Virus record (IMG/VR): IMGVR_UViG_3300027804_003127
From: a virus
DNA: 64,000 nucleotides
Direction: 5' to 3' (one strand)
Numbering within the stretch: the stretch's first letter is position 1; the number at the start of each line of letters is the position of its first letter. The translations under genes were made by a program, and so were the position numbers. The notes under the pieces are model-generated. The model was not told the origin of the DNA and made no database searches. It saw nothing but the letters and a program-made list of their open reading frames with translations. Of the stretch, positions 1 to 64,000 are shown one piece after another.

Positions 1-2
1 GT

Positions 3-245
3 ACTGACACTGGGGATGATGAATGGTTGTCTATTGACCCCAAAGCTCCTCAATATATAGAGCAAATAAAAATAAAAAATATAGAGACATTTCTTAGAAA
101 ATATGTTGACTTACATTTGGTCGAATCTAATCAAAATCAATTACAAAATATTGTAAGAAGTATAGAAAATATTAATTCTAAATATCATGTTTACTCTATG
201 ATAGTCACAGATGGTAGAGGAAGTACTGAAATAATTAATCCATAA
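3..245 (+). CDS. Hypothetical protein, 5'-truncated by the window edge
   Basis: The frame of ORF 27..245 stays open back to position 3 (TDTGDDEWLSIDPK...). Confidence 0.55.
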   Translation, partial: TDTGDDEWLSIDPKAPQYIEQIKIKNIETFLRKYVDLHLVESNQNQLQNIVRSIENINSKYHVYSMIVTDGRGSTEIINP

Positions 246-296
246 AATGAAATATAAGTTTTTACGATAACCATATATAATCCATAAGGAGGACAT

Positions 297-440
297 ATGG
301 CTAAAAATAACGGAAGTGGCAAGGGACGTGGAGGGCTTGGAAGACCTAGTATGAGACATAAAAAGCATGCTATTATGATAAAGACTGCTCACAGAAAAGA
401 AGACATTGCGCGTAATGCCAATAAGAATAAGTGCGAATAA
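297..440 (+). CDS. Small basic protein, 47 aa (MAKNNGSGKGRGGLGRPSMRHKKHAIMIKTAHRK...), not in the ORF track
   Basis: Strong RBS TAAGGAGG just before ATG 297; TAA at 438-440; followed by a terminator. Confidence 0.7.
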   Translation: MAKNNGSGKGRGGLGRPSMRHKKHAIMIKTAHRKEDIARNANKNKCE

Positions 441-472
441 AAGGCAGTAGTGACCGACTAATATGTGTAGAC

Positions 473-513
473 AAAATAATAAAGACAGGCAAATTGCCTG
501 TCTTTATTATTTT
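473..513. terminator. Bidirectional intrinsic terminator
   Basis: Perfect 19-bp inverted repeat AAAATAATAAAGACAGGCA-aat-TGCCTGTCTTTATTATTTT between convergent genes. Confidence 0.85.
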
Positions 514-527
514 TATTTTGCACTATA

Positions 528-1307
528 TTAGAACTTCAGGGAAGCGCCTACAGTGAAGACATCATCCACTTGAGATCCATCGAACTCAGAGAACGGGATA
601 TCCCAGCCAAACTCCATATCAAAATTAGAGCTAAAATGAACTACGAAAGATGGACCAATCGTATGAATTTCACCAGTTCCATCAAGATTCCAATAGTTGT
701 AGTTAGCTCCAACGCAGAACTTGCCGTCTGCAAAAGAATGCCCGAGCATTGCATTGGCATTGAAGATGTCTCCTTCCACTAATCCACCAAATAATGGAGC
801 GTAAGTAGCATCAGTGGTCCACTGATTGCTAACTCCAGCGCCCCACTTTAGATCTGCAATTCCAACCTTGCCGTCTAAATCTGCACTAACAATCGTGTTA
901 ACGCTATTTCCTCCAAAATCTGCATTAGCAGTTGGAAGCTCAAGATCTAAGCCGATTGAGAAAGAGTCAACAAACTTGCATAGATTGCTGGCAACCAAAA
1001 AGTCTGCGCCAACCTCAAGCATGCCTGTGCTAACGCTATCCTGATTTATAACTGGAAGAGAAACATGGGCGTTCCACTCTTTTGAAGGCGTGAATGTCAA
1101 GGTGGAATTAAACTCTGTAATAGAGTTATCTCCATCAAAATTGTATGCCTTTATTGTCTCTGAAAACCCAAAATTCTCCAACTTAAAAAGGCAAGAATTG
1201 CCGCAATCATTGTTGGCTGGAGCAGGGGTATCATCTGCATATGCAGCAAACGACACTACTGAAGCAGCCAAACATCCACAAATAAACATACGATCACTAT
1301 TCATCAT
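528..1307 (-). CDS. Outer-membrane beta-barrel protein with Sec signal peptide
   Basis: Hydrophobic signal ending AAYA|DD; alternating amphipathic strands; C-terminal VGASLKF beta-signal with terminal Phe; AGGAG RBS. Confidence 0.7.
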   Translation of the reverse strand: MMNSDRMFICGCLAASVVSFAAYADDTPAPANNDCGNSCLFKLENFGFSETIKAYNFDGDNSITEFNSTLTFTPSKEWNAHVSLPVINQDSVSTGMLEVGADFLVASNLCKFVDSFSIGLDLELPTANADFGGNSVNTIVSADLDGKVGIADLKWGAGVSNQWTTDATYAPLFGGLVEGDIFNANAMLGHSFADGKFCVGANYNYWNLDGTGEIHTIGPSFVVHFSSNFDMEFGWDIPFSEFDGSQVDDVFTVGASLKF

Positions 1308-1437
1308 AAAATCTCCTTGTTAAGGGGTTGAAGCTTTCTTTTCGTCAAAACGGACTCAAAATCCTTCTGTTGAAGCAATCTATATCCACGTATGAGACTG
1401 ATAGGGAAGCTTTATGTTATCAATTTTTAAAGACTAT

Positions 1438-1466
1438 AAAGGTGTGTATGTGTATATTAAAGTATT
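1438..1466 (+). promoter_or_regulatory. Putative phage promoter AAAGG-N18-AGTATT
   Basis: Matches the recurrent intergenic motif; lies upstream of the 1488 ORF. Confidence 0.5.
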
Positions 1467-1487
1467 TATTATTAAACTGGAGGAAAT

Positions 1488-2123
1488 GTGAATAGCTCGA
1501 AAACACTTTATGTGATGAGAGGACTGCCTGGTAGCGGAAAAAGCGCTGTAGCAGAACAATTAGCTGATGGAAATGTTTACGCTGCAGACGATTACCCTGG
1601 CTTGTATGGAGAAGACATGAGCTTCAACCCATCTCTTCTTGGTAAAGCTCATGAATCAACCAAAAACAAAATTATAGAGGCAATGAAGCGGGGAGAAAAC
1701 AAAATTGCATTAGCAAATACCAATACTCAGCACTGGGAGATGTCTCCTTATGTAAAAGCAGCTCAAGAACATGGATATTACGTGACATTTGTGCATGTAG
1801 AGGGCACCATTGGACCATCTGGAGAGATGACAAAGAATATACATAGAGTCCCTGATGAAGCCTTGGGTAGAATGAAAAGCAGATTTGAGCCGTTCGACCC
1901 TTCTAGAAAATTTGAAGAAAGAAAACCTTTGAGTCCATTGCCTAAAAGCGAAGAAAAGAAAGAAAGCAATGTTAACATGAACTGGTATAAAAGTGCTAAA
2001 AAGGAAAAAGAATGGGACCCTAATCCTTGGGCTGTGTGCACAGAATCTGTAGGTAGAGAAGATAAGAAAAAATACGAAAGATGCGTTATGAAAGTTAAGA
2101 AAAAGCAAGGTGGTAAAAAATGA
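1488..2123 (+). CDS. P-loop kinase (AAA_33/N4BP2-like) fused to a C-terminal MNWYKSA-tagged small module
   Basis: MRGLPGSGKS Walker A, AADDY, NTN..WEM.PY, NIHRVP motifs; GGAGG RBS before GTG. Confidence 0.8.
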   Translation: MNSSKTLYVMRGLPGSGKSAVAEQLADGNVYAADDYPGLYGEDMSFNPSLLGKAHESTKNKIIEAMKRGENKIALANTNTQHWEMSPYVKAAQEHGYYVTFVHVEGTIGPSGEMTKNIHRVPDEALGRMKSRFEPFDPSRKFEERKPLSPLPKSEEKKESNVNMNWYKSAKKEKEWDPNPWAVCTESVGREDKKKYERCVMKVKKKQGGKK

Positions 2124-2329
2124 CACAAAAAAATATATTCAAACTTTCTTCTGAAAACGCTAATGGAATGGCGAAGGAAAAGATCAGACAGATATTGCTT
2201 ATGGCACATATCTTAAATAAGCATTTAGATTCAGTTGAAGTTGAGGCATGGATGTTTGAACATATAACAACAGCTCATGACGATCTTCATGAAGTCGCGA
2301 GCTATATCGGTCAACAAACTTCTAAATAA
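2120..2329 (+). CDS. Hypothetical phage protein
   Basis: ATGA overlap with the upstream gene; helical VEAWM.EHI..A.D.L..V..Y pattern. Confidence 0.65.
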   Translation: MTQKNIFKLSSENANGMAKEKIRQILLMAHILNKHLDSVEVEAWMFEHITTAHDDLHEVASYIGQQTSK

Positions 2330-2412
2330 AAAACCCGCACTCCAGGGGAAGAGGCGGGCGCTCTGGCAACTTGCGCTCAACCTATTGGGAGCGCGCAAGT
2401 ATTTCATTTGCT
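2328..2412 (-). ncRNA. Candidate small RNA with two GC-rich hairpins and a U-tract
   Basis: Stem ACTTGCGC/GCGCAAGT (2369-2400) and terminator stem CCCGC/GCGGG (2334-2358) plus T6 on the minus strand; promoter GTAGG-N17-AGTATC at 2447-2420. Ends are approximate. Confidence 0.5.
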
Positions 2413-2450
2413 ATATATAGATACTACTATTTTTTATTTTTACCTACGTC

Positions 2451-2478
2451 AAAGGCTTTATAATTTAAATTTAGTAAT
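2451..2478 (+). promoter_or_regulatory. Putative phage promoter AAAGG-N17-AGTAAT
   Basis: Recurrent motif upstream of the 2501 ORF. Confidence 0.55.
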
Positions 2479-2500
2479 TAAATAAAATAGGAGATAACTT

Positions 2501-3517
2501 ATGTCAAAAAATATACCCTCTTTAATTAATTGGTCAAATCTTAAGAATATAGTTAACCGAAATGGTTTGATAAAAGTAGCCGCCAAAGAAGATTTAGTAA
2601 TGGATGAATCTGGTAATATGAAGCAAGTTACAGACCGTGAGGGCAAAGAGTTTAATCCAAGAAAAGGCCTAGAAGGTCCATACCTAAATAAAGACAGGAA
2701 AGCTTATTATTATGACAACAAAGAAGGCAAGTATTATTGCCCCTATATGGACATGCATCTAGATGCGCCTCCTGAAAGAGAAAAAGCTGCTAGTGTAAAA
2801 GATCTTAACGCATTTAAATTTGCTTGTAAAATAAATGGCCACTCTTTTGATGGAATAATTCTAGAAAAAACAGCCAAACAAGCTATATCAGAATTTTCCA
2901 AAATGATTAAAAATGCTGGAATAGACTATAGTGCGATGGAGTATGATGTCAAACCTTTTAAATTGAATATTTTAGAAGTTTTAAAGACAGCATACAGGGC
3001 AGATATGCCAAAGATGAGCTTACAGGATGTAGCTGACAGATTGATAGAGGCAACTATGACTGGAAAAATGGAAACGATGCCAGTTGATGAATCTAATAAG
3101 ATTTCTCAGTTAATATCTCAATTGAATATTTTAGTAGACACCATGTCTAAGGTGGTTGGAGAGCCCCTGGATGAAGAAGAGGTAATAGAGGCGCTGAACA
3201 ATGCAGCTAAAAACAGAGGAGCTGAAGTTGAAATAGGTTCTTTAGGTTCTGGGCCAGAAGAGGCTTATTTAAACTTTGATAAGTCTAAATTGATAGATAA
3301 TCCAAAAAAAGCACAATCAGATGATATAACAAAAGAGGCAAAGAAGAAAAGTAAAAATCAAGCTCTGGAAGAAAACCCGACTAAGCCAAGTCTTTGGTCT
3401 AGGGCAAAATCAATGGCCAAGAAAAAGTTTGACGTGTATCCATCAGCATACGCAAATTTGTGGGCTAGCAAATGGTATAAGCAACATGGGGGCGGCTGGA
3501 GAAAATCTAGTAAATAA
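2501..3517 (+). CDS. Multi-module phage protein (putative internal head protein)
   Basis: Small modules GLEGPY..YYYDNKEGKYY and KFDVYPSAYAN..WYK..GGGW separated by several K-x-A sites; AGGAG RBS. Confidence 0.7.
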   Translation: MSKNIPSLINWSNLKNIVNRNGLIKVAAKEDLVMDESGNMKQVTDREGKEFNPRKGLEGPYLNKDRKAYYYDNKEGKYYCPYMDMHLDAPPEREKAASVKDLNAFKFACKINGHSFDGIILEKTAKQAISEFSKMIKNAGIDYSAMEYDVKPFKLNILEVLKTAYRADMPKMSLQDVADRLIEATMTGKMETMPVDESNKISQLISQLNILVDTMSKVVGEPLDEEEVIEALNNAAKNRGAEVEIGSLGSGPEEAYLNFDKSKLIDNPKKAQSDDITKEAKKKSKNQALEENPTKPSLWSRAKSMAKKKFDVYPSAYANLWASKWYKQHGGGWRKSSK

Positions 3518-3523
3518 AATACT

Positions 3524-4306
3524 ATGAATAATATTTTCTGCATTGAAGACATATTAAAATATGCACAATCAAGTGATTTTGTTAGCAATTTTAATAACAC
3601 ACTAGATTATCTCAATGCTAAAAATAGAGCAGTATTTGTGACCACCTCTAATCGGTTTCAAATAAAAGGCAAGCAAGAAGATATTCCAAAGTCTACTCAA
3701 ATAGCTCACGCTCTTTCTAAAAGAATGAAAGCAGAGCCAGTTATTATACATGCAGACTCTCTAAACATTGCCATGTGTGAAGGAAATATATCTCGAATGG
3801 ATGGAAATAGCTGTGGAGTAAAAGATAGTTTATTAAAAGATAAAGAAAAGAATCCAAGCGGCAATCATAGATGTTGGGCATCTATAAACGTAAAGGATGA
3901 TGAGCTATGGAAGATAACAAAACCACTCTTTGATAGTGATTGTATATTGTTTTTTGGCTCTATCAGATGGGGTCAGGCAAATGGTTTGTATCAAAAAATT
4001 ATTGAAAGACTCAGCTGGATAGAAAATATAAATGTAACATTAAAAGAGAAAAATATAGTAAAAGGCATAGATGCTGGATTTATATGCACTGGACACAACT
4101 GGAGAGGCTCTGATGTTGTAAAGATACAGAAAGAGGTTTTATCATATTTTGGATTCAATACGCCTGAGAGTTTATTTTGGAATTGGCAATGGACAAAAAA
4201 TTCTGAAGACGAAGACCTACAGGGCTACAAAAAAGATGCCGCAGATTTTAAAAAATTAATTAAATTAACAGTCAAAGGAAAAAACATAGATGAAAGGCAA
4301 GAGTAA
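3524..4306 (+). CDS. Flavodoxin-like / NAD(P)H-dependent FMN reductase-like protein
   Basis: VTTSNR..PKST..A, Cys motifs (CEGN, CG, RCW), DDEL..I...L..SDCILF.GSIRWG; N-terminal KYAQ. Confidence 0.7.
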   Translation: MNNIFCIEDILKYAQSSDFVSNFNNTLDYLNAKNRAVFVTTSNRFQIKGKQEDIPKSTQIAHALSKRMKAEPVIIHADSLNIAMCEGNISRMDGNSCGVKDSLLKDKEKNPSGNHRCWASINVKDDELWKITKPLFDSDCILFFGSIRWGQANGLYQKIIERLSWIENINVTLKEKNIVKGIDAGFICTGHNWRGSDVVKIQKEVLSYFGFNTPESLFWNWQWTKNSEDEDLQGYKKDAADFKKLIKLTVKGKNIDERQE

Positions 4307-4532
4307 TAAAAATAGACGTGGAAGGCAGGCTGAAAAATATATCTATATAGCAGCTTTAGACGAAAATGGTATTGTTAATAAATTGTTGTTAACAGAGAGA
4401 GAATTTGATTCAGCTAAGAAAAGAGCAAAGAATAACCCAGAAGACACATTTGGGGACGTTATTGCCTTTCAAGTGATTAATGATATAGTAAAAGAAAAGA
4501 TATGTGAAATTAAGCCATCTAATCTTGATTAG
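4290..4532 (+). CDS. Hypothetical protein
   Basis: Overlaps the upstream stop; AAGGA RBS. Confidence 0.6.
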   Translation: MKGKSNKNRRGRQAEKYIYIAALDENGIVNKLLLTEREFDSAKKRAKNNPEDTFGDVIAFQVINDIVKEKICEIKPSNLD

Positions 4533-4743
4533 AGCAAGTATTGGTGTAATTATCAGGATCTGGAGGATTGCCTATTGATCCGTAATTTAAAAGACCATTT
4601 GCTGCTCTAAATTGTCTTAACATTTTTATTGAATTATATCCTTTTCTGGCATTATTGAAATCTTCCCAGCAATTTGCATTACTAGGAAGAGTGTTCATTT
4701 TTGTATTTAAGCAGTATGCTTTGAAGGATTCAGTCCAATTCAA
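4519..4743 (-). CDS. Hypothetical protein
   Basis: TTG start overlaps the helicase TGA (TTGA); GGGAG RBS. Confidence 0.5.
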   Translation of the reverse strand: MNWTESFKAYCLNTKMNTLPSNANCWEDFNNARKGYNSIKMLRQFRAANGLLNYGSIGNPPDPDNYTNTCSNQD

Positions 4744-7700
4744 CTTGATCTCCCTAAATTATATAGGAATAATGATTGGGCTAGCTTGTACCAGCCTATA
4801 TCTGAATTGGCCTTTTTTCTTCTACTTTTGCTTGGTTTTTTCCCAGAAGGAGTATTTTCAGGAACTGCGTTATTAACAACTTCCATTTTGATTCTTTCAA
4901 ACTCTGCTTCTTTTTCTTTCATCTTCTTATGTTCTTCTACGATTTTTTGTAACAACTTTCTTCTTTCATCAGAGTTTGCATATAGCCCCATAGCAATATA
5001 TTCCCTGTCTTGCTCTTCAAGATTTGCAATCTCTCTCGCTATTTGCTTTTTCGCCTGTAAATTATCATAAAACTTTTCATCAGAACTTATTTGTGGAGCT
5101 ACCACATATACGGCTTGAACATCGCTTTCTGTGTTAATTCTGAAGAAACGACCGAGTGCCTGATCGTCTTCTGAAACTGAAATTGGCAAATCATTGAATA
5201 CAGAGAAATTAGCCGTGTTCTCTAGGCTTATTCCTGTTCCTCCAGCTTTTATGTTAATTACGGCTGCTCCAAAACTACTATCCTTAATTGATTTTTTAAA
5301 CTCATTAACATCTGCAAATCTGTCCTCTAAATTTTGACCTCCAACTATTTTTAAAACTGATTTACCAGAAAGCGGAGAGCTGTCTAGCATTTCCTGTATG
5401 CCTTTGACAAGCATCTCTACGGCCTCTGAGGACGCCGTAAATACTCCAACTCTTTCTCCCCTATCTATGTATGGCTTTATTAGAGCAAGAGTGTTAGGAA
5501 CCTTTACTTCTGCTGCAGCAAATCTATAGTGAGTAAAAGCAGCTAATCTTAGGTTTGGACCAATCACTCCTTTACTCATTGTAATTTCCATTCTTTCTCT
5601 AAACCTCTTGTCAAAGTCTTCTTTAACAGAGCTTTCAATAGCGACTTCATCTTTGGCATCTACTACGCTTACTTTTTGTTCTACATTATCAGGATTGAGG
5701 CTTATTAAACTTTTAATAACACTATCGTTAATATTTTTACCTAACAAACTCTTAATGTTTTCTTTTAAAAGAGAAGCATCTAATTTATTGGTTGATTTCA
5801 TTTGTCTTAAAAGATCAAGTATGCTCTTTGCTTGAGAGTCTTTTATACTTACTCCTGAAGTATTCTTTACTATTAGTTTAATTTCATCTGATTTTTTCTT
5901 ATCCCATATCTGATTTTTGGTTCGCTGTAGATAAACGCCTTGCTGGACTAAGGCATCTCTGATCGCTCTTCCTGTGCCTGCAGCTCCACTCATACCTGGT
6001 ATGCCAGAAGAAACACTGCCTATAAAGCTATCATATCCTAAATCGCCAAGTGGATTGTTGACTGCTTGCAGCTGATTAAATAAGTCTATAGGTTTATTAG
6101 CCACTACTGTTGCAGAAGCTCCCCATACATTTGAAACATTATTGGTCACTTCTTGTATATTGAAAGTAGTGTAATTTTCTTCGTGCTCAAGATCTCCAGA
6201 GATGTCTTGTTTGTCGGGATCGCCATTTTTTACAGTATGAATTTCATCCAGGGCGGTTAATGTAAGATATCCGCTTTTCGCCATATGTTCAAGATATTTT
6301 GTAAGTATAGCTCTTTTGCCTCCATCTAAATATCTATATCTCATTTCTTCAAGTACGTCCCATTCTTCTCTTGCTGCTTCTATCTCTTCTGTTGAAGAGT
6401 TGGGATTATTTATTATTTGCATTTTTTCCGCTTGTTTCACTGGAACTTCTTGACGTGAAACTATTCTTGCAATTGCATTATTAGTCTTTTTGTCTTCGTT
6501 TGCGAATAAGGTGTTTTGATAAACTTCTAGTTCTTTTAGGATTCTTAAAAACTTACTTGCATTTACCTTGATATAATCTCCGTCTTTTTCTTTTATTGAT
6601 TTCATTTTTTCTGCAGCTATAGATTCAGCCTGAGATCTGGGCATTTTTTGCACACTAGTGCGACTTTTGTCAAACATCAAATCATACATAATTCTAGACT
6701 TAATGTCTTCAAAATTTACTTTAAAAAACACGTCTACAAGGCTTAGTGCTACTGATTTTATATCTGGGTGAATGCCTGGAGTATTCTTAATCCCTTCTAT
6801 CAGTAATGATGCAGGCTTGTCTTCTCCTGAACCATAAATCTTTTGCATGAAATCTGAAAGTAAATTGCGAGCGTTTAAATGATTGGACTTAAATGCATTT
6901 CTTTTTGCTTCTAAATTAGCTTTTTTACGCTCTGGATCTGCGGGTGGGATAGAGAATTTCTCATAGTTTATTACACACCACCTCCATGGAGGAGGAACGG
7001 GAGCGCTAGCTGCTCTTTCTTTTTCATCTAAACGATTCCTTTTTATATAATCAAATAGCATGTCTCCATCCCACACTTGGTTTGCATTAAAGCCAACCAC
7101 AGAGCCTATGTCAGCAAGTCCATTTATCATCTCTTGTACAACAGCATTTTTGGTTAGAATCAGACCTCCCTTACCTACGCCTGTCTTGTCTTTTGCCTGT
7201 TCTCTTAGAATTCTCATCTGAGCTGCAGTTAGTAATTGGACTGTTTTTCCGTATCCTGTTTCGTCACCTAAGATAGCGTTCGTCTTTGAGTATAAAAATT
7301 TTATACCATCTATTTGAGCATCATATAGACCAAGCTTGGAAAACTCGTCTGGATGACTTTCTGCTGTTTTGCCTTTTCTACGCAATGCTCCTTGTAGCTG
7401 TACTTTAGCTATTTTCTGAGCAGCATCTATAAAGTCATCTTCATTACTATAGCCATCAAGATCTCCCTCAAATCGCAATTCATCTGGACTTATATAAGAG
7501 TTTTTACGACCATCAAAAAACTTACCAGCCAGTCCGTATTCGTGAATTGCTCTATTGAATTTTTCTAGAGATTTTGGTTCGAAAGCTTTTCTGGTTTTTG
7601 ATAAATTAATAAATCTGGCAAAATCAGAAGGGGTTCCTCTTACATATATGCCGCTTTTTAATACTACTGCATCTGCAACAACGGCAACAGGACATCTTCT

Positions 7701-8657
7701 ATATTGGTATCCTCTCGTTAATTCATTGTTTTCTGGATTAACATGTTCTCCTCTACCAAGATTTTTGTTAGTAGTCTCTCCAACAAAACATACGGACACA
7801 ATCTCATTTACGTGTTTCATTTTATCAATATCTAATGTATCAATATCTGGAGCTTTTATTAGAAAATCAAAAGAATTGTTTGTTTCATCTAAAGCTATCT
7901 TGAACTCTAGTCTTGTTTCCGCATAATTCTTCTTATTAGAAAGTGATTCTTTGGAAGGAAGCTGGTCTCCTAATTCTTTAAGACCTTCTGTATCCCAGCC
8001 AGCGCTCTTAAGATCTTCAATTAAAGCATTATATGAATCTTGATTTAATTTAGATACTGTAAATATATTGCCTATAGCAAATGTTATATTTTTTGAATGT
8101 TTCTTTATTATTTCTTTTACTTTATCAGAAACATTTTTACTCAAGGAAGGCTGAATTGTCAGCTCTCCTTTTTCTACCTTAAACATTAGGAATTTTTTGT
8201 CTGCAGTTGATACGGGAGTGGTAACAGAAGTGCTTGGTTTTGTGTCAACTATGGTAGGCTTTGACTCTTCTGTGACTGGCTGAGATGTAGGTGTCTTTTC
8301 AGGCGCGGGAACGTCTATTGTCATTTTTTCTTTTACGCCAATAGCATCTGTACCTTTTTCTAAGACAGACTGACTACCTTTAGATATAAAATTAATCCCT
8401 TCGTCTATCAGTTTTTGAAAATTAGCAGTTTTGTTTTTAATATCATCTGAAAGACTTGACTGCAACCATTTAAAATCTTCTAAAGTCATATTCCTCATGG
8501 TTTTGCCAATTATGGAAACTATTCTACTTCTTTGATTTGGAGTTGGTCCAAAAATGCCTTTTGGATCATTGTTTAACGTCAACATCCTTTTTAAGAAAAA
8601 TATTATATTTTTGTCTTCTTGTATATTTAGATCTGCTAGTTTAAATAAATTAATCAT
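4740..8657 (-). CDS. SNF2-like superfamily-2 helicase/ATPase with large insertions
   Basis: LYDAQIDG (Q motif), GDETGYGKT, LDEIH, SAT..ANKPIDLFNQL, AGGTGISL, QALGRFFR. Confidence 0.85.
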   Translation of the reverse strand: MINLFKLADLNIQEDKNIIFFLKRMLTLNNDPKGIFGPTPNQRSRIVSIIGKTMRNMTLEDFKWLQSSLSDDIKNKTANFQKLIDEGINFISKGSQSVLEKGTDAIGVKEKMTIDVPAPEKTPTSQPVTEESKPTIVDTKPSTSVTTPVSTADKKFLMFKVEKGELTIQPSLSKNVSDKVKEIIKKHSKNITFAIGNIFTVSKLNQDSYNALIEDLKSAGWDTEGLKELGDQLPSKESLSNKKNYAETRLEFKIALDETNNSFDFLIKAPDIDTLDIDKMKHVNEIVSVCFVGETTNKNLGRGEHVNPENNELTRGYQYRRCPVAVVADAVVLKSGIYVRGTPSDFARFINLSKTRKAFEPKSLEKFNRAIHEYGLAGKFFDGRKNSYISPDELRFEGDLDGYSNEDDFIDAAQKIAKVQLQGALRRKGKTAESHPDEFSKLGLYDAQIDGIKFLYSKTNAILGDETGYGKTVQLLTAAQMRILREQAKDKTGVGKGGLILTKNAVVQEMINGLADIGSVVGFNANQVWDGDMLFDYIKRNRLDEKERAASAPVPPPWRWCVINYEKFSIPPADPERKKANLEAKRNAFKSNHLNARNLLSDFMQKIYGSGEDKPASLLIEGIKNTPGIHPDIKSVALSLVDVFFKVNFEDIKSRIMYDLMFDKSRTSVQKMPRSQAESIAAEKMKSIKEKDGDYIKVNASKFLRILKELEVYQNTLFANEDKKTNNAIARIVSRQEVPVKQAEKMQIINNPNSSTEEIEAAREEWDVLEEMRYRYLDGGKRAILTKYLEHMAKSGYLTLTALDEIHTVKNGDPDKQDISGDLEHEENYTTFNIQEVTNNVSNVWGASATVVANKPIDLFNQLQAVNNPLGDLGYDSFIGSVSSGIPGMSGAAGTGRAIRDALVQQGVYLQRTKNQIWDKKKSDEIKLIVKNTSGVSIKDSQAKSILDLLRQMKSTNKLDASLLKENIKSLLGKNINDSVIKSLISLNPDNVEQKVSVVDAKDEVAIESSVKEDFDKRFRERMEITMSKGVIGPNLRLAAFTHYRFAAAEVKVPNTLALIKPYIDRGERVGVFTASSEAVEMLVKGIQEMLDSSPLSGKSVLKIVGGQNLEDRFADVNEFKKSIKDSSFGAAVINIKAGGTGISLENTANFSVFNDLPISVSEDDQALGRFFRINTESDVQAVYVVAPQISSDEKFYDNLQAKKQIAREIANLEEQDREYIAMGLYANSDERRKLLQKIVEEHKKMKEKEAEFERIKMEVVNNAVPENTPSGKKPSKSRRKKANSDIGWYKLAQSLFLYNLGRSS

Positions 8658-8660
8658 TCG

Positions 8661-8688
8661 AAAGGTTTCTCCTGTGCTTTGACGTATT
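8661..8688 (+). promoter_or_regulatory. Putative phage promoter AAAGG-N17-CGTATT
   Basis: Recurrent motif in a divergent intergenic region. Confidence 0.55.
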
Positions 8689-8735
8689 ATATTTTATCTA
8701 TTTTTAATTTAAATCCTTTTGACAACGGAGAGGCT

Positions 8736-10172
8736 ATGGCAAGAATAATAAAAAAAGCAAGCGGTGAAAATAAGCTTAAATTAACGTCAGAAGAATGGGC
8801 AATTCAAGGTCTTGCTAATGGTTGGATTGGTGACAGTCATATGAAAGCAATGTCCAAATTTGCTCAAGAAGAAATAAGTGACAATCAAGAATTTATAAAT
8901 ACTATTGATAATATTGACAGTCAAATAAAAATTGCCGAATCTGCATATGAAGAAAACTTACTAGCCAAATTTTCTCAAAGATCACCAGCACCAGCAACAA
9001 GGGGGTCAAGAACTCCAGCGCAAATAGCTGCGACTGAAAGAATGCAAGCAGCAAATCGTGCACGAAATGCTGCAAAGCAAATAGCTGTCTCAGGTCAAGC
9101 TTCTTCAGTTCCGCTTGCAGACACTTCTACTGTTAGATTAACACCTAAGTCTTTACTAAATCAATTTGGAACATTACCAGCTGCAGTCAATCCGTCTGGG
9201 CCAATTGGAGTCAGTCGAAGAAGGGGAGCGGCAGCAGTACCAGCAGCAGTACCAGCAGCAGTACCAGCAGCAGTACCAGCAGCAGTACCAGCAGCAGTAC
9301 CAGCAGCAGCAATGCCTAATGTTATTCCAAGAAGCGGAAACATAACTCCATATGAGATAGCGTCAGATAGTCCTCAATCTACATCTGCAGCGCAGTCAGC
9401 AAGAGCGTCTGCTCCTAGAGCATCTGTTATGGATCAAAGATATGTTGTAAATGATCCTAGAACTGGCAAACAAGTGTACACAACTCCTAACAATTTAATC
9501 AAGAGTTTGGAAAAAAACAGATTTGGAGATGCAGCGAGAGTTAATTTTCAAAGAATAGAAAGTTTGCCACCAGATCAAAAACAGGCTTTTTATAGACAAT
9601 TATCTAAGACAAAAAAAGGGCAGGAAACACTTCGGGCTTTGGGGGAATTTAGAGCAAAAGGAATAGGTGCTCCAAAAGGAGGATTTGTTCAGCGTATAGA
9701 TCCAGCAACTGGAAAACCAATATCTCAGATAGGAGCTTTAGGCCAAAAAATAAAAGGAATGCCAGGACAGGCGGTAGGTGCATTGGGTAAAAAATTTCCA
9801 CAAGGGATGCAAAACGTAAAAAGCGTTGCTGGAGGGCTTAAGCCATCTTTGGGCGTTGGAGGAATGGTTGCAGGACTTGGCGGCGCTGCCCTTGGGGTAG
9901 GGGCCTACCAGTGGCTAAAGAGTAGAGAAGTTAATAATCAGCAGATAAACCCAAAATTTATGGTAGATCCAAATGCTGCACAAAAAGCGTTTATGGCATC
10001 AGCTCAAATAAAAAATTTAAATTCATTAAGAGGAGTGTCGTCCTCTATAGATTCTTCTTTAGATAAATTAAACGCCATGCTTGTGGGTGCTGTTTCAAAA
10101 ATACAACAAGGACAGGCTGGACAGGGCATAATGGCTAGATATCAAGCTCAGCAAAATCAACCAGCAAGATAA
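8736..10172 (+). CDS. Leader-family low-complexity protein with Gly-zipper helix (putative virion internal/ejection protein)
   Basis: Start revised to ATG 8736 (GGAGAGG RBS); KLKLTSEEW..QGL.NGW leader, KFAQ, (PAAV)n, GVGGMVAGLGGAALGVG. Confidence 0.7.
   Translation: MARIIKKASGENKLKLTSEEWAIQGLANGWIGDSHMKAMSKFAQEEISDNQEFINTIDNIDSQIKIAESAYEENLLAKFSQRSPAPATRGSRTPAQIAATERMQAANRARNAAKQIAVSGQASSVPLADTSTVRLTPKSLLNQFGTLPAAVNPSGPIGVSRRRGAAAVPAAVPAAVPAAVPAAVPAAVPAAAMPNVIPRSGNITPYEIASDSPQSTSAAQSARASAPRASVMDQRYVVNDPRTGKQVYTTPNNLIKSLEKNRFGDAARVNFQRIESLPPDQKQAFYRQLSKTKKGQETLRALGEFRAKGIGAPKGGFVQRIDPATGKPISQIGALGQKIKGMPGQAVGALGKKFPQGMQNVKSVAGGLKPSLGVGGMVAGLGGAALGVGAYQWLKSREVNNQQINPKFMVDPNAAQKAFMASAQIKNLNSLRGVSSSIDSSLDKLNAMLVGAVSKIQQGQAGQGIMARYQAQQNQPAR
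9231..9302 (+). repeat. Perfect tandem repeat (GCAGCAGTACCA)x6 encoding (AAVP)6
   Basis: Read directly from the sequence. Confidence 0.95.
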
Positions 10173-10181
10173 GGGTAAAAA

Positions 10182-10733
10182 ATGAATAATAAAAAAATTA
10201 AATACACAAAAAAAGCGTGGGTAGAAGCTGGACTCAAAAAAGGCTATCTTGTCAGAAACGGCAAGGATGGATATGATATAAAAAAAGAAGCGCTTGCCCC
10301 TTTAGTGACTGGAGTTATTGGAGGAGCTTTAGGGATGGCTGGAAACTGGGCTTACGACAAAGCAAGACAAGGAGACTGGTGGCAAAGACTTAAGGGTGGA
10401 TTTGGATTCAGAGGATACGCTGTACCACAAGAAAAGCTAAATCAAATGAAGCAGCAACTTCAGCAAGCTGAAGCTGTTTTCGCAAACATGAGAGGGATAT
10501 CTCCAGAGCTTGATAGAACAATAGAAGAGTTTAAAAATAATACAACTCAAGCAATACAAAGAGCAGAAGCCGAAAACGTACAGCACGGTCAAGGAAATGC
10601 TCAAGCCTATGGTCAGCAAATGATTGACAAGCAAAATCAGCAGGCTCAGAATCAGTCTCAGCCTCAGGCCAATCAGCAGGCAGATAAAAATAACCAACAA
10701 AGCGAATCAAATCAAGGCAGTGAAAATAAATAA
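10182..10733 (+). CDS. Leader-family protein with Gly-zipper helix and Q-rich tail
   Basis: KIKYTKKAWVEAGLKKGY leader, KKEA then LAPLVTGVIGGALGMAG; paralog of 33546..34322. Confidence 0.7.
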   Translation: MNNKKIKYTKKAWVEAGLKKGYLVRNGKDGYDIKKEALAPLVTGVIGGALGMAGNWAYDKARQGDWWQRLKGGFGFRGYAVPQEKLNQMKQQLQQAEAVFANMRGISPELDRTIEEFKNNTTQAIQRAEAENVQHGQGNAQAYGQQMIDKQNQQAQNQSQPQANQQADKNNQQSESNQGSENK

Positions 10734-10741
10734 ATTATATT

Positions 10742-11830
10742 ATGTATGATTATGTAATTGTAGGATCTGGTCTTTTTGGATCTGTTTTTGCTAGAGAGTT
10801 AACAAATTTTGGCAAAAAATGTCTTATTATAGATAAAAGATCGCACATAGGCGGCAATTGTTATACTTATACTGAAGATAGCATACATGTACACGCATAT
10901 GGTCCTCATATTTTTCATACTAGCAGTAAAAGAATTTGGGAATATGTTAATAAATATACAGAATTTAATAATTACATAAACAGACCAAAAGTATCATACA
11001 AAAATAATTTATATTCTTTTCCTATAAATCTATTTACATTATACCAGCTATGGGGAGTCAAGTCTCCAGAAGAAGCTAAATGCAAATTAGAAGAAGTAAA
11101 AGTCAGAAAAGAAACCTGTGAAAATCTAGAAGACTGGATTTTGGCGCAAGTTGGACAAGAAATATATGAAAAGTTTATATATGGATATACAAAAAAGCAG
11201 TGGGGAAAAGAGCCCAGAGATTTACCGTCATCTATTATAAAAAGACTACCCATAAGATTGACAATGGATGACAATTATTTTGAAGATGAATATCAGGGAA
11301 TACCGAAGCTTGGATATACCGATTTGTTTACAAATCTTCTTGCAGACATTGAGCATGAATTGGGAGTTGATTATTTTTCAAACAGAGACAGATTCAACAA
11401 GATGGCAAAAAAAGTTGTGTACACTGGACCTATAGATGAGTTTTTTGAGTATGAGTATGGAGAATTGGAATGGAGAAGTTTAAAGTTTGAGACTAAAAAA
11501 TTAGCTCTGCAATATTTTCAAGGATCTGCCATAACAAACTATACAGAAGAAAATTGTCCTTATACTAGGATAGTAGAGCATAAGCATTTTAATTTTCTAA
11601 AAAATAATTCCACTATAATAACTATGGAATATCCTCAAAAATGGGATAAAAGTAAAGAAAAGTTTTATCCGATTAATGATGAAAAAAATAATGTACTATT
11701 TAAAAAATATCATTCATTAATAGACCACGATAAGTTTATCTTTGGTGGCAGGCTTGCTAACTATAAATACTACGATATGCACCAAGTAATAGGATCTGCC
11801 TTATCTGCTGCTGACAAAGAGACTAAATAG
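10742..11830 (+). CDS. glf: UDP-galactopyranose mutase
   Basis: VGSGLFG FAD motif, HIGGNCY, HAYGPHIFHT, GYTKKQWG, YQGIP, GRLANYKYYDMHQVI. Confidence 0.95.
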   Translation: MYDYVIVGSGLFGSVFARELTNFGKKCLIIDKRSHIGGNCYTYTEDSIHVHAYGPHIFHTSSKRIWEYVNKYTEFNNYINRPKVSYKNNLYSFPINLFTLYQLWGVKSPEEAKCKLEEVKVRKETCENLEDWILAQVGQEIYEKFIYGYTKKQWGKEPRDLPSSIIKRLPIRLTMDDNYFEDEYQGIPKLGYTDLFTNLLADIEHELGVDYFSNRDRFNKMAKKVVYTGPIDEFFEYEYGELEWRSLKFETKKLALQYFQGSAITNYTEENCPYTRIVEHKHFNFLKNNSTIITMEYPQKWDKSKEKFYPINDEKNNVLFKKYHSLIDHDKFIFGGRLANYKYYDMHQVIGSALSAADKETK

Positions 11831-11857
11831 AGGTAATAAAGTTTTACTTTAAGTATA
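11829..11857 (+). promoter_or_regulatory. Putative phage promoter AGAGG-N18-AGTATA
   Basis: Variant of the recurrent motif; 6 nt before ATG 11864, so possibly a leaderless transcript. Confidence 0.4.
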
Positions 11858-11863
11858 AACACT

Positions 11864-12853
11864 ATGCACAAAAACTGGTACAAATTATCTCAATCTTCAT
11901 CTCAATACACTGTAAAAGATAAGGACACCCTTTCTTCTATTGCACAAAATGTATTGGGCAGTTCTTCTAGATGGGTTGAAATCGCTAAACTAAATCCTAA
12001 TATTAATCCAAATCAAATTAAGGCAGGAATGGTTTTAAATATGCCATCTCAGAACGATTCCTTGTCTGCATCTGTACCAGCGAGTACTAGTCAAGGGGCA
12101 CCAGTTAGATCTCAGACTAATCCTAGTAATAATGTTAAAAGTTACATAATACAACAAAACGACACTCTTTCTGGAATAGCTGAAAAAACATTAGGAAGTG
12201 CAGCAAGGTGGAGGGAGATAGCAGCACTAAATCCTGGGTTAGATCCCAAAAATTTAAAAATAGGAACTGAAGTTATAATACCTGATATATCTAAAAAAGA
12301 AGAAACTACGAATGAGACTACTACGGCAATTTCAAGTCCTCTTGATGCTTTGAAAAATGAAATAGCAAAAGGAGAGGGTGGATATAATTCATATAATAGG
12401 GGAAAAGCTGGAGATACTCCAAATCCAGCGATTGATATCACAAAATTAACTGTTGGAGAAGTAATGCAAAGACAAAAGGGAAGTCCAGGAAGACCAAGAG
12501 ACTTTTTTGCTGTCGGTAAATACCAGTTTGTGCCACAAACCCTAGCAGCTGCCGTAAGATTTAAGCGATCTGGAGTAAGCAAAACTGACTTATTTTCTCC
12601 AGAAACGCAAGAAAAGCTTTTCCCATATTTACTATACAAGCAACCTGCTGTTATGAATTACTTAAACGGAACTTCGAATAGTATAGAAGATGCTGTAAAT
12701 GGATTAGCTGCTGAATTTGCATCTTTACCAAATACTTCTGGCGTTGGAAACTATGACAAAAAGGCTGGGAATAAGGGCAAGGGTGGATTGGGCAGGGTCG
12801 AAAAAATCAAAACAATACTTATACAATTAAGAAATTCTGGAATGTTTAAATGA
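11864..12853 (+). CDS. 2x LysM + lysozyme-like muramidase with N-terminal NWYKLSQ tag
   Basis: YTVKDKDTLSSIA..LG...RW.EIA.LNP twice; EGGYNSYN, AVGKYQF, LAAEFASLP. Confidence 0.85.
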   Translation: MHKNWYKLSQSSSQYTVKDKDTLSSIAQNVLGSSSRWVEIAKLNPNINPNQIKAGMVLNMPSQNDSLSASVPASTSQGAPVRSQTNPSNNVKSYIIQQNDTLSGIAEKTLGSAARWREIAALNPGLDPKNLKIGTEVIIPDISKKEETTNETTTAISSPLDALKNEIAKGEGGYNSYNRGKAGDTPNPAIDITKLTVGEVMQRQKGSPGRPRDFFAVGKYQFVPQTLAAAVRFKRSGVSKTDLFSPETQEKLFPYLLYKQPAVMNYLNGTSNSIEDAVNGLAAEFASLPNTSGVGNYDKKAGNKGKGGLGRVEKIKTILIQLRNSGMFK

Positions 12854-13959
12854 AGCATGATATAATTATATCAATGTTGGCTACAAGCAGTAAGCAAAAA
12901 TATGTTGATAGAATAAGTGACTTAGAGCCATATCTGATAGTAAATAGCTTCAAAAATGCCAAAATAGATTTAATTGGAGACAATTGTGATAAACCAAAAG
13001 TTGTACCTGACAGTTACTATTGGTTTAAACCAAAATATGACAAAGTCTATCAAAAATTCTGGTGTTATCTTGATTCTTTAAATATTGAAAATTTACCTAA
13101 ATGGCTAATTCAATGCGATGATGATTGTGCAACGGATGTTGGAAAACTTTATGAGTTATTAAATAGTTATTATGATTATAATGATCCTGTGTGTTTAGAA
13201 GCAACTCAGAATTACGACTTTTCTCACCCATATCACCCTATTGTGAAAAATTTTATGCCCAAATCTATCCATTATACGGCTAATGATTGGCAAAGTTCAA
13301 ACATGATACATCATCACAGCTGGGGATCTCATGTATTCAGTTATGGTATGCTTAGAAAAATGAAAGAATGGAACAGATTTCACGATTGGTGCAACAGCAT
13401 ATATCGTTTGGGTCCATCATTTGGAGATCATTTACCCTCAATGCTCGCTCTATCCTTAAAAGTACCATGCTGTGAGGTAAAATTTATACATTCTTTTTTT
13501 AATATGAATGAATTTACTGGAATAAATGAAAGTGGCCATTATGCGCAAATACATTATGTGCATAGACTTATCCCTGAATGGGGAAAGTTTACTTCACTTA
13601 TTAATAATAAAAAACCAAAAGTAAAAGTAAAAAACGATAACCAGAGGATAGATGAAATACCCAAATTAATTAATAGGCAAACTTTTAAAAAGAAAAAAAT
13701 ATCAATCAGAGCTTATAGTAAAATTAGACCAAGAGAACATCACATAATAGAGTTGCACAATGATGGAAACGCTGAAATAAGTGGAAATATTAATTTGATG
13801 TGGAATTTGTCTAATAACGGAGAAATGTTAGTATTAGATAAAGCAACAAAAAAAAGGATGGCAGAAATAAAGCCTCTAGGCTCTAAAGGTGATTTTATTA
13901 TAAAAATGAATTTACATAATAGTGATTTCAATTTGATATGGAATGGGCAAGAAATATGA
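12850..13959 (+). CDS. Putative GT-A glycosyltransferase (Fringe/GT31-like)
   Basis: K....KWLIQCDDD DxD motif; downstream G.SFGD motif. Confidence 0.5.
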   Translation: MKHDIIISMLATSSKQKYVDRISDLEPYLIVNSFKNAKIDLIGDNCDKPKVVPDSYYWFKPKYDKVYQKFWCYLDSLNIENLPKWLIQCDDDCATDVGKLYELLNSYYDYNDPVCLEATQNYDFSHPYHPIVKNFMPKSIHYTANDWQSSNMIHHHSWGSHVFSYGMLRKMKEWNRFHDWCNSIYRLGPSFGDHLPSMLALSLKVPCCEVKFIHSFFNMNEFTGINESGHYAQIHYVHRLIPEWGKFTSLINNKKPKVKVKNDNQRIDEIPKLINRQTFKKKKISIRAYSKIRPREHHIIELHNDGNAEISGNINLMWNLSNNGEMLVLDKATKKRMAEIKPLGSKGDFIIKMNLHNSDFNLIWNGQEI

Positions 13960-14219
13960 TTATAATAAAGACATCTTCATTTGATGACATAAAAAAACAT
14001 CCCGCTATTGTTCATTATGAAACAACGCAAAATCCTTTAGATAAAAGTAATTGGGAATATGTTGATGAGTATTTCTTAGAATCAAATAATATAGAAGAAG
14101 AAATAAGAAATATTTTAGGAAAACTTTCCAATTCACACAGCATACAAAAAGTAAATGATAATTTATATTACGCTAAAGACTCTAATGAAAAATATGAAAT
14201 ATTCAAGGTAACTATATGA
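13956..14219 (+). CDS. Hypothetical protein (starts MIIIKTSS)
   Basis: ATGA overlap supports a start at 13956. Confidence 0.6.
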   Translation: MIIIKTSSFDDIKKHPAIVHYETTQNPLDKSNWEYVDEYFLESNNIEEEIRNILGKLSNSHSIQKVNDNLYYAKDSNEKYEIFKVTI

Positions 14220-15220
14220 GCGGAAAAATAAGATACTCACATGGCCATGTTGAAATAAATGGAATAACTTTTCCTATGGAAGTTTTGCAAAAAGCTCAAA
14301 GTATTGCAAATAGTAAAAACGAACATGTGGGAATATGGGAAGCGGACAGAATGAGTAATGGATTTATGGGCTTTATAATTATACCAATGAAATATAAGAA
14401 TACTGACAATAAAAAAACATTAATTAGAGGATACACGCCTGCATTAGGGGGGTCTGGAGAAAAAATTCCAGAACCAATCCATATTGTTGAACACGATGAA
14501 GAACACAGCGGAATGGAGATGTTTCCCAGTAAAATATTAAGAGAAAGATCATATACACATGTAGATAGGTTGTCAAATCCTGAATGGGACATGTCTGCTT
14601 TTGCTGAAAATAAAAAAATAATGATGAAAAAAGCAGATTGGATCAATATTGGGATTAAATCTGGATGGATAAAAGATTCAGATATAGCAAAAAATAAATT
14701 ACTTTCGCAAGAAAATTACAAACAAGCTATTCCAGTAGCTCCACTACTTATGATAGCCGTACCTGCGATATTATCTGCAGCTCCTCAAATAATAGAAATG
14801 TTTAGTGGAAATAAAGAAGAGGCCGAAGCTCACGTACAAGAAGCTTTGAAAAATCCTCAAATGATACAACAACAAAATCAGGAAGCAAGTGTGATACAGC
14901 AAAGGATTCAAGGATTAATAAATAACTTACAGATCTATGCTGAAAAGATAATGCTACCATGCGCTAAGATGACTCCTCCAGAAAAATGCTCTGGAAAAGT
15001 TGTAAACGATATTAATATGCTAAAAAACAAAATATCTTCAATAGAGCAAAAATACAACACTTTATCTAAAACAAAAAACGGAGATGTTTGTGCTATATTA
15101 AAAGAAGCTCACGATTTAAACGTGTGCGCCCAAGGCGTTATTCAACTTAATGCTACTTTGTCTAAAGAAATTGAATATCTTCAAAGTGGTAATTTTGATT
15201 TTTCTGGGTACGGAGCATGA
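14216..15220 (+). CDS. Two-part protein: unknown N-domain, then an internal leader-family motif, hydrophobic helix and coiled coil
   Basis: KIMMKKADWINIGIKSGW...YKQA|IPVAPLLMIAVPAILSAA. Confidence 0.65.
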   Translation: MSGKIRYSHGHVEINGITFPMEVLQKAQSIANSKNEHVGIWEADRMSNGFMGFIIIPMKYKNTDNKKTLIRGYTPALGGSGEKIPEPIHIVEHDEEHSGMEMFPSKILRERSYTHVDRLSNPEWDMSAFAENKKIMMKKADWINIGIKSGWIKDSDIAKNKLLSQENYKQAIPVAPLLMIAVPAILSAAPQIIEMFSGNKEEAEAHVQEALKNPQMIQQQNQEASVIQQRIQGLINNLQIYAEKIMLPCAKMTPPEKCSGKVVNDINMLKNKISSIEQKYNTLSKTKNGDVCAILKEAHDLNVCAQGVIQLNATLSKEIEYLQSGNFDFSGYGA

Positions 15221-16714
15221 ATGAAAAAGATCTCAATATCTGAAGCTTTCACCAGAGAGCACGAAAAAAATCAGGCCAAAATATTACTCACTCCAGCTTC
15301 TGAGTCGTCTTTGTCTTCAGAAGCATCTTTTATATTACATAAAAATATAATGGAATTACAAAATTATAAATTTTTATTAGACAAGCTATCACCAATAATA
15401 GCAGATGCTAAATTAAAATTTCCTTTTGATTTCGAAAATATCCCTTTAATATACTTACTAACTCATTCAAAAGCTAAAAAATATGCTTTTTATATCTCTA
15501 TAATAAGTGAATCTGGCAGGTCTAAAAAAGACATACCTATATTGTTATTAAAAAGATTTGAAGAAGGAAGCGAGATATCATACAATTATATTGATCTTAC
15601 TAACGGTCAGGTTGTATTCGCACGCGGAGAACTCGCCCAAAGAGTAAAAGATGGATTAAATATACTAAAAAGAAAAAAAGCAGCAGACTTATTTGAAATA
15701 GCAGACAAGGGAAATAAACTTGCCAGAGCGGCAGATGTTATGAGAAACAAGCAACTGATAGGTATAGAACGTGGAGATGTAACCAATCTTATATCTGCTT
15801 TACCTATGTTAGAAAAATCAATAAAACTTATTGATGATAGGATTAAAAAATTTGAAGGCATGGTTAATTTTTTCGAGGAAGAGGCAAAAAAGCGAATAAA
15901 CGAAGATGGCTCTATGAAGCCCAATAGGGCTTTTTATGAAATATATGATAAGTTAGATAAAGAAATTTCTAGTCTATCTAAAAAATTCATAAAATCAGAA
16001 TCAGATGCAGTAAAAGCTTTAGTAACTAGATACAGAGGTTCTCCAGATCAATTAGAAATTGACTTTAAATCTGGAAAATTAAAAAATATACTATCATTTA
16101 ATAAAATAAGTGATGACAATAAGATATTAGATGTCATAACTGTAGCAAAAAAAATATTAAATGTATTCAAAGAATGGGACATTCAAAAAAGACAAGACAA
16201 ACTAAAAAAACAAGAGGAAAGAAAAAATAAATCTAAAGAACCACTCATAATAGATGATTCTGACCCCATATTTCAAGCATTGCCCCCATTAACCATGGAA
16301 GATTTTACCGAAGAAGTACCTGGAAATATAGCAGGCCATCAATCTCAAGAATCTTACCATGCCAGCTTTGTAGCAAAATCGCTCACTATATATCATACTA
16401 AGTTACAGGCATTAAAAACTATGAGAGAAGGCATAAGTATGATACATAATGAATTTATGAGGCAACAAAAATATGGAAAATTAAGCGTTAAAAACTTTAA
16501 TAAAACTGATATAGATAATTTATCAAAAGCGAAAGACGCTTCACTTGCTTTGATCTCTTCATATGAGACTAGTGTTGTTAAAAAAGATGGGACAATAGAT
16601 AAGAGAAAAATAGGATCAGTTTTTGAAGATGCTGTATTTGATTTATTTTTATCAAGGTATATTGCTATAGTTATTAAATATATTATTATGGTATTTAGCA
16701 AGAGTTATTCATGA
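15221..16714 (+). CDS. Hypothetical helical protein
   Basis: 497-aa ORF abutting both neighbours. Confidence 0.7.
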   Translation: MKKISISEAFTREHEKNQAKILLTPASESSLSSEASFILHKNIMELQNYKFLLDKLSPIIADAKLKFPFDFENIPLIYLLTHSKAKKYAFYISIISESGRSKKDIPILLLKRFEEGSEISYNYIDLTNGQVVFARGELAQRVKDGLNILKRKKAADLFEIADKGNKLARAADVMRNKQLIGIERGDVTNLISALPMLEKSIKLIDDRIKKFEGMVNFFEEEAKKRINEDGSMKPNRAFYEIYDKLDKEISSLSKKFIKSESDAVKALVTRYRGSPDQLEIDFKSGKLKNILSFNKISDDNKILDVITVAKKILNVFKEWDIQKRQDKLKKQEERKNKSKEPLIIDDSDPIFQALPPLTMEDFTEEVPGNIAGHQSQESYHASFVAKSLTIYHTKLQALKTMREGISMIHNEFMRQQKYGKLSVKNFNKTDIDNLSKAKDASLALISSYETSVVKKDGTIDKRKIGSVFEDAVFDLFLSRYIAIVIKYIIMVFSKSYS

Positions 16715-17241
16715 TTATAAACTGGTACAAACAAGCACAAGCCGCTGGTGGAGGAGGCCCACCTCCAGCTTCGCCACCTCCTGGACTTCCACCACTTCCT
16801 CCTCCCCCTGGCGTCCCAGGAGCTGGTCCAGGAGCTCCTTTGCCTTCAGAGTCGAGAGTTGGAACAATAAGCGGAGTGCATAAGGGAAGGATTAAGGGTG
16901 GCCACAAGTTTGATAAGGATGTAATAAACTGGCTAGATAAACATTTTAAAGATTTTTATGAAGAATACGGAGAAGACAACGAAACTATTGATGACAAAGA
17001 CCTTGGAGAAAGTCCTAGAATGAGAATAGCAAGGACTAGAACTGTGCAGCTAGCAAAAGCTGCTCCTCCAGAAGGGCTTGGCTTAGACGTAGGTGGCCCA
17101 GAGTGTCTGTCTATTGCTATGAGCATCGACGAAAAATATCCAGATAAAAAACCTCCTTTTGTTAGAGGAATACTTTGCCCAGAAAGCTCTGCTTCAGCAA
17201 GTCCAGCGGGAGGATCTACTCCGCCGCCTCCGATGATGTAA
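16711..17241 (+). CDS. Pro/Gly-rich protein with N-terminal NWYKQAQ tag
   Basis: ATGA overlap; tag followed by a polyproline segment. Confidence 0.7.
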   Translation: MIINWYKQAQAAGGGGPPPASPPPGLPPLPPPPGVPGAGPGAPLPSESRVGTISGVHKGRIKGGHKFDKDVINWLDKHFKDFYEEYGEDNETIDDKDLGESPRMRIARTRTVQLAKAAPPEGLGLDVGGPECLSIAMSIDEKYPDKKPPFVRGILCPESSASASPAGGSTPPPPMM

Positions 17242-17243
17242 AA

Positions 17244-17873
17244 ATGAAAACTTATCCATTCAAATTATCCGAATTTCAGCTTCCGTATGATGTATGTTCT
17301 CCATTGATATCAAAAGAGGCAATGAAAATACATCATCAAAAACATCATAAATTATATATAGATAATCTTAATGAGTTAGTATCAAAAGACGAATTTTTGT
17401 CAGAACTTCCAATAGATGCTTTAATATCAAAAGAAAATTTAGACAAGGTTAGCGAAGATGTTGCTGAAAAAATAAGAAATTTTGGCGGTGGACATTTTAA
17501 TCATATGATTTTCTTTAGCGTACTAAGTAGTAAAAAAAATTCTCCAGGAAAAATGCTAGAAAATTTAGTTAAAAGCAATTTTAGCAACTATGATGATTTT
17601 ATTAACGAATTTAAAGAAAAAGCTAATTCTCATTTTGGATCTGGATGGTGCTGGGCTATCATAGGAAAGTCTGGCTTGGAAATTAAAACAACAAAAAATC
17701 AAGATAATCCTGTAAATTATGAAAAATGTAAACCCATTTTAGGAATAGATTTATGGGAGCATGCATACTACTTAGATCATCAAAATAGAAAAAAAGAATA
17801 CATAGAAGGAATATTCGATCATATAAATTGGAAGCAAGTTGAAAACTATATCTTAGAGGCAGAAAATGGATAA
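17244..17873 (+). CDS. sodA: Fe/Mn superoxide dismutase (Mn-type signatures)
   Basis: HHQKHH, NFGGGHFNH, FGSGW, NQDNP, DLWEHAYY; start revised to ATG 17244. Confidence 0.92.
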   Translation: MKTYPFKLSEFQLPYDVCSPLISKEAMKIHHQKHHKLYIDNLNELVSKDEFLSELPIDALISKENLDKVSEDVAEKIRNFGGGHFNHMIFFSVLSSKKNSPGKMLENLVKSNFSNYDDFINEFKEKANSHFGSGWCWAIIGKSGLEIKTTKNQDNPVNYEKCKPILGIDLWEHAYYLDHQNRKKEYIEGIFDHINWKQVENYILEAENG

Positions 17874-18156
17874 TAAAGATGAAAATTGGTACTTGCGCTC
17901 ACTGCAAAATATAGCTGATAGCGTAGGAAACATTAAACTAAAAAGATCAGATTCTATAAAGAAAATAATGAATGAGTCTTTTGATATAAAAATCAGTTCT
18001 GACCAAAGTAAAAAAATAATATCTATGCTTGATAAAACATTGGAAGAAGATGAAAAGATTTCTTATTTGGAAGATGAATTATCTTCTATATTAGAAAACG
18101 TTGATAACTTTACTATTAAAAAGATATCTAATTATTTGTATAATTATACAAATTAA
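17866..18156 (+). CDS. Hypothetical protein
   Basis: GAGG RBS; contains ENWYLRS, a possible tag variant. Confidence 0.6.
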   Translation: MDNKDENWYLRSLQNIADSVGNIKLKRSDSIKKIMNESFDIKISSDQSKKIISMLDKTLEEDEKISYLEDELSSILENVDNFTIKKISNYLYNYTN

Positions 18157-19193
18157 GACATTTTATAAATTAGAACATTAATAGGGTCAGAGCTGCCTGA
18201 TATTCCTGACTGAAACGTTTCGTAAAATCTTATATCTACATTTGGTAGAACCTCTTCTCCAAAATAGCCACATGGAGTAGCTTCTTTAAAGTCTAGGTAG
18301 TTCTTAAGTCTATATAGGCTTGGATTAGGAATTATTACCTTAAAAACACTTAATCTGTTTTCTATAAGCATTTGATCGAAATTTATTGTCTTTACATATA
18401 ATCCGTTTGGGACATACTCTAAAGATACACTTATGTTTGTGTATGGATTATTTGTACCATCTGTAGGCCTATATTGCAGCCAAGACTCGTTTGTGTCAAC
18501 ATCTGGATATGTTGAGCTTTTTACTGGAACATTGAGAGATACGCCTTCGTCAGAAGATAGTATCATATAGAACTCTAGAATGCCTGGATTATGCCGTATT
18601 CCATTGTATGATATAAATCTTTTCTTGATAAATCCAAAATTGTAAAATATATCTGTTCCTGGTTCTATTGTAGAGGGACTTGGATCTAAAAAATAAATTG
18701 ATTCATCTATTTCTAATATTGGATCAACGTAATCTTCTTCATCTACGAAGTATTTCTCTATTCCTGCTGCTGTCCTTTGCCAATATCCTACTATTTCATC
18801 TTCGCCATCAAAAGATTGATCAAAATAAAAACTTTTAATGTAAAATTTTGGAACAAAATCGTCTCTATTAAAGTTTATTCTGAAATGAGAATATTTATCA
18901 AGATCTAGTATTATTTTAGATTGCTCCGAAGATACGGAAATATTTGAAGAAGCATTTGGAAAGGAATTATCAACTTTTCCTTTAAAGCAAACGCCGCCTT
19001 TTTGAATGAATCCTCTCAATACGCCCCTTCTAGCTTCTATGGAAGATTTTGAGTTAGATGTGTACACCCCTGTATTTAACCCATTTCCGTCACAAATTGG
19101 GAGCAATGCTTCCGTAACCCCTTCGTTTACGCCTCCCAAATTAATAATACTTTGATGTATCTCGTTAATTTTTTTCCCATTAAGATTAGGCAT
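18153..19193 (-). CDS. Putative virion appendage protein (paralog 3)
   Basis: Shared N-domain L.GK.I......II.LG....G........DG.G; beta-rich body. Confidence 0.55.
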   Translation of the reverse strand: MPNLNGKKINEIHQSIINLGGVNEGVTEALLPICDGNGLNTGVYTSNSKSSIEARRGVLRGFIQKGGVCFKGKVDNSFPNASSNISVSSEQSKIILDLDKYSHFRINFNRDDFVPKFYIKSFYFDQSFDGEDEIVGYWQRTAAGIEKYFVDEEDYVDPILEIDESIYFLDPSPSTIEPGTDIFYNFGFIKKRFISYNGIRHNPGILEFYMILSSDEGVSLNVPVKSSTYPDVDTNESWLQYRPTDGTNNPYTNISVSLEYVPNGLYVKTINFDQMLIENRLSVFKVIIPNPSLYRLKNYLDFKEATPCGYFGEEVLPNVDIRFYETFQSGISGSSDPINVLIYKMS

Positions 19194-19866
19194 TTGGAAT
19201 TTCTACGCTTTCTATTTTTAATGTAGGAAATTTATACAAACAAACAAAAGCAGATGTGCTAAAAATATTAACTGAATTATTTCCGCTTGATGATATAATA
19301 ATAGGTACTTCGGTATTTATACTTTGATATGTAAAGCTTATGTTTACTGTAACTATGGCATTAGAGTAGTTAAAAATATTAAATTTAAATTCAGATGAAA
19401 TAAACTCATCATTTGAAAATTCACTATTTAAAAAAAGATCATCAACACTAATATTAACATTATATGTCTTTTCAACTGTAGATCCTATTGCAAAATAGTA
19501 AAACATAATATTGCATGACGCTGTCGAATTTACTTCATAAACTATTGCTGTTTCTGACAATTCTACTTTATACAAATAGGAAAGGGAAGATCCTATTATA
19601 GGATCAGAAATATAACCACCGTCTGTGTTTATTTCAAATTTACTGTTAGATGTTTTTATTTTTAAAGCTTTACCGTCTCCGTCATATATGTTCTTAAATG
19701 AAGATGTTATGCCTAAATTGTTGTTATCTAAATATAATAAATCTTTGTATGAGCCAGCAATAGTAGCCAATCTTAATGGATATGCTGTAGGGAGTATTTT
19801 ACCTTTTGTAATCTTATTTGAATAGACTGACCATGAACTTGAGCATTCACTTTTAAATTTAGCCAT
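19186..19866 (-). CDS. Putative virion appendage protein (paralog 2)
   Basis: LATIAGSYKDLLYL...GIT.....IYDGDG N-domain. Confidence 0.55.
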   Translation of the reverse strand: MAKFKSECSSSWSVYSNKITKGKILPTAYPLRLATIAGSYKDLLYLDNNNLGITSSFKNIYDGDGKALKIKTSNSKFEINTDGGYISDPIIGSSLSYLYKVELSETAIVYEVNSTASCNIMFYYFAIGSTVEKTYNVNISVDDLFLNSEFSNDEFISSEFKFNIFNYSNAIVTVNISFTYQSINTEVPIIISSSGNNSVNIFSTSAFVCLYKFPTLKIESVEIPNA

Positions 19867-19868
19867 TT

Positions 19869-20501
19869 TTAAAATCCAAATATATTTTGCTTTATTAAAT
19901 TAACTCTATAAAAGTATTGCTCCACATCTGGCACAAACCAAATTTCTATTCTTAGTAAATCATACTGATTTATTGCACTAATGTCGTATGTCGTATTTAA
20001 ATTCCCTCCTGCGAGCTGTATTAACCCAGCTTCTGGTTGAAATTGATATCTAATAGCTGGGGAGGGGTTTTCAGATTGAAATAAATATAGGTCAGAGTAT
20101 GAATAATAAGGAATGCTTACATATTCAGATCCTATCAAAGGCTTTTTGATGTTAATCAAAGTTCTTTGCCTACCTGGAATAGATGAATCTACAATTTCTG
20201 GTGTAAAATAACTCATTAATATATAAATAGAAGGTTGTCCTACTACTAAGTTTAGAACATCTGAGTGTGCCGCTCTTACGAGACTGTAGTTTTTGCACAC
20301 CGATCCTCTAATGCTATGGTTAGTTATTGCTCCACCATTAAAGTTTATATCTATTGAAGAACTACTGGCACCTATCGGTAATTGATTACCAGATCCGTCA
20401 TTAAAGTATTGTATATAATTTGTAAGGCCCTGATATTCAGAGCCTATATTTAGAATGTCTTTATAACTTTCAGATGGAGTTTTGTCTTTTAAACTACTCA
20501 T
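19869..20501 (-). CDS. Putative virion appendage protein (paralog 1)
   Basis: LKDKTPSESYKDILNIG...GLT......NDGSG N-domain. Confidence 0.55.
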   Translation of the reverse strand: MSSLKDKTPSESYKDILNIGSEYQGLTNYIQYFNDGSGNQLPIGASSSSIDINFNGGAITNHSIRGSVCKNYSLVRAAHSDVLNLVVGQPSIYILMSYFTPEIVDSSIPGRQRTLINIKKPLIGSEYVSIPYYSYSDLYLFQSENPSPAIRYQFQPEAGLIQLAGGNLNTTYDISAINQYDLLRIEIWFVPDVEQYFYRVNLIKQNIFGF

Positions 20502-20941
20502 ATATTATATTCTAAGCCATTATACTCTATAGCATGTACATCGCATAATTTAATAGATGAATCTTTTTGATTAATTATTCCTGCGTATCCAGCATATTTT
20601 ACATTAACCCATTCATTTGAATTTAAAGAGTTATGGTCTATGTCCCTTAATATCCTATTAATAATAGCATAATGCTTCGGATTAGATGGGTTTAAAAATT
20701 TTGCATAGTCTTTAAATGAGACTTTCACCAAAGTATGATTGTAATTTTTATTAGATTTTTTGTGGCATAATATTGTTCCTGTATTCTTTAATACTTTTTC
20801 TACACTTTTATAAAAATCGCTTACATTATTTATATGCCCAATAATACTTATATAATATATGCTGTCATGATCAACCTCTAGAGGTCTTCCTAGCGCATCT
20901 TTTATTTTTTTTTCATTTTTTATATCTTTTTTCGATTCCAT
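20498..20941 (-). CDS. Hypothetical protein
   Basis: First gene of a minus-strand operon; promoter motif immediately upstream. Confidence 0.6.
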   Translation of the reverse strand: MESKKDIKNEKKIKDALGRPLEVDHDSIYYISIIGHINNVSDFYKSVEKVLKNTGTILCHKKSNKNYNHTLVKVSFKDYAKFLNPSNPKHYAIINRILRDIDHNSLNSNEWVNVKYAGYAGIINQKDSSIKLCDVHAIEYNGLEYNI

Positions 20942-20948
20942 ATGGATA

Positions 20949-20976
20949 TATACTATTGCGTTTTACTATAACCTTT
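20949..20976 (-). promoter_or_regulatory. Putative phage promoter AAAGG-N17-AGTATA
   Basis: Recurrent motif 7 nt before ATG 20941 with no SD, so possibly leaderless. Confidence 0.55.
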
Positions 20977-20987
20977 GGAGCAAAAAC

Positions 20988-21845
20988 ATGGATTGCAACA
21001 ATCAAAAACTTGAAAGAAAAGTATTAGACTACGGATTAGTTAGGCTAATAGATACTATGCCTTTATCGAATAGCTCAAAAACTTCATTTGAAGAGGCTAT
21101 AGTGCAAATGGCTAGAGTTAGCTATGGGTCTGGAACCAAGTCTTTTAGAGAAGATATGGGGCTAGTAAAATATCTTTTAGAAAATGACCACACTAGTCCA
21201 TTTGAGGGTGTTGTCCTAAAATTTCACTTAAAAATGCCTATATTTGTGGCAAGACAGTGGGTTAGACATAGAACTGCAAGTATTAATGAATATTCAGCAA
21301 GATATTCAGTTATAGAAGACACATTCTACATTCCAGAAATAAATAGATTAAATGAGCAAAGTTCTACAAACAAGCAAAGCTCTTCTGAATCAGTAATTAA
21401 AGATGCCTTGAATGCTCAAAGTCTAATAATTGAGCATTCAAACAATTCCTATGCTCTTTACAAGAATCTGTTAGAGAAAGGCTTATCCAGAGAGCAGTCT
21501 AGAATGGTGCTTCCTGTTAATGTTTATACGGAAATGTATTGGGTAATGAATTTGCATAATTTATTGAAATTTTTAAGACTTAGAATGGATCACCATGCTC
21601 AATACGAGATACAGGTTTTTGCTAATGCTATATTTGAAATCTTAACAGATGTAGCTCCTAACATAATGTCAGTATGGAAATCAAGTTCTTTCGAAGCTAT
21701 TAAGTTTACACAAGAAGAGATTGAGACAATATCTCCTTTTATGGAATTTAATTCAAATTCTGAAATTGCCAAAGAAGGTTGGAGTAAAAGAAGAAAAGAA
21801 TCTTTAATGGAAAAAATAAGAAAGCTATTTAATGGTAGGATATAA
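20988..21845 (+). CDS. thyX: FAD-dependent thymidylate synthase
   Basis: ARVSY, HTSPFE, PIFVARQWVRHRTASINEYSARY, AQYEIQ. Confidence 0.96.
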   Translation: MDCNNQKLERKVLDYGLVRLIDTMPLSNSSKTSFEEAIVQMARVSYGSGTKSFREDMGLVKYLLENDHTSPFEGVVLKFHLKMPIFVARQWVRHRTASINEYSARYSVIEDTFYIPEINRLNEQSSTNKQSSSESVIKDALNAQSLIIEHSNNSYALYKNLLEKGLSREQSRMVLPVNVYTEMYWVMNLHNLLKFLRLRMDHHAQYEIQVFANAIFEILTDVAPNIMSVWKSSSFEAIKFTQEEIETISPFMEFNSNSEIAKEGWSKRRKESLMEKIRKLFNGRI

Positions 21846-22230
21846 AAACCCATTTAAAGTAATATGTTTTGGAGGAATCAAAATGCCTAACTTAGAATTT
21901 GATCATAAATTTGAAATATTACAAGAAGCTGAAAAATACGTTAATGAGATACACAGTGCAAGATTAAATCCAACTCAGTCTATAACTGGAGAATCTGCTA
22001 GAATGTGGGGAATTATTGAAAAATGGGGCCTTGATCAAGATTCTAAGCTTTTAAAACCAGAAAATAAAGGCTATTTTACCACCATAATAGGCATGATATT
22101 AGATTCTGAAAAAGAAGCAATTAAAATGTGCATTAACACCATGTCAAATTCATCAAAACGAAATGATAAATGGGAGACAATAGCTTTCAAGTTTTTAGAG
22201 GCAAAAGCCCTTTCCAAAGAAAAGAAGTAA
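21832..22230 (+). CDS. Hypothetical protein
   Basis: In operon; an alternative start at MPNLEF has a GGAGG RBS. Confidence 0.6.
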   Translation: MVGYKNPFKVICFGGIKMPNLEFDHKFEILQEAEKYVNEIHSARLNPTQSITGESARMWGIIEKWGLDQDSKLLKPENKGYFTTIIGMILDSEKEAIKMCINTMSNSSKRNDKWETIAFKFLEAKALSKEKK

Positions 22231-22423
22231 TTTTTTTTGGATCTTTGGATGATTCTTGCTTTAAAATAAGCTATAAGCTGTATAATTGTAAAATATTACA
22301 CAGCTTTGTTTTTTATGAACATGAACCTATATTGGACATACTTGAAGTCAAGACTATAATCGGACATGAAAACATATCAGAATATTTGGACACTTTTGCC
22401 TATGTTCTGGATATATATTAAGC

Positions 22424-22741
22424 ATGATAGAACACGCATTGCTTTCAATACTAGGTGGCATATCTCTTGCCACTATACTTGTAGAAAAATCTGACGACTA
22501 TCCAGTTTACTACATAGCAAGGCCTATAAAGGCAACAATAAATTATATTTTTGGAGAAAAATTCGCATTTGTAATGGAGTGTACTGTATGTCTTTCTTTT
22601 TGGACAACACTCTTATGTGAATTATATCTTTATCTATTTGTGACTAATTTATTTACTTGGCCTATAACTGGATTGATTTCATCAGGCTTTTCTTTTTATG
22701 TTATAGATTTTTTGAACACTATCGACAGAAGGAAGGACTAA
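22424..22741 (+). CDS. Small membrane protein with CxxC (DUF1360-like)
   Basis: Three hydrophobic segments; ECTVCLSFW. Confidence 0.6.
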   Translation: MIEHALLSILGGISLATILVEKSDDYPVYYIARPIKATINYIFGEKFAFVMECTVCLSFWTTLLCELYLYLFVTNLFTWPITGLISSGFSFYVIDFLNTIDRRKD

Positions 22742-22742
22742 G

Positions 22743-23552
22743 ATGAAAAAAACTAAGAAACACAAAATAAAACAGGATATAAAATTGTGGCAAGACTTAG
22801 ATGCTATTAGGAATAGCACTAATGATTTTAAAAATAATGATAATTACAAAACAGTAAGGGCTAAGCTAGCAGAGCTCAATTACCCTATAGTTTTAAAGCT
22901 TGCAGATCTTATGCATCATAAGTATCCAGAAACAGACAAAGACGATCTTCAGGGATTCGGAGCTCTAGGCCTTCTTGATGCAATTGATAAATTTGATCCT
23001 TATAAAAATATTCAATTTGAGACTTTCGCTACGTATCGGATCTTTGGATCAATGTATGATGAAATGAGAAAATTAGACTGGGTCCCAAGATTGACAAGAC
23101 AACGGTATTCTAAGATGGAAAAAATAAGAGAAAAATTTACCATTATTAATGGTAGAAGTCCTACTCGTGAAGAATTAATACAAATGGCTCCTGGAGATTC
23201 TGAATTAGAAAAAGAAAAGATAGTTGATGATAGTGTAGTTAAATTTTCTTATTCTATAAACAAGTCTAGTAACTCTGATGATGAAGAAGATTTTTCATCA
23301 ATACATTGTGATAAAAAGAATAATTTTTTTGAAGAACTAGATAGAATAGATCTGTTTAAAAACTATATAGTTTCTAATTTGGAAGATGTAGAGTCTAAGT
23401 TTATTTATCTGGTTTACTACGAGGGAAGATCGCTAAAGGAAGCTGCTAAAATCCTTGGAATCAAAGAAAGTAGAAGTTCTTCTATGCATGACTCTGTTCT
23501 TAAGAAGCTTGAGCCAATATTTAAGGAAGACAAAAATATCCTCATGAGGTAA
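22743..23552 (+). CDS. RNA polymerase sigma factor, FliA/WhiG (sigma-28) family
   Basis: DDLQGFG.LGLLDAIDKFDP...FETFATYRI.G.M.DE.R.LDWVPR; region 3 GRSPT.EEL; region 4 YYEG.SLKE.A.ILG..ESR. Confidence 0.9.
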   Translation: MKKTKKHKIKQDIKLWQDLDAIRNSTNDFKNNDNYKTVRAKLAELNYPIVLKLADLMHHKYPETDKDDLQGFGALGLLDAIDKFDPYKNIQFETFATYRIFGSMYDEMRKLDWVPRLTRQRYSKMEKIREKFTIINGRSPTREELIQMAPGDSELEKEKIVDDSVVKFSYSINKSSNSDDEEDFSSIHCDKKNNFFEELDRIDLFKNYIVSNLEDVESKFIYLVYYEGRSLKEAAKILGIKESRSSSMHDSVLKKLEPIFKEDKNILMR

Positions 23553-23555
23553 TTT

Positions 23556-24128
23556 ATGGATAATCATATTTGTTTAGTTTTAAATAAGTACTGGAAGCCT
23601 ATAAGTTATTGTTCTATATACACAGCTATTTCTAAAATGTTCAATGAAAGAGCTTTGATGATTACTCATCCAGACTTTATGACTGTAAATGCTGAAGAAT
23701 GGATGGCTATGCAATCTGATGAATCTTCTAATTCAATTTTGACTACTAAGGGATACTTGCCAGTTCCTGAAGTTATCATGGCTAGATATTATGAAAGAAC
23801 TGATTTGAGACATCCTGTGTGTAATCGTAAAAATATAATTAAGAGAGATGGACTAATATGTCAATATACAGGAAAATCAATACCTAAAAATGAGGCTACT
23901 ATAGACCATATCTTACCTAGATGTAGAGGGGGAAAGACTTCATGGGAAAATTGTGTAGTTTCTAGTTTTTCTGTGAATAATAAAAAAGGTCATCATACTC
24001 CTGAAGAAGTCAACTATATTTTAAAAAATAAGCCATCAAAGCCATCGTGGGGCCTGGTTGATTTTCTTCCTGAAAACTTCAACATGCCCGATTCATGGAA
24101 AGCTTTTTTAAATGAAAAAAGACATTAA
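23556..24128 (+). CDS. HNH endonuclease (McrA-like)
   Basis: LVLN, VPEVI, R.NI.KRD...CQYTG, TIDHILPRCRGG.TSWENCV, N.KKG. Confidence 0.9.
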   Translation: MDNHICLVLNKYWKPISYCSIYTAISKMFNERALMITHPDFMTVNAEEWMAMQSDESSNSILTTKGYLPVPEVIMARYYERTDLRHPVCNRKNIIKRDGLICQYTGKSIPKNEATIDHILPRCRGGKTSWENCVVSSFSVNNKKGHHTPEEVNYILKNKPSKPSWGLVDFLPENFNMPDSWKAFLNEKRH

Positions 24129-24777
24129 TAATACTCTTGTTAAACTTTGGAAAAATAGATTGAATAATATTCCATGTTTTATTATAGGAAACAGTCCTAC
24201 TTTAAACAACTTCAATCTAGATGTTATATCAAAATATTTTACAATTGGAATCAATCGTGCTTTTTTTAAAATAGATCCATCTGTAATATTTTGGCAAGAC
24301 AAAGAATTATGGATTACTGAAAAAAATAAATTACTTAAGTCTACTAGTTTCAGAGTATGTCATTACAGGGGAGATCCTTATAGGAAATTTTTACACTTTG
24401 AAATTAATGGGTCTCATTTTATGAGATCTGAAGATCCATCCGTTTTGCATGGAAGAGGGAGCACTGGGCCTTTGGCTGTTCAATTTGCAAAAGCATTAGG
24501 ATGCAACCCTATTTACGGCATAGGCATGGATTGTTCTGTAATTAATGGTCAAACTGATTTTTACGGAATAAATAAGACATGGAAAGATCATACTGTTAAT
24601 TTATGCAGTAGAGGACTGCAGTGGATTGACAAGGAGTACAAAAATGGGGAATTCATAAACATCAGCAATAATCCAAAAATGCTGGATACAATTGTCGAAA
24701 AATTTAAAATACATAGCAGGGGAAAAGAATTTTATAAAAATCTACTTCTTGGGTCGAATCCATTGAAAAAGGATTAA
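24112..24777 (+). CDS. DUF115/Maf-like nucleotide-sugar-dependent transferase
   Basis: CFIIGNSPTL, TIGINR, ST...AVQFA.ALGC.PIY.IGMD. Confidence 0.65.
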   Translation: MKKDINNTLVKLWKNRLNNIPCFIIGNSPTLNNFNLDVISKYFTIGINRAFFKIDPSVIFWQDKELWITEKNKLLKSTSFRVCHYRGDPYRKFLHFEINGSHFMRSEDPSVLHGRGSTGPLAVQFAKALGCNPIYGIGMDCSVINGQTDFYGINKTWKDHTVNLCSRGLQWIDKEYKNGEFINISNNPKMLDTIVEKFKIHSRGKEFYKNLLLGSNPLKKD

Positions 24778-24795
24778 GTGTCTGATTCAAGTAAG
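24768..24795 (+). promoter_or_regulatory. Putative phage promoter AAAGG-N17-AGTAAG
   Basis: Recurrent motif upstream of the RNR gene. Confidence 0.55.
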
Positions 24796-24822
24796 AGCAG
24801 TAAAAATATTAAAGGAGACAAA

Positions 24823-27357
24823 ATGAACGCATCAGTTTCGGCAATTAAGCCAAATGCTACTTTTTCACATAATGAAATTAAGACATATACATATGAAGAG
24901 GCACTGCAATCTAGCATAGAGTATTTTAATGGTGATGAATTAGCTGCAAAAGTATTTGTAGATAAGTATGCTTTAAGAAATTCAAACTTATCACTACTGG
25001 AACCTACTCCAGATGAAATGCACAGGCGAATAGCCAAAGAGTTTGCAAGAATAGAGAAGAAGAAATTCAAAAATCCAATTTCAGAAGAAGATATCTATAA
25101 TGCGCTATATTATTTTAGGCGTATAGTTGCTCAGGGGTCTCCAATGTATGGAATAGGAAATAAATACCAATTTATTTCTCTTAGCAATTGTTATGTAGTT
25201 GAATCTCCTCAGGATGCATATGGATCTATAATGGAGGCAGACGAAAATCTTGTCCAAATAAGCAAGAGGCGAGGTGGAGTAGGTATAGATATCTCTCATT
25301 TAAGACCAGCTGGCGCTCCAACAAAAAACGCTGCTAGAACTAGCACTGGTGTTGTATCTTTTGCAGAAAGATACTCCAATTCAATAAGAGAAGTAGGCCA
25401 GGCTGGAAGAAGAGGCGCATTGATGATTACATTGAACGTGCATCATCCAGATATTTTAGAATTTGCACGCGTTAAGAGAAATTTAACTAAAGTAACAGGC
25501 GCAAACATTTCCATTAGTTTAACTGATGAATTTTTGAAGGCTGTTGATACAAATGAGGAATACGAGCAGAGATGGCCTATTGATTCAAAGTCGCCTTCCA
25601 TATCAAGAAAGGTTAGCGCAAAAGAAGTATGGAATGTAATTGTTGAAAACGCTCATCACATGGCGGAGCCTGGGCTTTTATTCTGGGATAATATAATCAA
25701 AGAATCACCTGCAGACTGCTATGCAGACAGAGGCTTTAAGACTATTAGCACTAATCCTTGCTCAGAAATACCATTGTCTGCATTCGATAGTTGCAGACTA
25801 ATGCTTCTTAACGCTTTTGGATATGTTGAAAATCCATTTACCAATGATGCTACATTTAACTTTGATAAATTTAACAAAGACGCCGAGCTGTGTCAAAGAT
25901 TAATGGATGATCTTGTTGATTTAGAAATAGAATGTATTGATAAAATAATCCATAAGATTGAAAGCGATCCTGAACCTGTAGAAGTCAAGGCAAGAGAGAG
26001 ATCTCTTTGGAACAAGATAAAAGACGCTGCACTTAATGGAAGAAGAACAGGCACTGGAGCTACTGCTATTGGAGATACATTAGCTGCGCTTAATCTGTCA
26101 TATACTAGTGATGAAGGTATCGCTATGGCTGAAAAAATATATAAAAATCTTAAGCTTTCAGCGTATCGAAGTAGTGTTGCTATGGCAAAAGAGCTTGGAC
26201 CATTTCCTGTCTGGAATGCTGAAAAAGAGAAAGACAATCCTTTTTTGAATCGCATAAAAGACGAAGACCCTAATCTTTACCATGACATGCAGATATACGG
26301 TAGAAGAAATATAGCTTTGCTTACTACTGCTCCTGCTGGATCTGTATCTATTCTCACTCAGACCTCGAGTGGAATAGAGCCTCAATTCATGATAGATCCA
26401 TATATCAGGCGTAAAAAAGGAAATCCTGGAGATGTTGGTTTCAGGTCGGATTTTGTGGATCAAAATGGAGATCATTGGATGGAGTTTAAAATATATCCTC
26501 CAAAAGTTAACATGTGGATAGAAGTTAGTGGTGAGAGTGATATAAACAAAAGCCCATGGAGAGGATCTACTGCTCCAGAATTAGATTGGAGAAAAAGAGT
26601 TCATTTACAATCAGTTGCACAAAAGCATCTTGATCACGCCATCTCTAGCACTCTTAATTTACCAAACGATGTGTCGGTCGATTCTGTAGACGAAATTTAT
26701 AGAACTGCATGGAAAAGTGGATGCAAGGGCGTAACTATTTACAGAGATGGATGCAGAACTGGCGTTTTGGTTTCAGAAACATCAAGTAAAAAGAATGATA
26801 ATGAAATAGTAAACACAAAAGCTCCGAAAAGGCCGCAAATACTTGATTGCGACATACATCATGCTGTTGTAAAAAACAAGCCTTATTTCGTAATTATAGG
26901 AATGCTGGGAGGTAAGCCGTATGAAGTATTTGCTAGCGAAAACACTGTTGATGATAATGAGATGTTAATACCTAAATCTTTTTGTAAAGGCACCTTGACA
27001 AAAGAGGCTCGCGGTCATTATAGAGCAGATCTATTTGATAAAAATGACAATAAAATGGTCATAAAGAAAATAGGAGACAAACTATCAGAAGATGAAGGAG
27101 CATTGACTCGTATGATATCTACTGCTTTGAGACACGGGGCCGATGTTCAGTTTGTAGTGCATCAGTTGGAAAAAGTAGAAGGAAGCATGTTTGGATTTTC
27201 AAAAAGCGTTGCAAGATCTCTTAAGAAATACATACCTAATGGTACAGAGGTAACTGGAGAGACATGTTCTAATTGCAATACTCAAGACAAGTGCGCTCTT
27301 ATAAGACAAGAAGGATGTGTTATATGCAAATCTTGTGGATGGAGCAAGTGTGGATAA
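24823..27357 (+). CDS. nrdJ: Adenosylcobalamin-dependent (class II) ribonucleotide reductase
   Basis: SLSNCYV, RRGGVG, RRGALM, TNPCSEI, TTAPAGS, KGVTIYRDG, C-terminal Cys motifs; no beta subunit nearby; start revised to ATG 24823 (AAGGAG RBS). Confidence 0.92.
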   Translation: MNASVSAIKPNATFSHNEIKTYTYEEALQSSIEYFNGDELAAKVFVDKYALRNSNLSLLEPTPDEMHRRIAKEFARIEKKKFKNPISEEDIYNALYYFRRIVAQGSPMYGIGNKYQFISLSNCYVVESPQDAYGSIMEADENLVQISKRRGGVGIDISHLRPAGAPTKNAARTSTGVVSFAERYSNSIREVGQAGRRGALMITLNVHHPDILEFARVKRNLTKVTGANISISLTDEFLKAVDTNEEYEQRWPIDSKSPSISRKVSAKEVWNVIVENAHHMAEPGLLFWDNIIKESPADCYADRGFKTISTNPCSEIPLSAFDSCRLMLLNAFGYVENPFTNDATFNFDKFNKDAELCQRLMDDLVDLEIECIDKIIHKIESDPEPVEVKARERSLWNKIKDAALNGRRTGTGATAIGDTLAALNLSYTSDEGIAMAEKIYKNLKLSAYRSSVAMAKELGPFPVWNAEKEKDNPFLNRIKDEDPNLYHDMQIYGRRNIALLTTAPAGSVSILTQTSSGIEPQFMIDPYIRRKKGNPGDVGFRSDFVDQNGDHWMEFKIYPPKVNMWIEVSGESDINKSPWRGSTAPELDWRKRVHLQSVAQKHLDHAISSTLNLPNDVSVDSVDEIYRTAWKSGCKGVTIYRDGCRTGVLVSETSSKKNDNEIVNTKAPKRPQILDCDIHHAVVKNKPYFVIIGMLGGKPYEVFASENTVDDNEMLIPKSFCKGTLTKEARGHYRADLFDKNDNKMVIKKIGDKLSEDEGALTRMISTALRHGADVQFVVHQLEKVEGSMFGFSKSVARSLKKYIPNGTEVTGETCSNCNTQDKCALIRQEGCVICKSCGWSKCG

Positions 27358-27366
27358 GGAGAATTT

Positions 27367-27840
27367 ATGAATATTGTTTTTGAAAAATTACATGAAAACT
27401 CAATAACACCTGTTAAGGCTAACAGTAATGATTCAGGATGGGACCTGTTTGCATGCAATGATGCAGAAATAGAAACTAGAATAATAAATAATGTTGAATA
27501 TATAGTTAACTTTATTTACGACACTGGCGTAAGGGTTGCTTTTCCAGAAAATATATGCGGATTTGTCTATCCCAGATCTAGTATCAAGAAATATGACTTA
27601 ATATTATCAAACTCAGTTGGAGTTATAGACGAAGGATACAGGGGTAGTGTCAAAGTTGCATTTAGACCTATTGTACCACTTCCAAAATATGGACTAGAAA
27701 TTGATTATAAAATATATCAAAAAGGGGATAGGATAGCTCAGCTCGTAATTACTAGAAGAGAAAATTTCAATCTTGTTGAAGGCACTGTAAGTACAGACAC
27801 TGCTAGATCAACAGGTGGATTTGGATCTTCTGGTGCTTGA
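27367..27840 (+). CDS. dut: Trimeric dUTPase
   Basis: SGWDL, PRSS, NSVGVIDEGYRG, GDRIAQL, RSTGGFGSSG. Confidence 0.96.
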   Translation: MNIVFEKLHENSITPVKANSNDSGWDLFACNDAEIETRIINNVEYIVNFIYDTGVRVAFPENICGFVYPRSSIKKYDLILSNSVGVIDEGYRGSVKVAFRPIVPLPKYGLEIDYKIYQKGDRIAQLVITRRENFNLVEGTVSTDTARSTGGFGSSGA

Positions 27841-29663
27841 TGACAATAGACCCAAATAAAGTACTTTATGTATATAATGCTAATGACGAATACAGTGAAT
27901 CCTTAGCATTAGAATACAGCTTAGTTCGACAGATCCCAAGCATTAATTTGCTTGGGATCAATTCTATTACCTCTTCGGTATATCAATCTAGATTAGATTT
28001 TGAACAATCTTTACTTGATCAAATATTAGCAAAAATAGATTCATTAGGATCTTTTCCTAACACTATACATGCTTGTATATTGGGATACAGAGTTCCAGCT
28101 GGATATGTTGAAGAAAATTATGTTATATCTTGCTGCTCAGCTGTTGCTGCAGCATTTACGGGAAAAGACTCTGTATGTTTAAACCCTGCATATAGAAAAT
28201 CTGAAATATCTGCAGAACTATATGATTTCAACGTAATGCCATGCTGCCAACATGACCTACCAGCATATGGTTTGATGAAGAAAAAAATAGCAGAATTTTC
28301 AGGATATAGAAATGGCATACTCTCGAATGGGTATTTATATTTTGATAGATGGAGCTTAAAAGAAGAATATGGATACGATTATTATGCTGAAGAATTAAGC
28401 TCTTTTGAGCAAAATTTTATTAAGAATTATTTCAAATCTTATTTATTGACTTCAGAACCTATAGACAATCTAAGAAGCGACTTCGGATTTGCTTCTTCTG
28501 ATTCTTTTTTCTGGTCTGCTGGTTTACAGAACTTAACTACTAGCTTTTTTTTGACTCAAAATAGATTGAATCGAATTTTTTTCTTTAATGCAGATACTGA
28601 TTCATTTAAAAGTTTTAGATCTGACAATGTCTTTGGACCAGCTATCGCTGCTTTAGACTCAGGATATATATCTGCAGCTGGGATGATGAGCGACTTACCC
28701 GAGACAGAATTGATTCTCGATCAAATAGATCCTTATGATATTAAAACTGCATCAACAGTTTCTTGCTGGCTTAGACCTGAGCCTTTTTTCTACAGCGCTA
28801 GCAAAGACTATACTTTACTGGAATCAATGTATTTTGCTTCACCATTACTATGTTCTCCTATGACTTACTTTTGCGACCCTTTATGTAAGGTTATTTTTAA
28901 TAATGATTTATCAATTCCTAGTAAGTTTTCTCCAAAAGAGTCTTGGTCTAGAATACATGAGATACTAAGTCAATGTTCCGCTCTATTATTAAGAAGAATA
29001 AATTCAGCTACAGCTTTAACAGGAAGAGCGGGTACATATAGAGATGTTAACGATAAAATTTGGGCTTTAGACAGATATAGGGGAATAAGCACCAACAATA
29101 CATTGATACAAATTTCTTCTCAAGTGAACCCCGCTTTTTCTGCATGGAAAAAATTTGCTGAAATAGCATATTTCGATCAGTTTGATGGCTTAAAGCCTTC
29201 TTTTATAGACATAATAAATAATTTAGACTTTAAATTAACTAATGCTTTTATAAGACTTAATATAAATTCTTCTCAACTTAATGAGAAAATTGATACTGTA
29301 AATAAAGAAGTAAAAGGATCTTTTATCATAGAGACATATTTACCTGAAATAAATTTAGGAACTGGTTTTTATCAAATAAAAGCAGATATTTACTTAGACC
29401 AATTAGATTCAAGTCCGTTTATCTCGTCAACATCTTTTGCAGAAAAAACTTCATGGCTTGTGGAAGACTTTGATAAAACATTTAAGAATTTCCCAAACGA
29501 AGGCTTATTTAGTTCTTTAACTTCAAGAAAAATAAAGTTTTACAATAGAAAGGAAATACAAGATAAAAACATCGGAGATAATGTTTGGGTAAAGCTAACA
29601 TTTACTTTAGATTACACTAGATCTTACACAACAGATTTTATAGAGGCTTTGATAATATCATGA
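27837..29663 (+). CDS. Divergent TIGR03790-like protein
   Basis: P..VL.VYNAN...S..LA.EY...R.IP..NL N-terminus; later NPAY, E.MY.ASP.L.....DPL. Confidence 0.5.
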   Translation: MMTIDPNKVLYVYNANDEYSESLALEYSLVRQIPSINLLGINSITSSVYQSRLDFEQSLLDQILAKIDSLGSFPNTIHACILGYRVPAGYVEENYVISCCSAVAAAFTGKDSVCLNPAYRKSEISAELYDFNVMPCCQHDLPAYGLMKKKIAEFSGYRNGILSNGYLYFDRWSLKEEYGYDYYAEELSSFEQNFIKNYFKSYLLTSEPIDNLRSDFGFASSDSFFWSAGLQNLTTSFFLTQNRLNRIFFFNADTDSFKSFRSDNVFGPAIAALDSGYISAAGMMSDLPETELILDQIDPYDIKTASTVSCWLRPEPFFYSASKDYTLLESMYFASPLLCSPMTYFCDPLCKVIFNNDLSIPSKFSPKESWSRIHEILSQCSALLLRRINSATALTGRAGTYRDVNDKIWALDRYRGISTNNTLIQISSQVNPAFSAWKKFAEIAYFDQFDGLKPSFIDIINNLDFKLTNAFIRLNINSSQLNEKIDTVNKEVKGSFIIETYLPEINLGTGFYQIKADIYLDQLDSSPFISSTSFAEKTSWLVEDFDKTFKNFPNEGLFSSLTSRKIKFYNRKEIQDKNIGDNVWVKLTFTLDYTRSYTTDFIEALIIS

Positions 29664-30148
29664 TATTACCTGGAGAATTTAAATTAACTTCTGAATACGC
29701 TGCAGACATTATAGGAGTTACAGATAAAGTTGTTATCTTAATACAAGAGGCCTTAAATATATGCAAGAATCAAACTGACGTAAATCTTGCTGATTACAGG
29801 ATGGAAGAGCTTATAGGAGGACTTAGATTAACAGGAAACACTTTATATAATTCTGTAAATTTTAGTGACAACTATCTTATTAATTTAGTTGCTAACATGG
29901 CGGAAAAAATTAAAATACAGTATGGAATATCATTCGATCAATTTTTAGAAGAGCAATATTTAGAAATAAATCAAGTACTTTATGAGAAGATGCCTATCTT
30001 TGCAATTAATAATCCAACAGAAAGATTTGGAGATAAATATGCAAGGTGGTCTGATATAGATTCTAATATTGATTCTATAAATCTGTCCATGCATTCTAAT
30101 ACGAGAATGACCTGGTCTTTTATAGGCGCTACGAATACTGACATTTAA
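29660..30148 (+). CDS. Hypothetical protein
   Basis: ATGA overlap; GAGG RBS. Confidence 0.65.
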   Translation: MILPGEFKLTSEYAADIIGVTDKVVILIQEALNICKNQTDVNLADYRMEELIGGLRLTGNTLYNSVNFSDNYLINLVANMAEKIKIQYGISFDQFLEEQYLEINQVLYEKMPIFAINNPTERFGDKYARWSDIDSNIDSINLSMHSNTRMTWSFIGATNTDI

Positions 30149-30556
30149 TTAAGTCAAATAGTCTATATTATTTTCTATCTTTTTTATAGTATCTGTATAT
30201 CTATACCACAAAGATGGATCGCCTTCAAATGATGAAACATTTGCTGCTATTATTTTCATAAGTGACATGGCTAGTCTTATGTCTCTTAGAGTATCTGAAG
30301 CTTTTTTGATTTCTTTATCATCTAAAAATTTGTTGAGCTTAAGTATTATTGCTTTGTCTTCTGGATAATTCTTTTTTATATCTCTTGAAATTTCTTCCAT
30401 ATTTTTCTTAATTGATTCTAATATTATCTTATCTTTAAGCATTTCATACTGAAGATTTTCATTTTTTGATATCAGATTAGACATCATATTAATAGCATTA
30501 TTAGTGCTTTCTATGCTTTTTGTAAAAAGTTGCTTTTCTAAATCATTCATGAGCAT
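30149..30556 (-). CDS. Hypothetical coiled-coil protein
   Basis: In a minus-strand operon. Confidence 0.6.
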   Translation of the reverse strand: MLMNDLEKQLFTKSIESTNNAINMMSNLISKNENLQYEMLKDKIILESIKKNMEEISRDIKKNYPEDKAIILKLNKFLDDKEIKKASDTLRDIRLAMSLMKIIAANVSSFEGDPSLWYRYTDTIKKIENNIDYLT

Positions 30557-31131
30557 GTAATCATGTGTGAAAAACTTTTGCTTTCTATCCTATTCATTGC
30601 CCCTGTAAGCCATGGATACATGTTTGACTTCATTCTATCCATCAGTCTCTTGCCTTCCTTAGAAGCGCCTCCAGTGGCCGTTCCCTTGCCTCTTACGATT
30701 ATATCTCTTATTTCGTTAGAAAATATATAGTGATTCATTAAAATTTCAATCATGCTTTCAAAATTTTTGTCGTAATAATTTGATGGCGGACTTTTCTTCC
30801 ATTGACAATATAAGCTTTTTGCTATTTTTGACAGTTCTCCAGGGTCATTTGCATTCATAATTTCTTGACCTAAGTCTTTTGCAAAAGCAGATCCTTTTGG
30901 AGAAAAGAAAGAATACCCCTCAGTCAATCTGTCAATATTTACTTCATCTTGAGTTTTATCAAATAAATTAAGTCCTGTGTCTATAATTTTTCCAGTACTT
31001 GATCCTTCCATCAAGTGTTGAGAAACTGGATTGCTATAGATTGAATCTATTGCTCTCCAGATTGGTCTGGCTAAACTTCCGATAGCCTTTTTACTTAAGT
31101 ATAAAGTTGAGTTGGAATATATTTTAATCAT
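30547..31131 (-). CDS. Hypothetical protein with K-x-A leader followed by an amphipathic helix
   Basis: MIKIYSNSTLYLSKKA|IGSLARPIWRAIDSIY. Confidence 0.65.
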   Translation of the reverse strand: MIKIYSNSTLYLSKKAIGSLARPIWRAIDSIYSNPVSQHLMEGSSTGKIIDTGLNLFDKTQDEVNIDRLTEGYSFFSPKGSAFAKDLGQEIMNANDPGELSKIAKSLYCQWKKSPPSNYYDKNFESMIEILMNHYIFSNEIRDIIVRGKGTATGGASKEGKRLMDRMKSNMYPWLTGAMNRIESKSFSHMITCS

Positions 31132-31137
31132 TTTAAA

Positions 31138-31728
31138 TTACCTTATTTTTGAACAAATTACATATAGCATTTGCATTTTTCTAGCAAAACCTGGATCTAC
31201 TGGTGCAAGCTTGGAGAACAATTTTTCACTATCAAACATATGTTTTATATGATTTAATATTAATATAAAATCTGGTGGATATTTGTTTGACAATACACCT
31301 GCATACTCGTGAGGATGGATAATCTGTAGTTCGAATTTTTTTCTTATAGCATCATTGCTTTTAGACTTCAAAAGCTGTTTTCCCATAAAACTCTTACCTC
31401 TGCGTTCAATCATATTCTGAGTGTGAGTTATATAATGCAAAGACATTCTGTATATACTTTCACACACTTCTTTTATTTCTTTCATGCCACTTATGCTATA
31501 AGCGACTCTAGGGGTAAAATAGATATTCCCCTCTTCTGCTGCTTTCTTTGCAGCCTTGACTGCTTCTAATTGCATTTGTGTTTCTATATCTATTTGTGAA
31601 TCAATATCTCTTATAACTTGGTCCATGAATATATGCATCATATTCATTGAATTAAATTCATCTTCACTTAAAGAATCTTCTAGTGAATGATCAAAAAAAG
31701 AAAAAGTAGATCTTAAAAGGTTTTTCAT
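31138..31728 (-). CDS. Hypothetical protein
   Basis: 196-aa ORF heading a minus-strand operon. Confidence 0.65.
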   Translation of the reverse strand: MKNLLRSTFSFFDHSLEDSLSEDEFNSMNMMHIFMDQVIRDIDSQIDIETQMQLEAVKAAKKAAEEGNIYFTPRVAYSISGMKEIKEVCESIYRMSLHYITHTQNMIERRGKSFMGKQLLKSKSNDAIRKKFELQIIHPHEYAGVLSNKYPPDFILILNHIKHMFDSEKLFSKLAPVDPGFARKMQMLYVICSKIR

Positions 31729-31779
31729 TTATTATTTGTATATAAAATATATTATGTATTTATCGAGGTATATCCTTAT

Positions 31780-32646
31780 ATGAATCTTTTTAATTCTAAT
31801 AGTATAACTTTTAAGAGAAATAGTCAACTTATAAAATTGGCTCAAAGCAATGCATCAGCTGGTGCCTCAGCAAATGCTCAGTCTTACAACAGTGGAAATA
31901 CTCAGTCTAAAAATAATACTCAAACAAATCCACAAACTCCAAGAACAAATACTGCGCCTACAAATACGCCTAGCGCGTCTTCTGGATCAGGAAATGCTCA
32001 ATCTAATCAAGCTCAATCTTCTAATAAGGGACAGGTAGATTTTTATCATGAAAATCTTTTAAAATCTGATAATGCCATGAGAACATCTCTTGGTCTTCCC
32101 CCATTTAAATCGGTAAGAGAGATGTTAGAGGCAAGAAGTAGATTAAAGTCAGAATATGAAGCTGCCATGAGGTACTATGCAAGTAAAAATATGATGACTG
32201 AAGCACAATTTAAGCAAACCTACCCTACTGTATATGACTTTGAAGCTGACCAAAAAAGAGGATCTCATAATATATTAGAAAGAAGTTTTGGAGATGAAGC
32301 AATTCTTAATGCAATTATTACAAATGATGATTCAGTATTAAACAATACATCTTCTCATGAAGTAACTAGAGTTATGAACGAATTTGTAAAAAGATTGCCA
32401 TCAATTCAAAAAGGAGAAGACTTAGCTAGCTATGAGCATAGAGTAAGACTAGCATTAGCTCCTTACGACTTTACACATGCAGAAGTTAAGGAATATTTTG
32501 TTAAGATAAAATTGCTTGACGCTAAAAGAAGAGTTGCTTCACAAAGTAGAGCTTTTTCTAATAAAGCGAAAGATGAACAAGTTATACAAGATTCTAGAAG
32601 CTTACAAAGTAGAACACCTATTAGGGTAACTCGTTTTGATCAATAA
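31780..32646 (+). CDS. Hypothetical protein with IKLAQ leader and S/N/Q-rich linker
   Basis: GAGG RBS; AAAGG-N16-TGTATA upstream at 31716-31742. Confidence 0.7.
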   Translation: MNLFNSNSITFKRNSQLIKLAQSNASAGASANAQSYNSGNTQSKNNTQTNPQTPRTNTAPTNTPSASSGSGNAQSNQAQSSNKGQVDFYHENLLKSDNAMRTSLGLPPFKSVREMLEARSRLKSEYEAAMRYYASKNMMTEAQFKQTYPTVYDFEADQKRGSHNILERSFGDEAILNAIITNDDSVLNNTSSHEVTRVMNEFVKRLPSIQKGEDLASYEHRVRLALAPYDFTHAEVKEYFVKIKLLDAKRRVASQSRAFSNKAKDEQVIQDSRSLQSRTPIRVTRFDQ

Positions 32647-32664
32647 TACTTAGTTAATTAAATT

Positions 32665-32695
32665 AAAAAAGGCAAGATTATATCTTGCCTTTTTT
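32665..32695. terminator. Bidirectional intrinsic terminator
   Basis: AAAAAAGGCAAGAT-tat-ATCTTGCCTTTTTT between convergent genes. Confidence 0.88.
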
Positions 32696-32715
32696 ATTTG
32701 ATTTTTATTACCTTA

Positions 32716-33534
<819 letters not shown>

Positions 33535-33545
33535 TTTACCCTCTA

Positions 33546-34322
<777 letters not shown>

Positions 34323-34330
34323 ATTTCCTC

Positions 34331-35260
34331 TTAATCTTTTATGTAACCTGGAAAACCTTGATTTGCTCCTTGAGCTGGAGCTTGAGGTTGTTTCATTCCT
34401 TGATTAAAGCCAGACATCCCACTAGGCATTTTTTGAGCTTGAGCAGCGATGTCTCCAACTGCTTTCATTGCATCTTTCATATAAGCATCTAAAGTGCTAT
34501 TTATTCCAGATATAGGAGCTACTGCTTCTTGCAATAATGCAAGACCTTTATAGAATTCATTTGGATTCCAGTGCTGTATGGTGTTATCTTTTTCTGTTAA
34601 TTTTGCTATACCTTCACCAGCTACGTATCCAGTAAGTCCTCCTGCCAGACCTGCACCTGCAACTCCTAGCCAATTTATTTTTGGCTTTCTTGGTCTTCGT
34701 GGCTTTGGTGGTGTAGGGGGTGGTGTAGGGGAAGGTGTAGGGGAAGGTGTGGGTGAAGGTGTAGGTGAAGGTGTAGGTGAAGGTGTAGGTGAAGGTGTAG
34801 GTGAAGGTGTAGGGGAAGGTCCAGTTCCTAATTTATTTAAAATTGCAGCATAATTTTGAATACTTAGATTATTCGTAGGATCAGCTATTTTTCCAGTTTT
34901 AACATTCTTTATTGCGAATAAACCGCTCCCTGGAGATGGAGTAACTGTTTTTTTACCAGTTGTTGGATCTTTGCCAACAGCGATCTCCAAGACTTCATAT
35001 CCTTGAGGGACAGCCCTACTCCTATAGGCAAGCAATGCAGCTACATATGATGGATCTTTAAGTTTGCCTTGATTCTCATCAAACAACAATCTTGCCCCAA
35101 CAGTAGTTGCACCAGCACCAGCACCAGCACCTAATGCTGTTTTGATTATCCCATTTTCTTTATAAAAAAGATTGTTTTTAATTCCTGAATTAAGCCACTC
35201 TTGGGAGCTTAACTTTACCATAGTTTTATTTTGATTTGCCAGTTTTATTAAACGTGCCAT
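34331..35260 (-). CDS. Leader-family protein with (PSPT)n and Gly-zipper helix
   Basis: MARLIKLA..VKLSSQEWLNSGIK..IKTA; LGVAGAGLAGGLTG; paralog of 8736..10172. Confidence 0.7.
   Translation of the reverse strand: MARLIKLANQNKTMVKLSSQEWLNSGIKNNLFYKENGIIKTALGAGAGAGATTVGARLLFDENQGKLKDPSYVAALLAYRSRAVPQGYEVLEIAVGKDPTTGKKTVTPSPGSGLFAIKNVKTGKIADPTNNLSIQNYAAILNKLGTGPSPTPSPTPSPTPSPTPSPTPSPTPSPTPSPTPPPTPPKPRRPRKPKINWLGVAGAGLAGGLTGYVAGEGIAKLTEKDNTIQHWNPNEFYKGLALLQEAVAPISGINSTLDAYMKDAMKAVGDIAAQAQKMPSGMSGFNQGMKQPQAPAQGANQGFPGYIKD
34724..34819 (-). repeat. 12-bp tandem repeat encoding (PSPT)8
   Basis: Near-perfect GTAGGTGAAGGT units. Confidence 0.9.
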
Positions 35261-35318
35261 TTTTGCCCTCTTTTATAAACCATTTTTTAAAAATAAATTT
35301 GATATAATCCTTTAATTT

Positions 35319-36104
35319 TTATAAATTCTTACTTATGTAATCAAGCTCTTTAGCTATTTCTTTTCCCATATAGTCAAGAACAGAACTTATTCCAGATATT
35401 CTTTTTATATTAGATATCATAGCTGCAGACCCAGCGTTAAATCCCGATTTACCATGAGAATAATTATCTAATGCTTTTTTCCTAACGGTCCTGTCTGCTT
35501 GCATACTTTCTTTAGCCTTATTTATTAAATAGCTACTGGCAAGCCACCCAGTTGCTCCACCTGCTAAACCAGCCCCAACTCTTCCAAGTATTGGGGCACC
35601 TTTTTGATTAATAAAGTCTTTTATTTTAGAACTTCTTTGATTTTTTAATAATTTTCTTAATTCAGAATCTGAATATAGACCTATTTCGTCTGAAAGAAGA
35701 TTTGGATTTTTTCTTAGAATCTGTTCTAATACTACATTTCTTTTATTTTCAGGCATTTTAGCTATTGTATCTAATGTTATTGGAGAACCTTTATACAAAA
35801 TTGTGGATAGAACTTTATTTTGCTCATTAGGACTTAATGCTTTTAATGCAGCCATTAATGTTGCAGCACCTATAGCTGATTCTACATATTGACCTGACTT
35901 ATCTTCTTTTTCTTTTTCTTTTTCTTCTTCTTCATTTGGTTTTGTGTTTTTGTTTTTATCTTTATTAAAAAAAGACAACAAAGAACCATTTCCTCCTGTG
36001 GTAGGAATCGGTATGTCAAAATCAACCTGAGCATATTTGTGGATGGGAATCCAACCATTACTTATGCCTGTTTCTATCCATTGTTTTTTAGATATTTTAA
36101 TCAA
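35319..36104 (-). CDS. Leader-family protein with Gly-zipper helix
   Basis: Start revised to TTG 36104 (TTGA overlap); IKISKKQWIETGISNGW..KYAQ; VGAGLAGGATG; ISGISSVLD. Confidence 0.65.
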   Translation of the reverse strand: MIKISKKQWIETGISNGWIPIHKYAQVDFDIPIPTTGGNGSLLSFFNKDKNKNTKPNEEEEKEKEKEDKSGQYVESAIGAATLMAALKALSPNEQNKVLSTILYKGSPITLDTIAKMPENKRNVVLEQILRKNPNLLSDEIGLYSDSELRKLLKNQRSSKIKDFINQKGAPILGRVGAGLAGGATGWLASSYLINKAKESMQADRTVRKKALDNYSHGKSGFNAGSAAMISNIKRISGISSVLDYMGKEIAKELDYISKNL

Positions 36105-36436
36105 GGTAAATTGGTTCCCCTGCGCCAAGCCTTGCAGCTCCAATATCTTGCAGAAGTCCTATCTTTTGCTGTATCGCATTTATGCCTAGCTAAAAAACTC
36201 TTCTGCCTTGATGGCTTGTTTCTTTTTATGCTTAAAGTCTTTTCTCCTTTAGCTTTGGCACTTGATCCGCCGTGTCCGAAATTAACTTTTTTAACATTTC
36301 CACTTTTAGGATCTTTTACGTATACCTTAAATTTCTTAACATCACCCTTCATTATTTTGCCAAGCTGAACATCTTTACCCTTATGCTTTGCAGCTTCTTT
36401 TTTCATTTCATAATTTTCTGAATTGAATTCAAGCAT
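36101..36436 (-). CDS. Conserved small basic phage protein (KKFKVYVK..VKKVNFG..SFLARHKC..ARYWSC) behind a KKEA leader
   Basis: Motif family recognised from large-phage proteomes; AAGGAG RBS. Confidence 0.75.
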   Translation of the reverse strand: MLEFNSENYEMKKEAAKHKGKDVQLGKIMKGDVKKFKVYVKDPKSGNVKKVNFGHGGSSAKAKGEKTLSIKRNKPSRQKSFLARHKCDTAKDRTSARYWSCKAWRRGTNLP

Positions 36437-36448
36437 AAATATCTCCTT

Positions 36449-36482
36449 AAAAAGAACAGTACGGTTTTTTACGCCGTACTGT
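36449..36482 (-). terminator. Intrinsic terminator overlapping a promoter motif (AAAGG-N17-CGTAAA, 36495-36468)
   Basis: 9-bp stem ACAGTACGG/CCGTACTGT followed by TCTTTTT on the minus strand. Confidence 0.7.
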
Positions 36483-36527
36483 CTATATCCCCTTTATTGT
36501 ATTATATAGTATTTATTATTTTATGAA

Positions 36528-37193
36528 TTATGGGGACTTGCGGGGTGTGTAATCTGCCATTATGCTTACTGTTATATCGTAAAAATGCTTTCTCCACTCT
36601 GCAGAAGTAACATATTTATATTTTAAATTTCCATTTTCTTTCATTTTATGTATAAAATCATTGACATCTAAACCTTCTTCGTATGCTTTCATGATTTCAG
36701 AAGTTACTGGTGGAGCATTAATTCCTTTTGGAGTATCCTTTCGTACAACAAGAACTTTGTCATTTTCAGGCCTTTGTGTTACATCAACATCAACTATTCT
36801 TATAGTTTGTAGCGGAAATGCTTCAATATCTTCAATATCAAACACTACTTTAAGACACGCTTTTCTAAATTTATCATTTATTAATGATTCTATAGATTTA
36901 CTTAAGTTTTGCCTCCAACTTTCAAAAGCTATTACTTCTTCATGAGTTGGATCATTGGTATTACCTAAATAATCTATTATAGATTTACAATGATTTAATC
37001 CGTCTGCGTCAAAGCAAAATTGAGTATTCCATGGCTTTGAGCACACCATTTTGCCTTCTTTTAAATGAAAATCAACATTTACTTGATTCCTAGGGAATTT
37101 AGTATCTGACATAGTGATGTATATTTCATTAGCAACTAATTTAGTTAAATCTTCCGACAAAAAAGTTTGAACATTATTATTTAATACAGACAT
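36528..37193 (-). CDS. Hypothetical protein
   Basis: Start revised to ATG 37193 (GAGGT RBS). Confidence 0.7.
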   Translation of the reverse strand: MSVLNNNVQTFLSEDLTKLVANEIYITMSDTKFPRNQVNVDFHLKEGKMVCSKPWNTQFCFDADGLNHCKSIIDYLGNTNDPTHEEVIAFESWRQNLSKSIESLINDKFRKACLKVVFDIEDIEAFPLQTIRIVDVDVTQRPENDKVLVVRKDTPKGINAPPVTSEIMKAYEEGLDVNDFIHKMKENGNLKYKYVTSAEWRKHFYDITVSIMADYTPRKSP

Positions 37194-38073
37194 GTTATAC
37201 CTCAAAGAGATTAATTTCGAAAACTTCTGTGGCTATAAGGAAATAAATTTATCGTTTATGAACGAAAGAAATTTTATTCCCTTGTCTGTCTTTTTCGGTC
37301 CAAACGGCACTGGTAAAAGTACTATACTAAGTGGAATAAGAATAATATCTAATCCATATCAATTTTACGGAAGAGAAAATGATTTATATTTTAGAAAAAT
37401 GATATTTCATGAAGATTATGATCCAACTTATTCTGGTTTTATTGCTAGTAGTAGAAAATTAAGTTTAAAAGGTGTCTTTTTTGACAACACAGGGAAAGAG
37501 TATTTTTCTCATATTGATCAAAATGGTATTGTTGAAACAACACTTCCTAGATACAACTCAGATCAAGAAGGTTGGTCTATTTTTACCGATGCAGATCATC
37601 CAATTAATTTAAATAAGTTTCAACTTAAATGGGAAGCAGCTGATAAATTCCTAGAAATTGCTTCGTATGTATATGGACTACCTATAGAGTTAGGAAAAAC
37701 TGTAGAGACACATGATCTTAATGATACCGCTAAATTTTATCAAGATCTAATTATACATAAAAAAGAAGTAAAAGTACATTTCAAAAGAATGAGTGATGGA
37801 GAAAAGAAAATAGCAACATTGCTAAGAACAATTTGTAATGAATCTGTTATGAACCCAAGTAAAATATGTCTTATAGATAATGCTGAAATGCATATATATT
37901 TCAAGAGACATCCAGGGCTTGTTAAAAGACTTATTAATAATTTTCCTGACACACAATTTATTACGACTTCACATAGCTATAATTTTATTCAAGCGGTCAA
38001 AGAAAGCTCAGGAGACAATTCTTTGTTTGACTTAGAGAAGTTTCATGGGTTTGATATAGTAAGGTATGAATAA
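37192..38073 (+). CDS. ABC/SMC-superfamily ATPase (AAA_15/AAA_21, OLD-ATPase-like) without coiled coil or nuclease domain
   Basis: LKEINFENF, FGPNGTGKST, MSDGEKK signature, CLIDNAEMH Walker B, FITTSHS. Confidence 0.85.
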   Translation: MLYLKEINFENFCGYKEINLSFMNERNFIPLSVFFGPNGTGKSTILSGIRIISNPYQFYGRENDLYFRKMIFHEDYDPTYSGFIASSRKLSLKGVFFDNTGKEYFSHIDQNGIVETTLPRYNSDQEGWSIFTDADHPINLNKFQLKWEAADKFLEIASYVYGLPIELGKTVETHDLNDTAKFYQDLIIHKKEVKVHFKRMSDGEKKIATLLRTICNESVMNPSKICLIDNAEMHIYFKRHPGLVKRLINNFPDTQFITTSHSYNFIQAVKESSGDNSLFDLEKFHGFDIVRYE

Positions 38074-38600
38074 CCACTGAACCCGAAGGGTTCTGTGCCG
38101 AGACGCGAAGCGTCGAGGGGTAATTAAAGAGAATGTCGTCATCTTCGATGACTCCATGAGTCGATCTCATTCCTGCGTCATGAGATCGAGGCTCTACAAA
38201 ATCCGTTTCTGTTTAGTATCACTTGTAAGTGATACTATTGTCCCCAGTCAATCGCCACTCTATAATACATTCTAAGAATTTTTCATATAGAGGACACACT
38301 CCCATCTTTCTTAGAAAGCCGTTTCTGTTAATAAATTAAAATTATATAAAAGACCAATTATACAAACGTATGTATCAGAGGAATTATGCAGATTCCTTGG
38401 TTTCTGTCCAGTAGTCGAACCTATTTGGGTTTTAGCCTGACGATTCTTCCGCCGCGTCTGGAGACACGCTACCAGGATAGTTGGGACGTTATCCTCTGGC
38501 CGATTTTATCCTGTGCCACAATGTAATTCAAATATGTTATCTCAAACTGCAAACTCGAGATTAACGTTTCTCGGCAAAAAAAGAAGTAAAATTTTGCATA
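38074..38600. other. Non-coding structured region (hairpin array; candidate origin or large ncRNA)
   Basis: Five perfect inverted repeats in 38079-38237; CCGTTTCTGTT direct repeat at 38203 and 38319; AT-rich core; no credible ORF. Confidence 0.6.
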
Positions 38601-38619
38601 AGATGGTAATAAAAATGTT

Positions 38620-38805
38620 ATGAGTTTATCTTTATATCCTAATGTGATTAATAAAAATATATTTGTTTCAGACACAGCGCCTTCTTACGCTGTTTCTGGA
38701 GATAATTGGTTTAATACATTAAATGGTGTCTTATTAGTGTTTATAAGAGATGATAATGGTAATGGCTACTGGATTGAAACTGGATCTTCAGTTAAAACGG
38801 GATAA
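38620..38805 (+). CDS. Small virion fibre-associated protein (single GDxW module)
   Basis: VSDTAPS....GDNWFNT.NG.L.VF..D.NG..YWIE. Confidence 0.65.
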   Translation: MSLSLYPNVINKNIFVSDTAPSYAVSGDNWFNTLNGVLLVFIRDDNGNGYWIETGSSVKTG

Positions 38806-38807
38806 AA

Positions 38808-39095
38808 ATGTTTAATTTTCCAGATCCAAATTCTCAAAATACTTTTTCATTAGGTGAAAAAACATGGAAATGGAATGGTTCATATTGGGAGATCGTAAAA
38901 CAAATCGTTGTTAGCGATGGTATAAAATATTATCAACAAGACGATGCTCCTTCTGGAGTGAACTTAGGAGATAGATGGCTTAATACTCAAAATCTTACAG
39001 AATATGTATATGTCCAACTTCAGTCAGATCCTGATGAGTTTGGATGGATGGATTTAACTGGCGATTATCCAGGAGAGGCTTTTTTAGGAGGATAA
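38808..39095 (+). CDS. Small virion fibre-associated protein (FPxxP..WxWNG module + GDxW module)
   Basis: FNFPDP...KTWKWNGSYW; GDRWLNT..L.EYVY. Confidence 0.7.
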   Translation: MFNFPDPNSQNTFSLGEKTWKWNGSYWEIVKQIVVSDGIKYYQQDDAPSGVNLGDRWLNTQNLTEYVYVQLQSDPDEFGWMDLTGDYPGEAFLGG

Positions 39096-41309
39096 ATGGC
39101 AACCGCATTAAAATCTACAGGTTTTCCGCGCAGTCCTTCCAATGGGGATGAGTACAGCGTTAATGGTAAAAAATGGAGATACAATGTAAATATTCCAGGC
39201 TGGGAAGCCCTACAAATAACAGATGTAAAGTCTATAAAAAAAGACACAACTAATAACCAAGTTTTATTTGGAAATGAAAACTCATTAGGCAGCACTTCTT
39301 TCACTATTGGTGACAACATAGAACTTAATGCTATAACTAAGACCATATCTGTAGTTGATGGAATTAGCAGTGGATTAGATGCTGATTTAGTTCAAGGCAT
39401 AAATGGATCTTATTTAAATAACAATCTGAGATCAGGTGTTTTGTATGGCGGAGTATTGTCTGTTAATGTTTCAGATCCTTCTAAATTTGACATCAGTGCA
39501 GGTTCTGGTGTAATAATCAGTCAGACTGGTGGTGGAGCTTCTGGTATATCAGATCCTGTTACTGGGTCTTTGGTTGTTTCTTGGTCGTCTCAATCATCAA
39601 TAAGTTTATCTAATATATCTTCTGCGGATACAACATGGATCTATGTTAATTCAAATGGAGTAATAGGTCAGCAGACTGGAGTTTTTAGCTCAGAAAACTA
39701 CAAAGAATATATTGTTATAGGCGCTGTTGTTCATCCTAATAGGTCTACAATATCTTTTACTTCTAATTTATCAAATGTTGTTTTTGGGTCATTACATCAG
39801 TATGATGAATTTATAAGAAGCTTAGGTCCTGCTAAAATATCTGGACATAGAATTTCTGCTAATGGCTCAAATATGAAGTTGAATCGCAGCTCAGGTTATT
39901 CGTATTTAATAGGATCTAATTATGTTTTAGATTCTGGTCATCCAAATATAAAATTTGATTCTGGCTATTCAGATCCATCTATACATAGATATTATTCTGA
40001 TGGTTCTTCTGGATTCAATATAAATATATCTTCATCAGTTGATGGTTCTAAATATGACAATGGATCAGGTACTTTGCAAAATGTATCTTCTTATGAATGG
40101 TCAATACAAAGAATGTTTTATTATCCAGGTCAAACTGGAATATTGATAATATATTACGGTAATTCAGTATATGCTTCATTGTCAGATGCCATTTCTTCAC
40201 TGGTAGAAGAAAACTTTAATGAATCCACAAATACAAAATCAAATGCGATATTTTGTGGATGGATAATAGTAAAAGGTTCTGCAACTCAATTAAACAATTC
40301 TTCTGATGCAAAAATAATACAAGCAAGTATATTTAGAGAAGTAGTTTCTGGAGTCGGTTCAGGCGGTAGCTCAATATCGTTTATATCTGAATTGTCGGAT
40401 GTGGAAACTTCGTCGCCATCAGTTGGTCAACTTTTAGTTTGGGACGGTTCAAACTGGACAAATCAAACACTTACAGGAAAGATATCCTACGTATCATCAC
40501 CTTCGGCTCCTAATGTTGCTTTGTATAATGCTGGTGACAGATGGTACAATACATCAACAGGCATAGAATATACGCTTATAAATGATGGAGATGATCTATA
40601 TTGGGTAAATATATACATAAGTCCAAATGAAGATTATATAATGAGTGAATTGACGACTTTTATGAAATACGTCAGTTCGCCTACAGCTCCAAGCGTTAGT
40701 CTATATAAAACTGGTGACAAATGGCTTAATACTTCTACAGGAACAGAATTTACTCTTATTGATGATGGTTCTGGTACTCAATGGGTTAATCTAAATACTA
40801 ATTTTATATCTCACATACATCCTATTTCTGAGATAACAGGTTTACAGGGCGAATTGGATTCTAAAATAGAGTTTTCTTATGACCCATATTCTCCTGTTTC
40901 TCCAAATTTAGGTGACAGATGGATAGACTCAGATACTGGAGAAGAATATGTATATGTTTATGATGGAATATCGTATCATTGGATTCAGCCATCTTCAAGT
41001 ACTTTTTATGGTGCAATAACTTTTAACACAACAATTGTAAATTCATCTTCTTATTATTCTACTAGTACTGATTATTACATTGGAGTTAATTATTCTGGAC
41101 TTGTTACAATTATTCTTCCTCAAAATCCATCTAATGGAAGAATAATAATAGTAAAAGACGAAAGTGGTGAAGCAGGTTTTTCAAGTAGAATGATTACAAT
41201 ACAACCTTATGATGTTTTAGATACTATTGACAACGATTCATCAGCAATAATAAATATCAATAATGGCGGTATTCAGTTCATATACAGAAATGGTTGGAGA
41301 ATAGTATGA
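39096..41309 (+). CDS. Tail fibre/branching scaffold protein
   Basis: N-terminal FPRSP..GKKWRYN; SGLDADL; LSDV....P..GQLLVWDG..W; three GD[RK]W modules; HIHPISEITGLQ; C-terminal DYYIGVN..KDESG domain. Confidence 0.8.
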   Translation: MATALKSTGFPRSPSNGDEYSVNGKKWRYNVNIPGWEALQITDVKSIKKDTTNNQVLFGNENSLGSTSFTIGDNIELNAITKTISVVDGISSGLDADLVQGINGSYLNNNLRSGVLYGGVLSVNVSDPSKFDISAGSGVIISQTGGGASGISDPVTGSLVVSWSSQSSISLSNISSADTTWIYVNSNGVIGQQTGVFSSENYKEYIVIGAVVHPNRSTISFTSNLSNVVFGSLHQYDEFIRSLGPAKISGHRISANGSNMKLNRSSGYSYLIGSNYVLDSGHPNIKFDSGYSDPSIHRYYSDGSSGFNINISSSVDGSKYDNGSGTLQNVSSYEWSIQRMFYYPGQTGILIIYYGNSVYASLSDAISSLVEENFNESTNTKSNAIFCGWIIVKGSATQLNNSSDAKIIQASIFREVVSGVGSGGSSISFISELSDVETSSPSVGQLLVWDGSNWTNQTLTGKISYVSSPSAPNVALYNAGDRWYNTSTGIEYTLINDGDDLYWVNIYISPNEDYIMSELTTFMKYVSSPTAPSVSLYKTGDKWLNTSTGTEFTLIDDGSGTQWVNLNTNFISHIHPISEITGLQGELDSKIEFSYDPYSPVSPNLGDRWIDSDTGEEYVYVYDGISYHWIQPSSSTFYGAITFNTTIVNSSSYYSTSTDYYIGVNYSGLVTIILPQNPSNGRIIIVKDESGEAGFSSRMITIQPYDVLDTIDNDSSAIININNGGIQFIYRNGWRIV

Positions 41310-42526
41310 GTTATTTGTTTAATGATCAAGTCGCTTTTAGAGGTGATGCCATAGATGCATTCGGTAGGCTTAAAGTAAGTCAGCCATTTACTCTTTTTGA
41401 TTCTCAACACAGGTATCAAGAAAATGACAAATGGGATACTTCAACATCCTCAGGGGGTTCAACTTCATACGCAACAAATGAAAGTTGCATAAACGTATCT
41501 GTTACTACAGCTTCTGGATCTAAGGTAACTAGAGAAACAAAAAGGGTATTTCCATATCAGCCAGGCAAATCATTATTAATTTTTAATACTTTTGTATTTG
41601 CTCCTAAGAAGACAAATTTAAGACAACGTATTGGATATTTTGGCACTCAAAATGGCATATATTTAGAGCAAAGTGATAATACGGTATACCTTGTTTTGCG
41701 CACATATACAGGTGGATCTGTTGATGACACTACGTATAGAGTTGCCCAGTCTTCTTGGAATGGAGATAGGTTTGATGGTACGGGTTCTAGTGGAGTCACA
41801 TTAGATTTTACGAAGGCTAATATTTTTTGGATAGATATTGAATGGCTTGGTGTTGGTGATGTCAGGGTTGGTTTTGCTGTTAATGGAAGACCTGTGGTTG
41901 CACATACGTTTTATAATGCAAATCTAAGAACTACCACATATATGACTACCGCATCTTTGCCACTAAGATTTGAGATAGAAAATACAGGTACAACGGATTC
42001 CGTTTCATCTGCAAAGCATATATGTAGTAGCGTAATGTCAGAAGCTGGCTACGAAGGGTTTAGTAGAAGATTTAATGTTACAAAAAATGGATCAACTGCA
42101 ACTACCTTAACTACAGGTGGGACTCAGTATCCAATGGTTTCTGTTAGACTTAATTCTAGTCGTCTTGATTCTATAATAATACCATCTAATATAAGTTGCG
42201 TTCTTGAAGAAACCACTAGTAATAAGCCTGATACTGTTTTATATAGAATATTACTTAATCCCACATTAACCAATGCAAGCTGGTCAACTCACTACAATGG
42301 AAACGTTGATTATGACATAAGTGCAACAGCTGTTTCTGGTGGTACTGACATAATAGGTGGATATATAAGCAGTAGCGGAAGTCTTTCAGTTTCTAATATA
42401 AATGACTTTAATTTCCAGATTGGTAGAACACAGGCTGGTGTAAGTGATGTTTTTACTCTTACTTTTACACCAGTGAATGCAGGAGCAAAAGTATTTTGTG
42501 ATTTATCCTGGTTTGAAATAGTATAA
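41306..42526 (+). CDS. Conserved beta-rich virion structural protein
   Basis: DAFGRLKVSQPFTLFDS, RETKRVFPYQPGK, EWLGVG.VR.GF; start revised to the ATGA overlap. Confidence 0.75.
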   Translation: MSYLFNDQVAFRGDAIDAFGRLKVSQPFTLFDSQHRYQENDKWDTSTSSGGSTSYATNESCINVSVTTASGSKVTRETKRVFPYQPGKSLLIFNTFVFAPKKTNLRQRIGYFGTQNGIYLEQSDNTVYLVLRTYTGGSVDDTTYRVAQSSWNGDRFDGTGSSGVTLDFTKANIFWIDIEWLGVGDVRVGFAVNGRPVVAHTFYNANLRTTTYMTTASLPLRFEIENTGTTDSVSSAKHICSSVMSEAGYEGFSRRFNVTKNGSTATTLTTGGTQYPMVSVRLNSSRLDSIIIPSNISCVLEETTSNKPDTVLYRILLNPTLTNASWSTHYNGNVDYDISATAVSGGTDIIGGYISSSGSLSVSNINDFNFQIGRTQAGVSDVFTLTFTPVNAGAKVFCDLSWFEIV

Positions 42527-42562
42527 AATAGGAAATATATAAATATATAAATATAATATATT

Positions 42563-43060
42563 ATGCCATTAATTAATTTTCCATCATCTCCTTATACAGG
42601 TCAAACATACACTTTCAATGGTAGAACATGGGAGTGGAATGGGTACGCATGGGATGTAGGTGTTGCAATTTCTGGAGGAGGTGGCGGTGGCGGCGCGGAT
42701 TATCTTTCCGATTTAAATGACGTAGAATTGCTAGACCCGTATGTCGGACAGGCTTTGGTGTATAACGGAGCATACTGGGAAAACGAATATGTTGTTAACA
42801 CAGTAAACGGAATAAATGGTGATGTAGTAGCTCTTTCAGATATGCCTACAGTCATCTCAGGTGTAAATTTTGATGCTAACTTAGGTACAATATCAAATTT
42901 AAATATAATTCAAGGTAATAATGGTTCTTCAAGTGTTTTAACTATCATTGGAGATTTAATTGTAACAGGAAATATTACTGCTACAACTCCAGGCACTACT
43001 ATAGAGGGTGATACGATAGATACTAATCTAGAAGATATAGACGGAGGAACTTACGCTTGA
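42563..43060 (+). CDS. Fibre adaptor-like protein
   Basis: INFPSSP..GQTYTFNGRTWEWNG; LSDLNDV; VNTVNG.NG; C-terminal IDGGTYA. Confidence 0.7.
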   Translation: MPLINFPSSPYTGQTYTFNGRTWEWNGYAWDVGVAISGGGGGGGADYLSDLNDVELLDPYVGQALVYNGAYWENEYVVNTVNGINGDVVALSDMPTVISGVNFDANLGTISNLNIIQGNNGSSSVLTIIGDLIVTGNITATTPGTTIEGDTIDTNLEDIDGGTYA

Positions 43061-43102
43061 TTCAGGTAGAAAGATAAGTTAAAAAAGCAAATAGGAGTAA
43101 AC

Positions 43103-46096
43103 ATGGCAACAAACCCAACAATTCAATTAAAAAGAAAAACAACAAGCGGTACACCTTCTTCTTTGTCTATAGGTGAACCAGCTGTAAACACTGCTGATAA
43201 TCAGCTTTTTATAGGCGTAAATTCTTCTGGAATAAAATGGGTTGGCGCTGAAATAGAGAATAGCTCAACGAACGGTACCACTTGGAGTAGTGATTTAAAG
43301 TTGGCCACTAAGAAAGCCATTGGAGATTATTTTGCTCCACTTTCAGGGGCAATTTTTACTGGAGACATTACTCTTTCAGGTGGATCTGATATAAGATTCA
43401 GAGAAACAGGTGGCGGAACTGACTATGTTGCTTTTCAGGCTCCTTCAGCTGTATCTACTGGAAACGTAACTTTAACTCTTCCTGGTTCTTATGCAGCATC
43501 AGACGGCTATGTATTGTCTTCTACTACTACAGGAACTTTAAGTTGGATAAGCGCTGGTTCTGCTTCTAGTGTTACGATAACTGAGGCTTCTAGCAATGCT
43601 TCTTATAATTTAGTTTTTACTGATGCTACTTCTACAACATCTGCAAGTCTATTTATAGACAGTGATGATTTAATATCTTATAATCCAAGCACAAATCTCT
43701 TGACATTAGGGGGAGATCTTGCAATAAATGGTGCTGACATAACTACTACAGCCACAGGCAATGCAACTTTATTCGATTCCAGTGCAACTGGCGTATATGT
43801 TGGAACTGGTGCTGCTACAGATGTTAGAATAGGAAAAACAGACAATACAGGTACAACAAGAATTTATGGTGATTTAGCGTCAGCAAAAGGAGCAATTACT
43901 ACAAGTGCATCTACTGCTAGTATATTTAATACAGGGGCAACAACTCTCAATATCGGTGGTGCATCTACATCTACGACTATAGGTAGCTCAGTTAGTGGTA
44001 CATTAACTCTTGGTTCTCCTACAGTAGTTGGCCAGTCAACAAGCCAAGCTCTTTACAACACTGGTGCAACGACTATGAACTTTGCTGGAGCAGCTACGGC
44101 TATAACTATGGGAGATGCTACAAGCGCAACAACCACTATAAGAGGTGGAACTCTTGTAGGTAACACTACAACTCAGAACCTATTTAACACAACTGCAACT
44201 ACTCTTAATCTTGGAGGCGCAGCCACCACTGTTTCTATTGGTGCAGCTACGGGTACCACAACAATAAACAATGCAAACACTGTTGTTACAGGAGACCTTG
44301 CGGTCAATGGTGCTGATATTACTACTACAGCTACAGGTACTGCAACACTTTTTAATACCAATGCAACAACGGTTAATATAGGCGGAGCTGCCACAAATAT
44401 GACCATAGGAGCTTCAACTGCCACTATTAACCTTGGTGGCGGCACAACTGGCGCTACCGTTGTGATAAAAGGCAACCTTCAGGTAGATGGAGTAACTACA
44501 ACAATAAATTCAACTACGCTATCCGTAGATGATAAAAATATTGTATTAGGTGCAGATAACACTTTAGATACTGCTGCTGATGGAGGTGGCATAACTCTTA
44601 AGGGTGGATCTGACAAGACATTTAATTGGGTTGATGCTACTGACGCTTGGACCTCTTCTGAGCACATGAATTTATTAACAGGAAAAGCTTATTACATAAA
44701 TGGAACTTCTGTTTTAAATTCAACAACTTTAGGTTCTACTATAACTTCATCTTCTCTAACAACAGTCGGAACTATAGCTTCTGGTACTTGGAATGGAACT
44801 GTAATAGGTCTTTCATATGGAGGAACAGGAAAGGCTTTAACTGCCGCTAATGGTGGAATAGTCTATTCAGATGCAGATAGTTTTGAAATATTAGGTGCTG
44901 GAACTTCAGGTCAGGTACTTACTTCTGGTGGCGCTGGTGCTCCAACTTGGACTACTCAGTCTTCTTTGACAGCAGGAACAATAACAACTACTAGTGATAA
45001 TACAAATGCAGTTAGGTATTTGGTATTTTCAACTTCAGCTGGAGCAGCAAAAACATTATATGTGGATGACACTACAGGGGTATTGAGCTATAATCCTAGT
45101 GTTGGAACTCTTACTTCAACTAATTTTGCTTGTAGCGCCACAACAGGTGTTGTTTCTACAAATATCATAAATTCATTCGGATTAGACGGAAATGTTGTTA
45201 TTACATCTCAGGGTAGCGATACTGGTGCTGTGTTGACCTTAACTGGCTCTGCAGCTCCTGGTGCAGAAAGCATTACTTTAGGTGCAGGTTCTGTGTCTAT
45301 TCAAGGTAATGTAACAATGGGAGGTATTGCATCTTCAATAGAGTTGCCAACTACTTTTACTATTCAGGATTCCGCAACAGTTAGTAACACTTTAAATATA
45401 GCAACTGCTGCAACAGCTTCTGGAAACACTAAAACTCTTAATTTAGGAACAGGTGCTGCATCAGGTTCTACTACCACTATAAATATAGGTTCTGCAAATG
45501 GTGGCACGACAACAATCAATAGCGCAAATACAGTTGTTTCAGGCGATCTTGCAGTAAATGGCGGAGATATAACTACAACGACTACAGGAACAGCGACTTT
45601 ATTTAATACTACTGCTACTACTATCACAATCGGTAGTGCGGCTGGTACTATAAACTTGGGTAATAGTACAACGGGTGCTACTATCCGCGTAAGAGGTATT
45701 CTTCAAGTAGATGGAAACACTTCACTTGCGACAGTGACTGCTGGCACGTGGAATGGCACAGCAATAGGAGCTGCATACGGAGGAACTGGTCAAACTTCTT
45801 ATACTGTAGGCGATCTTGTTTATGCTTCTGGATCAACTGCAATCAGTAAGCTTTCTGCTTCGTCTACTGCAGGAGCAGTTTTGGCAAGTACTGGATCTGC
45901 TTCAGCTCCAGAGTATAAGACGATATCATTTACAAATGGATCTGTAACTTCTGGATCAGGAACTTTAACTTTAGCGGTACAGAATGCAGCGGCAGATAGT
46001 AGCACAAAAGGTATAGCTACATTTGACTCAACGCAATTTGATGATTCATCTGGACTAATAACTTTAGGCACAATAGACGGCGGCACTTACGCATAA
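43103..46096 (+). CDS. Long tail fibre protein
   Basis: MATNPTIQLKR..L.IGEPAVNT (MTD-N-like); T/G/A-rich repeats GDLA[IV]NG.DITTT.TG.ATLF x3; VDDKNI.LG; GTWNGT.IG..YGGTG x2; C-terminal IDGGTYA. Confidence 0.85.
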   Translation: MATNPTIQLKRKTTSGTPSSLSIGEPAVNTADNQLFIGVNSSGIKWVGAEIENSSTNGTTWSSDLKLATKKAIGDYFAPLSGAIFTGDITLSGGSDIRFRETGGGTDYVAFQAPSAVSTGNVTLTLPGSYAASDGYVLSSTTTGTLSWISAGSASSVTITEASSNASYNLVFTDATSTTSASLFIDSDDLISYNPSTNLLTLGGDLAINGADITTTATGNATLFDSSATGVYVGTGAATDVRIGKTDNTGTTRIYGDLASAKGAITTSASTASIFNTGATTLNIGGASTSTTIGSSVSGTLTLGSPTVVGQSTSQALYNTGATTMNFAGAATAITMGDATSATTTIRGGTLVGNTTTQNLFNTTATTLNLGGAATTVSIGAATGTTTINNANTVVTGDLAVNGADITTTATGTATLFNTNATTVNIGGAATNMTIGASTATINLGGGTTGATVVIKGNLQVDGVTTTINSTTLSVDDKNIVLGADNTLDTAADGGGITLKGGSDKTFNWVDATDAWTSSEHMNLLTGKAYYINGTSVLNSTTLGSTITSSSLTTVGTIASGTWNGTVIGLSYGGTGKALTAANGGIVYSDADSFEILGAGTSGQVLTSGGAGAPTWTTQSSLTAGTITTTSDNTNAVRYLVFSTSAGAAKTLYVDDTTGVLSYNPSVGTLTSTNFACSATTGVVSTNIINSFGLDGNVVITSQGSDTGAVLTLTGSAAPGAESITLGAGSVSIQGNVTMGGIASSIELPTTFTIQDSATVSNTLNIATAATASGNTKTLNLGTGAASGSTTTINIGSANGGTTTINSANTVVSGDLAVNGGDITTTTTGTATLFNTTATTITIGSAAGTINLGNSTTGATIRVRGILQVDGNTSLATVTAGTWNGTAIGAAYGGTGQTSYTVGDLVYASGSTAISKLSASSTAGAVLASTGSASAPEYKTISFTNGSVTSGSGTLTLAVQNAAADSSTKGIATFDSTQFDDSSGLITLGTIDGGTYA

Positions 46097-46116
46097 TAAA
46101 ACAATTAAATACAATT

Positions 46117-46157
46117 AAAAATAAAATAGAAATCTCAAAAATTTCTATTTTATTTTT
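46117..46157 (+). terminator. AT-rich 17-bp inverted repeat (possible terminator)
   Basis: AAAAATAAAATAGAAAT-ctcaaaa-ATTTCTATTTTATTTTT after the fibre gene. Confidence 0.5.
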
Positions 46158-46183
46158 TGAGTCGATATAAGTATGGAGGTAAA

Positions 46184-46375
46184 ATGGAAGAAAAACTAGA
46201 ATTTTATGAAAAATTTCTCGTACCAGTTTTAAAGAAAAAAATATATGACGTTCAGTCTATACTGTCTGATTTAGAAGCTCATGTTCTTTTTTTAAAAGAT
46301 AAGGTTTCTGCTTTGCAGTCTGAAAATGAAAGTATAAAATCTAAAATAAATTCACCTGGAGATTCTTATGAATAA
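46184..46375 (+). CDS. Small coiled-coil protein (possible fibre chaperone)
   Basis: Start revised (GGAGG RBS); paralog of the next gene. Confidence 0.6.
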   Translation: MEEKLEFYEKFLVPVLKKKIYDVQSILSDLEAHVLFLKDKVSALQSENESIKSKINSPGDSYE

Positions 46376-46643
46376 TGACAATTCTTCAGAGTCGATTAGA
46401 TTTTATGAAAGAGCTCTTATCCCGCTATTAAAATCTAAAAATGCAGAGATGTCTATAGCGATTAGTGAGCTTGAATCTCATATATTACTTAAAAATAATA
46501 AAATTCAAGAACTGGAAAAAAGAGTAAAACAATTAGAAACAAAAAACAATTTTTATGAATCATCTATAAAATCAGAAAAGGTTAATGAGATAATAATTGA
46601 AGATATAAATACCTCATCTAAAAAAAGATCAAAAAAAGTGTGA
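46368..46643 (+). CDS. Small coiled-coil protein (possible fibre chaperone)
   Basis: FYE..L.P.LK.K........S.LE.H.L shared with the previous gene. Confidence 0.6.
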   Translation: MNNDNSSESIRFYERALIPLLKSKNAEMSIAISELESHILLKNNKIQELEKRVKQLETKNNFYESSIKSEKVNEIIIEDINTSSKKRSKKV

Positions 46644-46652
46644 TATAATTGA

Positions 46653-48560
46653 ATGGCGACTAATCCAACAATAAAACCAAGGAGAGGTACTGCTGCTCCT
46701 GGAACTGGTTCTATAAGCCAAAATGAATTAGCTGTAGATACAACTAATAAGAGGATATATATTGGTGCAGCAGATGGCTCTGGAACCTTAATAGGCTCTG
46801 CTCCTGGTGGATCTGACACTCAGGTTCAATTTAACGACGGCGGTAATCTTGGTGGTGACTCTGGTCTTACATATAACAAGACAACAGATACTTTGATAGC
46901 AGGCAGGGTAGAAACAACAGGATTTGAAGCAAAAACCGTTGGCGGTGATGAAGGTGGAGAAATATTATTAGGAAAGGCTGTAACAAATACTACTCTAACT
47001 GGAACTGGTGTTACCATTGATGTCTACCAGAATAGGCTAAGGTTCTTTGAGCAAGGTGGAACAGCCAGAGGCGCATATATTGATATTAGTGCTGCAGGCG
47101 CAGGGGTTAGTACCAATTTAATAGCAAGCAGTGCCAGTCCTGGTGGTTCAGACACCTATGTGCAGTTCAACGATGGAAGCACTTTTGGTGGCGATGCAGG
47201 TCTTGTTTATAACAAGACGACAGACGCGCTCACGATGCTTGGAGATCTCAACCTTAACGGCGGAGGAATAAAGACAAACCAAGGAACAATATCAATAATT
47301 CCAGCTACGGCAACTACCGTGAATTTTGCAGGTGCTGCCACCTCGCTTAATCTTGGAACTACCTCTGGCACTGCAACGATAAGCAATCCAACACTTGTGG
47401 GTACCCAGTCAACCCAGTCCATTTACAACACAGTTGCCACAACTGTAAATTTTGCAGGTGCTGCAACAAGCATCACCATGGGAGCTACTACAGGTACTTC
47501 AAGTATAAGAAATCCGACTCTGCGTCTTGGTAACACTACTGGCACGATTTCAACAAACAGCGGAACTAGCAATTCCCTTACTATCTCTCCCTATGGAAGT
47601 TTCATAGTATCTCCCACAACCTCTTCCCCTTCGGCGGGCGGATCGTATACAACATTAAATATAACAAATAGTGATGGAGGTCTTGGTCAAGTTCAGATAG
47701 CTGGAGGAGATCTGTACATAGGCTCAAAGACAGATGTATCAGAGGCGGGGCAGTCAGGTAATATAATTTTTGAAGGCGTCGATGATGCCAATGAACTTAC
47801 TCTGACCGTCGCATCTCTTACTGCCGATAGGACAGTGACGCTGCCCGATGGAACAGGAACTCTCGCTCTTCTGGGAACTGGATCTACCACTGACGGAAGG
47901 ATACCTTACTACGACACTACAACAAATACATTTTTGGGAGCTTCTGCGCTATCGTACAACGATGGAACTGCAACCCTTACTTTGGATGCACATATAACAA
48001 TTGGCGGAACTATAGGAACAACCAACAGTACTGTAAGCCTTCTTAATACTACTGCCACTACTATAAATTTCGGTGGTGCAGCTACAACATTCAACATAGG
48101 TGGAGCTTCATCTGCAACCATCAACTTAGGAAAGACAGATGGCACAACCATAGTGGACATGAACTCGTGCGTGCTGCGTGAAGTAGAGATGAGAAGTTAC
48201 TTTGAGACAGAGGGTACAGCAACCTACACAGGGGGCATGACCCAAAACCTGTCTTTCGACCTGAGCACAGGAAATGTATTTGTGTATACAACCACAGGAG
48301 CAATAGCTACATTTACCGTAACCAACATACCTTCAAAGGCTAATACTGCAGTAGGCTTCACTGTTGTGCTTACATGTGGAAATTCTCTATATTCTGTTAC
48401 ATTTGATTCCTTTACTTCTGGTTCTGGTGTACCAGTATGGGCAGGTGGAACGCCTCCGACAGCCTCTAGTACCGTGGGAAGGACAGATATCGTTTCTTTT
48501 GTAACATATGATGCTGGCACCACATGGTACGGCATGGTCGGAGGTTTGAATTTCTTCTAA
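46653..48560 (+). CDS. Tail fibre protein
   Basis: [19 protein letters not shown]; PGGSDT.VQFNDG x2; [15 protein letters not shown]; C-terminal [13 protein letters not shown]...DI.SF.TYD.GTTWYG. Confidence 0.85.
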
Positions 48561-51500
48561 TGGTTGGCGGATTAACAGCTAAAATAGCTGCACTTGCATC
48601 TAAAGCTCCACCTATTGTAATAGTAAGAAAACTATTTGCTTGGGGAAACAATTTTAGTGGAGCTTTAGGTCTTGGTGATACAATTAATAGATCATCTCCA
48701 GTTCAAGTTGGAGCTAACACTGACTGGTCAGTATTAGCTTCTGGCAATCGTTTTAGTTTAGCCATTACAACAACAGGCACTCTTTGGTCTTGGGGTAGAA
48801 ATAATTATGGTCAATTAGGTTCAGGAAATACTACATATAGATCTTCTCCTGTACAAGTAGGCGCTGGCACTGACTGGTCAAATGTATCTACTTTTTATAA
48901 TCATTCGCTAGCAATCAAGACAACAGGGACTCTTTGGGCTTGGGGGGCAAATGGTAGTGGACAGTTAGGTTTAGGCAATACTACAAGTAGATCTTCGCCT
49001 GTACAAGTAGGTACTGACACTAACTGGTCAAATTTCTCTGCTGATTATTCTCACACTTTGGCAATCAAGTCAACAGGCACTCTTTGGTCTTGGGGTAGAA
49101 ATCATTATGGTCAATTAGGTTCAGGAAATACTACAGATAGATCTTCACCTGTACAGGTAGGTACTGACACAAATTGGAGTTTAGTTTCTTGTGGCCAGCA
49201 TGCTTCATTTGCAGTTAAAACTGATGGTACTCTTTGGGCTTGGGGTAGAAACAGTTATGGTCAATTAGGTTTAGGTAATAGTACAAATAGGTCTTCTCCT
49301 GTACAAGTAGGCGCTGGCACTAACTGGTCAAAAATTTCTTCTGCGACTCGTCATGCTCTTGCAGTTAAAACTGATGGTACTCTTTGGGCTTGGGGTAGAA
49401 ATAATTATGGACAGTTAGGTTTAGGCAATGCTGCAAATAGATCTTCTCCTGTACAAGTAGGCACTGACACTAACTGGTCAAAAATTTTCGGATTACAAGA
49501 TACTTCTTTTGTCATTAAAACAACAGGTAGTCTTTGGGCTTGGGGGAGAAATAATTATGGTCAAATTGGAAACGGTTTTAGTATTGTTACTGCAGTCAGC
49601 TCTCCAGTTCAGATAGGGTCTGATACTAATTGGTCTTTTGCTGATGTTAGTTCTAGTGTTTTAGCAATAAAAAACACAGGTACTCTTTGGTCTTGGGGGC
49701 AAAATACTAGTGGACAGTTAGGTTTAGGCAATGCTGCAAATAGTTCTTCACCTGTACAGGTAGGTACTGACACTAACTGGTCAAAAGTTGATATAAGTAG
49801 ATATCATACTCTTTCCATAAAAACTAATGGCACATTATGGTCTTGGGGGCAAAATACATATGGTCAGTTAGGTTTAGGTAATACTACAAATAGATCTTCT
49901 CCAGTCCAAATAGGTACTGACACTAACTGGTCAAATGTATCTGCTGGTAGGCGTTTTTCTTTAGCAATAAAAACTACAGGATCTTTGTGGGCATGGGGCT
50001 TTAATGATAATGGCTATCTTGGTGTTAATGACATTACACGTAGATCTTCGCCTGTACAAGTAGGCACTGACACTAACTGGTCTGTTGTATCTTCAGGATA
50101 TAGACATTCATTAGCAGTTAAAACTAATGGAACTCTTTGGGCTTGGGGTAGAAATACTTACGGAAAATTGGGTATAGGATCTAGTGAACTTGTTTCAGTT
50201 TCATCTCCTATTCAAGTCGGATCCAGTACGGATTGGAGTAAAGTGTTTGCAGGAGGTGTAACGGGGACTAGTTTTGGAATCAAGACTACAGGTACATTAT
50301 GGGCATGGGGCTCTGGATCAAATGGAAAGCTTGGTCTTGGAAATACTTTAGATAGAGAAAGTCCTGTCCAAATTGGTTCTAGTTCCGATTGGGCTGATAT
50401 AAGTGCTGGTTATTCAACAATGGCGAGGAAGACTGGAGGTTCCATATGGGCTTGGGGAAGTAACAGCTTTGGAACTTTAGGAGTTGGAGACACTACATAT
50501 AGGTCTTCCCCAGTGCAAATAGGGGCATTAACAGATTGGGCTATGGTTGTTGGAGGTAGGTTACATTCAGCCGCTATAAAAACAACAGGTACTCTTTGGA
50601 CTTGGGGTGGTGCATATGATGGAGCTTTAGGCAACGGTTCTGCCACAGGTCAAAGGAATAGTCCTGTCCAGATAGGTGCGCTAAATAATTGGTCAAAAGT
50701 AGCTTGTGGATGGCAGCATTGTTTGGCAGTTAAAACTGATGGTACTCTTTGGGCTTGGGGTAGAAACAGTTATGGTCAATTAGGTTTAGGTAATACTACA
50801 AATAGATCTTCGCCTGTACAAGTAGGCACTGACACTAACTGGTCAAATGTTTTTTGTGCACGTGTAGGCTTTAGTTGTATGGCAATAAAAACTAATGGCA
50901 CATTGTGGTCTTGGGGGAATAATAGTAGAGGACAGTTAGGCTTAGGTAATACTGTAAATAGATCTTCGCCTGTACAAGTAGGCACTGACACTAACTGGTC
51001 AAAAGTTGCTATGGGCGGAAGAGACCCGATAACGGCTGGATATCATACCGTTGCTTTAAAAACTAATGGAACTCTTTGGGCTTGGGGTAGAGGCACTTAT
51101 GGTCAATTAGGTTTAGGTAATACTGCATATAGATCTTCTCCTGTACAAGTAGGTACTAGTACAAACTGGAGCGATGTCGCAGCTGGATGTCATAGTTTAT
51201 TTTTAAATACAAGTGGTAATCTATTTTCTACAGGAAGTAATTCTAATGGTCAGTTAGGGGTTAGTAAAAATAATGCAATTTCGCCTGTTCAGATAGGCTC
51301 TGATACAGACTGGTCAAAAGTTGCTGCGGGATTCAATCATTCATTAGCAATCAAGACAACAGGAACTCTTTGGGCTTGGGGTAGAAATAATAGTGGTCAG
51401 TTAGGTTCAGGTAATACTACATATAGATCTTCTCCAGTACAAGTAGGTACTGACACTAATTGGCAAAAAATAAATGCTAGTTATAATGTTAATACTTCGC

Positions 51501-51832
51501 TTGCAATCAAGACAACAGGATCTTTATTTTCTTGGGGAGTAAATACTAGTGGACAGTTAGGTTTAGGCAATACTACAAGTAGATCTTCGCCTGTACAAGT
51601 AGGCGCTGACACTAACTGGAATTATGCATTTGCTGGCACTAATAATCAAATTGCTTTAAAAACTTCTGGATCTATGTGGGGATGTGGGTCTAATTTATAT
51701 GGAGTTGCATTAGGTTTTTTAAATAACAATTTGTCTTCACCAGTACAGATAGGATCTGATACTAATTGGAGTTCAATTGCTACTCAAGGTATATCTAGCT
51801 TTACTCTTGGAATAACCGAAAACATATCATAG
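48560..51832 (+). CDS. RCC1/BLIP-II repeat protein, 21 repeats (putative receptor-binding protein)
   Basis: 21 copies of SPVQ.G..T.W....G..HSLA.KT.GTLW.WG.N..GQLG.G; start revised to the TAATG overlap. Confidence 0.92.
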
Positions 51833-51868
51833 GCAAATTTTCTTAGCCTATATCAAGGGAATAAATCT

Positions 51869-53653
51869 ATGATATACTTTTTAAGTGGATTACCGCGTAG
51901 TGGCTCTACTGTTTTATCAGCAATACTTAATCAAAATCCAAAAATATATTCAACAGCAACTAGTGGTTTAATCGAGTTATTAGGAGCCGTATGTTTGACG
52001 TGGGAAAATTCTCCAACAACAAAGGCTAGCGGCGAAGATGAAGCAGAAGCATATCGAATGCTTAAATCTGTGATAGCAAGTAAATATGAAAATATAAAAA
52101 AACCAATTATAATAGATAAAAATAGAGGTTGGGTTAATCCTCAAATTATAGAAACTATGACGAATGTTCTTGGATTTAGTCCAAAAATTATAGCCACTGT
52201 AAGATCAACATCTGACTGCGCAGCTTCTTTTATTCGAGTCGCTAAGCCAGAAAATGTTTCAGATTTTCTTAGAAATTCATCTTTAATTCAACACCTTAAA
52301 TCTTCATATGCTGAATTAAAACAAGGCTATCATTCGTGTCCAGAAAATATACTATTTATAGATTATGACGATTTACTTAAAAATCCGCAAGAACAACTAG
52401 ATAAAATTCATAATTTTCTGGGCATAGAGCCATTTATTTATGACTTTAATAATATAGACACTGAGATTGTTTCAGAACAAGATGAATTAGCTTGGGGGGT
52501 TTCTGGTCTTCACAAAATTTCACCTCAATTAAAAAAACAGCATAATGAAAATTCAAAAGATATACTTGCGCAGCATTTTGATAGCTATGATCAGCCAAAA
52601 TTTTGGAAAGGAGAAGAAAGAGTAGATAAGAAGAAAAAAATTGATATATCAGTTGAACTTTCTATGAGGGGCAATTTTGAAGAATCTTACAAGGTTTTAT
52701 GTGAAGCTCAAAATGAAAATCCACTATGTAATAAAATAGCATTTAATATGGGTTGGTATGCATTAAGACATAATAAGTTGCAAGAAGGAATGGAAAATCT
52801 TGCAAAGGGTAGATTTGAGAATTGTTTTGGAAATAAAAAACCAAATGTGCCTACTCCCATATGGGATGGTAAAAAAATAGGCACAGTGTTATATTATCTT
52901 GAGGGAGGTCTTGGTGATCAAATACATGCCTTAAAATATATTAAAGATATTAATAAAAGAGGATGTGATGTAATAGTGGCGTGTTCAGCAGAATTATTTC
53001 CCATAGTAAGGTGTTGTGTAGGAGTAAAAATGATTATTGAACACGCAGCCGCAGGTGGTGTGTATCATGACTTTTGGTGTCCAGCAATGTCAGTATTAAT
53101 ACCTCTTGGATATGAGTATAAAGACATAGATGGAACTCCGTATATTTCAAAAACAAATAGTCCAAAAAATAAAATTCCAGTTATTGGGGTGCGTTGGCAG
53201 GGTAATCCTAAATTTGAGCATGAACAAAATAGAAAGTTTCCATTAGATCCTTTTTTTGATTCTCTTAAAAACGTAGAAGCAAATTTTGTATGTCTTCAAA
53301 GAGATGAAGGCGAGGAGCACTGTCCAGAATTTATTAAAAAGGTACCATTAAATACATGGGGACAAACTAGAGATGTTATGTCTAGTTGTGATCTCGTTAT
53401 TTCTTCATGTACAAGTGTTGCGCATCTTTCTGGGGCAATGGGGGTAGAAACGTGGATAATAGTCCCAGTATTAAATTACTATATATGGTCTTTTCCAGGA
53501 GATAAAAGTCCATATTACGATTCCGTAAGATTATTTAGGCAAAAAACTTTTGGATGTTGGGACAATCCGATCATGGAATTAAAAAAGTCATTAGAAACAA
53601 AATTTGGTATTAAAAATAAAGGGAATAAGCTATGCAAAAATATGTTAGAATAG
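51869..53653 (+). CDS. Sulfotransferase + TPR + GT9-like glycosyltransferase fusion
   Basis: SGLPRSGST, IIDKNRGW; EGGLGDQI, IGVRWQGNP, DLVISSCTSVAHLSGAMG, SPYY.SVRLFRQ. Confidence 0.85.
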   Translation: MIYFLSGLPRSGSTVLSAILNQNPKIYSTATSGLIELLGAVCLTWENSPTTKASGEDEAEAYRMLKSVIASKYENIKKPIIIDKNRGWVNPQIIETMTNVLGFSPKIIATVRSTSDCAASFIRVAKPENVSDFLRNSSLIQHLKSSYAELKQGYHSCPENILFIDYDDLLKNPQEQLDKIHNFLGIEPFIYDFNNIDTEIVSEQDELAWGVSGLHKISPQLKKQHNENSKDILAQHFDSYDQPKFWKGEERVDKKKKIDISVELSMRGNFEESYKVLCEAQNENPLCNKIAFNMGWYALRHNKLQEGMENLAKGRFENCFGNKKPNVPTPIWDGKKIGTVLYYLEGGLGDQIHALKYIKDINKRGCDVIVACSAELFPIVRCCVGVKMIIEHAAAGGVYHDFWCPAMSVLIPLGYEYKDIDGTPYISKTNSPKNKIPVIGVRWQGNPKFEHEQNRKFPLDPFFDSLKNVEANFVCLQRDEGEEHCPEFIKKVPLNTWGQTRDVMSSCDLVISSCTSVAHLSGAMGVETWIIVPVLNYYIWSFPGDKSPYYDSVRLFRQKTFGCWDNPIMELKKSLETKFGIKNKGNKLCKNMLE

Positions 53654-54039
53654 AAAATAATGAGGTAAAAGAATGTGTAGATAGTCTTCCAGAAAATGCA
53701 GTTGGTGATTGGAGAATTGCTATAGAGATAGATGCAGAAATAATTCAAAATAGACAAATTAGAAGTGGACACTACTTTGATATTAATAAAAGTCCAGTTG
53801 AGATAGTCTGGACTGCCATTGATCTAACAATAGAAGATAGAAAAGAATATATTCTTCAACAGTTAAATCAAAAGTTTTATAAAATTGTTAGCGAAGAATT
53901 ATTAAAAGAATTTAGTGGTCAAGATTCTAATTTTTTACTTGTTCAATCATCAATACAGACGTATAGGGAAAAACGTATAGAAATAAATTCACTAACTACA
54001 CATGAAGAAATAGATGTATTTATGTCAGAAAACGTTTAA
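53632..54039 (+). CDS. Hypothetical protein (possible fibre assembly protein)
   Basis: Context next to the RCC1 gene; C-terminal I..LTTHEEID helix. Confidence 0.55.
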   Translation: MQKYVRIENNEVKECVDSLPENAVGDWRIAIEIDAEIIQNRQIRSGHYFDINKSPVEIVWTAIDLTIEDRKEYILQQLNQKFYKIVSEELLKEFSGQDSNFLLVQSSIQTYREKRIEINSLTTHEEIDVFMSENV

Positions 54040-54040
54040 T

Positions 54041-55420
54041 ATGAGAATAGTATTTTCAATTATACATAATGGCTTGCACCATTTATTACATAATAATCAA
54101 TATGCAGCAATCATTTCTAACTGTGATTTTTGGATAGTGGTTGAAGGAGCTTCTCTTTCAAATAATAGCACAAAATGGTGTAAAGAATTTCCTTTAGAAT
54201 TTCATAGTAACGGAAAAAGCATAGATGGGACTACCTGCTTTTTTGAAAATTTATGCTTAAGTAGTAATAAGATTATCTATATTCCATCTAATGGTTTTTG
54301 GCATTCAAAAGATCACCAAGTCAATAGAGCTATAGAAGAAGTAAAGAAGATAACTAACAAATGTTTTCTATGGGAAATAGACATAGATGAGCAGTGGACT
54401 TCTGACCAGATGGACAAGGCTGAAGAAGAGTTAGTTGCTTCTAAAGCCAAGTCTGCATGCTTCAGGGCTGAATGCTTTATTGGAAAGAATCTCAGGGCAA
54501 TTGGTGACTGGGGTGAGGCATTCACTAGTGGCTACACCAGGCTTTGGAATTGGGAGGGCGAGTATTTTTTATGCCATGAACCTCCAGTTCTGGAGGGAGA
54601 GTTAGGAAAAGATCCAGTGATGCTTTCTCCCGTGTTTAAACATTATAACTATTATTTTGACAAAGATGTAATGTTTAAGGACAAGTGGTATGGTGGACAT
54701 GATCAAATATATGAAAGATGGAAGCTTATTAATTCACTTGATAAGAGATTTTTTCCAATGCATATATCCAATTTGATAACTGGTCCTTGGGGAAATTCAA
54801 ATAGTTCAATAATATATGTTGAGCCTAATGGAAAGAAGAAGTTGATTCAGATTGGCGCAAATCGTGGTTACGACCATGTATTTGAAATAACAAAACATAA
54901 TAAACATAAATGCATATTGGTTGAACCTAATAAATACTTAATTGATAATTTAAAAGATTGCTATAAAAACTGTGATAATACTACTATAGAAAATTGCGCA
55001 ATATCTACATTTGATGGAAGTATTGATATGTATTTTAATGATATGGAGGATGGATATTCTTCTCATAGTTCTCTTTCTTTAAGTCATGTGTTAGATCATA
55101 ATAATAAAAAAGAGAATATAATAAAGAGTAATGTTCCATGTATGAAATTAGAAAGCCTTATACAAAAGCATGGTTGGACTAATGACGAAATAGAATGGTT
55201 GTTTGTAGATGCAGAAGGTCATGACTGCGATATCATCCTATCAACAGATTTCAGTAAACTTGATATTAAAAATGTTTTTTTTGAAACAGTTCATTCGGAT
55301 GGTCCATTTAAACAAGGTGAAAAACTACAGAAAACAATAGATTGGCTTATGTCTTTTGGATATTTGATAAATGCAAAAAAGACAACAGATGAATCCAATT
55401 TAGCACTATCAAAGATATGA
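54041..55420 (+). CDS. Glycosyltransferase-like domain + FkbM-family methyltransferase
   Basis: WIVVEG, SIDGT, EIDIDEQW; IQIGANRG, ILVEPN, VDAEGHD. Confidence 0.8.
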   Translation: MRIVFSIIHNGLHHLLHNNQYAAIISNCDFWIVVEGASLSNNSTKWCKEFPLEFHSNGKSIDGTTCFFENLCLSSNKIIYIPSNGFWHSKDHQVNRAIEEVKKITNKCFLWEIDIDEQWTSDQMDKAEEELVASKAKSACFRAECFIGKNLRAIGDWGEAFTSGYTRLWNWEGEYFLCHEPPVLEGELGKDPVMLSPVFKHYNYYFDKDVMFKDKWYGGHDQIYERWKLINSLDKRFFPMHISNLITGPWGNSNSSIIYVEPNGKKKLIQIGANRGYDHVFEITKHNKHKCILVEPNKYLIDNLKDCYKNCDNTTIENCAISTFDGSIDMYFNDMEDGYSSHSSLSLSHVLDHNNKKENIIKSNVPCMKLESLIQKHGWTNDEIEWLFVDAEGHDCDIILSTDFSKLDIKNVFFETVHSDGPFKQGEKLQKTIDWLMSFGYLINAKKTTDESNLALSKI

Positions 55421-56154
55421 AAGATATACTTGTAATTGGAGATTCTTGTCTCGATATATTTGTTTATTGCGACGCAAACAGGCTTTGCCCTGATGTCCCA
55501 GTACCTGTTTTGAATTATTGCTATCAGACTGAAAACCCAGGCATGGCAAAAAATGTTCAAAGAAACATTGAATCTTTAGGTATATCGTGTGATATAATTA
55601 CTAATTCAAATTGGCATGAAATGAAGAAGGTAAGATATGTCCATAAGGACAGTAATCATTATTTTTTTAGACTGGATTCTGAGCCTTCGATAGAAAAAAT
55701 TCATATTAACAATATTAACTTAGATTATAAGATGATAGTTATATCTGATTACAATAAGGGCTTTATTTCTGAGGAAGACATTGAGAGTATATGTTTAAAT
55801 CATAGTTGTGTTTTCATAGACACTAAAAAAGTCATAGGTAGTTGGATAGACGGTGCAAAAATTATAAAGATAAACAACAAAGAATACAATGCATCTAAAA
55901 ATTATATTGATAAAAAATTACGTGATAAAGTTGTTAGAACTATGGGTTCATTAGGTGCAGAGTATAAAAGTACAATTTATCCAGTTACAAAGTCTGAGGT
56001 AAGAGATGTTTCTGGAGCAGGTGATTCATTTATGGCTGGACTATGCTTTAAATTTTTAAAAACAGAAGACATAATTGATTCTATAAAATTTGCCAATCAA
56101 TGTGCTTCTGAGGTTGTTAAGTTTAGGGGAGTGACGACAATAAAAGAACTATGA
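55417..56154 (+). CDS. PfkB-family heptose-7-phosphate kinase (RfaE domain I / HldA-like)
   Basis: ILVIGD..LD, RLCPDVPVPV, ISDYNKG, DVSGAGDSF. Confidence 0.88.
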   Translation: MKDILVIGDSCLDIFVYCDANRLCPDVPVPVLNYCYQTENPGMAKNVQRNIESLGISCDIITNSNWHEMKKVRYVHKDSNHYFFRLDSEPSIEKIHINNINLDYKMIVISDYNKGFISEEDIESICLNHSCVFIDTKKVIGSWIDGAKIIKINNKEYNASKNYIDKKLRDKVVRTMGSLGAEYKSTIYPVTKSEVRDVSGAGDSFMAGLCFKFLKTEDIIDSIKFANQCASEVVKFRGVTTIKEL

Positions 56155-56555
56155 CTAAGGTAGTTTTTACTAACGGTGTTTTTGATATCATTCATAGAGG
56201 TCATATAGAGTTATTAAAATATGCAAAATCATTAGGCGATTATCTTTATGTTGGGATTGATTCTGATAAAAGAGTAAAATCTAATAAGGGAGAATCTAGG
56301 CCTATCATTAATCAGGAAGATAGAGTTGAAATAGTATCTTCTATTAAGTATGTTGATGGTGTGTATATATTCAATAATCTAGATGAGCTTGCTGAATTGC
56401 ACGCTAAAATATCTCCAGATATTTTGGTTAAGGGTTCAGATTGGTACGAAAAACAGATAAGAATAAGTGATGGAGTTTTGCCTAAAACAAAAATAGTAAT
56501 ATTTAATAGATTGGGTAATTATTCAACAACAAATATAATAAAAAAAATAAAATGA
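56151..56555 (+). CDS. Heptose-1-phosphate adenylyltransferase (RfaE domain II / HldC-like)
   Basis: VFTNGVFDIIHRGH, KG.SRPI, PDILVKGSD, YSTT.II. Confidence 0.9.
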   Translation: MTKVVFTNGVFDIIHRGHIELLKYAKSLGDYLYVGIDSDKRVKSNKGESRPIINQEDRVEIVSSIKYVDGVYIFNNLDELAELHAKISPDILVKGSDWYEKQIRISDGVLPKTKIVIFNRLGNYSTTNIIKKIK

Positions 56556-57454
56556 TAGCAGTAACTGGAGCAAGTGGTTTTATTGGAAGTGTATTATTGA
56601 AAACCCTAAATGAAAAAGGGATAGAAGATATCGCTTTAATAGATGATTTTGAAATAAACAAAAAACTTGGTTATGCTTCAAGGGCAAACTATACTTATTT
56701 ACAGAACAAAAAATTCAAAGAAATAATACCGATTAATTTTGATTATTCAATCTTATTTGAAAATAATAAAATTGATTTTATATTTCATTTGGGAGCTATT
56801 TCTAATACTTTAGAAAAATGTTCAGATAGAATTTATAAATATAACACATTTTATACAGAATTGGTTGCAAGATACGCTAGGGAGAATAATGTTCCAGTTA
56901 TTTTTGCTTCTTCTGCTTCGGTATATGGCAATGGAGACGGTCCATTAAACGACTATGCAAGATCCAAGCTAGAGTGCGAAAGGTCGCTGGAAGGCTTGGC
57001 GTGTTGTTTTAGGATATTTAATGCTTATGGTCCAAACGAATATCATAAGGAAGAAATGTCTTCTGTTATACTAAAGTGGTTTAGGCAAAATCTTAAAGAG
57101 GGTTCAATAAAGCTTTTTGAAAGATCTGATCTATATATTAGAGATTTTATTTATGTGCAAGATATTTGCGATGCAATGTATAATTGTTTTAAAAATTATA
57201 AAACTGGAATTTTTGATTTAGGTTCTGGGTGTTCTGTAAGTTTTGATTATTTGGCCGATTGTTTTTTAAATAAAATATCATCAAAAAAAGAAATTATAAA
57301 AATGTCTAATCAATTATCAAAACAATATCAACCATACACAAAGTCTGATATAAGTGGGGTAACTAAAAACGGATGGATAATCAATTCAATAAGTATTGAA
57401 AATGGGATTGATTTGTATCTAAAATATTTAATAAACAATGAGCAGGTAATTTGA
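56552..57454 (+). CDS. hldD: ADP-L-glycero-D-manno-heptose 6-epimerase
   Basis: VTGASGFIGS, FHLGAIS.T, FASSASVYG, PLNDYARSK, RIFNAYGPNEYHK..M.S, RDFIYV.D. Confidence 0.85.
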   Translation: MIAVTGASGFIGSVLLKTLNEKGIEDIALIDDFEINKKLGYASRANYTYLQNKKFKEIIPINFDYSILFENNKIDFIFHLGAISNTLEKCSDRIYKYNTFYTELVARYARENNVPVIFASSASVYGNGDGPLNDYARSKLECERSLEGLACCFRIFNAYGPNEYHKEEMSSVILKWFRQNLKEGSIKLFERSDLYIRDFIYVQDICDAMYNCFKNYKTGIFDLGSGCSVSFDYLADCFLNKISSKKEIIKMSNQLSKQYQPYTKSDISGVTKNGWIINSISIENGIDLYLKYLINNEQVI

Positions 57455-57822
57455 TGAATATTGATAATTTGCAAAGCGAAGAGGTAGAAAAGAAATGGGG
57501 CAAGGAGATAATAATAGTAAACAATGATAAATATTGTGGTAAAATATTATGTCTTAAAAAAGACAAAAAGTTTAGTATGCATTATCATATGATAAAAGAT
57601 GAAACTTGGTATGTAATTTCTGGTGAACTAATTTTAAAATGGATAGATACTAGCAGTGCAATTCAAAACGAGAAAAAAATAAAAAAAGGCGATATCATAA
57701 GAATAATGCCAGGATTACCTCATCAGTTAATGGCCTGTGTTGACTCTGAAATTTTTGAAATTTCTACTACTCATTACGATAATGATAGTTACAGGGTATT
57801 CAAAGGAGACAGTCAATTATGA
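57451..57822 (+). CDS. Cupin (mannose-6-P isomerase type II-like)
   Basis: VEKKWG.E, YCGKIL, SMHYH..KDETWY, PHQ, EIST.H...DSYR. Confidence 0.8.
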   Translation: MMNIDNLQSEEVEKKWGKEIIIVNNDKYCGKILCLKKDKKFSMHYHMIKDETWYVISGELILKWIDTSSAIQNEKKIKKGDIIRIMPGLPHQLMACVDSEIFEISTTHYDNDSYRVFKGDSQL

Positions 57823-58739
57823 AATATGTTTTCGATATAGATAATACAATATTATCTACAAAAGGAAACGACTATCAAAATAGTGTTCCAATACAGCACA
57901 GAATAAACTACGTCAATAAGTTATATAATGAGGATAATTATATAGTTTTATACACTGGAAGAGGTACAAGAAGTGGAGTAAACTACGAAGATCTTACCAG
58001 GATGCAGATGGAAAAATACGGTGTAAAATATCATGAATTAATTATGGGTAAAATGGATTATGATTATTTTGTTGACGATAAGGCTGTATCTTTAAAAGAG
58101 TTAGATAGTATAATAAGTTTAAATAAGAGCTCTTCAAATTATAAGTCAAGTTTTGATTCAGGATACAACTTTGATGATTATAAAAGATTTCAATCACTAA
58201 AATCAATTAAATATAAGTCAGTGCTTGACATTGGTTCTGGTCCGTGCATGCTTTTAAGATGGTTAAAGAATAATCAAATAAAAGCCTCATATGAGGCTAT
58301 GGATATTAGAGAAGATGCTTTATCTGAATGTGATTGCCAAACACATAATAACATTGATATGACTAAAAAATACGATTTAGTATGTTTGTTCGGTGTTTCT
58401 GATTATTTTAAAACTAATGAAGATGAAAAAAAGGAAGAGTTTTTAAATTTGCTTACTAATGCAGTTAAAAAATCTAAAAAGTATGTGATATACAGTCTAA
58501 TGAGAAAAGACAATATTCTTAATAAACTTGTTAAATATAGTCTAGATGAAGCTAAGAGTGTTGCTGCAAAAGCTGGACTAGAAATAACTGAGATAGATTT
58601 AGACTCCGAACCAACTGAATATATTATCACATGTACAATCAATAAGGAAAAAAATGTCAAAAAAACAAAAAAAACAGATAGTAAACCAAGGTCTTCAAAA
58701 GGCAAAAAAAAGAGTAATGATAGCCACTCCGTCATATGA
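57819..58739 (+). CDS. HAD-family capsule-biosynthesis phosphatase + class I SAM methyltransferase
   Basis: FDIDNTI, YTGRG, L.MGK..Y..FVDDKA; SVLDIGSG. Confidence 0.8.
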   Translation: MKYVFDIDNTILSTKGNDYQNSVPIQHRINYVNKLYNEDNYIVLYTGRGTRSGVNYEDLTRMQMEKYGVKYHELIMGKMDYDYFVDDKAVSLKELDSIISLNKSSSNYKSSFDSGYNFDDYKRFQSLKSIKYKSVLDIGSGPCMLLRWLKNNQIKASYEAMDIREDALSECDCQTHNNIDMTKKYDLVCLFGVSDYFKTNEDEKKEEFLNLLTNAVKKSKKYVIYSLMRKDNILNKLVKYSLDEAKSVAAKAGLEITEIDLDSEPTEYIITCTINKEKNVKKTKKTDSKPRSSKGKKKSNDSHSVI

Positions 58740-59367
58740 CGGAAGGGTTGATGCTTGGTATTCAAATAGTGTGTTGATGGCTGATAGAGCTTGTAGGGAC
58801 CTAGGAATAGAATTAGACCCCATATATGTATGTTATGATGCAATAGTTTCAAAAGCTAGGAATGACTTGTTTGCCTATGCTTTTAGGCATGACTTTGACG
58901 AATTAGTTTATGTAGATGCAGACATTGCTTGGGGTCCTGATCAGTTGCTTAAACTATTAAGTCATCCTGTTGATGTTGTTGGAGGCATATATCCTAAAAA
59001 AACTCCACAAGAGGATTACCCTGTAAATTTTATTTCTGACAAAATAAAGCTTCAAGATGGGTTGTTAGAGGTAGCTAGTTTACCAACTGGTTTTTTAAGA
59101 ATATCCAAACAAGCTATAAAAATATTTTGGGAAAAATCTTCTAGTTATACGGTGAACAAAGAAAACGAAGAATATAAAATGGTTTTTGAGCCTGGCATCG
59201 TTGGTGGCAGATTTATTAGCGAAGACATAATATTCTGTTTAAAATGGAGAGAATGGGGATATAAGGTCTATTTAGACCCATATATTAAATTAAATCACAT
59301 AGGGCCAAATGTATATAGTGGTAACATAGTTAATTTTATGAAAAATAATTTTAGTATAGATTTATAA
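58654..59367 (+). CDS. GT-A (GT2-like) glycosyltransferase
   Basis: VMIATPSYDG, ARN.L, YVDADI, GGIYPKK, TGFLRI, ISEDI.FC..W, DP.I.L.H.G. Confidence 0.8.
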   Translation: MSKKQKKQIVNQGLQKAKKRVMIATPSYDGRVDAWYSNSVLMADRACRDLGIELDPIYVCYDAIVSKARNDLFAYAFRHDFDELVYVDADIAWGPDQLLKLLSHPVDVVGGIYPKKTPQEDYPVNFISDKIKLQDGLLEVASLPTGFLRISKQAIKIFWEKSSSYTVNKENEEYKMVFEPGIVGGRFISEDIIFCLKWREWGYKVYLDPYIKLNHIGPNVYSGNIVNFMKNNFSIDL

Positions 59368-59405
59368 ATTTAGGGAAAAATGCAATAGTTATATAAATAA
59401 AATAT

Positions 59406-59789
59406 GTGGAATATTTATATCATATTTTAATACCTAAAAATTTTGCAGAAAAAGTGAATGATTGCTTTAAAAACATTAGCAATTGTATAGATTCTCCATT
59501 TAAGTATAAAATATCAACTAGAATAAATGGAGATCACAGTTATACTGGTGCGTATGGTCTTTCTGAGGATGACATAAAAATATTTAGAGTTATGTTTGAG
59601 CTTAATGAAGATGGGATTTATTGGTGGAAAGTAGATAAAAATACGGGCATATTAGATGAGTGTAATGACGCTGACTGTTTATGCTATGTAGGTGACAAGT
59701 ATTCTATGAAGTTTTTATTAAGAAGGTCTGGTTTCTATTTAATCGGAGAAAATGATGGCGAAAGCTGGTCGTCCAAAAAAACCGAATGA
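59406..59789 (+). CDS. Hypothetical protein
   Basis: 127-aa ORF directly upstream of terL. Confidence 0.55.
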   Translation: MEYLYHILIPKNFAEKVNDCFKNISNCIDSPFKYKISTRINGDHSYTGAYGLSEDDIKIFRVMFELNEDGIYWWKVDKNTGILDECNDADCLCYVGDKYSMKFLLRRSGFYLIGENDGESWSSKKTE

Positions 59790-62700
59790 TTTACATTTTG
59801 ATTTAGAAAATTTAAAACAAGCTGTTAAAAATGTCACGCTTACCGCTAGTGACGCTGGTCATGTTCCAAGTATAATTGAATTTGTTGAATCAGAAAAATA
59901 TTTGGGTCTTCCTCATCAAAAGCCCACTTCTATAGATCTTTATCCATTTCAGCGTATTATGTTGAAATGCTTTTACTCTGGAAGTGTGGGAAATGAACAT
60001 ATGACACTAACAGATGAAGAAAGGCAACTGTGCAAAAAATACAACCTTTTAGATGAAGACATTAGCGATATATTTTCTAAAATAGATAATGGAGTTATAA
60101 AAAGTGAGATGGTTCTTGTATGGGGTCGTCGTTGCTTGTCAGAAGATAATAATATAGTAGACATTAATACAAATAGAATTTATACATTTGGTTCAATGTG
60201 GGATTCTGGAAAGAGAACAATAGACTCATGGACTTATAATGAAAAAAGTAAGAGAATGGAATGTGTGTCTAATTGCGATATTGTATATCAGGGAATAAGA
60301 GATGTATATAAAGTGCAAACTTATAGTGGTCATTTTATAGAGGCTACATCAAATCATCCTGTACTGACATCAAATGGGTGGAAGCAGATTAAAGATCTGG
60401 ACACTGATAATGATATGATATCAATTAGCGAGTCTTTTCCATTTGGTTTAGAAGTAAAAACCGAAATGACGGAAGAACAAGCAAGACTTATAGGATATAT
60501 GATAGGTGATGGAAACTGTTCAAAAGCTGCAACATTTTTGACTTGTTCAAATAAGTCCGTATTGAAGGATTTCAAAGTATGTTTGAGCTCACTGGGCGAT
60601 AACATAAAAATTTTCAAAGATCCATGGACTGGAGCAAAAAGCAAAAAATATCAATATAAAATAACTTCTAAGTATTATGAAAACGAGTCTTTAGGAGTAA
60701 AAGATTATAGAAACAGAACTTTAACTCGTAGAAAAAAGAATTTACTCATGCAGCTTTTGGTGCAGTATGGTATAAGCGGTAAAACATGTCATCATAAAAG
60801 AACTCCAAAAGAAATACTCGAAGCACCTAAAAATGTCGTCTCTAATTATTTGAAGGCTTTATTTAGCTGTGATGGGTCTATTTATATTAAAAAGAGAAAA
60901 AAATATGTCAATCATTGTCAAATAGAATTTTGCACCGTAAATAAACAACAGGCTTATGATGTTCAGTATTTACTAAGTAAATTTGGGATATTATCAAACC
61001 TAAGGTCAAAATCTGGAAAAACTTCCATAGTGGATGAAAAGCATAATAAAAGAACTTATCGCTCAAATTCTTATGTTGTGTCTTTTGTTCGTAAGAAGTA
61101 TATAAGTATATTTTTACAAGAAATAGGGTTTATTGGTAAAGATAAAATAGTTAAATTATGTGAGTCTACGTTAAGTAAGATAATTGATAAAGATTCAAAC
61201 CATGATAGCTCATTACCGTACTCATGTTTTAATATAAAATCTATAGAGCATATTGGTAAAAAAAGAACATTTGATTTGCAAGTGAGTGATCAAAAGCATT
61301 TGCAAAATTTTGTAAGTCAGGGATTCATATGTCACAATAGCGGCAAAGATTTCATTGTTTCAATATTAGCATGCTACGAAGCTGCGAAGCTTCTTGAATC
61401 TCCAAATGGAGATCCCTACAAGTTATATAACTTAGGATCTGGAGCCCCATTTACTATATTGACAGTGGCGAATAGCTCTGCTCAGGCTCAAGTTTTATTT
61501 AATGAAATAAAAGATAAAATAATAAAAAGTACATATTTTGCTGACAAGATAGTCGCAGATGGCATACTTGCAGATCAAATACATCTTTTAACTCCTGCTG
61601 ATAAAATAAAGAATGCAGAATTAGCTTCTAGGGGTCTTCCTACCAGTCCTGGGTCTGTTATAATAAGATGTGGACACAGCAACTCGGACTCTCTTGCAGG
61701 TATATCTTGTTATTGCCTTTTATTAGACGAAATTGGATTGTACAAACAAACTGCTGGCAGCAGTGGAGGAGAAAGTATATACAGAACTCTTGCTCCAGCG
61801 ACTTCCACTTATGTAAGAAAAGAAAAATACATAGATCCTTATGGAGAAGAAAAAAATAAAGATGTATATGATGGTAAGATAATCTGCATTAGTTCTCCTC
61901 GTGGCAAAGAAGGTGTGTTTTATGAATTGTATAGAAAGGCATCTTCTGTTTCTCATAGGGTTATGTGTAAGTTGCCAACATGGGTCGTTAACCCTAATCA
62001 GACACAAGAATTGTTGCGCCAAAAGTTCAGTAACATGACTGAAGAAGAATTTATGATGGAGTTTGGTGCAGAATTTAGTGGAACTGCTGGTCAAACTTTC
62101 TTTACTAGAGACATGGTAGAAAAGTCATTTGTTAATAATTGCAGATTCAAGGAGCATGGTGAGCCAGGATTTAGCTATTTTTGTCATTTGGATCCAGCAA
62201 CTTCTTCGCACAACTACGCTTTATGTGTTCTTCATAAAGAATCATATCTTAATAAAGATACTAACAAAATGGATTTTAAAATTATAGTAGATCATGTGAA
62301 GTATTGGCAGCCACTAGAGGGTAGGCCTATACTAAACGAAGAAGTTGACAATTATATAATCATGTTAAGCAGAAGATTTAACTTTGAGCTAGTTACATTT
62401 GATCAATGGAATTCTCAACATAGTATAGATCATTTGCAAAAGCATAGTATACCTGCAAAAATGACTAGATTTACAAAAAGATACAAAATAATTATATATG
62501 ATAATCTTTACGATTTAGTATCGGCCAATAGAATGCAAATTCCAGCTCACGCTTTATTGCATGATGAAATGTTGTATCTACAAAGAAGATATACAGCAAC
62601 AGGATATAAGGTTTTTGCTAAAAAAGACGGATTAGTTAAAACTGATGACGTTGTAGATGCTCTTGCTGGAGCATCCTATGCGTGTTTAAATGAAGGTAGT

Positions 62701-62832
62701 ACTAGGCTTCCACAAGGAAGATTAGCTAGAATGTCGGTAACTCCATTTGGAGATGGAGTTGTTTTTAGAGGCATGCAGGGACAGCCTTTAAATGATTTTA
62801 TGGATAGATCAAAATGGACAAAGAGGTTCTAA
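59752..62832 (+). CDS. terL: Terminase large subunit (intein-containing)
   Basis: LYPFQ, Walker A WGRR|SGKD split by the intein, LLDEI Walker B, ISSP, PTW..NP, EFGAEF, HLDPA, TFDQWNS, DDVVDALAG. Confidence 0.92.
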   Translation: MMAKAGRPKKPNDLHFDLENLKQAVKNVTLTASDAGHVPSIIEFVESEKYLGLPHQKPTSIDLYPFQRIMLKCFYSGSVGNEHMTLTDEERQLCKKYNLLDEDISDIFSKIDNGVIKSEMVLVWGRRCLSEDNNIVDINTNRIYTFGSMWDSGKRTIDSWTYNEKSKRMECVSNCDIVYQGIRDVYKVQTYSGHFIEATSNHPVLTSNGWKQIKDLDTDNDMISISESFPFGLEVKTEMTEEQARLIGYMIGDGNCSKAATFLTCSNKSVLKDFKVCLSSLGDNIKIFKDPWTGAKSKKYQYKITSKYYENESLGVKDYRNRTLTRRKKNLLMQLLVQYGISGKTCHHKRTPKEILEAPKNVVSNYLKALFSCDGSIYIKKRKKYVNHCQIEFCTVNKQQAYDVQYLLSKFGILSNLRSKSGKTSIVDEKHNKRTYRSNSYVVSFVRKKYISIFLQEIGFIGKDKIVKLCESTLSKIIDKDSNHDSSLPYSCFNIKSIEHIGKKRTFDLQVSDQKHLQNFVSQGFICHNSGKDFIVSILACYEAAKLLESPNGDPYKLYNLGSGAPFTILTVANSSAQAQVLFNEIKDKIIKSTYFADKIVADGILADQIHLLTPADKIKNAELASRGLPTSPGSVIIRCGHSNSDSLAGISCYCLLLDEIGLYKQTAGSSGGESIYRTLAPATSTYVRKEKYIDPYGEEKNKDVYDGKIICISSPRGKEGVFYELYRKASSVSHRVMCKLPTWVVNPNQTQELLRQKFSNMTEEEFMMEFGAEFSGTAGQTFFTRDMVEKSFVNNCRFKEHGEPGFSYFCHLDPATSSHNYALCVLHKESYLNKDTNKMDFKIIVDHVKYWQPLEGRPILNEEVDNYIIMLSRRFNFELVTFDQWNSQHSIDHLQKHSIPAKMTRFTKRYKIIIYDNLYDLVSANRMQIPAHALLHDEMLYLQRRYTATGYKVFAKKDGLVKTDDVVDALAGASYACLNEGSTRLPQGRLARMSVTPFGDGVVFRGMQGQPLNDFMDRSKWTKRF
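60133..61338 (+). mobile_element. Intein with LAGLIDADG homing endonuclease (402 aa)
   Basis: N-terminal CLSED, ATSNHPVLT block B, LIGYMIGDG and LKALFSCDG, TFDLQV..NF..GFICHN followed by Ser(+1). Confidence 0.93.
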
Positions 62833-62833
62833 A

Positions 62834-63550
62834 ATGTTTAATCTAAATAAAATAATTAAATCTTGGTTTAATGGTGATGGTAAGAAAGTGGCTTCAAGAG
62901 AGCAGCTTCTGGAAGAAGAAAGAAAGTCTCAAGGTTTATCCGCATCTGAAACTCCAGAAGTATTTGAGGCAGTAGTAAACTCTAAGTCTAAAGATGAATA
63001 CGAGCCTACTGTAGAAGGTAAGTTAGGAAAAAGAGATGATGAAGTGGCTTCTATATCTGAAGCTAGAATGGATAAAGAACTTACTTATTCTAAAAGAGTA
63101 AATGATGATGTAAGAGATGAGGTTCCAAGGGTAAATGTGGCTTCAGAAAAATGGGACAATGAGTATAGAGAAGCTTTCGCTAAAGCACAAAAATCTCTAG
63201 ATAAACAAGAAGACATATTTGAAAAATATATGGGTAAAAAGGGAGGAAAGAAAGTCCCTAACAATGTCCCAGAATCAGCTTCTGGCTTACCCAATAGGCC
63301 AGAAAGATTTAAGAATTTTGATGGCGTTCCAGGTATAGATGTTAAGGAAAACATCAAAAATATAGGTTCTCATTCTGATGTTTCTTCTATGCATACGATA
63401 GGTAGTCTTGATTCTATAAAGAAGTTAGATGCAGCAGCTTTTTACTTGGCATATAAGGTTGCATCTGAGCAAAGAGATTTTAGTAAAGAAGAAAGTTCAA
63501 TTATTGAAAAAATAATTGACAAAAAAAGAGAGTTGTTGAGTTCATTATGA
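62834..63550 (+). CDS. Hypothetical charged protein with MFNLNK..KKVAS leader (head-morphogenesis region)
   Basis: Start revised to ATG 62834 (GAGG RBS); lies after terL. Confidence 0.7.
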   Translation: MFNLNKIIKSWFNGDGKKVASREQLLEEERKSQGLSASETPEVFEAVVNSKSKDEYEPTVEGKLGKRDDEVASISEARMDKELTYSKRVNDDVRDEVPRVNVASEKWDNEYREAFAKAQKSLDKQEDIFEKYMGKKGGKKVPNNVPESASGLPNRPERFKNFDGVPGIDVKENIKNIGSHSDVSSMHTIGSLDSIKKLDAAAFYLAYKVASEQRDFSKEESSIIEKIIDKKRELLSSL

Positions 63551-63987
63551 AAAAGCAAGCTCGTAGAGGAACAGGTTGGCCTGCCGCTTTTGAGCATCCG
63601 TTAGATAAGAAAAATCCATATAAAAGATATTTTGCTCCTAATAGTGGAGAGTCTCCGAAGCTAACATTATTAGGAAATCAAGGCTTGCCAGGTGAACCTC
63701 CAGACCTTTCAGGATCTATAGGCGGTAGTAGTAATCGAGATATTACTGCTCCAGATCATCATCCATGGACTGATTTTGATCCAGATAGCCCTTTTGATTC
63801 TGATCCAGAATTTACTGGAGAAAGAAAAGGTAAATCTGATGAAATAAATTCTTCGAAATCTGATTCATCAGATATGCCTATAAGTATTAATAAGAGAATT
63901 TTTAATCTCATATCCGAAAACAGAGATAGAAAACCTAATCAAATAGGTGGGAATATTTCCCAAAAAAGGAGTCTTTATGAGATTTAA
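63547..63987 (+). CDS. Hypothetical low-complexity protein (starts MKKQA)
   Basis: ATGA overlap. Confidence 0.6.
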   Translation: MKKQARRGTGWPAAFEHPLDKKNPYKRYFAPNSGESPKLTLLGNQGLPGEPPDLSGSIGGSSNRDITAPDHHPWTDFDPDSPFDSDPEFTGERKGKSDEINSSKSDSSDMPISINKRIFNLISENRDRKPNQIGGNISQKRSLYEI

Positions 63988-64000
63988 AACAACAGGTAAA
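63977..64000 (+). CDS. Start of the next gene (MRFKTTGK...), truncated by the window edge
   Basis: AAGGAG RBS before ATG 63977; frame open to the window end. Confidence 0.5.

Follow-up and report, generated by a model that had tools for sequence, protein, structure and literature searches.

The 64,000-nt stretch analysed here (the window; IMG/VR virus record IMGVR_UViG_3300027804_003127) encodes six proteins which carry a short, portable tag followed by a Lys-x-Ala (K-x-A) site. From sequence comparison we consider it probable, at about 0.62, that tag and site together direct accessory cargo into the prohead and then mark it for cutting, much as in T4. The tag would be the prohead address label, and the motif hydrophobic-x-K-x-A would be the cutting site for the phage's own head protease.

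Tagged proteins and their neighbours

The preliminary description had listed six leaders, and all of them were confirmed in the sequence where it had placed them, with the first K-x-A 4-17 residues past the tag in 6/6 (Table 1). Also present were the Gly-rich helices of five proteins and, in 14216, the plain hydrophobic one. The six had been taken as one family, which is true for five only, because 14216 has the tag but not the core domain. Four proteins have the G-[IV]-[SN]-x-x-[LI]-D motif of a turn as described, and with 34322, whose orthologues have it, the number sharing it becomes five. In 8736 the order is M-x-R-I-I-K-x-A pre-leader, tag, Pro/Ala-rich linker and a C-terminal core of Gly-helix and hairpin; in 10182 it is tag, K-x-A, a core immediately after the site, and a Gln-rich tail.

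Table 1. Positions of the tagged proteins, their parts and neighbouring genes in the window
Feature	Coordinates	Strand	Description
8736	8736..10172	+	478 aa, long form, ATG start; cassette 1, first gene
Tag of 8736	8772..8825 (residues 13-30)	+	next K-x-A 8856-8864
Core domain of 8736	9840..10139	+	Gly helix, aromatic belt, hairpin
10182	10182..10733	+	183 aa, short form; cassette 1, second gene
Tag of 10182	10194..10247 (residues 5-22)	+	K35-x-A37 10284-10292; core 10293-10583
14216	14216..15220	+	334 aa, internal tag; hydrophobic helix past K-x-A; without core domain
Internal tag of 14216	14615..14668 (residues 134-151)	+	K-x-A 14720-14728; hydrophobic helix 14729-14785
34322	33546..34322	-	258 aa, 10182 paralogue, cassette 2
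Parts of 34322	tag 34260-34313, K-x-A 34215-34223, core 33873-34172	-	
35260	34331..35260	-	309 aa, long form, Pro-Ser-Pro-Thr linker, cassette 2
Parts of 35260	tag 35168-35221, K-x-A 35135-35143, core 34385-34684	-	
36104	35319..36104	-	261 aa; TTG start overlaps upstream stop; cassette 2
Parts of 36104	tag 36051-36104, K-x-A 36030-36038, core 35322-35603	-	
Cassette 2 last gene	32716..33534	-	early K-x-A; without long tag, without core
Pro-rich protein	16711..17241	+	short N-W-Y-K-x-A tag
AAA_33 protein	1488..2123	+	internal N-W-Y-K-x-A tag, then small Cys domain
LysM/lysozyme-like protein	11864..12853	+	W-Y-K tag, K-x-S variant
SNF2-like helicase	4740..8657	-	early hydrophobic-x-K-x-A, C-terminal W-Y-K-x-A; divergent neighbour of cassette 1
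Terminase large subunit	59752..62832	+	

The last gene of cassette 2 is co-oriented with the cassette and its position is conserved among relatives. A second, short tag, N-W-Y-K-x-A, coexists with the long tag in this lineage. The counterpart of the Pro-rich protein at the same position in G013 has the long tag instead, and the small Cys domain of the AAA_33 protein comes after the long tag in L065; in these sequences the two tags appear exchangeable on like cargo. Comparison of 14216 with a W-Y-K-tagged protein of G019 gave E 0.41 only.

The portable tag

The tag has the consensus K-[IL]-S-K-x-[EQ]-W-x-x-x-G-x-x-x-G-W over about 16 residues, is conserved at the protein level and looks like an amphipathic Trp-bearing helix. 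All six Ser codons and all four Gly codons are in use, and in tag pairs within the window 38 codons differ synonymously while 36 are identical. Judged by these codons, the tag is conserved by protein-level selection.

From a syntenic relative, the first HMM of the tag recovered two copies that had been held out (E 1.5e-4 and 4.9e-3), with 0.38 as the best E of reversed decoys. Another HMM, built solely from 37 tags of unrelated cargo proteins and run on the 66 ORFs of the window, found 36104 (E 2e-7), 34322 (3e-6), 14216 (9e-6) and 35260 (0.018), and missed 10182 (E 5) and 8736, which were assigned to the tagged set via their orthologues and paralogues.

Relatives were found with the terminase large subunit of the window as query. 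The carriers are huge uncultured freshwater phages of one lineage, and their major capsid protein shares about 52% identity with its counterpart in Bacillus phage G. This clade of uncultured, roughly 400-kb phages is widespread. There were 34 viral stretches with the tag and two from GTDB, so the tag is almost confined to viruses. The 71 tagged proteins fall in 57 cargo families, including glucose-6-phosphate dehydrogenase (G6PD), a GHKL ATPase and a helicase, and many are small, variable and without known function. Since soluble enzymes are among these families, the leader does not define a membrane-protein family as had been assumed. G6PD, GHKL ATPase and helicase are atypical virion content, a point against packaging.

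The tag is mostly N-terminal, and internal, tandem (P0009) and one C-terminal copy were also seen. The C-terminal copy is the very end of its protein, so the tag is not always a removable N-terminal leader. K-x-[AS] starts two residues past the last tag Trp in 36/69 copies, and 19/71 tags have no K-x-[AS] inside 25 residues. In our literature search we found neither the tag nor the K-x-A rule described.

K-x-A junction and head protease

The motif after the tag is hydrophobic-x-K-x-A, with a hydrophobic -2 residue at 5/6 junctions of the window. Among 25 relatives of 10182/34322 (25-68% identity to 10182), neither K35 nor A37 is ever replaced, and length varies immediately past K35-x-A37 in the same sequences.

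The same triplet is abundant in the protease-scaffold of this lineage. In three close relatives the protein contained 38-46 K-x-A, an enrichment of 2.7-3.0-fold, compared with 0.77 in tail genes; the enrichment was lower (1.5-1.7) in distant relatives, and the six window proteins over their full length showed none (1.02). Between relatives, 63-65% of scaffold K-x-A sites were shared against 26-31% of other K-x-X. Position -2 of these sites was hydrophobic in 51% (background 25%), and +3 was Ser in 48/125, K-x-A-S being the commonest site. The triplet crowds the head scaffold and head block, not tail genes. The tag was not found in the scaffold protein. The earlier prediction of a cleavable pro-leader read in the head gained support, at the level of sequence, from the virus-confined tag, from K-x-A at the border of leader and cargo, and from the crowding of this triplet in the protease-scaffold of close relatives.

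Evidence for the protease comes from the relative G001 (TerL 86% identical) and not from the window. The domain matched PHROG 18299, head maturation protease, with E 2e-13, has invariant His59 and Ser110, and is fused N-terminally to a scaffold of about 1,600 residues. The protease model itself is of low confidence (pLDDT 53). With it, 50/50 of the Foldseek matches listed were herpes assemblins or T4 gp21 (E 0.006-0.09), and the best VIA match was gp21 (Z 6.2, rmsd 4.0, 116 aligned). The predicted fold therefore resembles assemblin and T4 gp21 with low confidence. Pfam S77 gave no match on the protease in a run without positive control.

Core family

A core of about 90 residues, made of a Gly-rich helix and a two-helix hairpin, is common to 5/6 proteins and absent from 14216, which is a separate hydrophobic cargo. 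Homology of the core was detected by profiles within groups (E 7e-6, 3e-6 and 5e-9) and between groups (8e-6). A two-gene unit of long and short form is conserved in G002, G008, G013, G025, G036 and G037, and core copies range from two (G013, G037) to five (the window, G008). In G016, a fragment 36% complete, the neighbours of both loci are kept and the core genes are absent. The five core proteins appear to have arisen by duplication of the two-gene unit.

14216 has the sole classically hydrophobic helix (19-residue Kyte-Doolittle mean 2.13). The mean is 1.12-1.35 in four other proteins, and the best window of 8736 is a Pro-Ala-Ala-Val repeat. About 150-330 residues separate K-x-A from the Gly helix downstream in 8736, 35260 and 36104. 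The analogy with bacteriocin or fusion-peptide propeptides holds only for 10182 and 14216, where a cut would directly bare a greasy segment. Class II bacteriocins, with their Gly-Gly leader and ABC exporter/peptidase, were rejected as a candidate: the leader here ends in K-x-A, no bacteriocin Pfam was found on the six proteins, and no C39 peptidase transporter was recognised in the window.

Pfam and PHROG gave a significant family for none of the six proteins, PDB sequence matches were generic helices only, and in ESM Atlas nothing but unnamed clusters below 0.9 came up. For 10182, the low-confidence AlphaFold model (pLDDT 54.5) had no fold match. The core proteins may be entry or anti-defence factors, and this is the least secure part of our account. 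Should the five be packaged, their likeliest role, at about even odds, is that of accessory factors which would associate with the host's membrane once ejected.

Expression

A lead to a shared late promoter is A-A-G-G-W, 15-19 nt and an A/T-rich box, seen before 8736, 35260 and some head genes. Its Fisher p was 0.014, with noisy gene starts and for the close clade only, and the window showed no enrichment against shuffles. RNA contigs from four freshwater studies matched parts of 33.3-36.4 kb at 95-100% identity; these RNA runs were picked using this stretch, and the contigs give neither strand nor level.

Proposed function and alternative explanations

Late in infection, the tag would bind the scaffold core, and the tagged proteins would become enclosed in the prohead. 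The head protease would then cut after Ala, and the freed cargo would enter the next host along with the DNA. If this is true, the virion cargo of the clade, host-type metabolic enzymes included, could be read from sequence alone. Lys-x-Ala would be a specificity which we did not find described for any phage head protease, and the tag would be a second portable packaging tag besides that of T4 and could serve as a tool to load large capsids with proteins. A fuller version is possible and rather doubtful: a two-tag, position-independent sorting code with an assemblin-type Lys-x-Ala protease, serving a large, exchangeable in-head kit that would include metabolic enzymes such as G6PD and membrane-inserting paralogues which would open up the host envelope, or remodel it, as the phage enters.

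The ejection channel of the preliminary description, taken as essential, would mean that the six proteins form a trans-envelope DNA channel after ejection like T7 gp14-16 or P22 gp7/gp20/gp16. The Gly-rich helix and hairpin common to five proteins, the retention of the two-gene unit in relatives, lengths of 183-309 aa similar to gp14/gp7 (PMC8954989), the tagged lysozyme-like gene nearby, and the tail sheath not found in fragments with the tail block all agree with it. The variable copy number and the fragmentary relative without core genes at both syntenic loci argue against an essential channel and weaken this claim. Moreover, hydropathy gives one marginal helix each against four or five predicted in gp14-like proteins (PMC8954989), no large gp15/gp16-like gene adjoins, and no Pfam, PHROG or PDB match to ejection proteins was obtained (the 10182 model being of low confidence). 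We regard it as unlikely.

It is still less probable that the tag sorts proteins in the infected cell, to the membrane, the assembly site or a phage chaperone, with K-x-A for turnover or activation and most tagged proteins never in virions. Metabolic and replication-type cargo (G6PD, GHKL ATPase), a tag used at any position including the C-terminus and resembling an amphipathic Trp-bearing helix, and the roughly one quarter of tags without nearby K-x-[AS] would be matched with such sorting. But the junction motif is the one crowding the head scaffold and head block, not tail genes, and many tagged proteins are small, variable and without assigned function like the T4 internal proteins. It is very improbable that the tag arises as a side effect of repeated DNA, with a cassette of promoter, ribosome site and gene start being copied ahead of new genes. 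Near-identical tandem copies in some records, e.g. L043 and G028, would suit it, but synonymous codons vary freely at conserved residues and largely refute it, the upstream DNA of the six genes is dissimilar, and a gene start cannot account for the internal and C-terminal copies.

Comparison with known systems

SPN3US/phiKZ phages are likewise large, with many candidate head proteins, paralogue families and repeated cut sites along long propeptide-like regions (PMC10052503). Their ejection proteins are cut after A-x-E, only nine SPN3US proteins were shown cut, and the accessible part of the source does not describe a common leader helix (PMC10052503). In the present lineage, the head genes are of the type seen in phage G and cluster C mycobacteriophages.

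T7 gp14 and P22 gp7 are head-carried ejection proteins of about 200 residues, helical and with Gly/Ala-rich hydrophobic segments (PMC8954989). The proteins here share size, helicity and such segments, while head carriage is predicted only. They differ in having no detectable homology, one marginal helix, variable copy number and no operon with large gp15/gp16-like partners.

Among cultured phages, Bacillus phage G (Donellivirus gee) stands nearest when major capsid proteins are compared (51.6% to G001). The protease domain of this lineage can be aligned to gp19 of phage G, a protease in whose 300 aa there are 8 K-x-A; the triplet occurs in the head genes of phage G, and several of its K-R-L-I-x-K-x-A-like leaders resemble the pre-leader of 8736 and 35260. 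Phage G yielded neither the long tag, for which no candidate passed a first look, nor the core family. A further difference is the contractile tail of phage G. The accessible part of its description reports no cleavage sites (PMC12484599).

Herpes assemblin (UL26/UL80) shares the protease fold, by the low-confidence model, and the N-terminal fusion to a scaffold; it belongs to eukaryotic viruses, with few cut sites and without a portable cargo tag. Cleavage by assemblins is after Ala and usually before Ser, in keeping with K-x-A-S as the commonest site here. Their P3 residue is hydrophobic rather than Lys.

In T4, the CTS on internal proteins IPI-III is cut off by the prohead protease gp21 (PMC9026906, PMC3012670). 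The CTS has 10 residues and no sequence likeness to the Trp/Gly helix of about 16 residues found here, which can also be internal, tandem or C-terminal and coexists with a second tag. T4 cleavage is at x-x-E and here would be at K-x-A, and the protease here is fused to its scaffold of about 1,600 residues. In both systems, diverse and fast-changing proteins of a single phage lineage bear a short conserved leader, at whose end lies a three-residue protease motif which is also used in head proteins, and the low-confidence model of the G001 protease suggests the gp21 fold.

Leader as a portable tag

Six window proteins, named here by start coordinate, had been described as sharing a leader with a K-x-A site behind it. 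The sequence contains all of these leaders (long tag, K-[IL]-S-K-x-[EQ]-W-x-x-x-G-x-x-x-G-W), each with K-x-A 4-17 residues downstream, as well as the Gly-rich helices and the G-[IV]-S turn. An HMM built from tags of unrelated proteins only recovered four of the six leaders (E 2e-7 to 0.018; best reversed decoy, E 0.38), and the remaining two proteins were connected through orthologues and paralogues. Held-out tag copies were detected in a syntenic relative. The leader is more than a chance resemblance.

When 1.84 billion proteins were searched with a profile, the matches were orthologues and also short unrelated proteins with K-x-A directly behind the tag; one of the latter carries two tags. 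At the DNA level, a degenerate pattern of the tag hit 34 viral-contig stretches versus only two in 596 Gb of prokaryote genomes, so mainly cellular matches, the outcome which the preliminary description named as speaking against its proposal, did not occur. One of these two had no HMM support, and the other lies on a 2.5-kb contig within a 0.6-Mb bin, which we infer to be probably phage DNA. Across the fetched DNA, 71 distinct tagged proteins carried cargo of 57 families, including enzymes with the tag at either end (Table). The leader is a portable tag. Two pieces, L043 (relative G012) and L064 (G028), hold four to five small genes in tandem, each with the long-form tag first and unrelated cargo last.

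These genomes also make frequent use of a second, shorter tag, N-W-Y-K-x-A (45 W-[YF]-K-x-[AS] versus 0-8 in shuffles). Beside its window carriers (Table), it is found on many unrelated proteins in relatives G008, G016 and G019, and on a CCA-adding enzyme of G001. The two tags appear exchangeable: in G013, the gene at the position of the Pro-rich protein 16711 has the long tag instead, and one small Cys domain stands behind the short tag in AAA_33 protein 1488 and behind the long tag in piece L065.

K-x-A junction and head protease

K-x-[AS] begins two residues past the last tag Trp in 36 of 69 tags. In 25 sequences of the 10182/34322 family its Lys and Ala are invariant, and length varies in the stretch just behind. 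In three close relatives, the protease-scaffold protein contains 38-46 K-x-A, 2.7-3.0 times expectation; the ratio is 1.5-1.7 in distant relatives and 0.77 in tail genes. Compared with other Lys triplets, the scaffold sites are conserved about twice as frequently from one relative to another. A hydrophobic residue is favoured at -2 and Ser often follows the Ala; hydrophobic-x-K-x-A fits the long and the short tag, as well as five of the six window junctions. The protease domain, with invariant His and Ser, matches a PHROG head maturation protease. With its low-confidence model, only herpes assemblins and T4 gp21 were among the best 50 Foldseek matches listed, and gp21 ranked first in a wide structure search. 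K-x-A is probably the site of the head protease. Assemblins cut after Ala, so the predicted cut would most likely be on the C-terminal side of the Ala in K-x-A; it would leave the greasy segments of 10182 and 14216 exposed, as had been proposed.

Core family and proposed role

The idea of a six-member family was only partly borne out. Five proteins share a core of about 90 residues, in which a Gly/Ala-rich helix is accompanied by an aromatic belt and by a pair of helices with a G-[IM]-S turn between them. Profile comparison joins 10182 with 34322 and with 8736, and 35260 with 36104, and joins these two groups to each other (probability 84%, E 8e-6), but 14216, whose tag is internal, showed no relation to them by the same test. 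Pfam and PHROG searches gave no known family for the six proteins, and a fold search with the low-confidence model of 10182 gave no known fold. Gene order suggests an ancestral unit of two genes, the long form followed by the short one; G013 and G037 have it once, and the window and G008 have an expanded set.

We propose, with a probability of about 0.6, that tagged proteins would bind the scaffold core, be enclosed in the prohead, be trimmed at K-x-A and leave together with the DNA. An ejection channel had been suggested before; as an essential channel it would need the core genes everywhere. In G016, a fragmentary record, both loci keep their neighbouring genes but lack the core genes, and the core helices are only marginally hydrophobic. 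Even with G016 a fragment, the gene pattern fits exchangeable membrane-associated cargo better, and the channel is unlikely. Sorting inside the cell without packaging is quite unlikely. The tag is conserved at the protein level, because every Ser and Gly codon is in use at its conserved Ser and Gly positions; a DNA-level cassette is hardly credible.

The Gly-rich protein of G016 (Table) differs from the core genes; the window has the cassette of 8736 and 10182 at that place.

Genome setting

The window comes from an AT-rich phage fragment. A metagenome contig of 244,792 bases encodes protein 10182 together with its neighbours, and CheckV completeness values of the IMG/VR relatives imply genomes of roughly 400 kb. 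G001 is a close relative (TerL 86% identical), and its major capsid protein shares 51.6% identity with gp27 of Bacillus phage G. With the G001 capsid gene as query, 13 tag-bearing records had a capsid gene (full-length copies about 69-88% identical), and the large tag-bearing records G020 and G028 gave no match. Parts of the tagged genes were present in RNA libraries of four freshwater studies. A weakly supported candidate promoter with an A-A-A-G-G box lies upstream of several K-x-A genes.

Table. Features of the window and related records
Record	Position	Feature	Remark
Window	528-1307	Signal-peptide-like start; weak beta-barrel match (Phenol_MetA_deg)	Possibly outer-membrane protein
Window	1488-17241	LysM lysozyme; Pro-rich protein; AAA_33 protein (internal); helicase (C-terminal)	Short tag
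Window	22743-23552	FliA/WhiG-like sigma factor	Phage-encoded
Window	36101-36436	Small basic protein, 111 aa	73-90% identical across relatives; directly upstream of cassette 2 (36104, 35260, 34322 and last gene) in every case; no family match
Window	55417-57454	ADP-heptose pathway: HldE kinase and adenylyltransferase domains, HldD epimerase	Hint at Gram-negative host or glycosylated fibres
Window	59752-62832	Terminase large subunit	Exceeds that of G002, G013 by about 400 residues; apparently intein-like insertion
G001		Head block: portal; protease-scaffold protein, 1,888 residues; major capsid protein, 290 residues	
G013, G025	L044:4098-5492	Full-length glucose-6-phosphate dehydrogenase (G6PD)	Long tag N-terminal
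G016	119559-120974 (L103-L104)	471-aa protein near helicase	Several early K-x-A; long hydrophobic Gly-rich segments
G019	58732-65652	Protease-scaffold gene, interrupted right at catalytic Ser-Met-Gly motif	Looks like intein
G023	1885-8922	As for G019	Looks like intein
G028	L072:16096-18654	GHKL-type ATPase	Tag is last ~20 residues, up to stop codon
Phage G	L130, 9524-36314	gp9, gp13, gp20, gp38	Basic K-R-L-x-x-K-x-A-like short leaders at start

Comparison with known systems

In T4, 10 residues of the capsid targeting sequence (CTS) are enough for packaging, and the cargo differs between phages (PMC9026906, PMC3012670). The proposed scheme would work like the CTS, but the tag is outside the CTS family by sequence, by cut site and by position. 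The long tag was not found in phage G; its gp19 also has the K-x-A triplet (8 in 300 aa). Together with the short leaders of phage G (Table), these triplets make K-x-A testable in a cultured phage.

What the first reader, a model, noticed from the sequence alone, without database searches (positions are those of the whole stretch)
38074..38600. Non-coding hairpin array (about 520 nt) with three C-GAA-G triloops and direct repeats
Seen: GAACCC-GAA-GGGTTC (38079-93), GACGC-GAA-GCGTC (38102-14), GTCATC-TTC-GATGAC (38138-52; GAA on the minus strand), TCGATCTCAT-N9-ATGAGATCGA (38161-89) and TAGTATCACT-TGTA-AGTGATACTA (38214-37). An alternative stem GACTC-CAT-GAGTC overlaps hairpins 3 and 4. CCGTTTCTGTT occurs at 38203 and 38319 (partial at 38399), followed by an AT-rich core at about 38328-38365 and a second GC-rich, imperfectly paired block at about 38400-38575. 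It is the largest ORF-free stretch, and all genes downstream are on the + strand. Established: d(C-GNA-G) triloops such as GCGAAGC are exceptionally stable in DNA and occur in ssDNA priming origins and N4 virion-RNAP hairpin promoters. Inference: a DNA-level element (replication origin, packaging or hairpin-promoter site), possibly with a structured RNA in the right half.
Basis: partly seen in the sequence, partly recalled or inferred. Interest (0 to 1): 0.75.

Follow-up and report, generated by a model that had tools for sequence, protein, structure and literature searches.

The report
New large folded RNA in jumbo phages
The 546-base gap between an ATPase gene and the tail-fibre genes of an uncultured aquatic jumbo phage is most likely a previously undescribed, heavily folded non-coding RNA with a conserved pseudoknot core, not a replication origin or hairpin promoter; its function is unknown.

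Summary
The interpretation changes.

- **Conservation.** The whole gap (38074-38619) is conserved in about 12 related metagenomic phage contigs. Its nucleotide identity is 63-95%, against 46-63% at third codon positions of the neighbouring gene.
- **Structure.** At least 13 helices keep pairing through compensatory changes. They include long-range helices and two interleaved stems (an H-type pseudoknot) around invariant loops.
- **Distribution.** The same core follows every homologue of the adjacent PtuA-like ATPase down to about 47% identity, in five sequence families. It is found nowhere else in 2.8 Mb scanned.
- **The "TATAAT" box** is one arm of a covarying stem, not a promoter element.
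- **GAA loops.** The GAA triloop is conserved only in hairpin 1.
- **Known families.** There is no Rfam match, no tRNA, no conserved ORF, and no match in deposited phage genomes.
- **Strand.** Wobble-versus-mismatch asymmetry, folding energy and G/C skew all point to the minus strand as the folded strand. Terminator-like hairpins on the plus strand in some relatives argue the other way.

Verdict: a new large structured RNA family, probability about 0.7, with unknown function. A DNA-level origin, packaging site or hairpin promoter is unlikely. The scan noted the same stretch in an overlapping window of this genome, but not on other DNA.

The parts
38074..38575 (-). Whole conserved structured element (candidate large ncRNA). 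The minus strand is favoured as the folded strand but this is not proven.
   Evidence: Conserved in L115, L100, L123, L081/L103, L004, L005, L084, L117, L104 and L003. Identity is 63-95% against 46-63% at third codon positions of the ATPase gene.
38075..38097 (.). Hairpin 1: outer CAC/GTG plus GAACCC-GAA-GGGTTC.
   Evidence: Three of its 6 pairs show compensatory changes (C-G, G-C, A-T, T-A). The GAA loop is kept in 10 of 11 sequences.
38098..38118 (.). Hairpin 2: outer CC/GG plus GACGC-GAA-GCGTC.
   Evidence: The stem sequence differs in six versions and always pairs. The loop is GAA, AAA, GTA or TTTA, and the hairpin is expanded to a branched stem in L104.
38130..38160 (.). Stem P3 (CTCATG/CATGAG in relatives, degenerate in the window) enclosing the variable apical hairpin 3 (38138-38152).
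   Evidence: The outer stem covaries (CTCATG/CATGAG, TTCATG/CATGAA, AATG/CATT). The apex differs in sequence and length; L123 has GCTTTC-TTC-GAAAGC.
38161..38189 (.). Hairpin 4: 10-bp stem.
   Evidence: Eight of 10 pairs show changes on both sides; 98.8% of cells are paired.
38203..38213 (.). Repeat motif copy 1, CCGTTTCTGTT.
   Evidence: Exact copies occur only here and at 38319 in the window. It is conserved in relatives, 109-117 nt from copy 2.
38214..38237 (.). Hairpin 5.
   Evidence: A hairpin is kept at this place in most relatives, with an unrelated sequence. It is unclear in L103 and L104.
38252..38316 (.). Pseudoknot core. It consists of TCGCCACT, stem X (38258-64 with 38286-92), stem Y (38270-78 with 38308-16) and the invariant loop GGACACACTCCCATCT (38292-38307).
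   Evidence: X and Y interleave. On A10, 97.1% of cells are paired, 0 of 500 shuffles reach this, and slid controls give 35-62%. The core is present in all five families. The descriptor hits nothing else in 2.84 Mb.
38319..38329 (.). Repeat motif copy 2.
38330..38358 (.). AT-rich linker.
   Evidence: Sequence and length vary among relatives.
38360..38375 (.). Hairpin 6, whose loop holds ACGG (AACGG in most relatives).
   Evidence: Five or six stem versions, all Watson-Crick.
38379..38397 (.). Hairpin 7; the loop ends in CAG in most relatives.
   Evidence: The stem covaries: AGGAAT, AACCAT, AAGTT, AAGCT, AAACA.
38404..38513 (-). Right-hand domain. It holds CTGTCCA, an extended helix at 38414-38449 with a 3-bp apical hairpin, hairpin Db (38453-38468), CGCTACCA, and the long-range helix Da (38473-79 with 38507-13).
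   Evidence: On the + strand there are 26 pairs with 93.4% paired. On the - strand there are 32 pairs with 96.9% paired, and three main helices are at 97-100%. Da has three fully different versions.
38539..38561 (.). Hairpin E, followed by the conserved T(A/C)TCGG motif.
   Evidence: The stem differs in every lineage. It is followed by T5-7 on the + strand in L121, L117 and L123.
37192..38073 (+). Adjacent PtuA-like ABC/SMC-type ATPase gene, always the left-hand neighbour of the element.
   Evidence: Pfam AAA_21, AAA_15 and SMC_N. PADLOC PtuA at 2e-19. PDB retron Ec83/Ec78 ATPases, PtuA and AriA. A long non-coding gap follows every homologue of 47% identity or more.

Best explanation
The hairpin array is one end of a single conserved element about 500 nt long (up to roughly 600-750 nt in relatives). 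The element works as a folded single strand, most likely a stable non-coding RNA of a family not yet described.

Its invariant centre is an H-type pseudoknot. It consists of TCGCCACT, stem X, stem Y and the loop GGACACACTCCCAT, flanked by two copies of CCGTTTCTGT.

Shown here: conservation above the neutral level, compensatory changes in 13 or more helices, the pseudoknot, absence of coding potential, and strict linkage to a PtuA-like ATPase gene in jumbo-phage contigs.

Inferred:
- It is RNA rather than single-stranded DNA.
- The folded strand is the minus strand, antisense to both neighbouring genes (about 70% given RNA).
- It acts in trans as a structural or protein-binding RNA. The neighbouring SMC-type ATPase is the obvious candidate partner, by analogy with PtuA ATPases that hold retron msDNA (about 25%).
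For: - **Conservation.** Identity in the gap is 63-95%, against 46-63% at third codon positions of the ATPase gene.
- **Covariation, left block.** 98.7% of cells are paired, 18 of 29 pairs change on both sides, 0 of 500 shuffles reach this, and slid controls give 30-41%.
- **Covariation, pseudoknot.** 97.1% paired and 0 of 500 shuffles.
- **Covariation, right block.** 93.4% paired on + and 96.9% on -.
- **Stem Y** has nine different sequences across families, and stem X has five.
- **Specificity.** The core descriptor hits only the gap after ATPase homologues, in five families, with 0 other hits in 2.84 Mb. Model R1 finds the distant L127 at E=7e-5 and nothing in 16 control loci.
- **Linkage.** Every ATPase homologue of 47% identity or more is followed by a gap of 340-900 nt; those of 43% or less are not.
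- **No known match.** No Rfam hit on either strand, in the window or in relatives. No tRNA.
- **Minus strand, mismatch type.** In a Watson-Crick-only consensus, mismatches are A.C on + (which is G.U on -) in 14 pair columns, against G.U on + in 5. Curated internal cases run about 9:1. Pairwise counts are 48 to 16, in the same direction in all 4 families tested.
- **Minus strand, energy and composition.** The minus-strand fold is more stable in 9 of 11 elements, and C exceeds G on + in 9 of 11.
Against: - There is no transcript evidence, and I found no recognisable promoter or terminator for a minus-strand RNA.
- Hairpin E is followed by T5-7 on the + strand in L121, L117 and L123. L117 also has TATAAATCGG on the + strand about 45 nt upstream of hairpin 1. 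Both would suit + strand transcription.
- One G.U on + occurs in hairpin 1 of L103. A possible hairpin-7-loop/CTGT pairing also gives G.U on +.
- C-GAA-G and C-TTC-G triloops recur on both strands across families. These are known as unusually stable in DNA, not in RNA.
- The wobble counts are small and partly non-independent.
- The three GC-rich families are tied to the window only by the core architecture read by eye and by my descriptor; model R1 does not find them.
Confidence: 0.7

Rival explanations
1. It is a plus-strand cis-acting RNA. The element would be the long structured 3' untranslated region of the ATPase mRNA (or a separate + strand RNA), ending at hairpin E. It would control mRNA stability or read-through into the late tail-fibre operon.
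For: The element has the same orientation relative to the ATPase gene in all families, and hairpin 1 starts 5 nt after the stop codon. Hairpin E plus T5-7 on the + strand in L121, L117 and L123 looks like an intrinsic terminator. There is no U-tract after hairpins 1 or 2, so ATPase transcription probably runs into the element.
Against: Mismatch type, folding energy and G/C skew favour the minus strand. In L117-L120 a minus-strand methyltransferase gene separates the ATPase gene from the element. In L127 the genes to the right are on the minus strand, so it cannot be a leader for them there.
Confidence: 0.2
2. It is a DNA-level element: a replication origin (iteron-like CCGTTTCTGT repeats plus an AT-rich unwinding region), a packaging site, or extruded hairpin promoters of the N4 type.
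For: Direct repeats flank an AT-rich stretch. C-GAA-G triloops, very stable in DNA, recur on both strands in several families. The site lies at a switch of gene orientation.
Against: Long-range helices (Da, P3, X, Y) and a pseudoknot covary. The non-Watson-Crick pairs are strand-asymmetric. There are only two full repeats, 109-117 nt apart, each fixed relative to helices. The AT-rich part is the least conserved. The GAA loop is not conserved in hairpins 2 and 3. No such hairpin or motif occurs elsewhere in 64 kb. Other strand-switch points in the window have no such element.
Confidence: 0.07
3. It is an unintegrated mosaic of terminators, promoters and protein-binding sites between two transcription units, with no single folded molecule.
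For: The gap separates an early or middle-type gene from the structural module. One promoter-like match (38238-38266) and one terminator-like match (hairpin 1, minus strand) were reported.
Against: Promoter-like sites are not above the shuffled expectation, 9 against 11.1. The 'TATAAT' is a covarying stem arm, replaced by unrelated sequence in other families. The genome's ordinary terminator-like palindromes look different, with long stems flanked by A and T runs at 473-513 and 32664-32696. The interleaved and long-range pairings need one molecule.
Confidence: 0.03

Closest known systems
GOLLD and ROOL large 'ornate' RNAs (Rfam; cryo-EM in PMC12286853)
   Same: Non-coding RNAs of more than 500 nt and unknown function, many of them carried by phages or prophages. 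They have many covarying helices and pseudoknots, and were found by comparative analysis of metagenomes.
   Different: No sequence or structure match to either family, or to any Rfam model, at E of 1 or less. No neighbouring tRNA genes. Multimer formation is untested here.
Type I-A retron msDNA/ncRNA bound by PtuA ATPase (PMC12475279, PMC13376987, PMC12673091)
   Same: An SMC-type PtuA-like ATPase gene sits beside a gene for a structured nucleic acid. In retrons the ATPase physically holds that nucleic acid.
   Different: No reverse transcriptase was found in relatives' contigs of 29-60 kb, and no HNH partner was seen among the neighbours scanned. The ATPase is short: 293 aa against 450-550. 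The element is much larger than an msr-msd RNA. It sits in a phage, not a defence island.
phi29 packaging RNA (pRNA) (from my own knowledge)
   Same: A phage-encoded structured RNA that works with an ATPase and uses loop-loop complementarity. Here the loops of hairpins 6 and 7 (AACGG in most relatives, ACAG or GCAG) are complementary to parts of the repeated CCGTTTCTGT motif.
   Different: pRNA is about 170 nt and belongs to small podophages with protein-primed genomes. The terminase gene of this phage is 21 kb away. The loop-motif pairing here is untested, with only one suggestive co-change, in L123.
N4 virion-RNA-polymerase hairpin promoters and d(GCGAAGC) mini-hairpins
   Same: Short G+C-rich stems with 3-nt purine loops.
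   Different: The hairpins lie downstream of a gene, are not repeated elsewhere, lack a conserved loop in hairpins 2 and 3, and are embedded in a larger covarying fold.

Membership tests
Structured non-coding RNA (generic criteria) | Conserved beyond the neutral rate, with no conserved reading frame | tested here: met
   Identity is 63-95% against 46-63% at third codon positions. A 2-nt indel breaks the small ORFs in relatives.
Structured non-coding RNA (generic criteria) | Base pairs kept through compensatory changes, more than in controls | tested here: met
   93-99% of cells paired, 0 of 500 shuffles reach this, and slid controls give 25-62%.
Structured non-coding RNA (generic criteria) | A transcript exists | not testable with these tools
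   No expression data are on hand.
Any Rfam 15 family (including GOLLD, ROOL, OLE, HEARO, raiA, group I/II introns, tmRNA, RNase P, 6S) | Covariance-model match | tested here: not met
   No hit at E of 1 or less within 37000-39500. No gathering-score hit in the window. Nothing in five relatives' elements.
N4-type hairpin promoter | Several copies upstream of early genes, each with a conserved 3-nt loop and flanks | tested here: not met
   Only this cluster exists in 64 kb. It lies downstream of a gene. The loops of hairpins 2 and 3 are not conserved.
N4-type hairpin promoter | A giant virion RNA polymerase gene in the genome | not testable with these tools
   No ORF above 1305 aa occurs in the window. 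The whole genome is not held.
Iteron-type replication origin | Three or more regularly spaced direct repeats beside a conserved AT-rich unwinding element and an initiator gene | tested here: not met
   There are two full copies 109-117 nt apart, separated by the pseudoknot. The AT-rich linker varies in length and sequence. No initiator gene was identified among the neighbours.
Intrinsic terminator | G+C-rich hairpin followed by a U run | tested here: inconclusive
   Hairpins 1 and 2 have no T run on +, and only a weak match on -. Hairpin E has T5-7 on + in three relatives but not in the window.
Retron (msr-msd ncRNA) | Adjacent reverse transcriptase | tested here: not met
   There is no PF00078 match in three relatives' contigs of 29-60 kb. 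No reverse transcriptase appears among the neighbours scanned.

The most novel reading that the evidence does not exclude
The element is the RNA partner of the phage's truncated PtuA-like ATPase. Together they would form a ribonucleoprotein that a jumbo-phage lineage carries as a unit. It could be a mimic or decoy of the nucleic-acid-loaded PtuA complexes of Septu and type I-A retron defence, or an RNA-scaffolded machine acting in virion assembly. The repeated CCGTTTCTGT motif and its complementary loops might also drive self-assembly into multimers, as in ROOL and GOLLD.
Probability: 0.15. Interest if true: 0.85.

Novelty: new variant of a known kind. Interest (0 to 1): 0.62.

Why it matters
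Large structured RNAs without a known function are rare, and several of them turn up in phages. Each new class has so far revealed unexpected architecture. This one is unusually well supported for a metagenome-only element: it has 13 or more covarying helices and a pseudoknot conserved across five diverged families. It also comes with a fixed protein neighbour of a family (PtuA) now known to hold structured nucleic acids in anti-phage systems. That gives a concrete, testable starting hypothesis for what such an RNA does. It also shows that the DNA-hairpin reading, a natural guess from sequence alone, is misleading here.

Tried and rejected
- **Rfam.** Searched on both strands of the gap, the window and five relatives; nothing found. 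One sub-threshold sbrA hit lay outside the element.
- **tRNA/tmRNA.** None.
- **Deposited phage genomes.** No match by megablast, blastn, or tblastn of the ATPase.
- **Shared motifs.** CCGTTTCTGTT and TTCCGATATA were tested as shared promoter motifs. Neither is enriched in the window.
- **Sigma-70 scan.** Not above shuffles, and the best hit is a stem arm.
- **Pattern hits.** L092, L094 and L096-L098 are chance matches, some clearly in coding DNA. A core-like hit in L031-L035 lies inside a 255-aa ORF.
- **Distant ATPase homologues.** Those of 28-43% identity have no element after them.
- **Model R1.** It does not reach the GC-rich families.
- **Two-sequence Watson-Crick-only consensus (L121/L125).** It gave no information on strand.
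- **Whole-genome searches.** Not possible: no genome is held for the window or for L099.
- **Minus-strand promoter or terminator.** Looked for by eye in aligned relatives; none convincing.
- **Tertiary pairing.** Pairing of the hairpin-6 and hairpin-7 loops with the repeated motif was considered but not established.

Full report
**Observation.** A scan of the whole window for triloop hairpins with stems of 5 bp or more finds 116. Only three have a C-GAA-G or C-TTC-G loop, and all three lie at 38079-38152. CGAAG occurs 65 times on both strands of 64 kb, so three within 64 nt is far from chance. CCGTTTCTGTT has exactly two exact copies, both here. The gap is the largest stretch free of ORFs of 90 aa or more.

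**Setting.** The window is phage DNA. It carries a helicase, ribonucleotide reductase, thymidylate synthase, a sigma-factor-like gene, tail fibres, virion proteins and a terminase. The virion protein at 41294-42526 is 43% identical to proteins of T4-like cyanophages.
- No whole genome is held.
- A nearly identical contig of 200.7 kb exists (L099), and ATPase homologues lie on contigs of up to 370 kb.
- CheckV rates a 60-kb relative as 15% complete. Together these point to a jumbo phage.
- The gap lies between a 293-aa ABC/SMC-type ATPase gene (37192-38073, +) and two small ORFs that open the tail-fibre module (38620 onwards, +). The ATPase matches Pfam AAA_21, AAA_15 and SMC_N, PADLOC PtuA at 2e-19, and PDB retron Ec83/Ec78 ATPases, PtuA and AriA.

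**Conservation.** I found syntenic copies of the gap in IMG/VR, JGI, ENA and Logan contigs, using the virion protein, the ATPase, DNA patterns and exact-protein look-ups. The copies are L115, L100, L123, L081/L103, L004, L005, L084, L117-L120, L104 and L003. Against the window, the gap is 63-95% identical, while third codon positions of the adjacent ATPase gene are 46-63% identical. The small ORFs inside the gap are disrupted by a 2-nt indel in relatives. Rfam gives nothing on either strand, in the window or in relatives. There is no tRNA and no similarity to any deposited phage genome.

**Structure, left block (38074-38202).**
- 98.7% of cells are paired and 18 of 29 pairs change on both sides.
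- 0 of 500 shuffles reach these values, and slid controls give 30-41%.
- Hairpin 5 keeps its place in most relatives but not its sequence.

**Structure, centre.** Stem X (CTCTATA with TATAGAG) and stem Y (TTCTAAGAA with TTCTTAGAA) interleave, which makes an H-type pseudoknot.
- 97.1% of cells are paired and 0 of 500 shuffles reach this.
- The promoter-like TATAAT reported by the scan is the 5' arm of X. It covaries (C-G to T-A, 4 against 4 sequences) and is replaced by unrelated sequence in other families.

**Structure, right side.**
- Hairpins 6 and 7 follow, each with five or more stem versions.
- The right-hand domain holds a 7-bp long-range helix in three wholly different versions, a hairpin, and an extended helix.
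- Hairpin E closes the element.

**Wider family.** ATPase homologues of 47-57% identity are also followed by gaps of 340-900 nt. This holds even where the right-hand neighbours differ or lie on the other strand (L127).
- These gaps are unalignable overall, yet each contains GCCACT, a stem X, a stem Y interleaved with it, and a loop of the form GG(A/T)CA..C..CCAT.
- This is seen in L127, L121/L125/L132, L130/L142 and L138/L140.
- A descriptor for this core hits only these places and nothing else in 2.84 Mb of fetched loci (the later loci).
- A covariance model built from the close family finds L127 at E=7e-5 and nothing in 16 control loci. It does not reach the GC-rich families.
- Homologues of 43% identity or less have no gap and no core.
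- In L117-L120 a methyltransferase gene sits between the ATPase gene and the element.

**DNA or RNA, and which strand.** Covarying long-range and interleaved helices cannot be explained by protein sites on duplex DNA or by cruciforms. The functional form is therefore a single strand. To choose the strand without bias, I fixed helices on Watson-Crick criteria only and asked what the exceptions are.
- In the close family the exceptions are A.C on + (which is G.U on -) in 14 pair columns, against G.U on + in 5.
- Curated internal cases run about 9 to 1. Both observed intermediates of the C-G/T-A switch in stem X are C.A (L117 and L125).
- In pairwise comparisons the count is 48 to 16, in the same direction in all four families tested.
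- The right-hand domain forms 32 pairs at 96.9% on the minus strand, against 26 pairs at 93.4% on the plus strand.
- Minus-strand folds are more stable in 9 of 11 elements, and C exceeds G on the plus strand in 9 of 11. That is opposite to the flanking genes.
- Against the minus strand: hairpin E is followed by T5-7 on the plus strand in three relatives; L117 has a late-promoter-like TATAAAT upstream on the plus strand; and I could not find a credible minus-strand promoter or terminator.
- I therefore put the minus strand at about 70%, given RNA.

The GAA triloop is conserved in hairpin 1 (10 of 11 sequences) but not in hairpin 2, which has GAA, AAA, GTA, TTTA or an expanded form. The apex of P3 has TTC on the plus strand in most relatives but sits on very different stems. 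C-GAA-G and C-TTC-G loops recur in other families on either strand. This remains unexplained, and it is the best remaining argument for a DNA-level role. The two CCGTTTCTGT copies are conserved at a fixed 109-117 nt distance, one on each side of the pseudoknot, not as an iteron array. The AT-rich stretch is the least conserved part. A DNA-level origin, packaging site or hairpin promoter is therefore unlikely.

**Function.** Nothing here shows what the RNA does. The only constant partner is the PtuA-like ATPase gene. PtuA-type ATPases hold structured nucleic acid in type I-A retrons (abstracts of PMC12475279, PMC13376987 and PMC12673091). However, there is no reverse transcriptase in relatives' contigs and no nuclease partner among the neighbours scanned. 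The closest analogues in kind are the large phage-associated RNAs GOLLD and ROOL, whose function is also unknown (PMC12286853). My literature searches found no description of this element. The scan's earlier notes on this stretch come from an overlapping window of the same genome, and none concern other DNA.

Noticed in passing
window 473-513 and 32664-32696: Two long perfect palindromes (19-bp and 15-bp stems) with A runs on one side and T runs on the other. They look like the phage's ordinary bidirectional terminators and are quite unlike the hairpins of the element.
   Followed up: no
window 22743-23552: The ORF matches the phage RNA polymerase sigma factor family phrog_351 at 7e-19. The phage may use promoters that a sigma-70 consensus scan cannot see.
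   Followed up: no
window 59752-62832: The terminase large subunit homology covers only residues of about 480-980 in a 1026-aa ORF. The N-terminal half is unassigned.
   Followed up: no
L117-L120, 3413-4051 and 4160-4330: In the marine relatives (GROS21 samples) a minus-strand Methyltransf_24 gene is inserted between the ATPase gene and the element. An AT-rich insert of about 170 nt also sits between hairpin 2 and stem P3.
   Followed up: partly
L099 (JACCDW010715211.1), 209-4434: This 200.7-kb contig has an ATPase protein identical to the window's and only 2 differences in the element. Yet the genes 1-3 kb to the left are only 91-94% identical at protein level, which suggests recent recombination near this locus.
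   Followed up: no
L147-L152: ATPase homologues of 35-43% identity on contigs of up to 499 kb are followed directly by ORFs and lack the RNA core. The ATPase-RNA pairing is therefore limited to one clade.
   Followed up: partly
window 38365-38369, 38388-38391 against 38203-38212, 38319-38328 and 38404-38407: The loop of hairpin 6 (AACGG in most relatives) and the loop of hairpin 7 (ACAG or GCAG) are complementary to the CCGTT and CTGT halves of the repeated motif. L123 changes CTGT to CTAT and the loop to TTAG. This could be a tertiary or intermolecular contact, but it is not established.
   Followed up: partly
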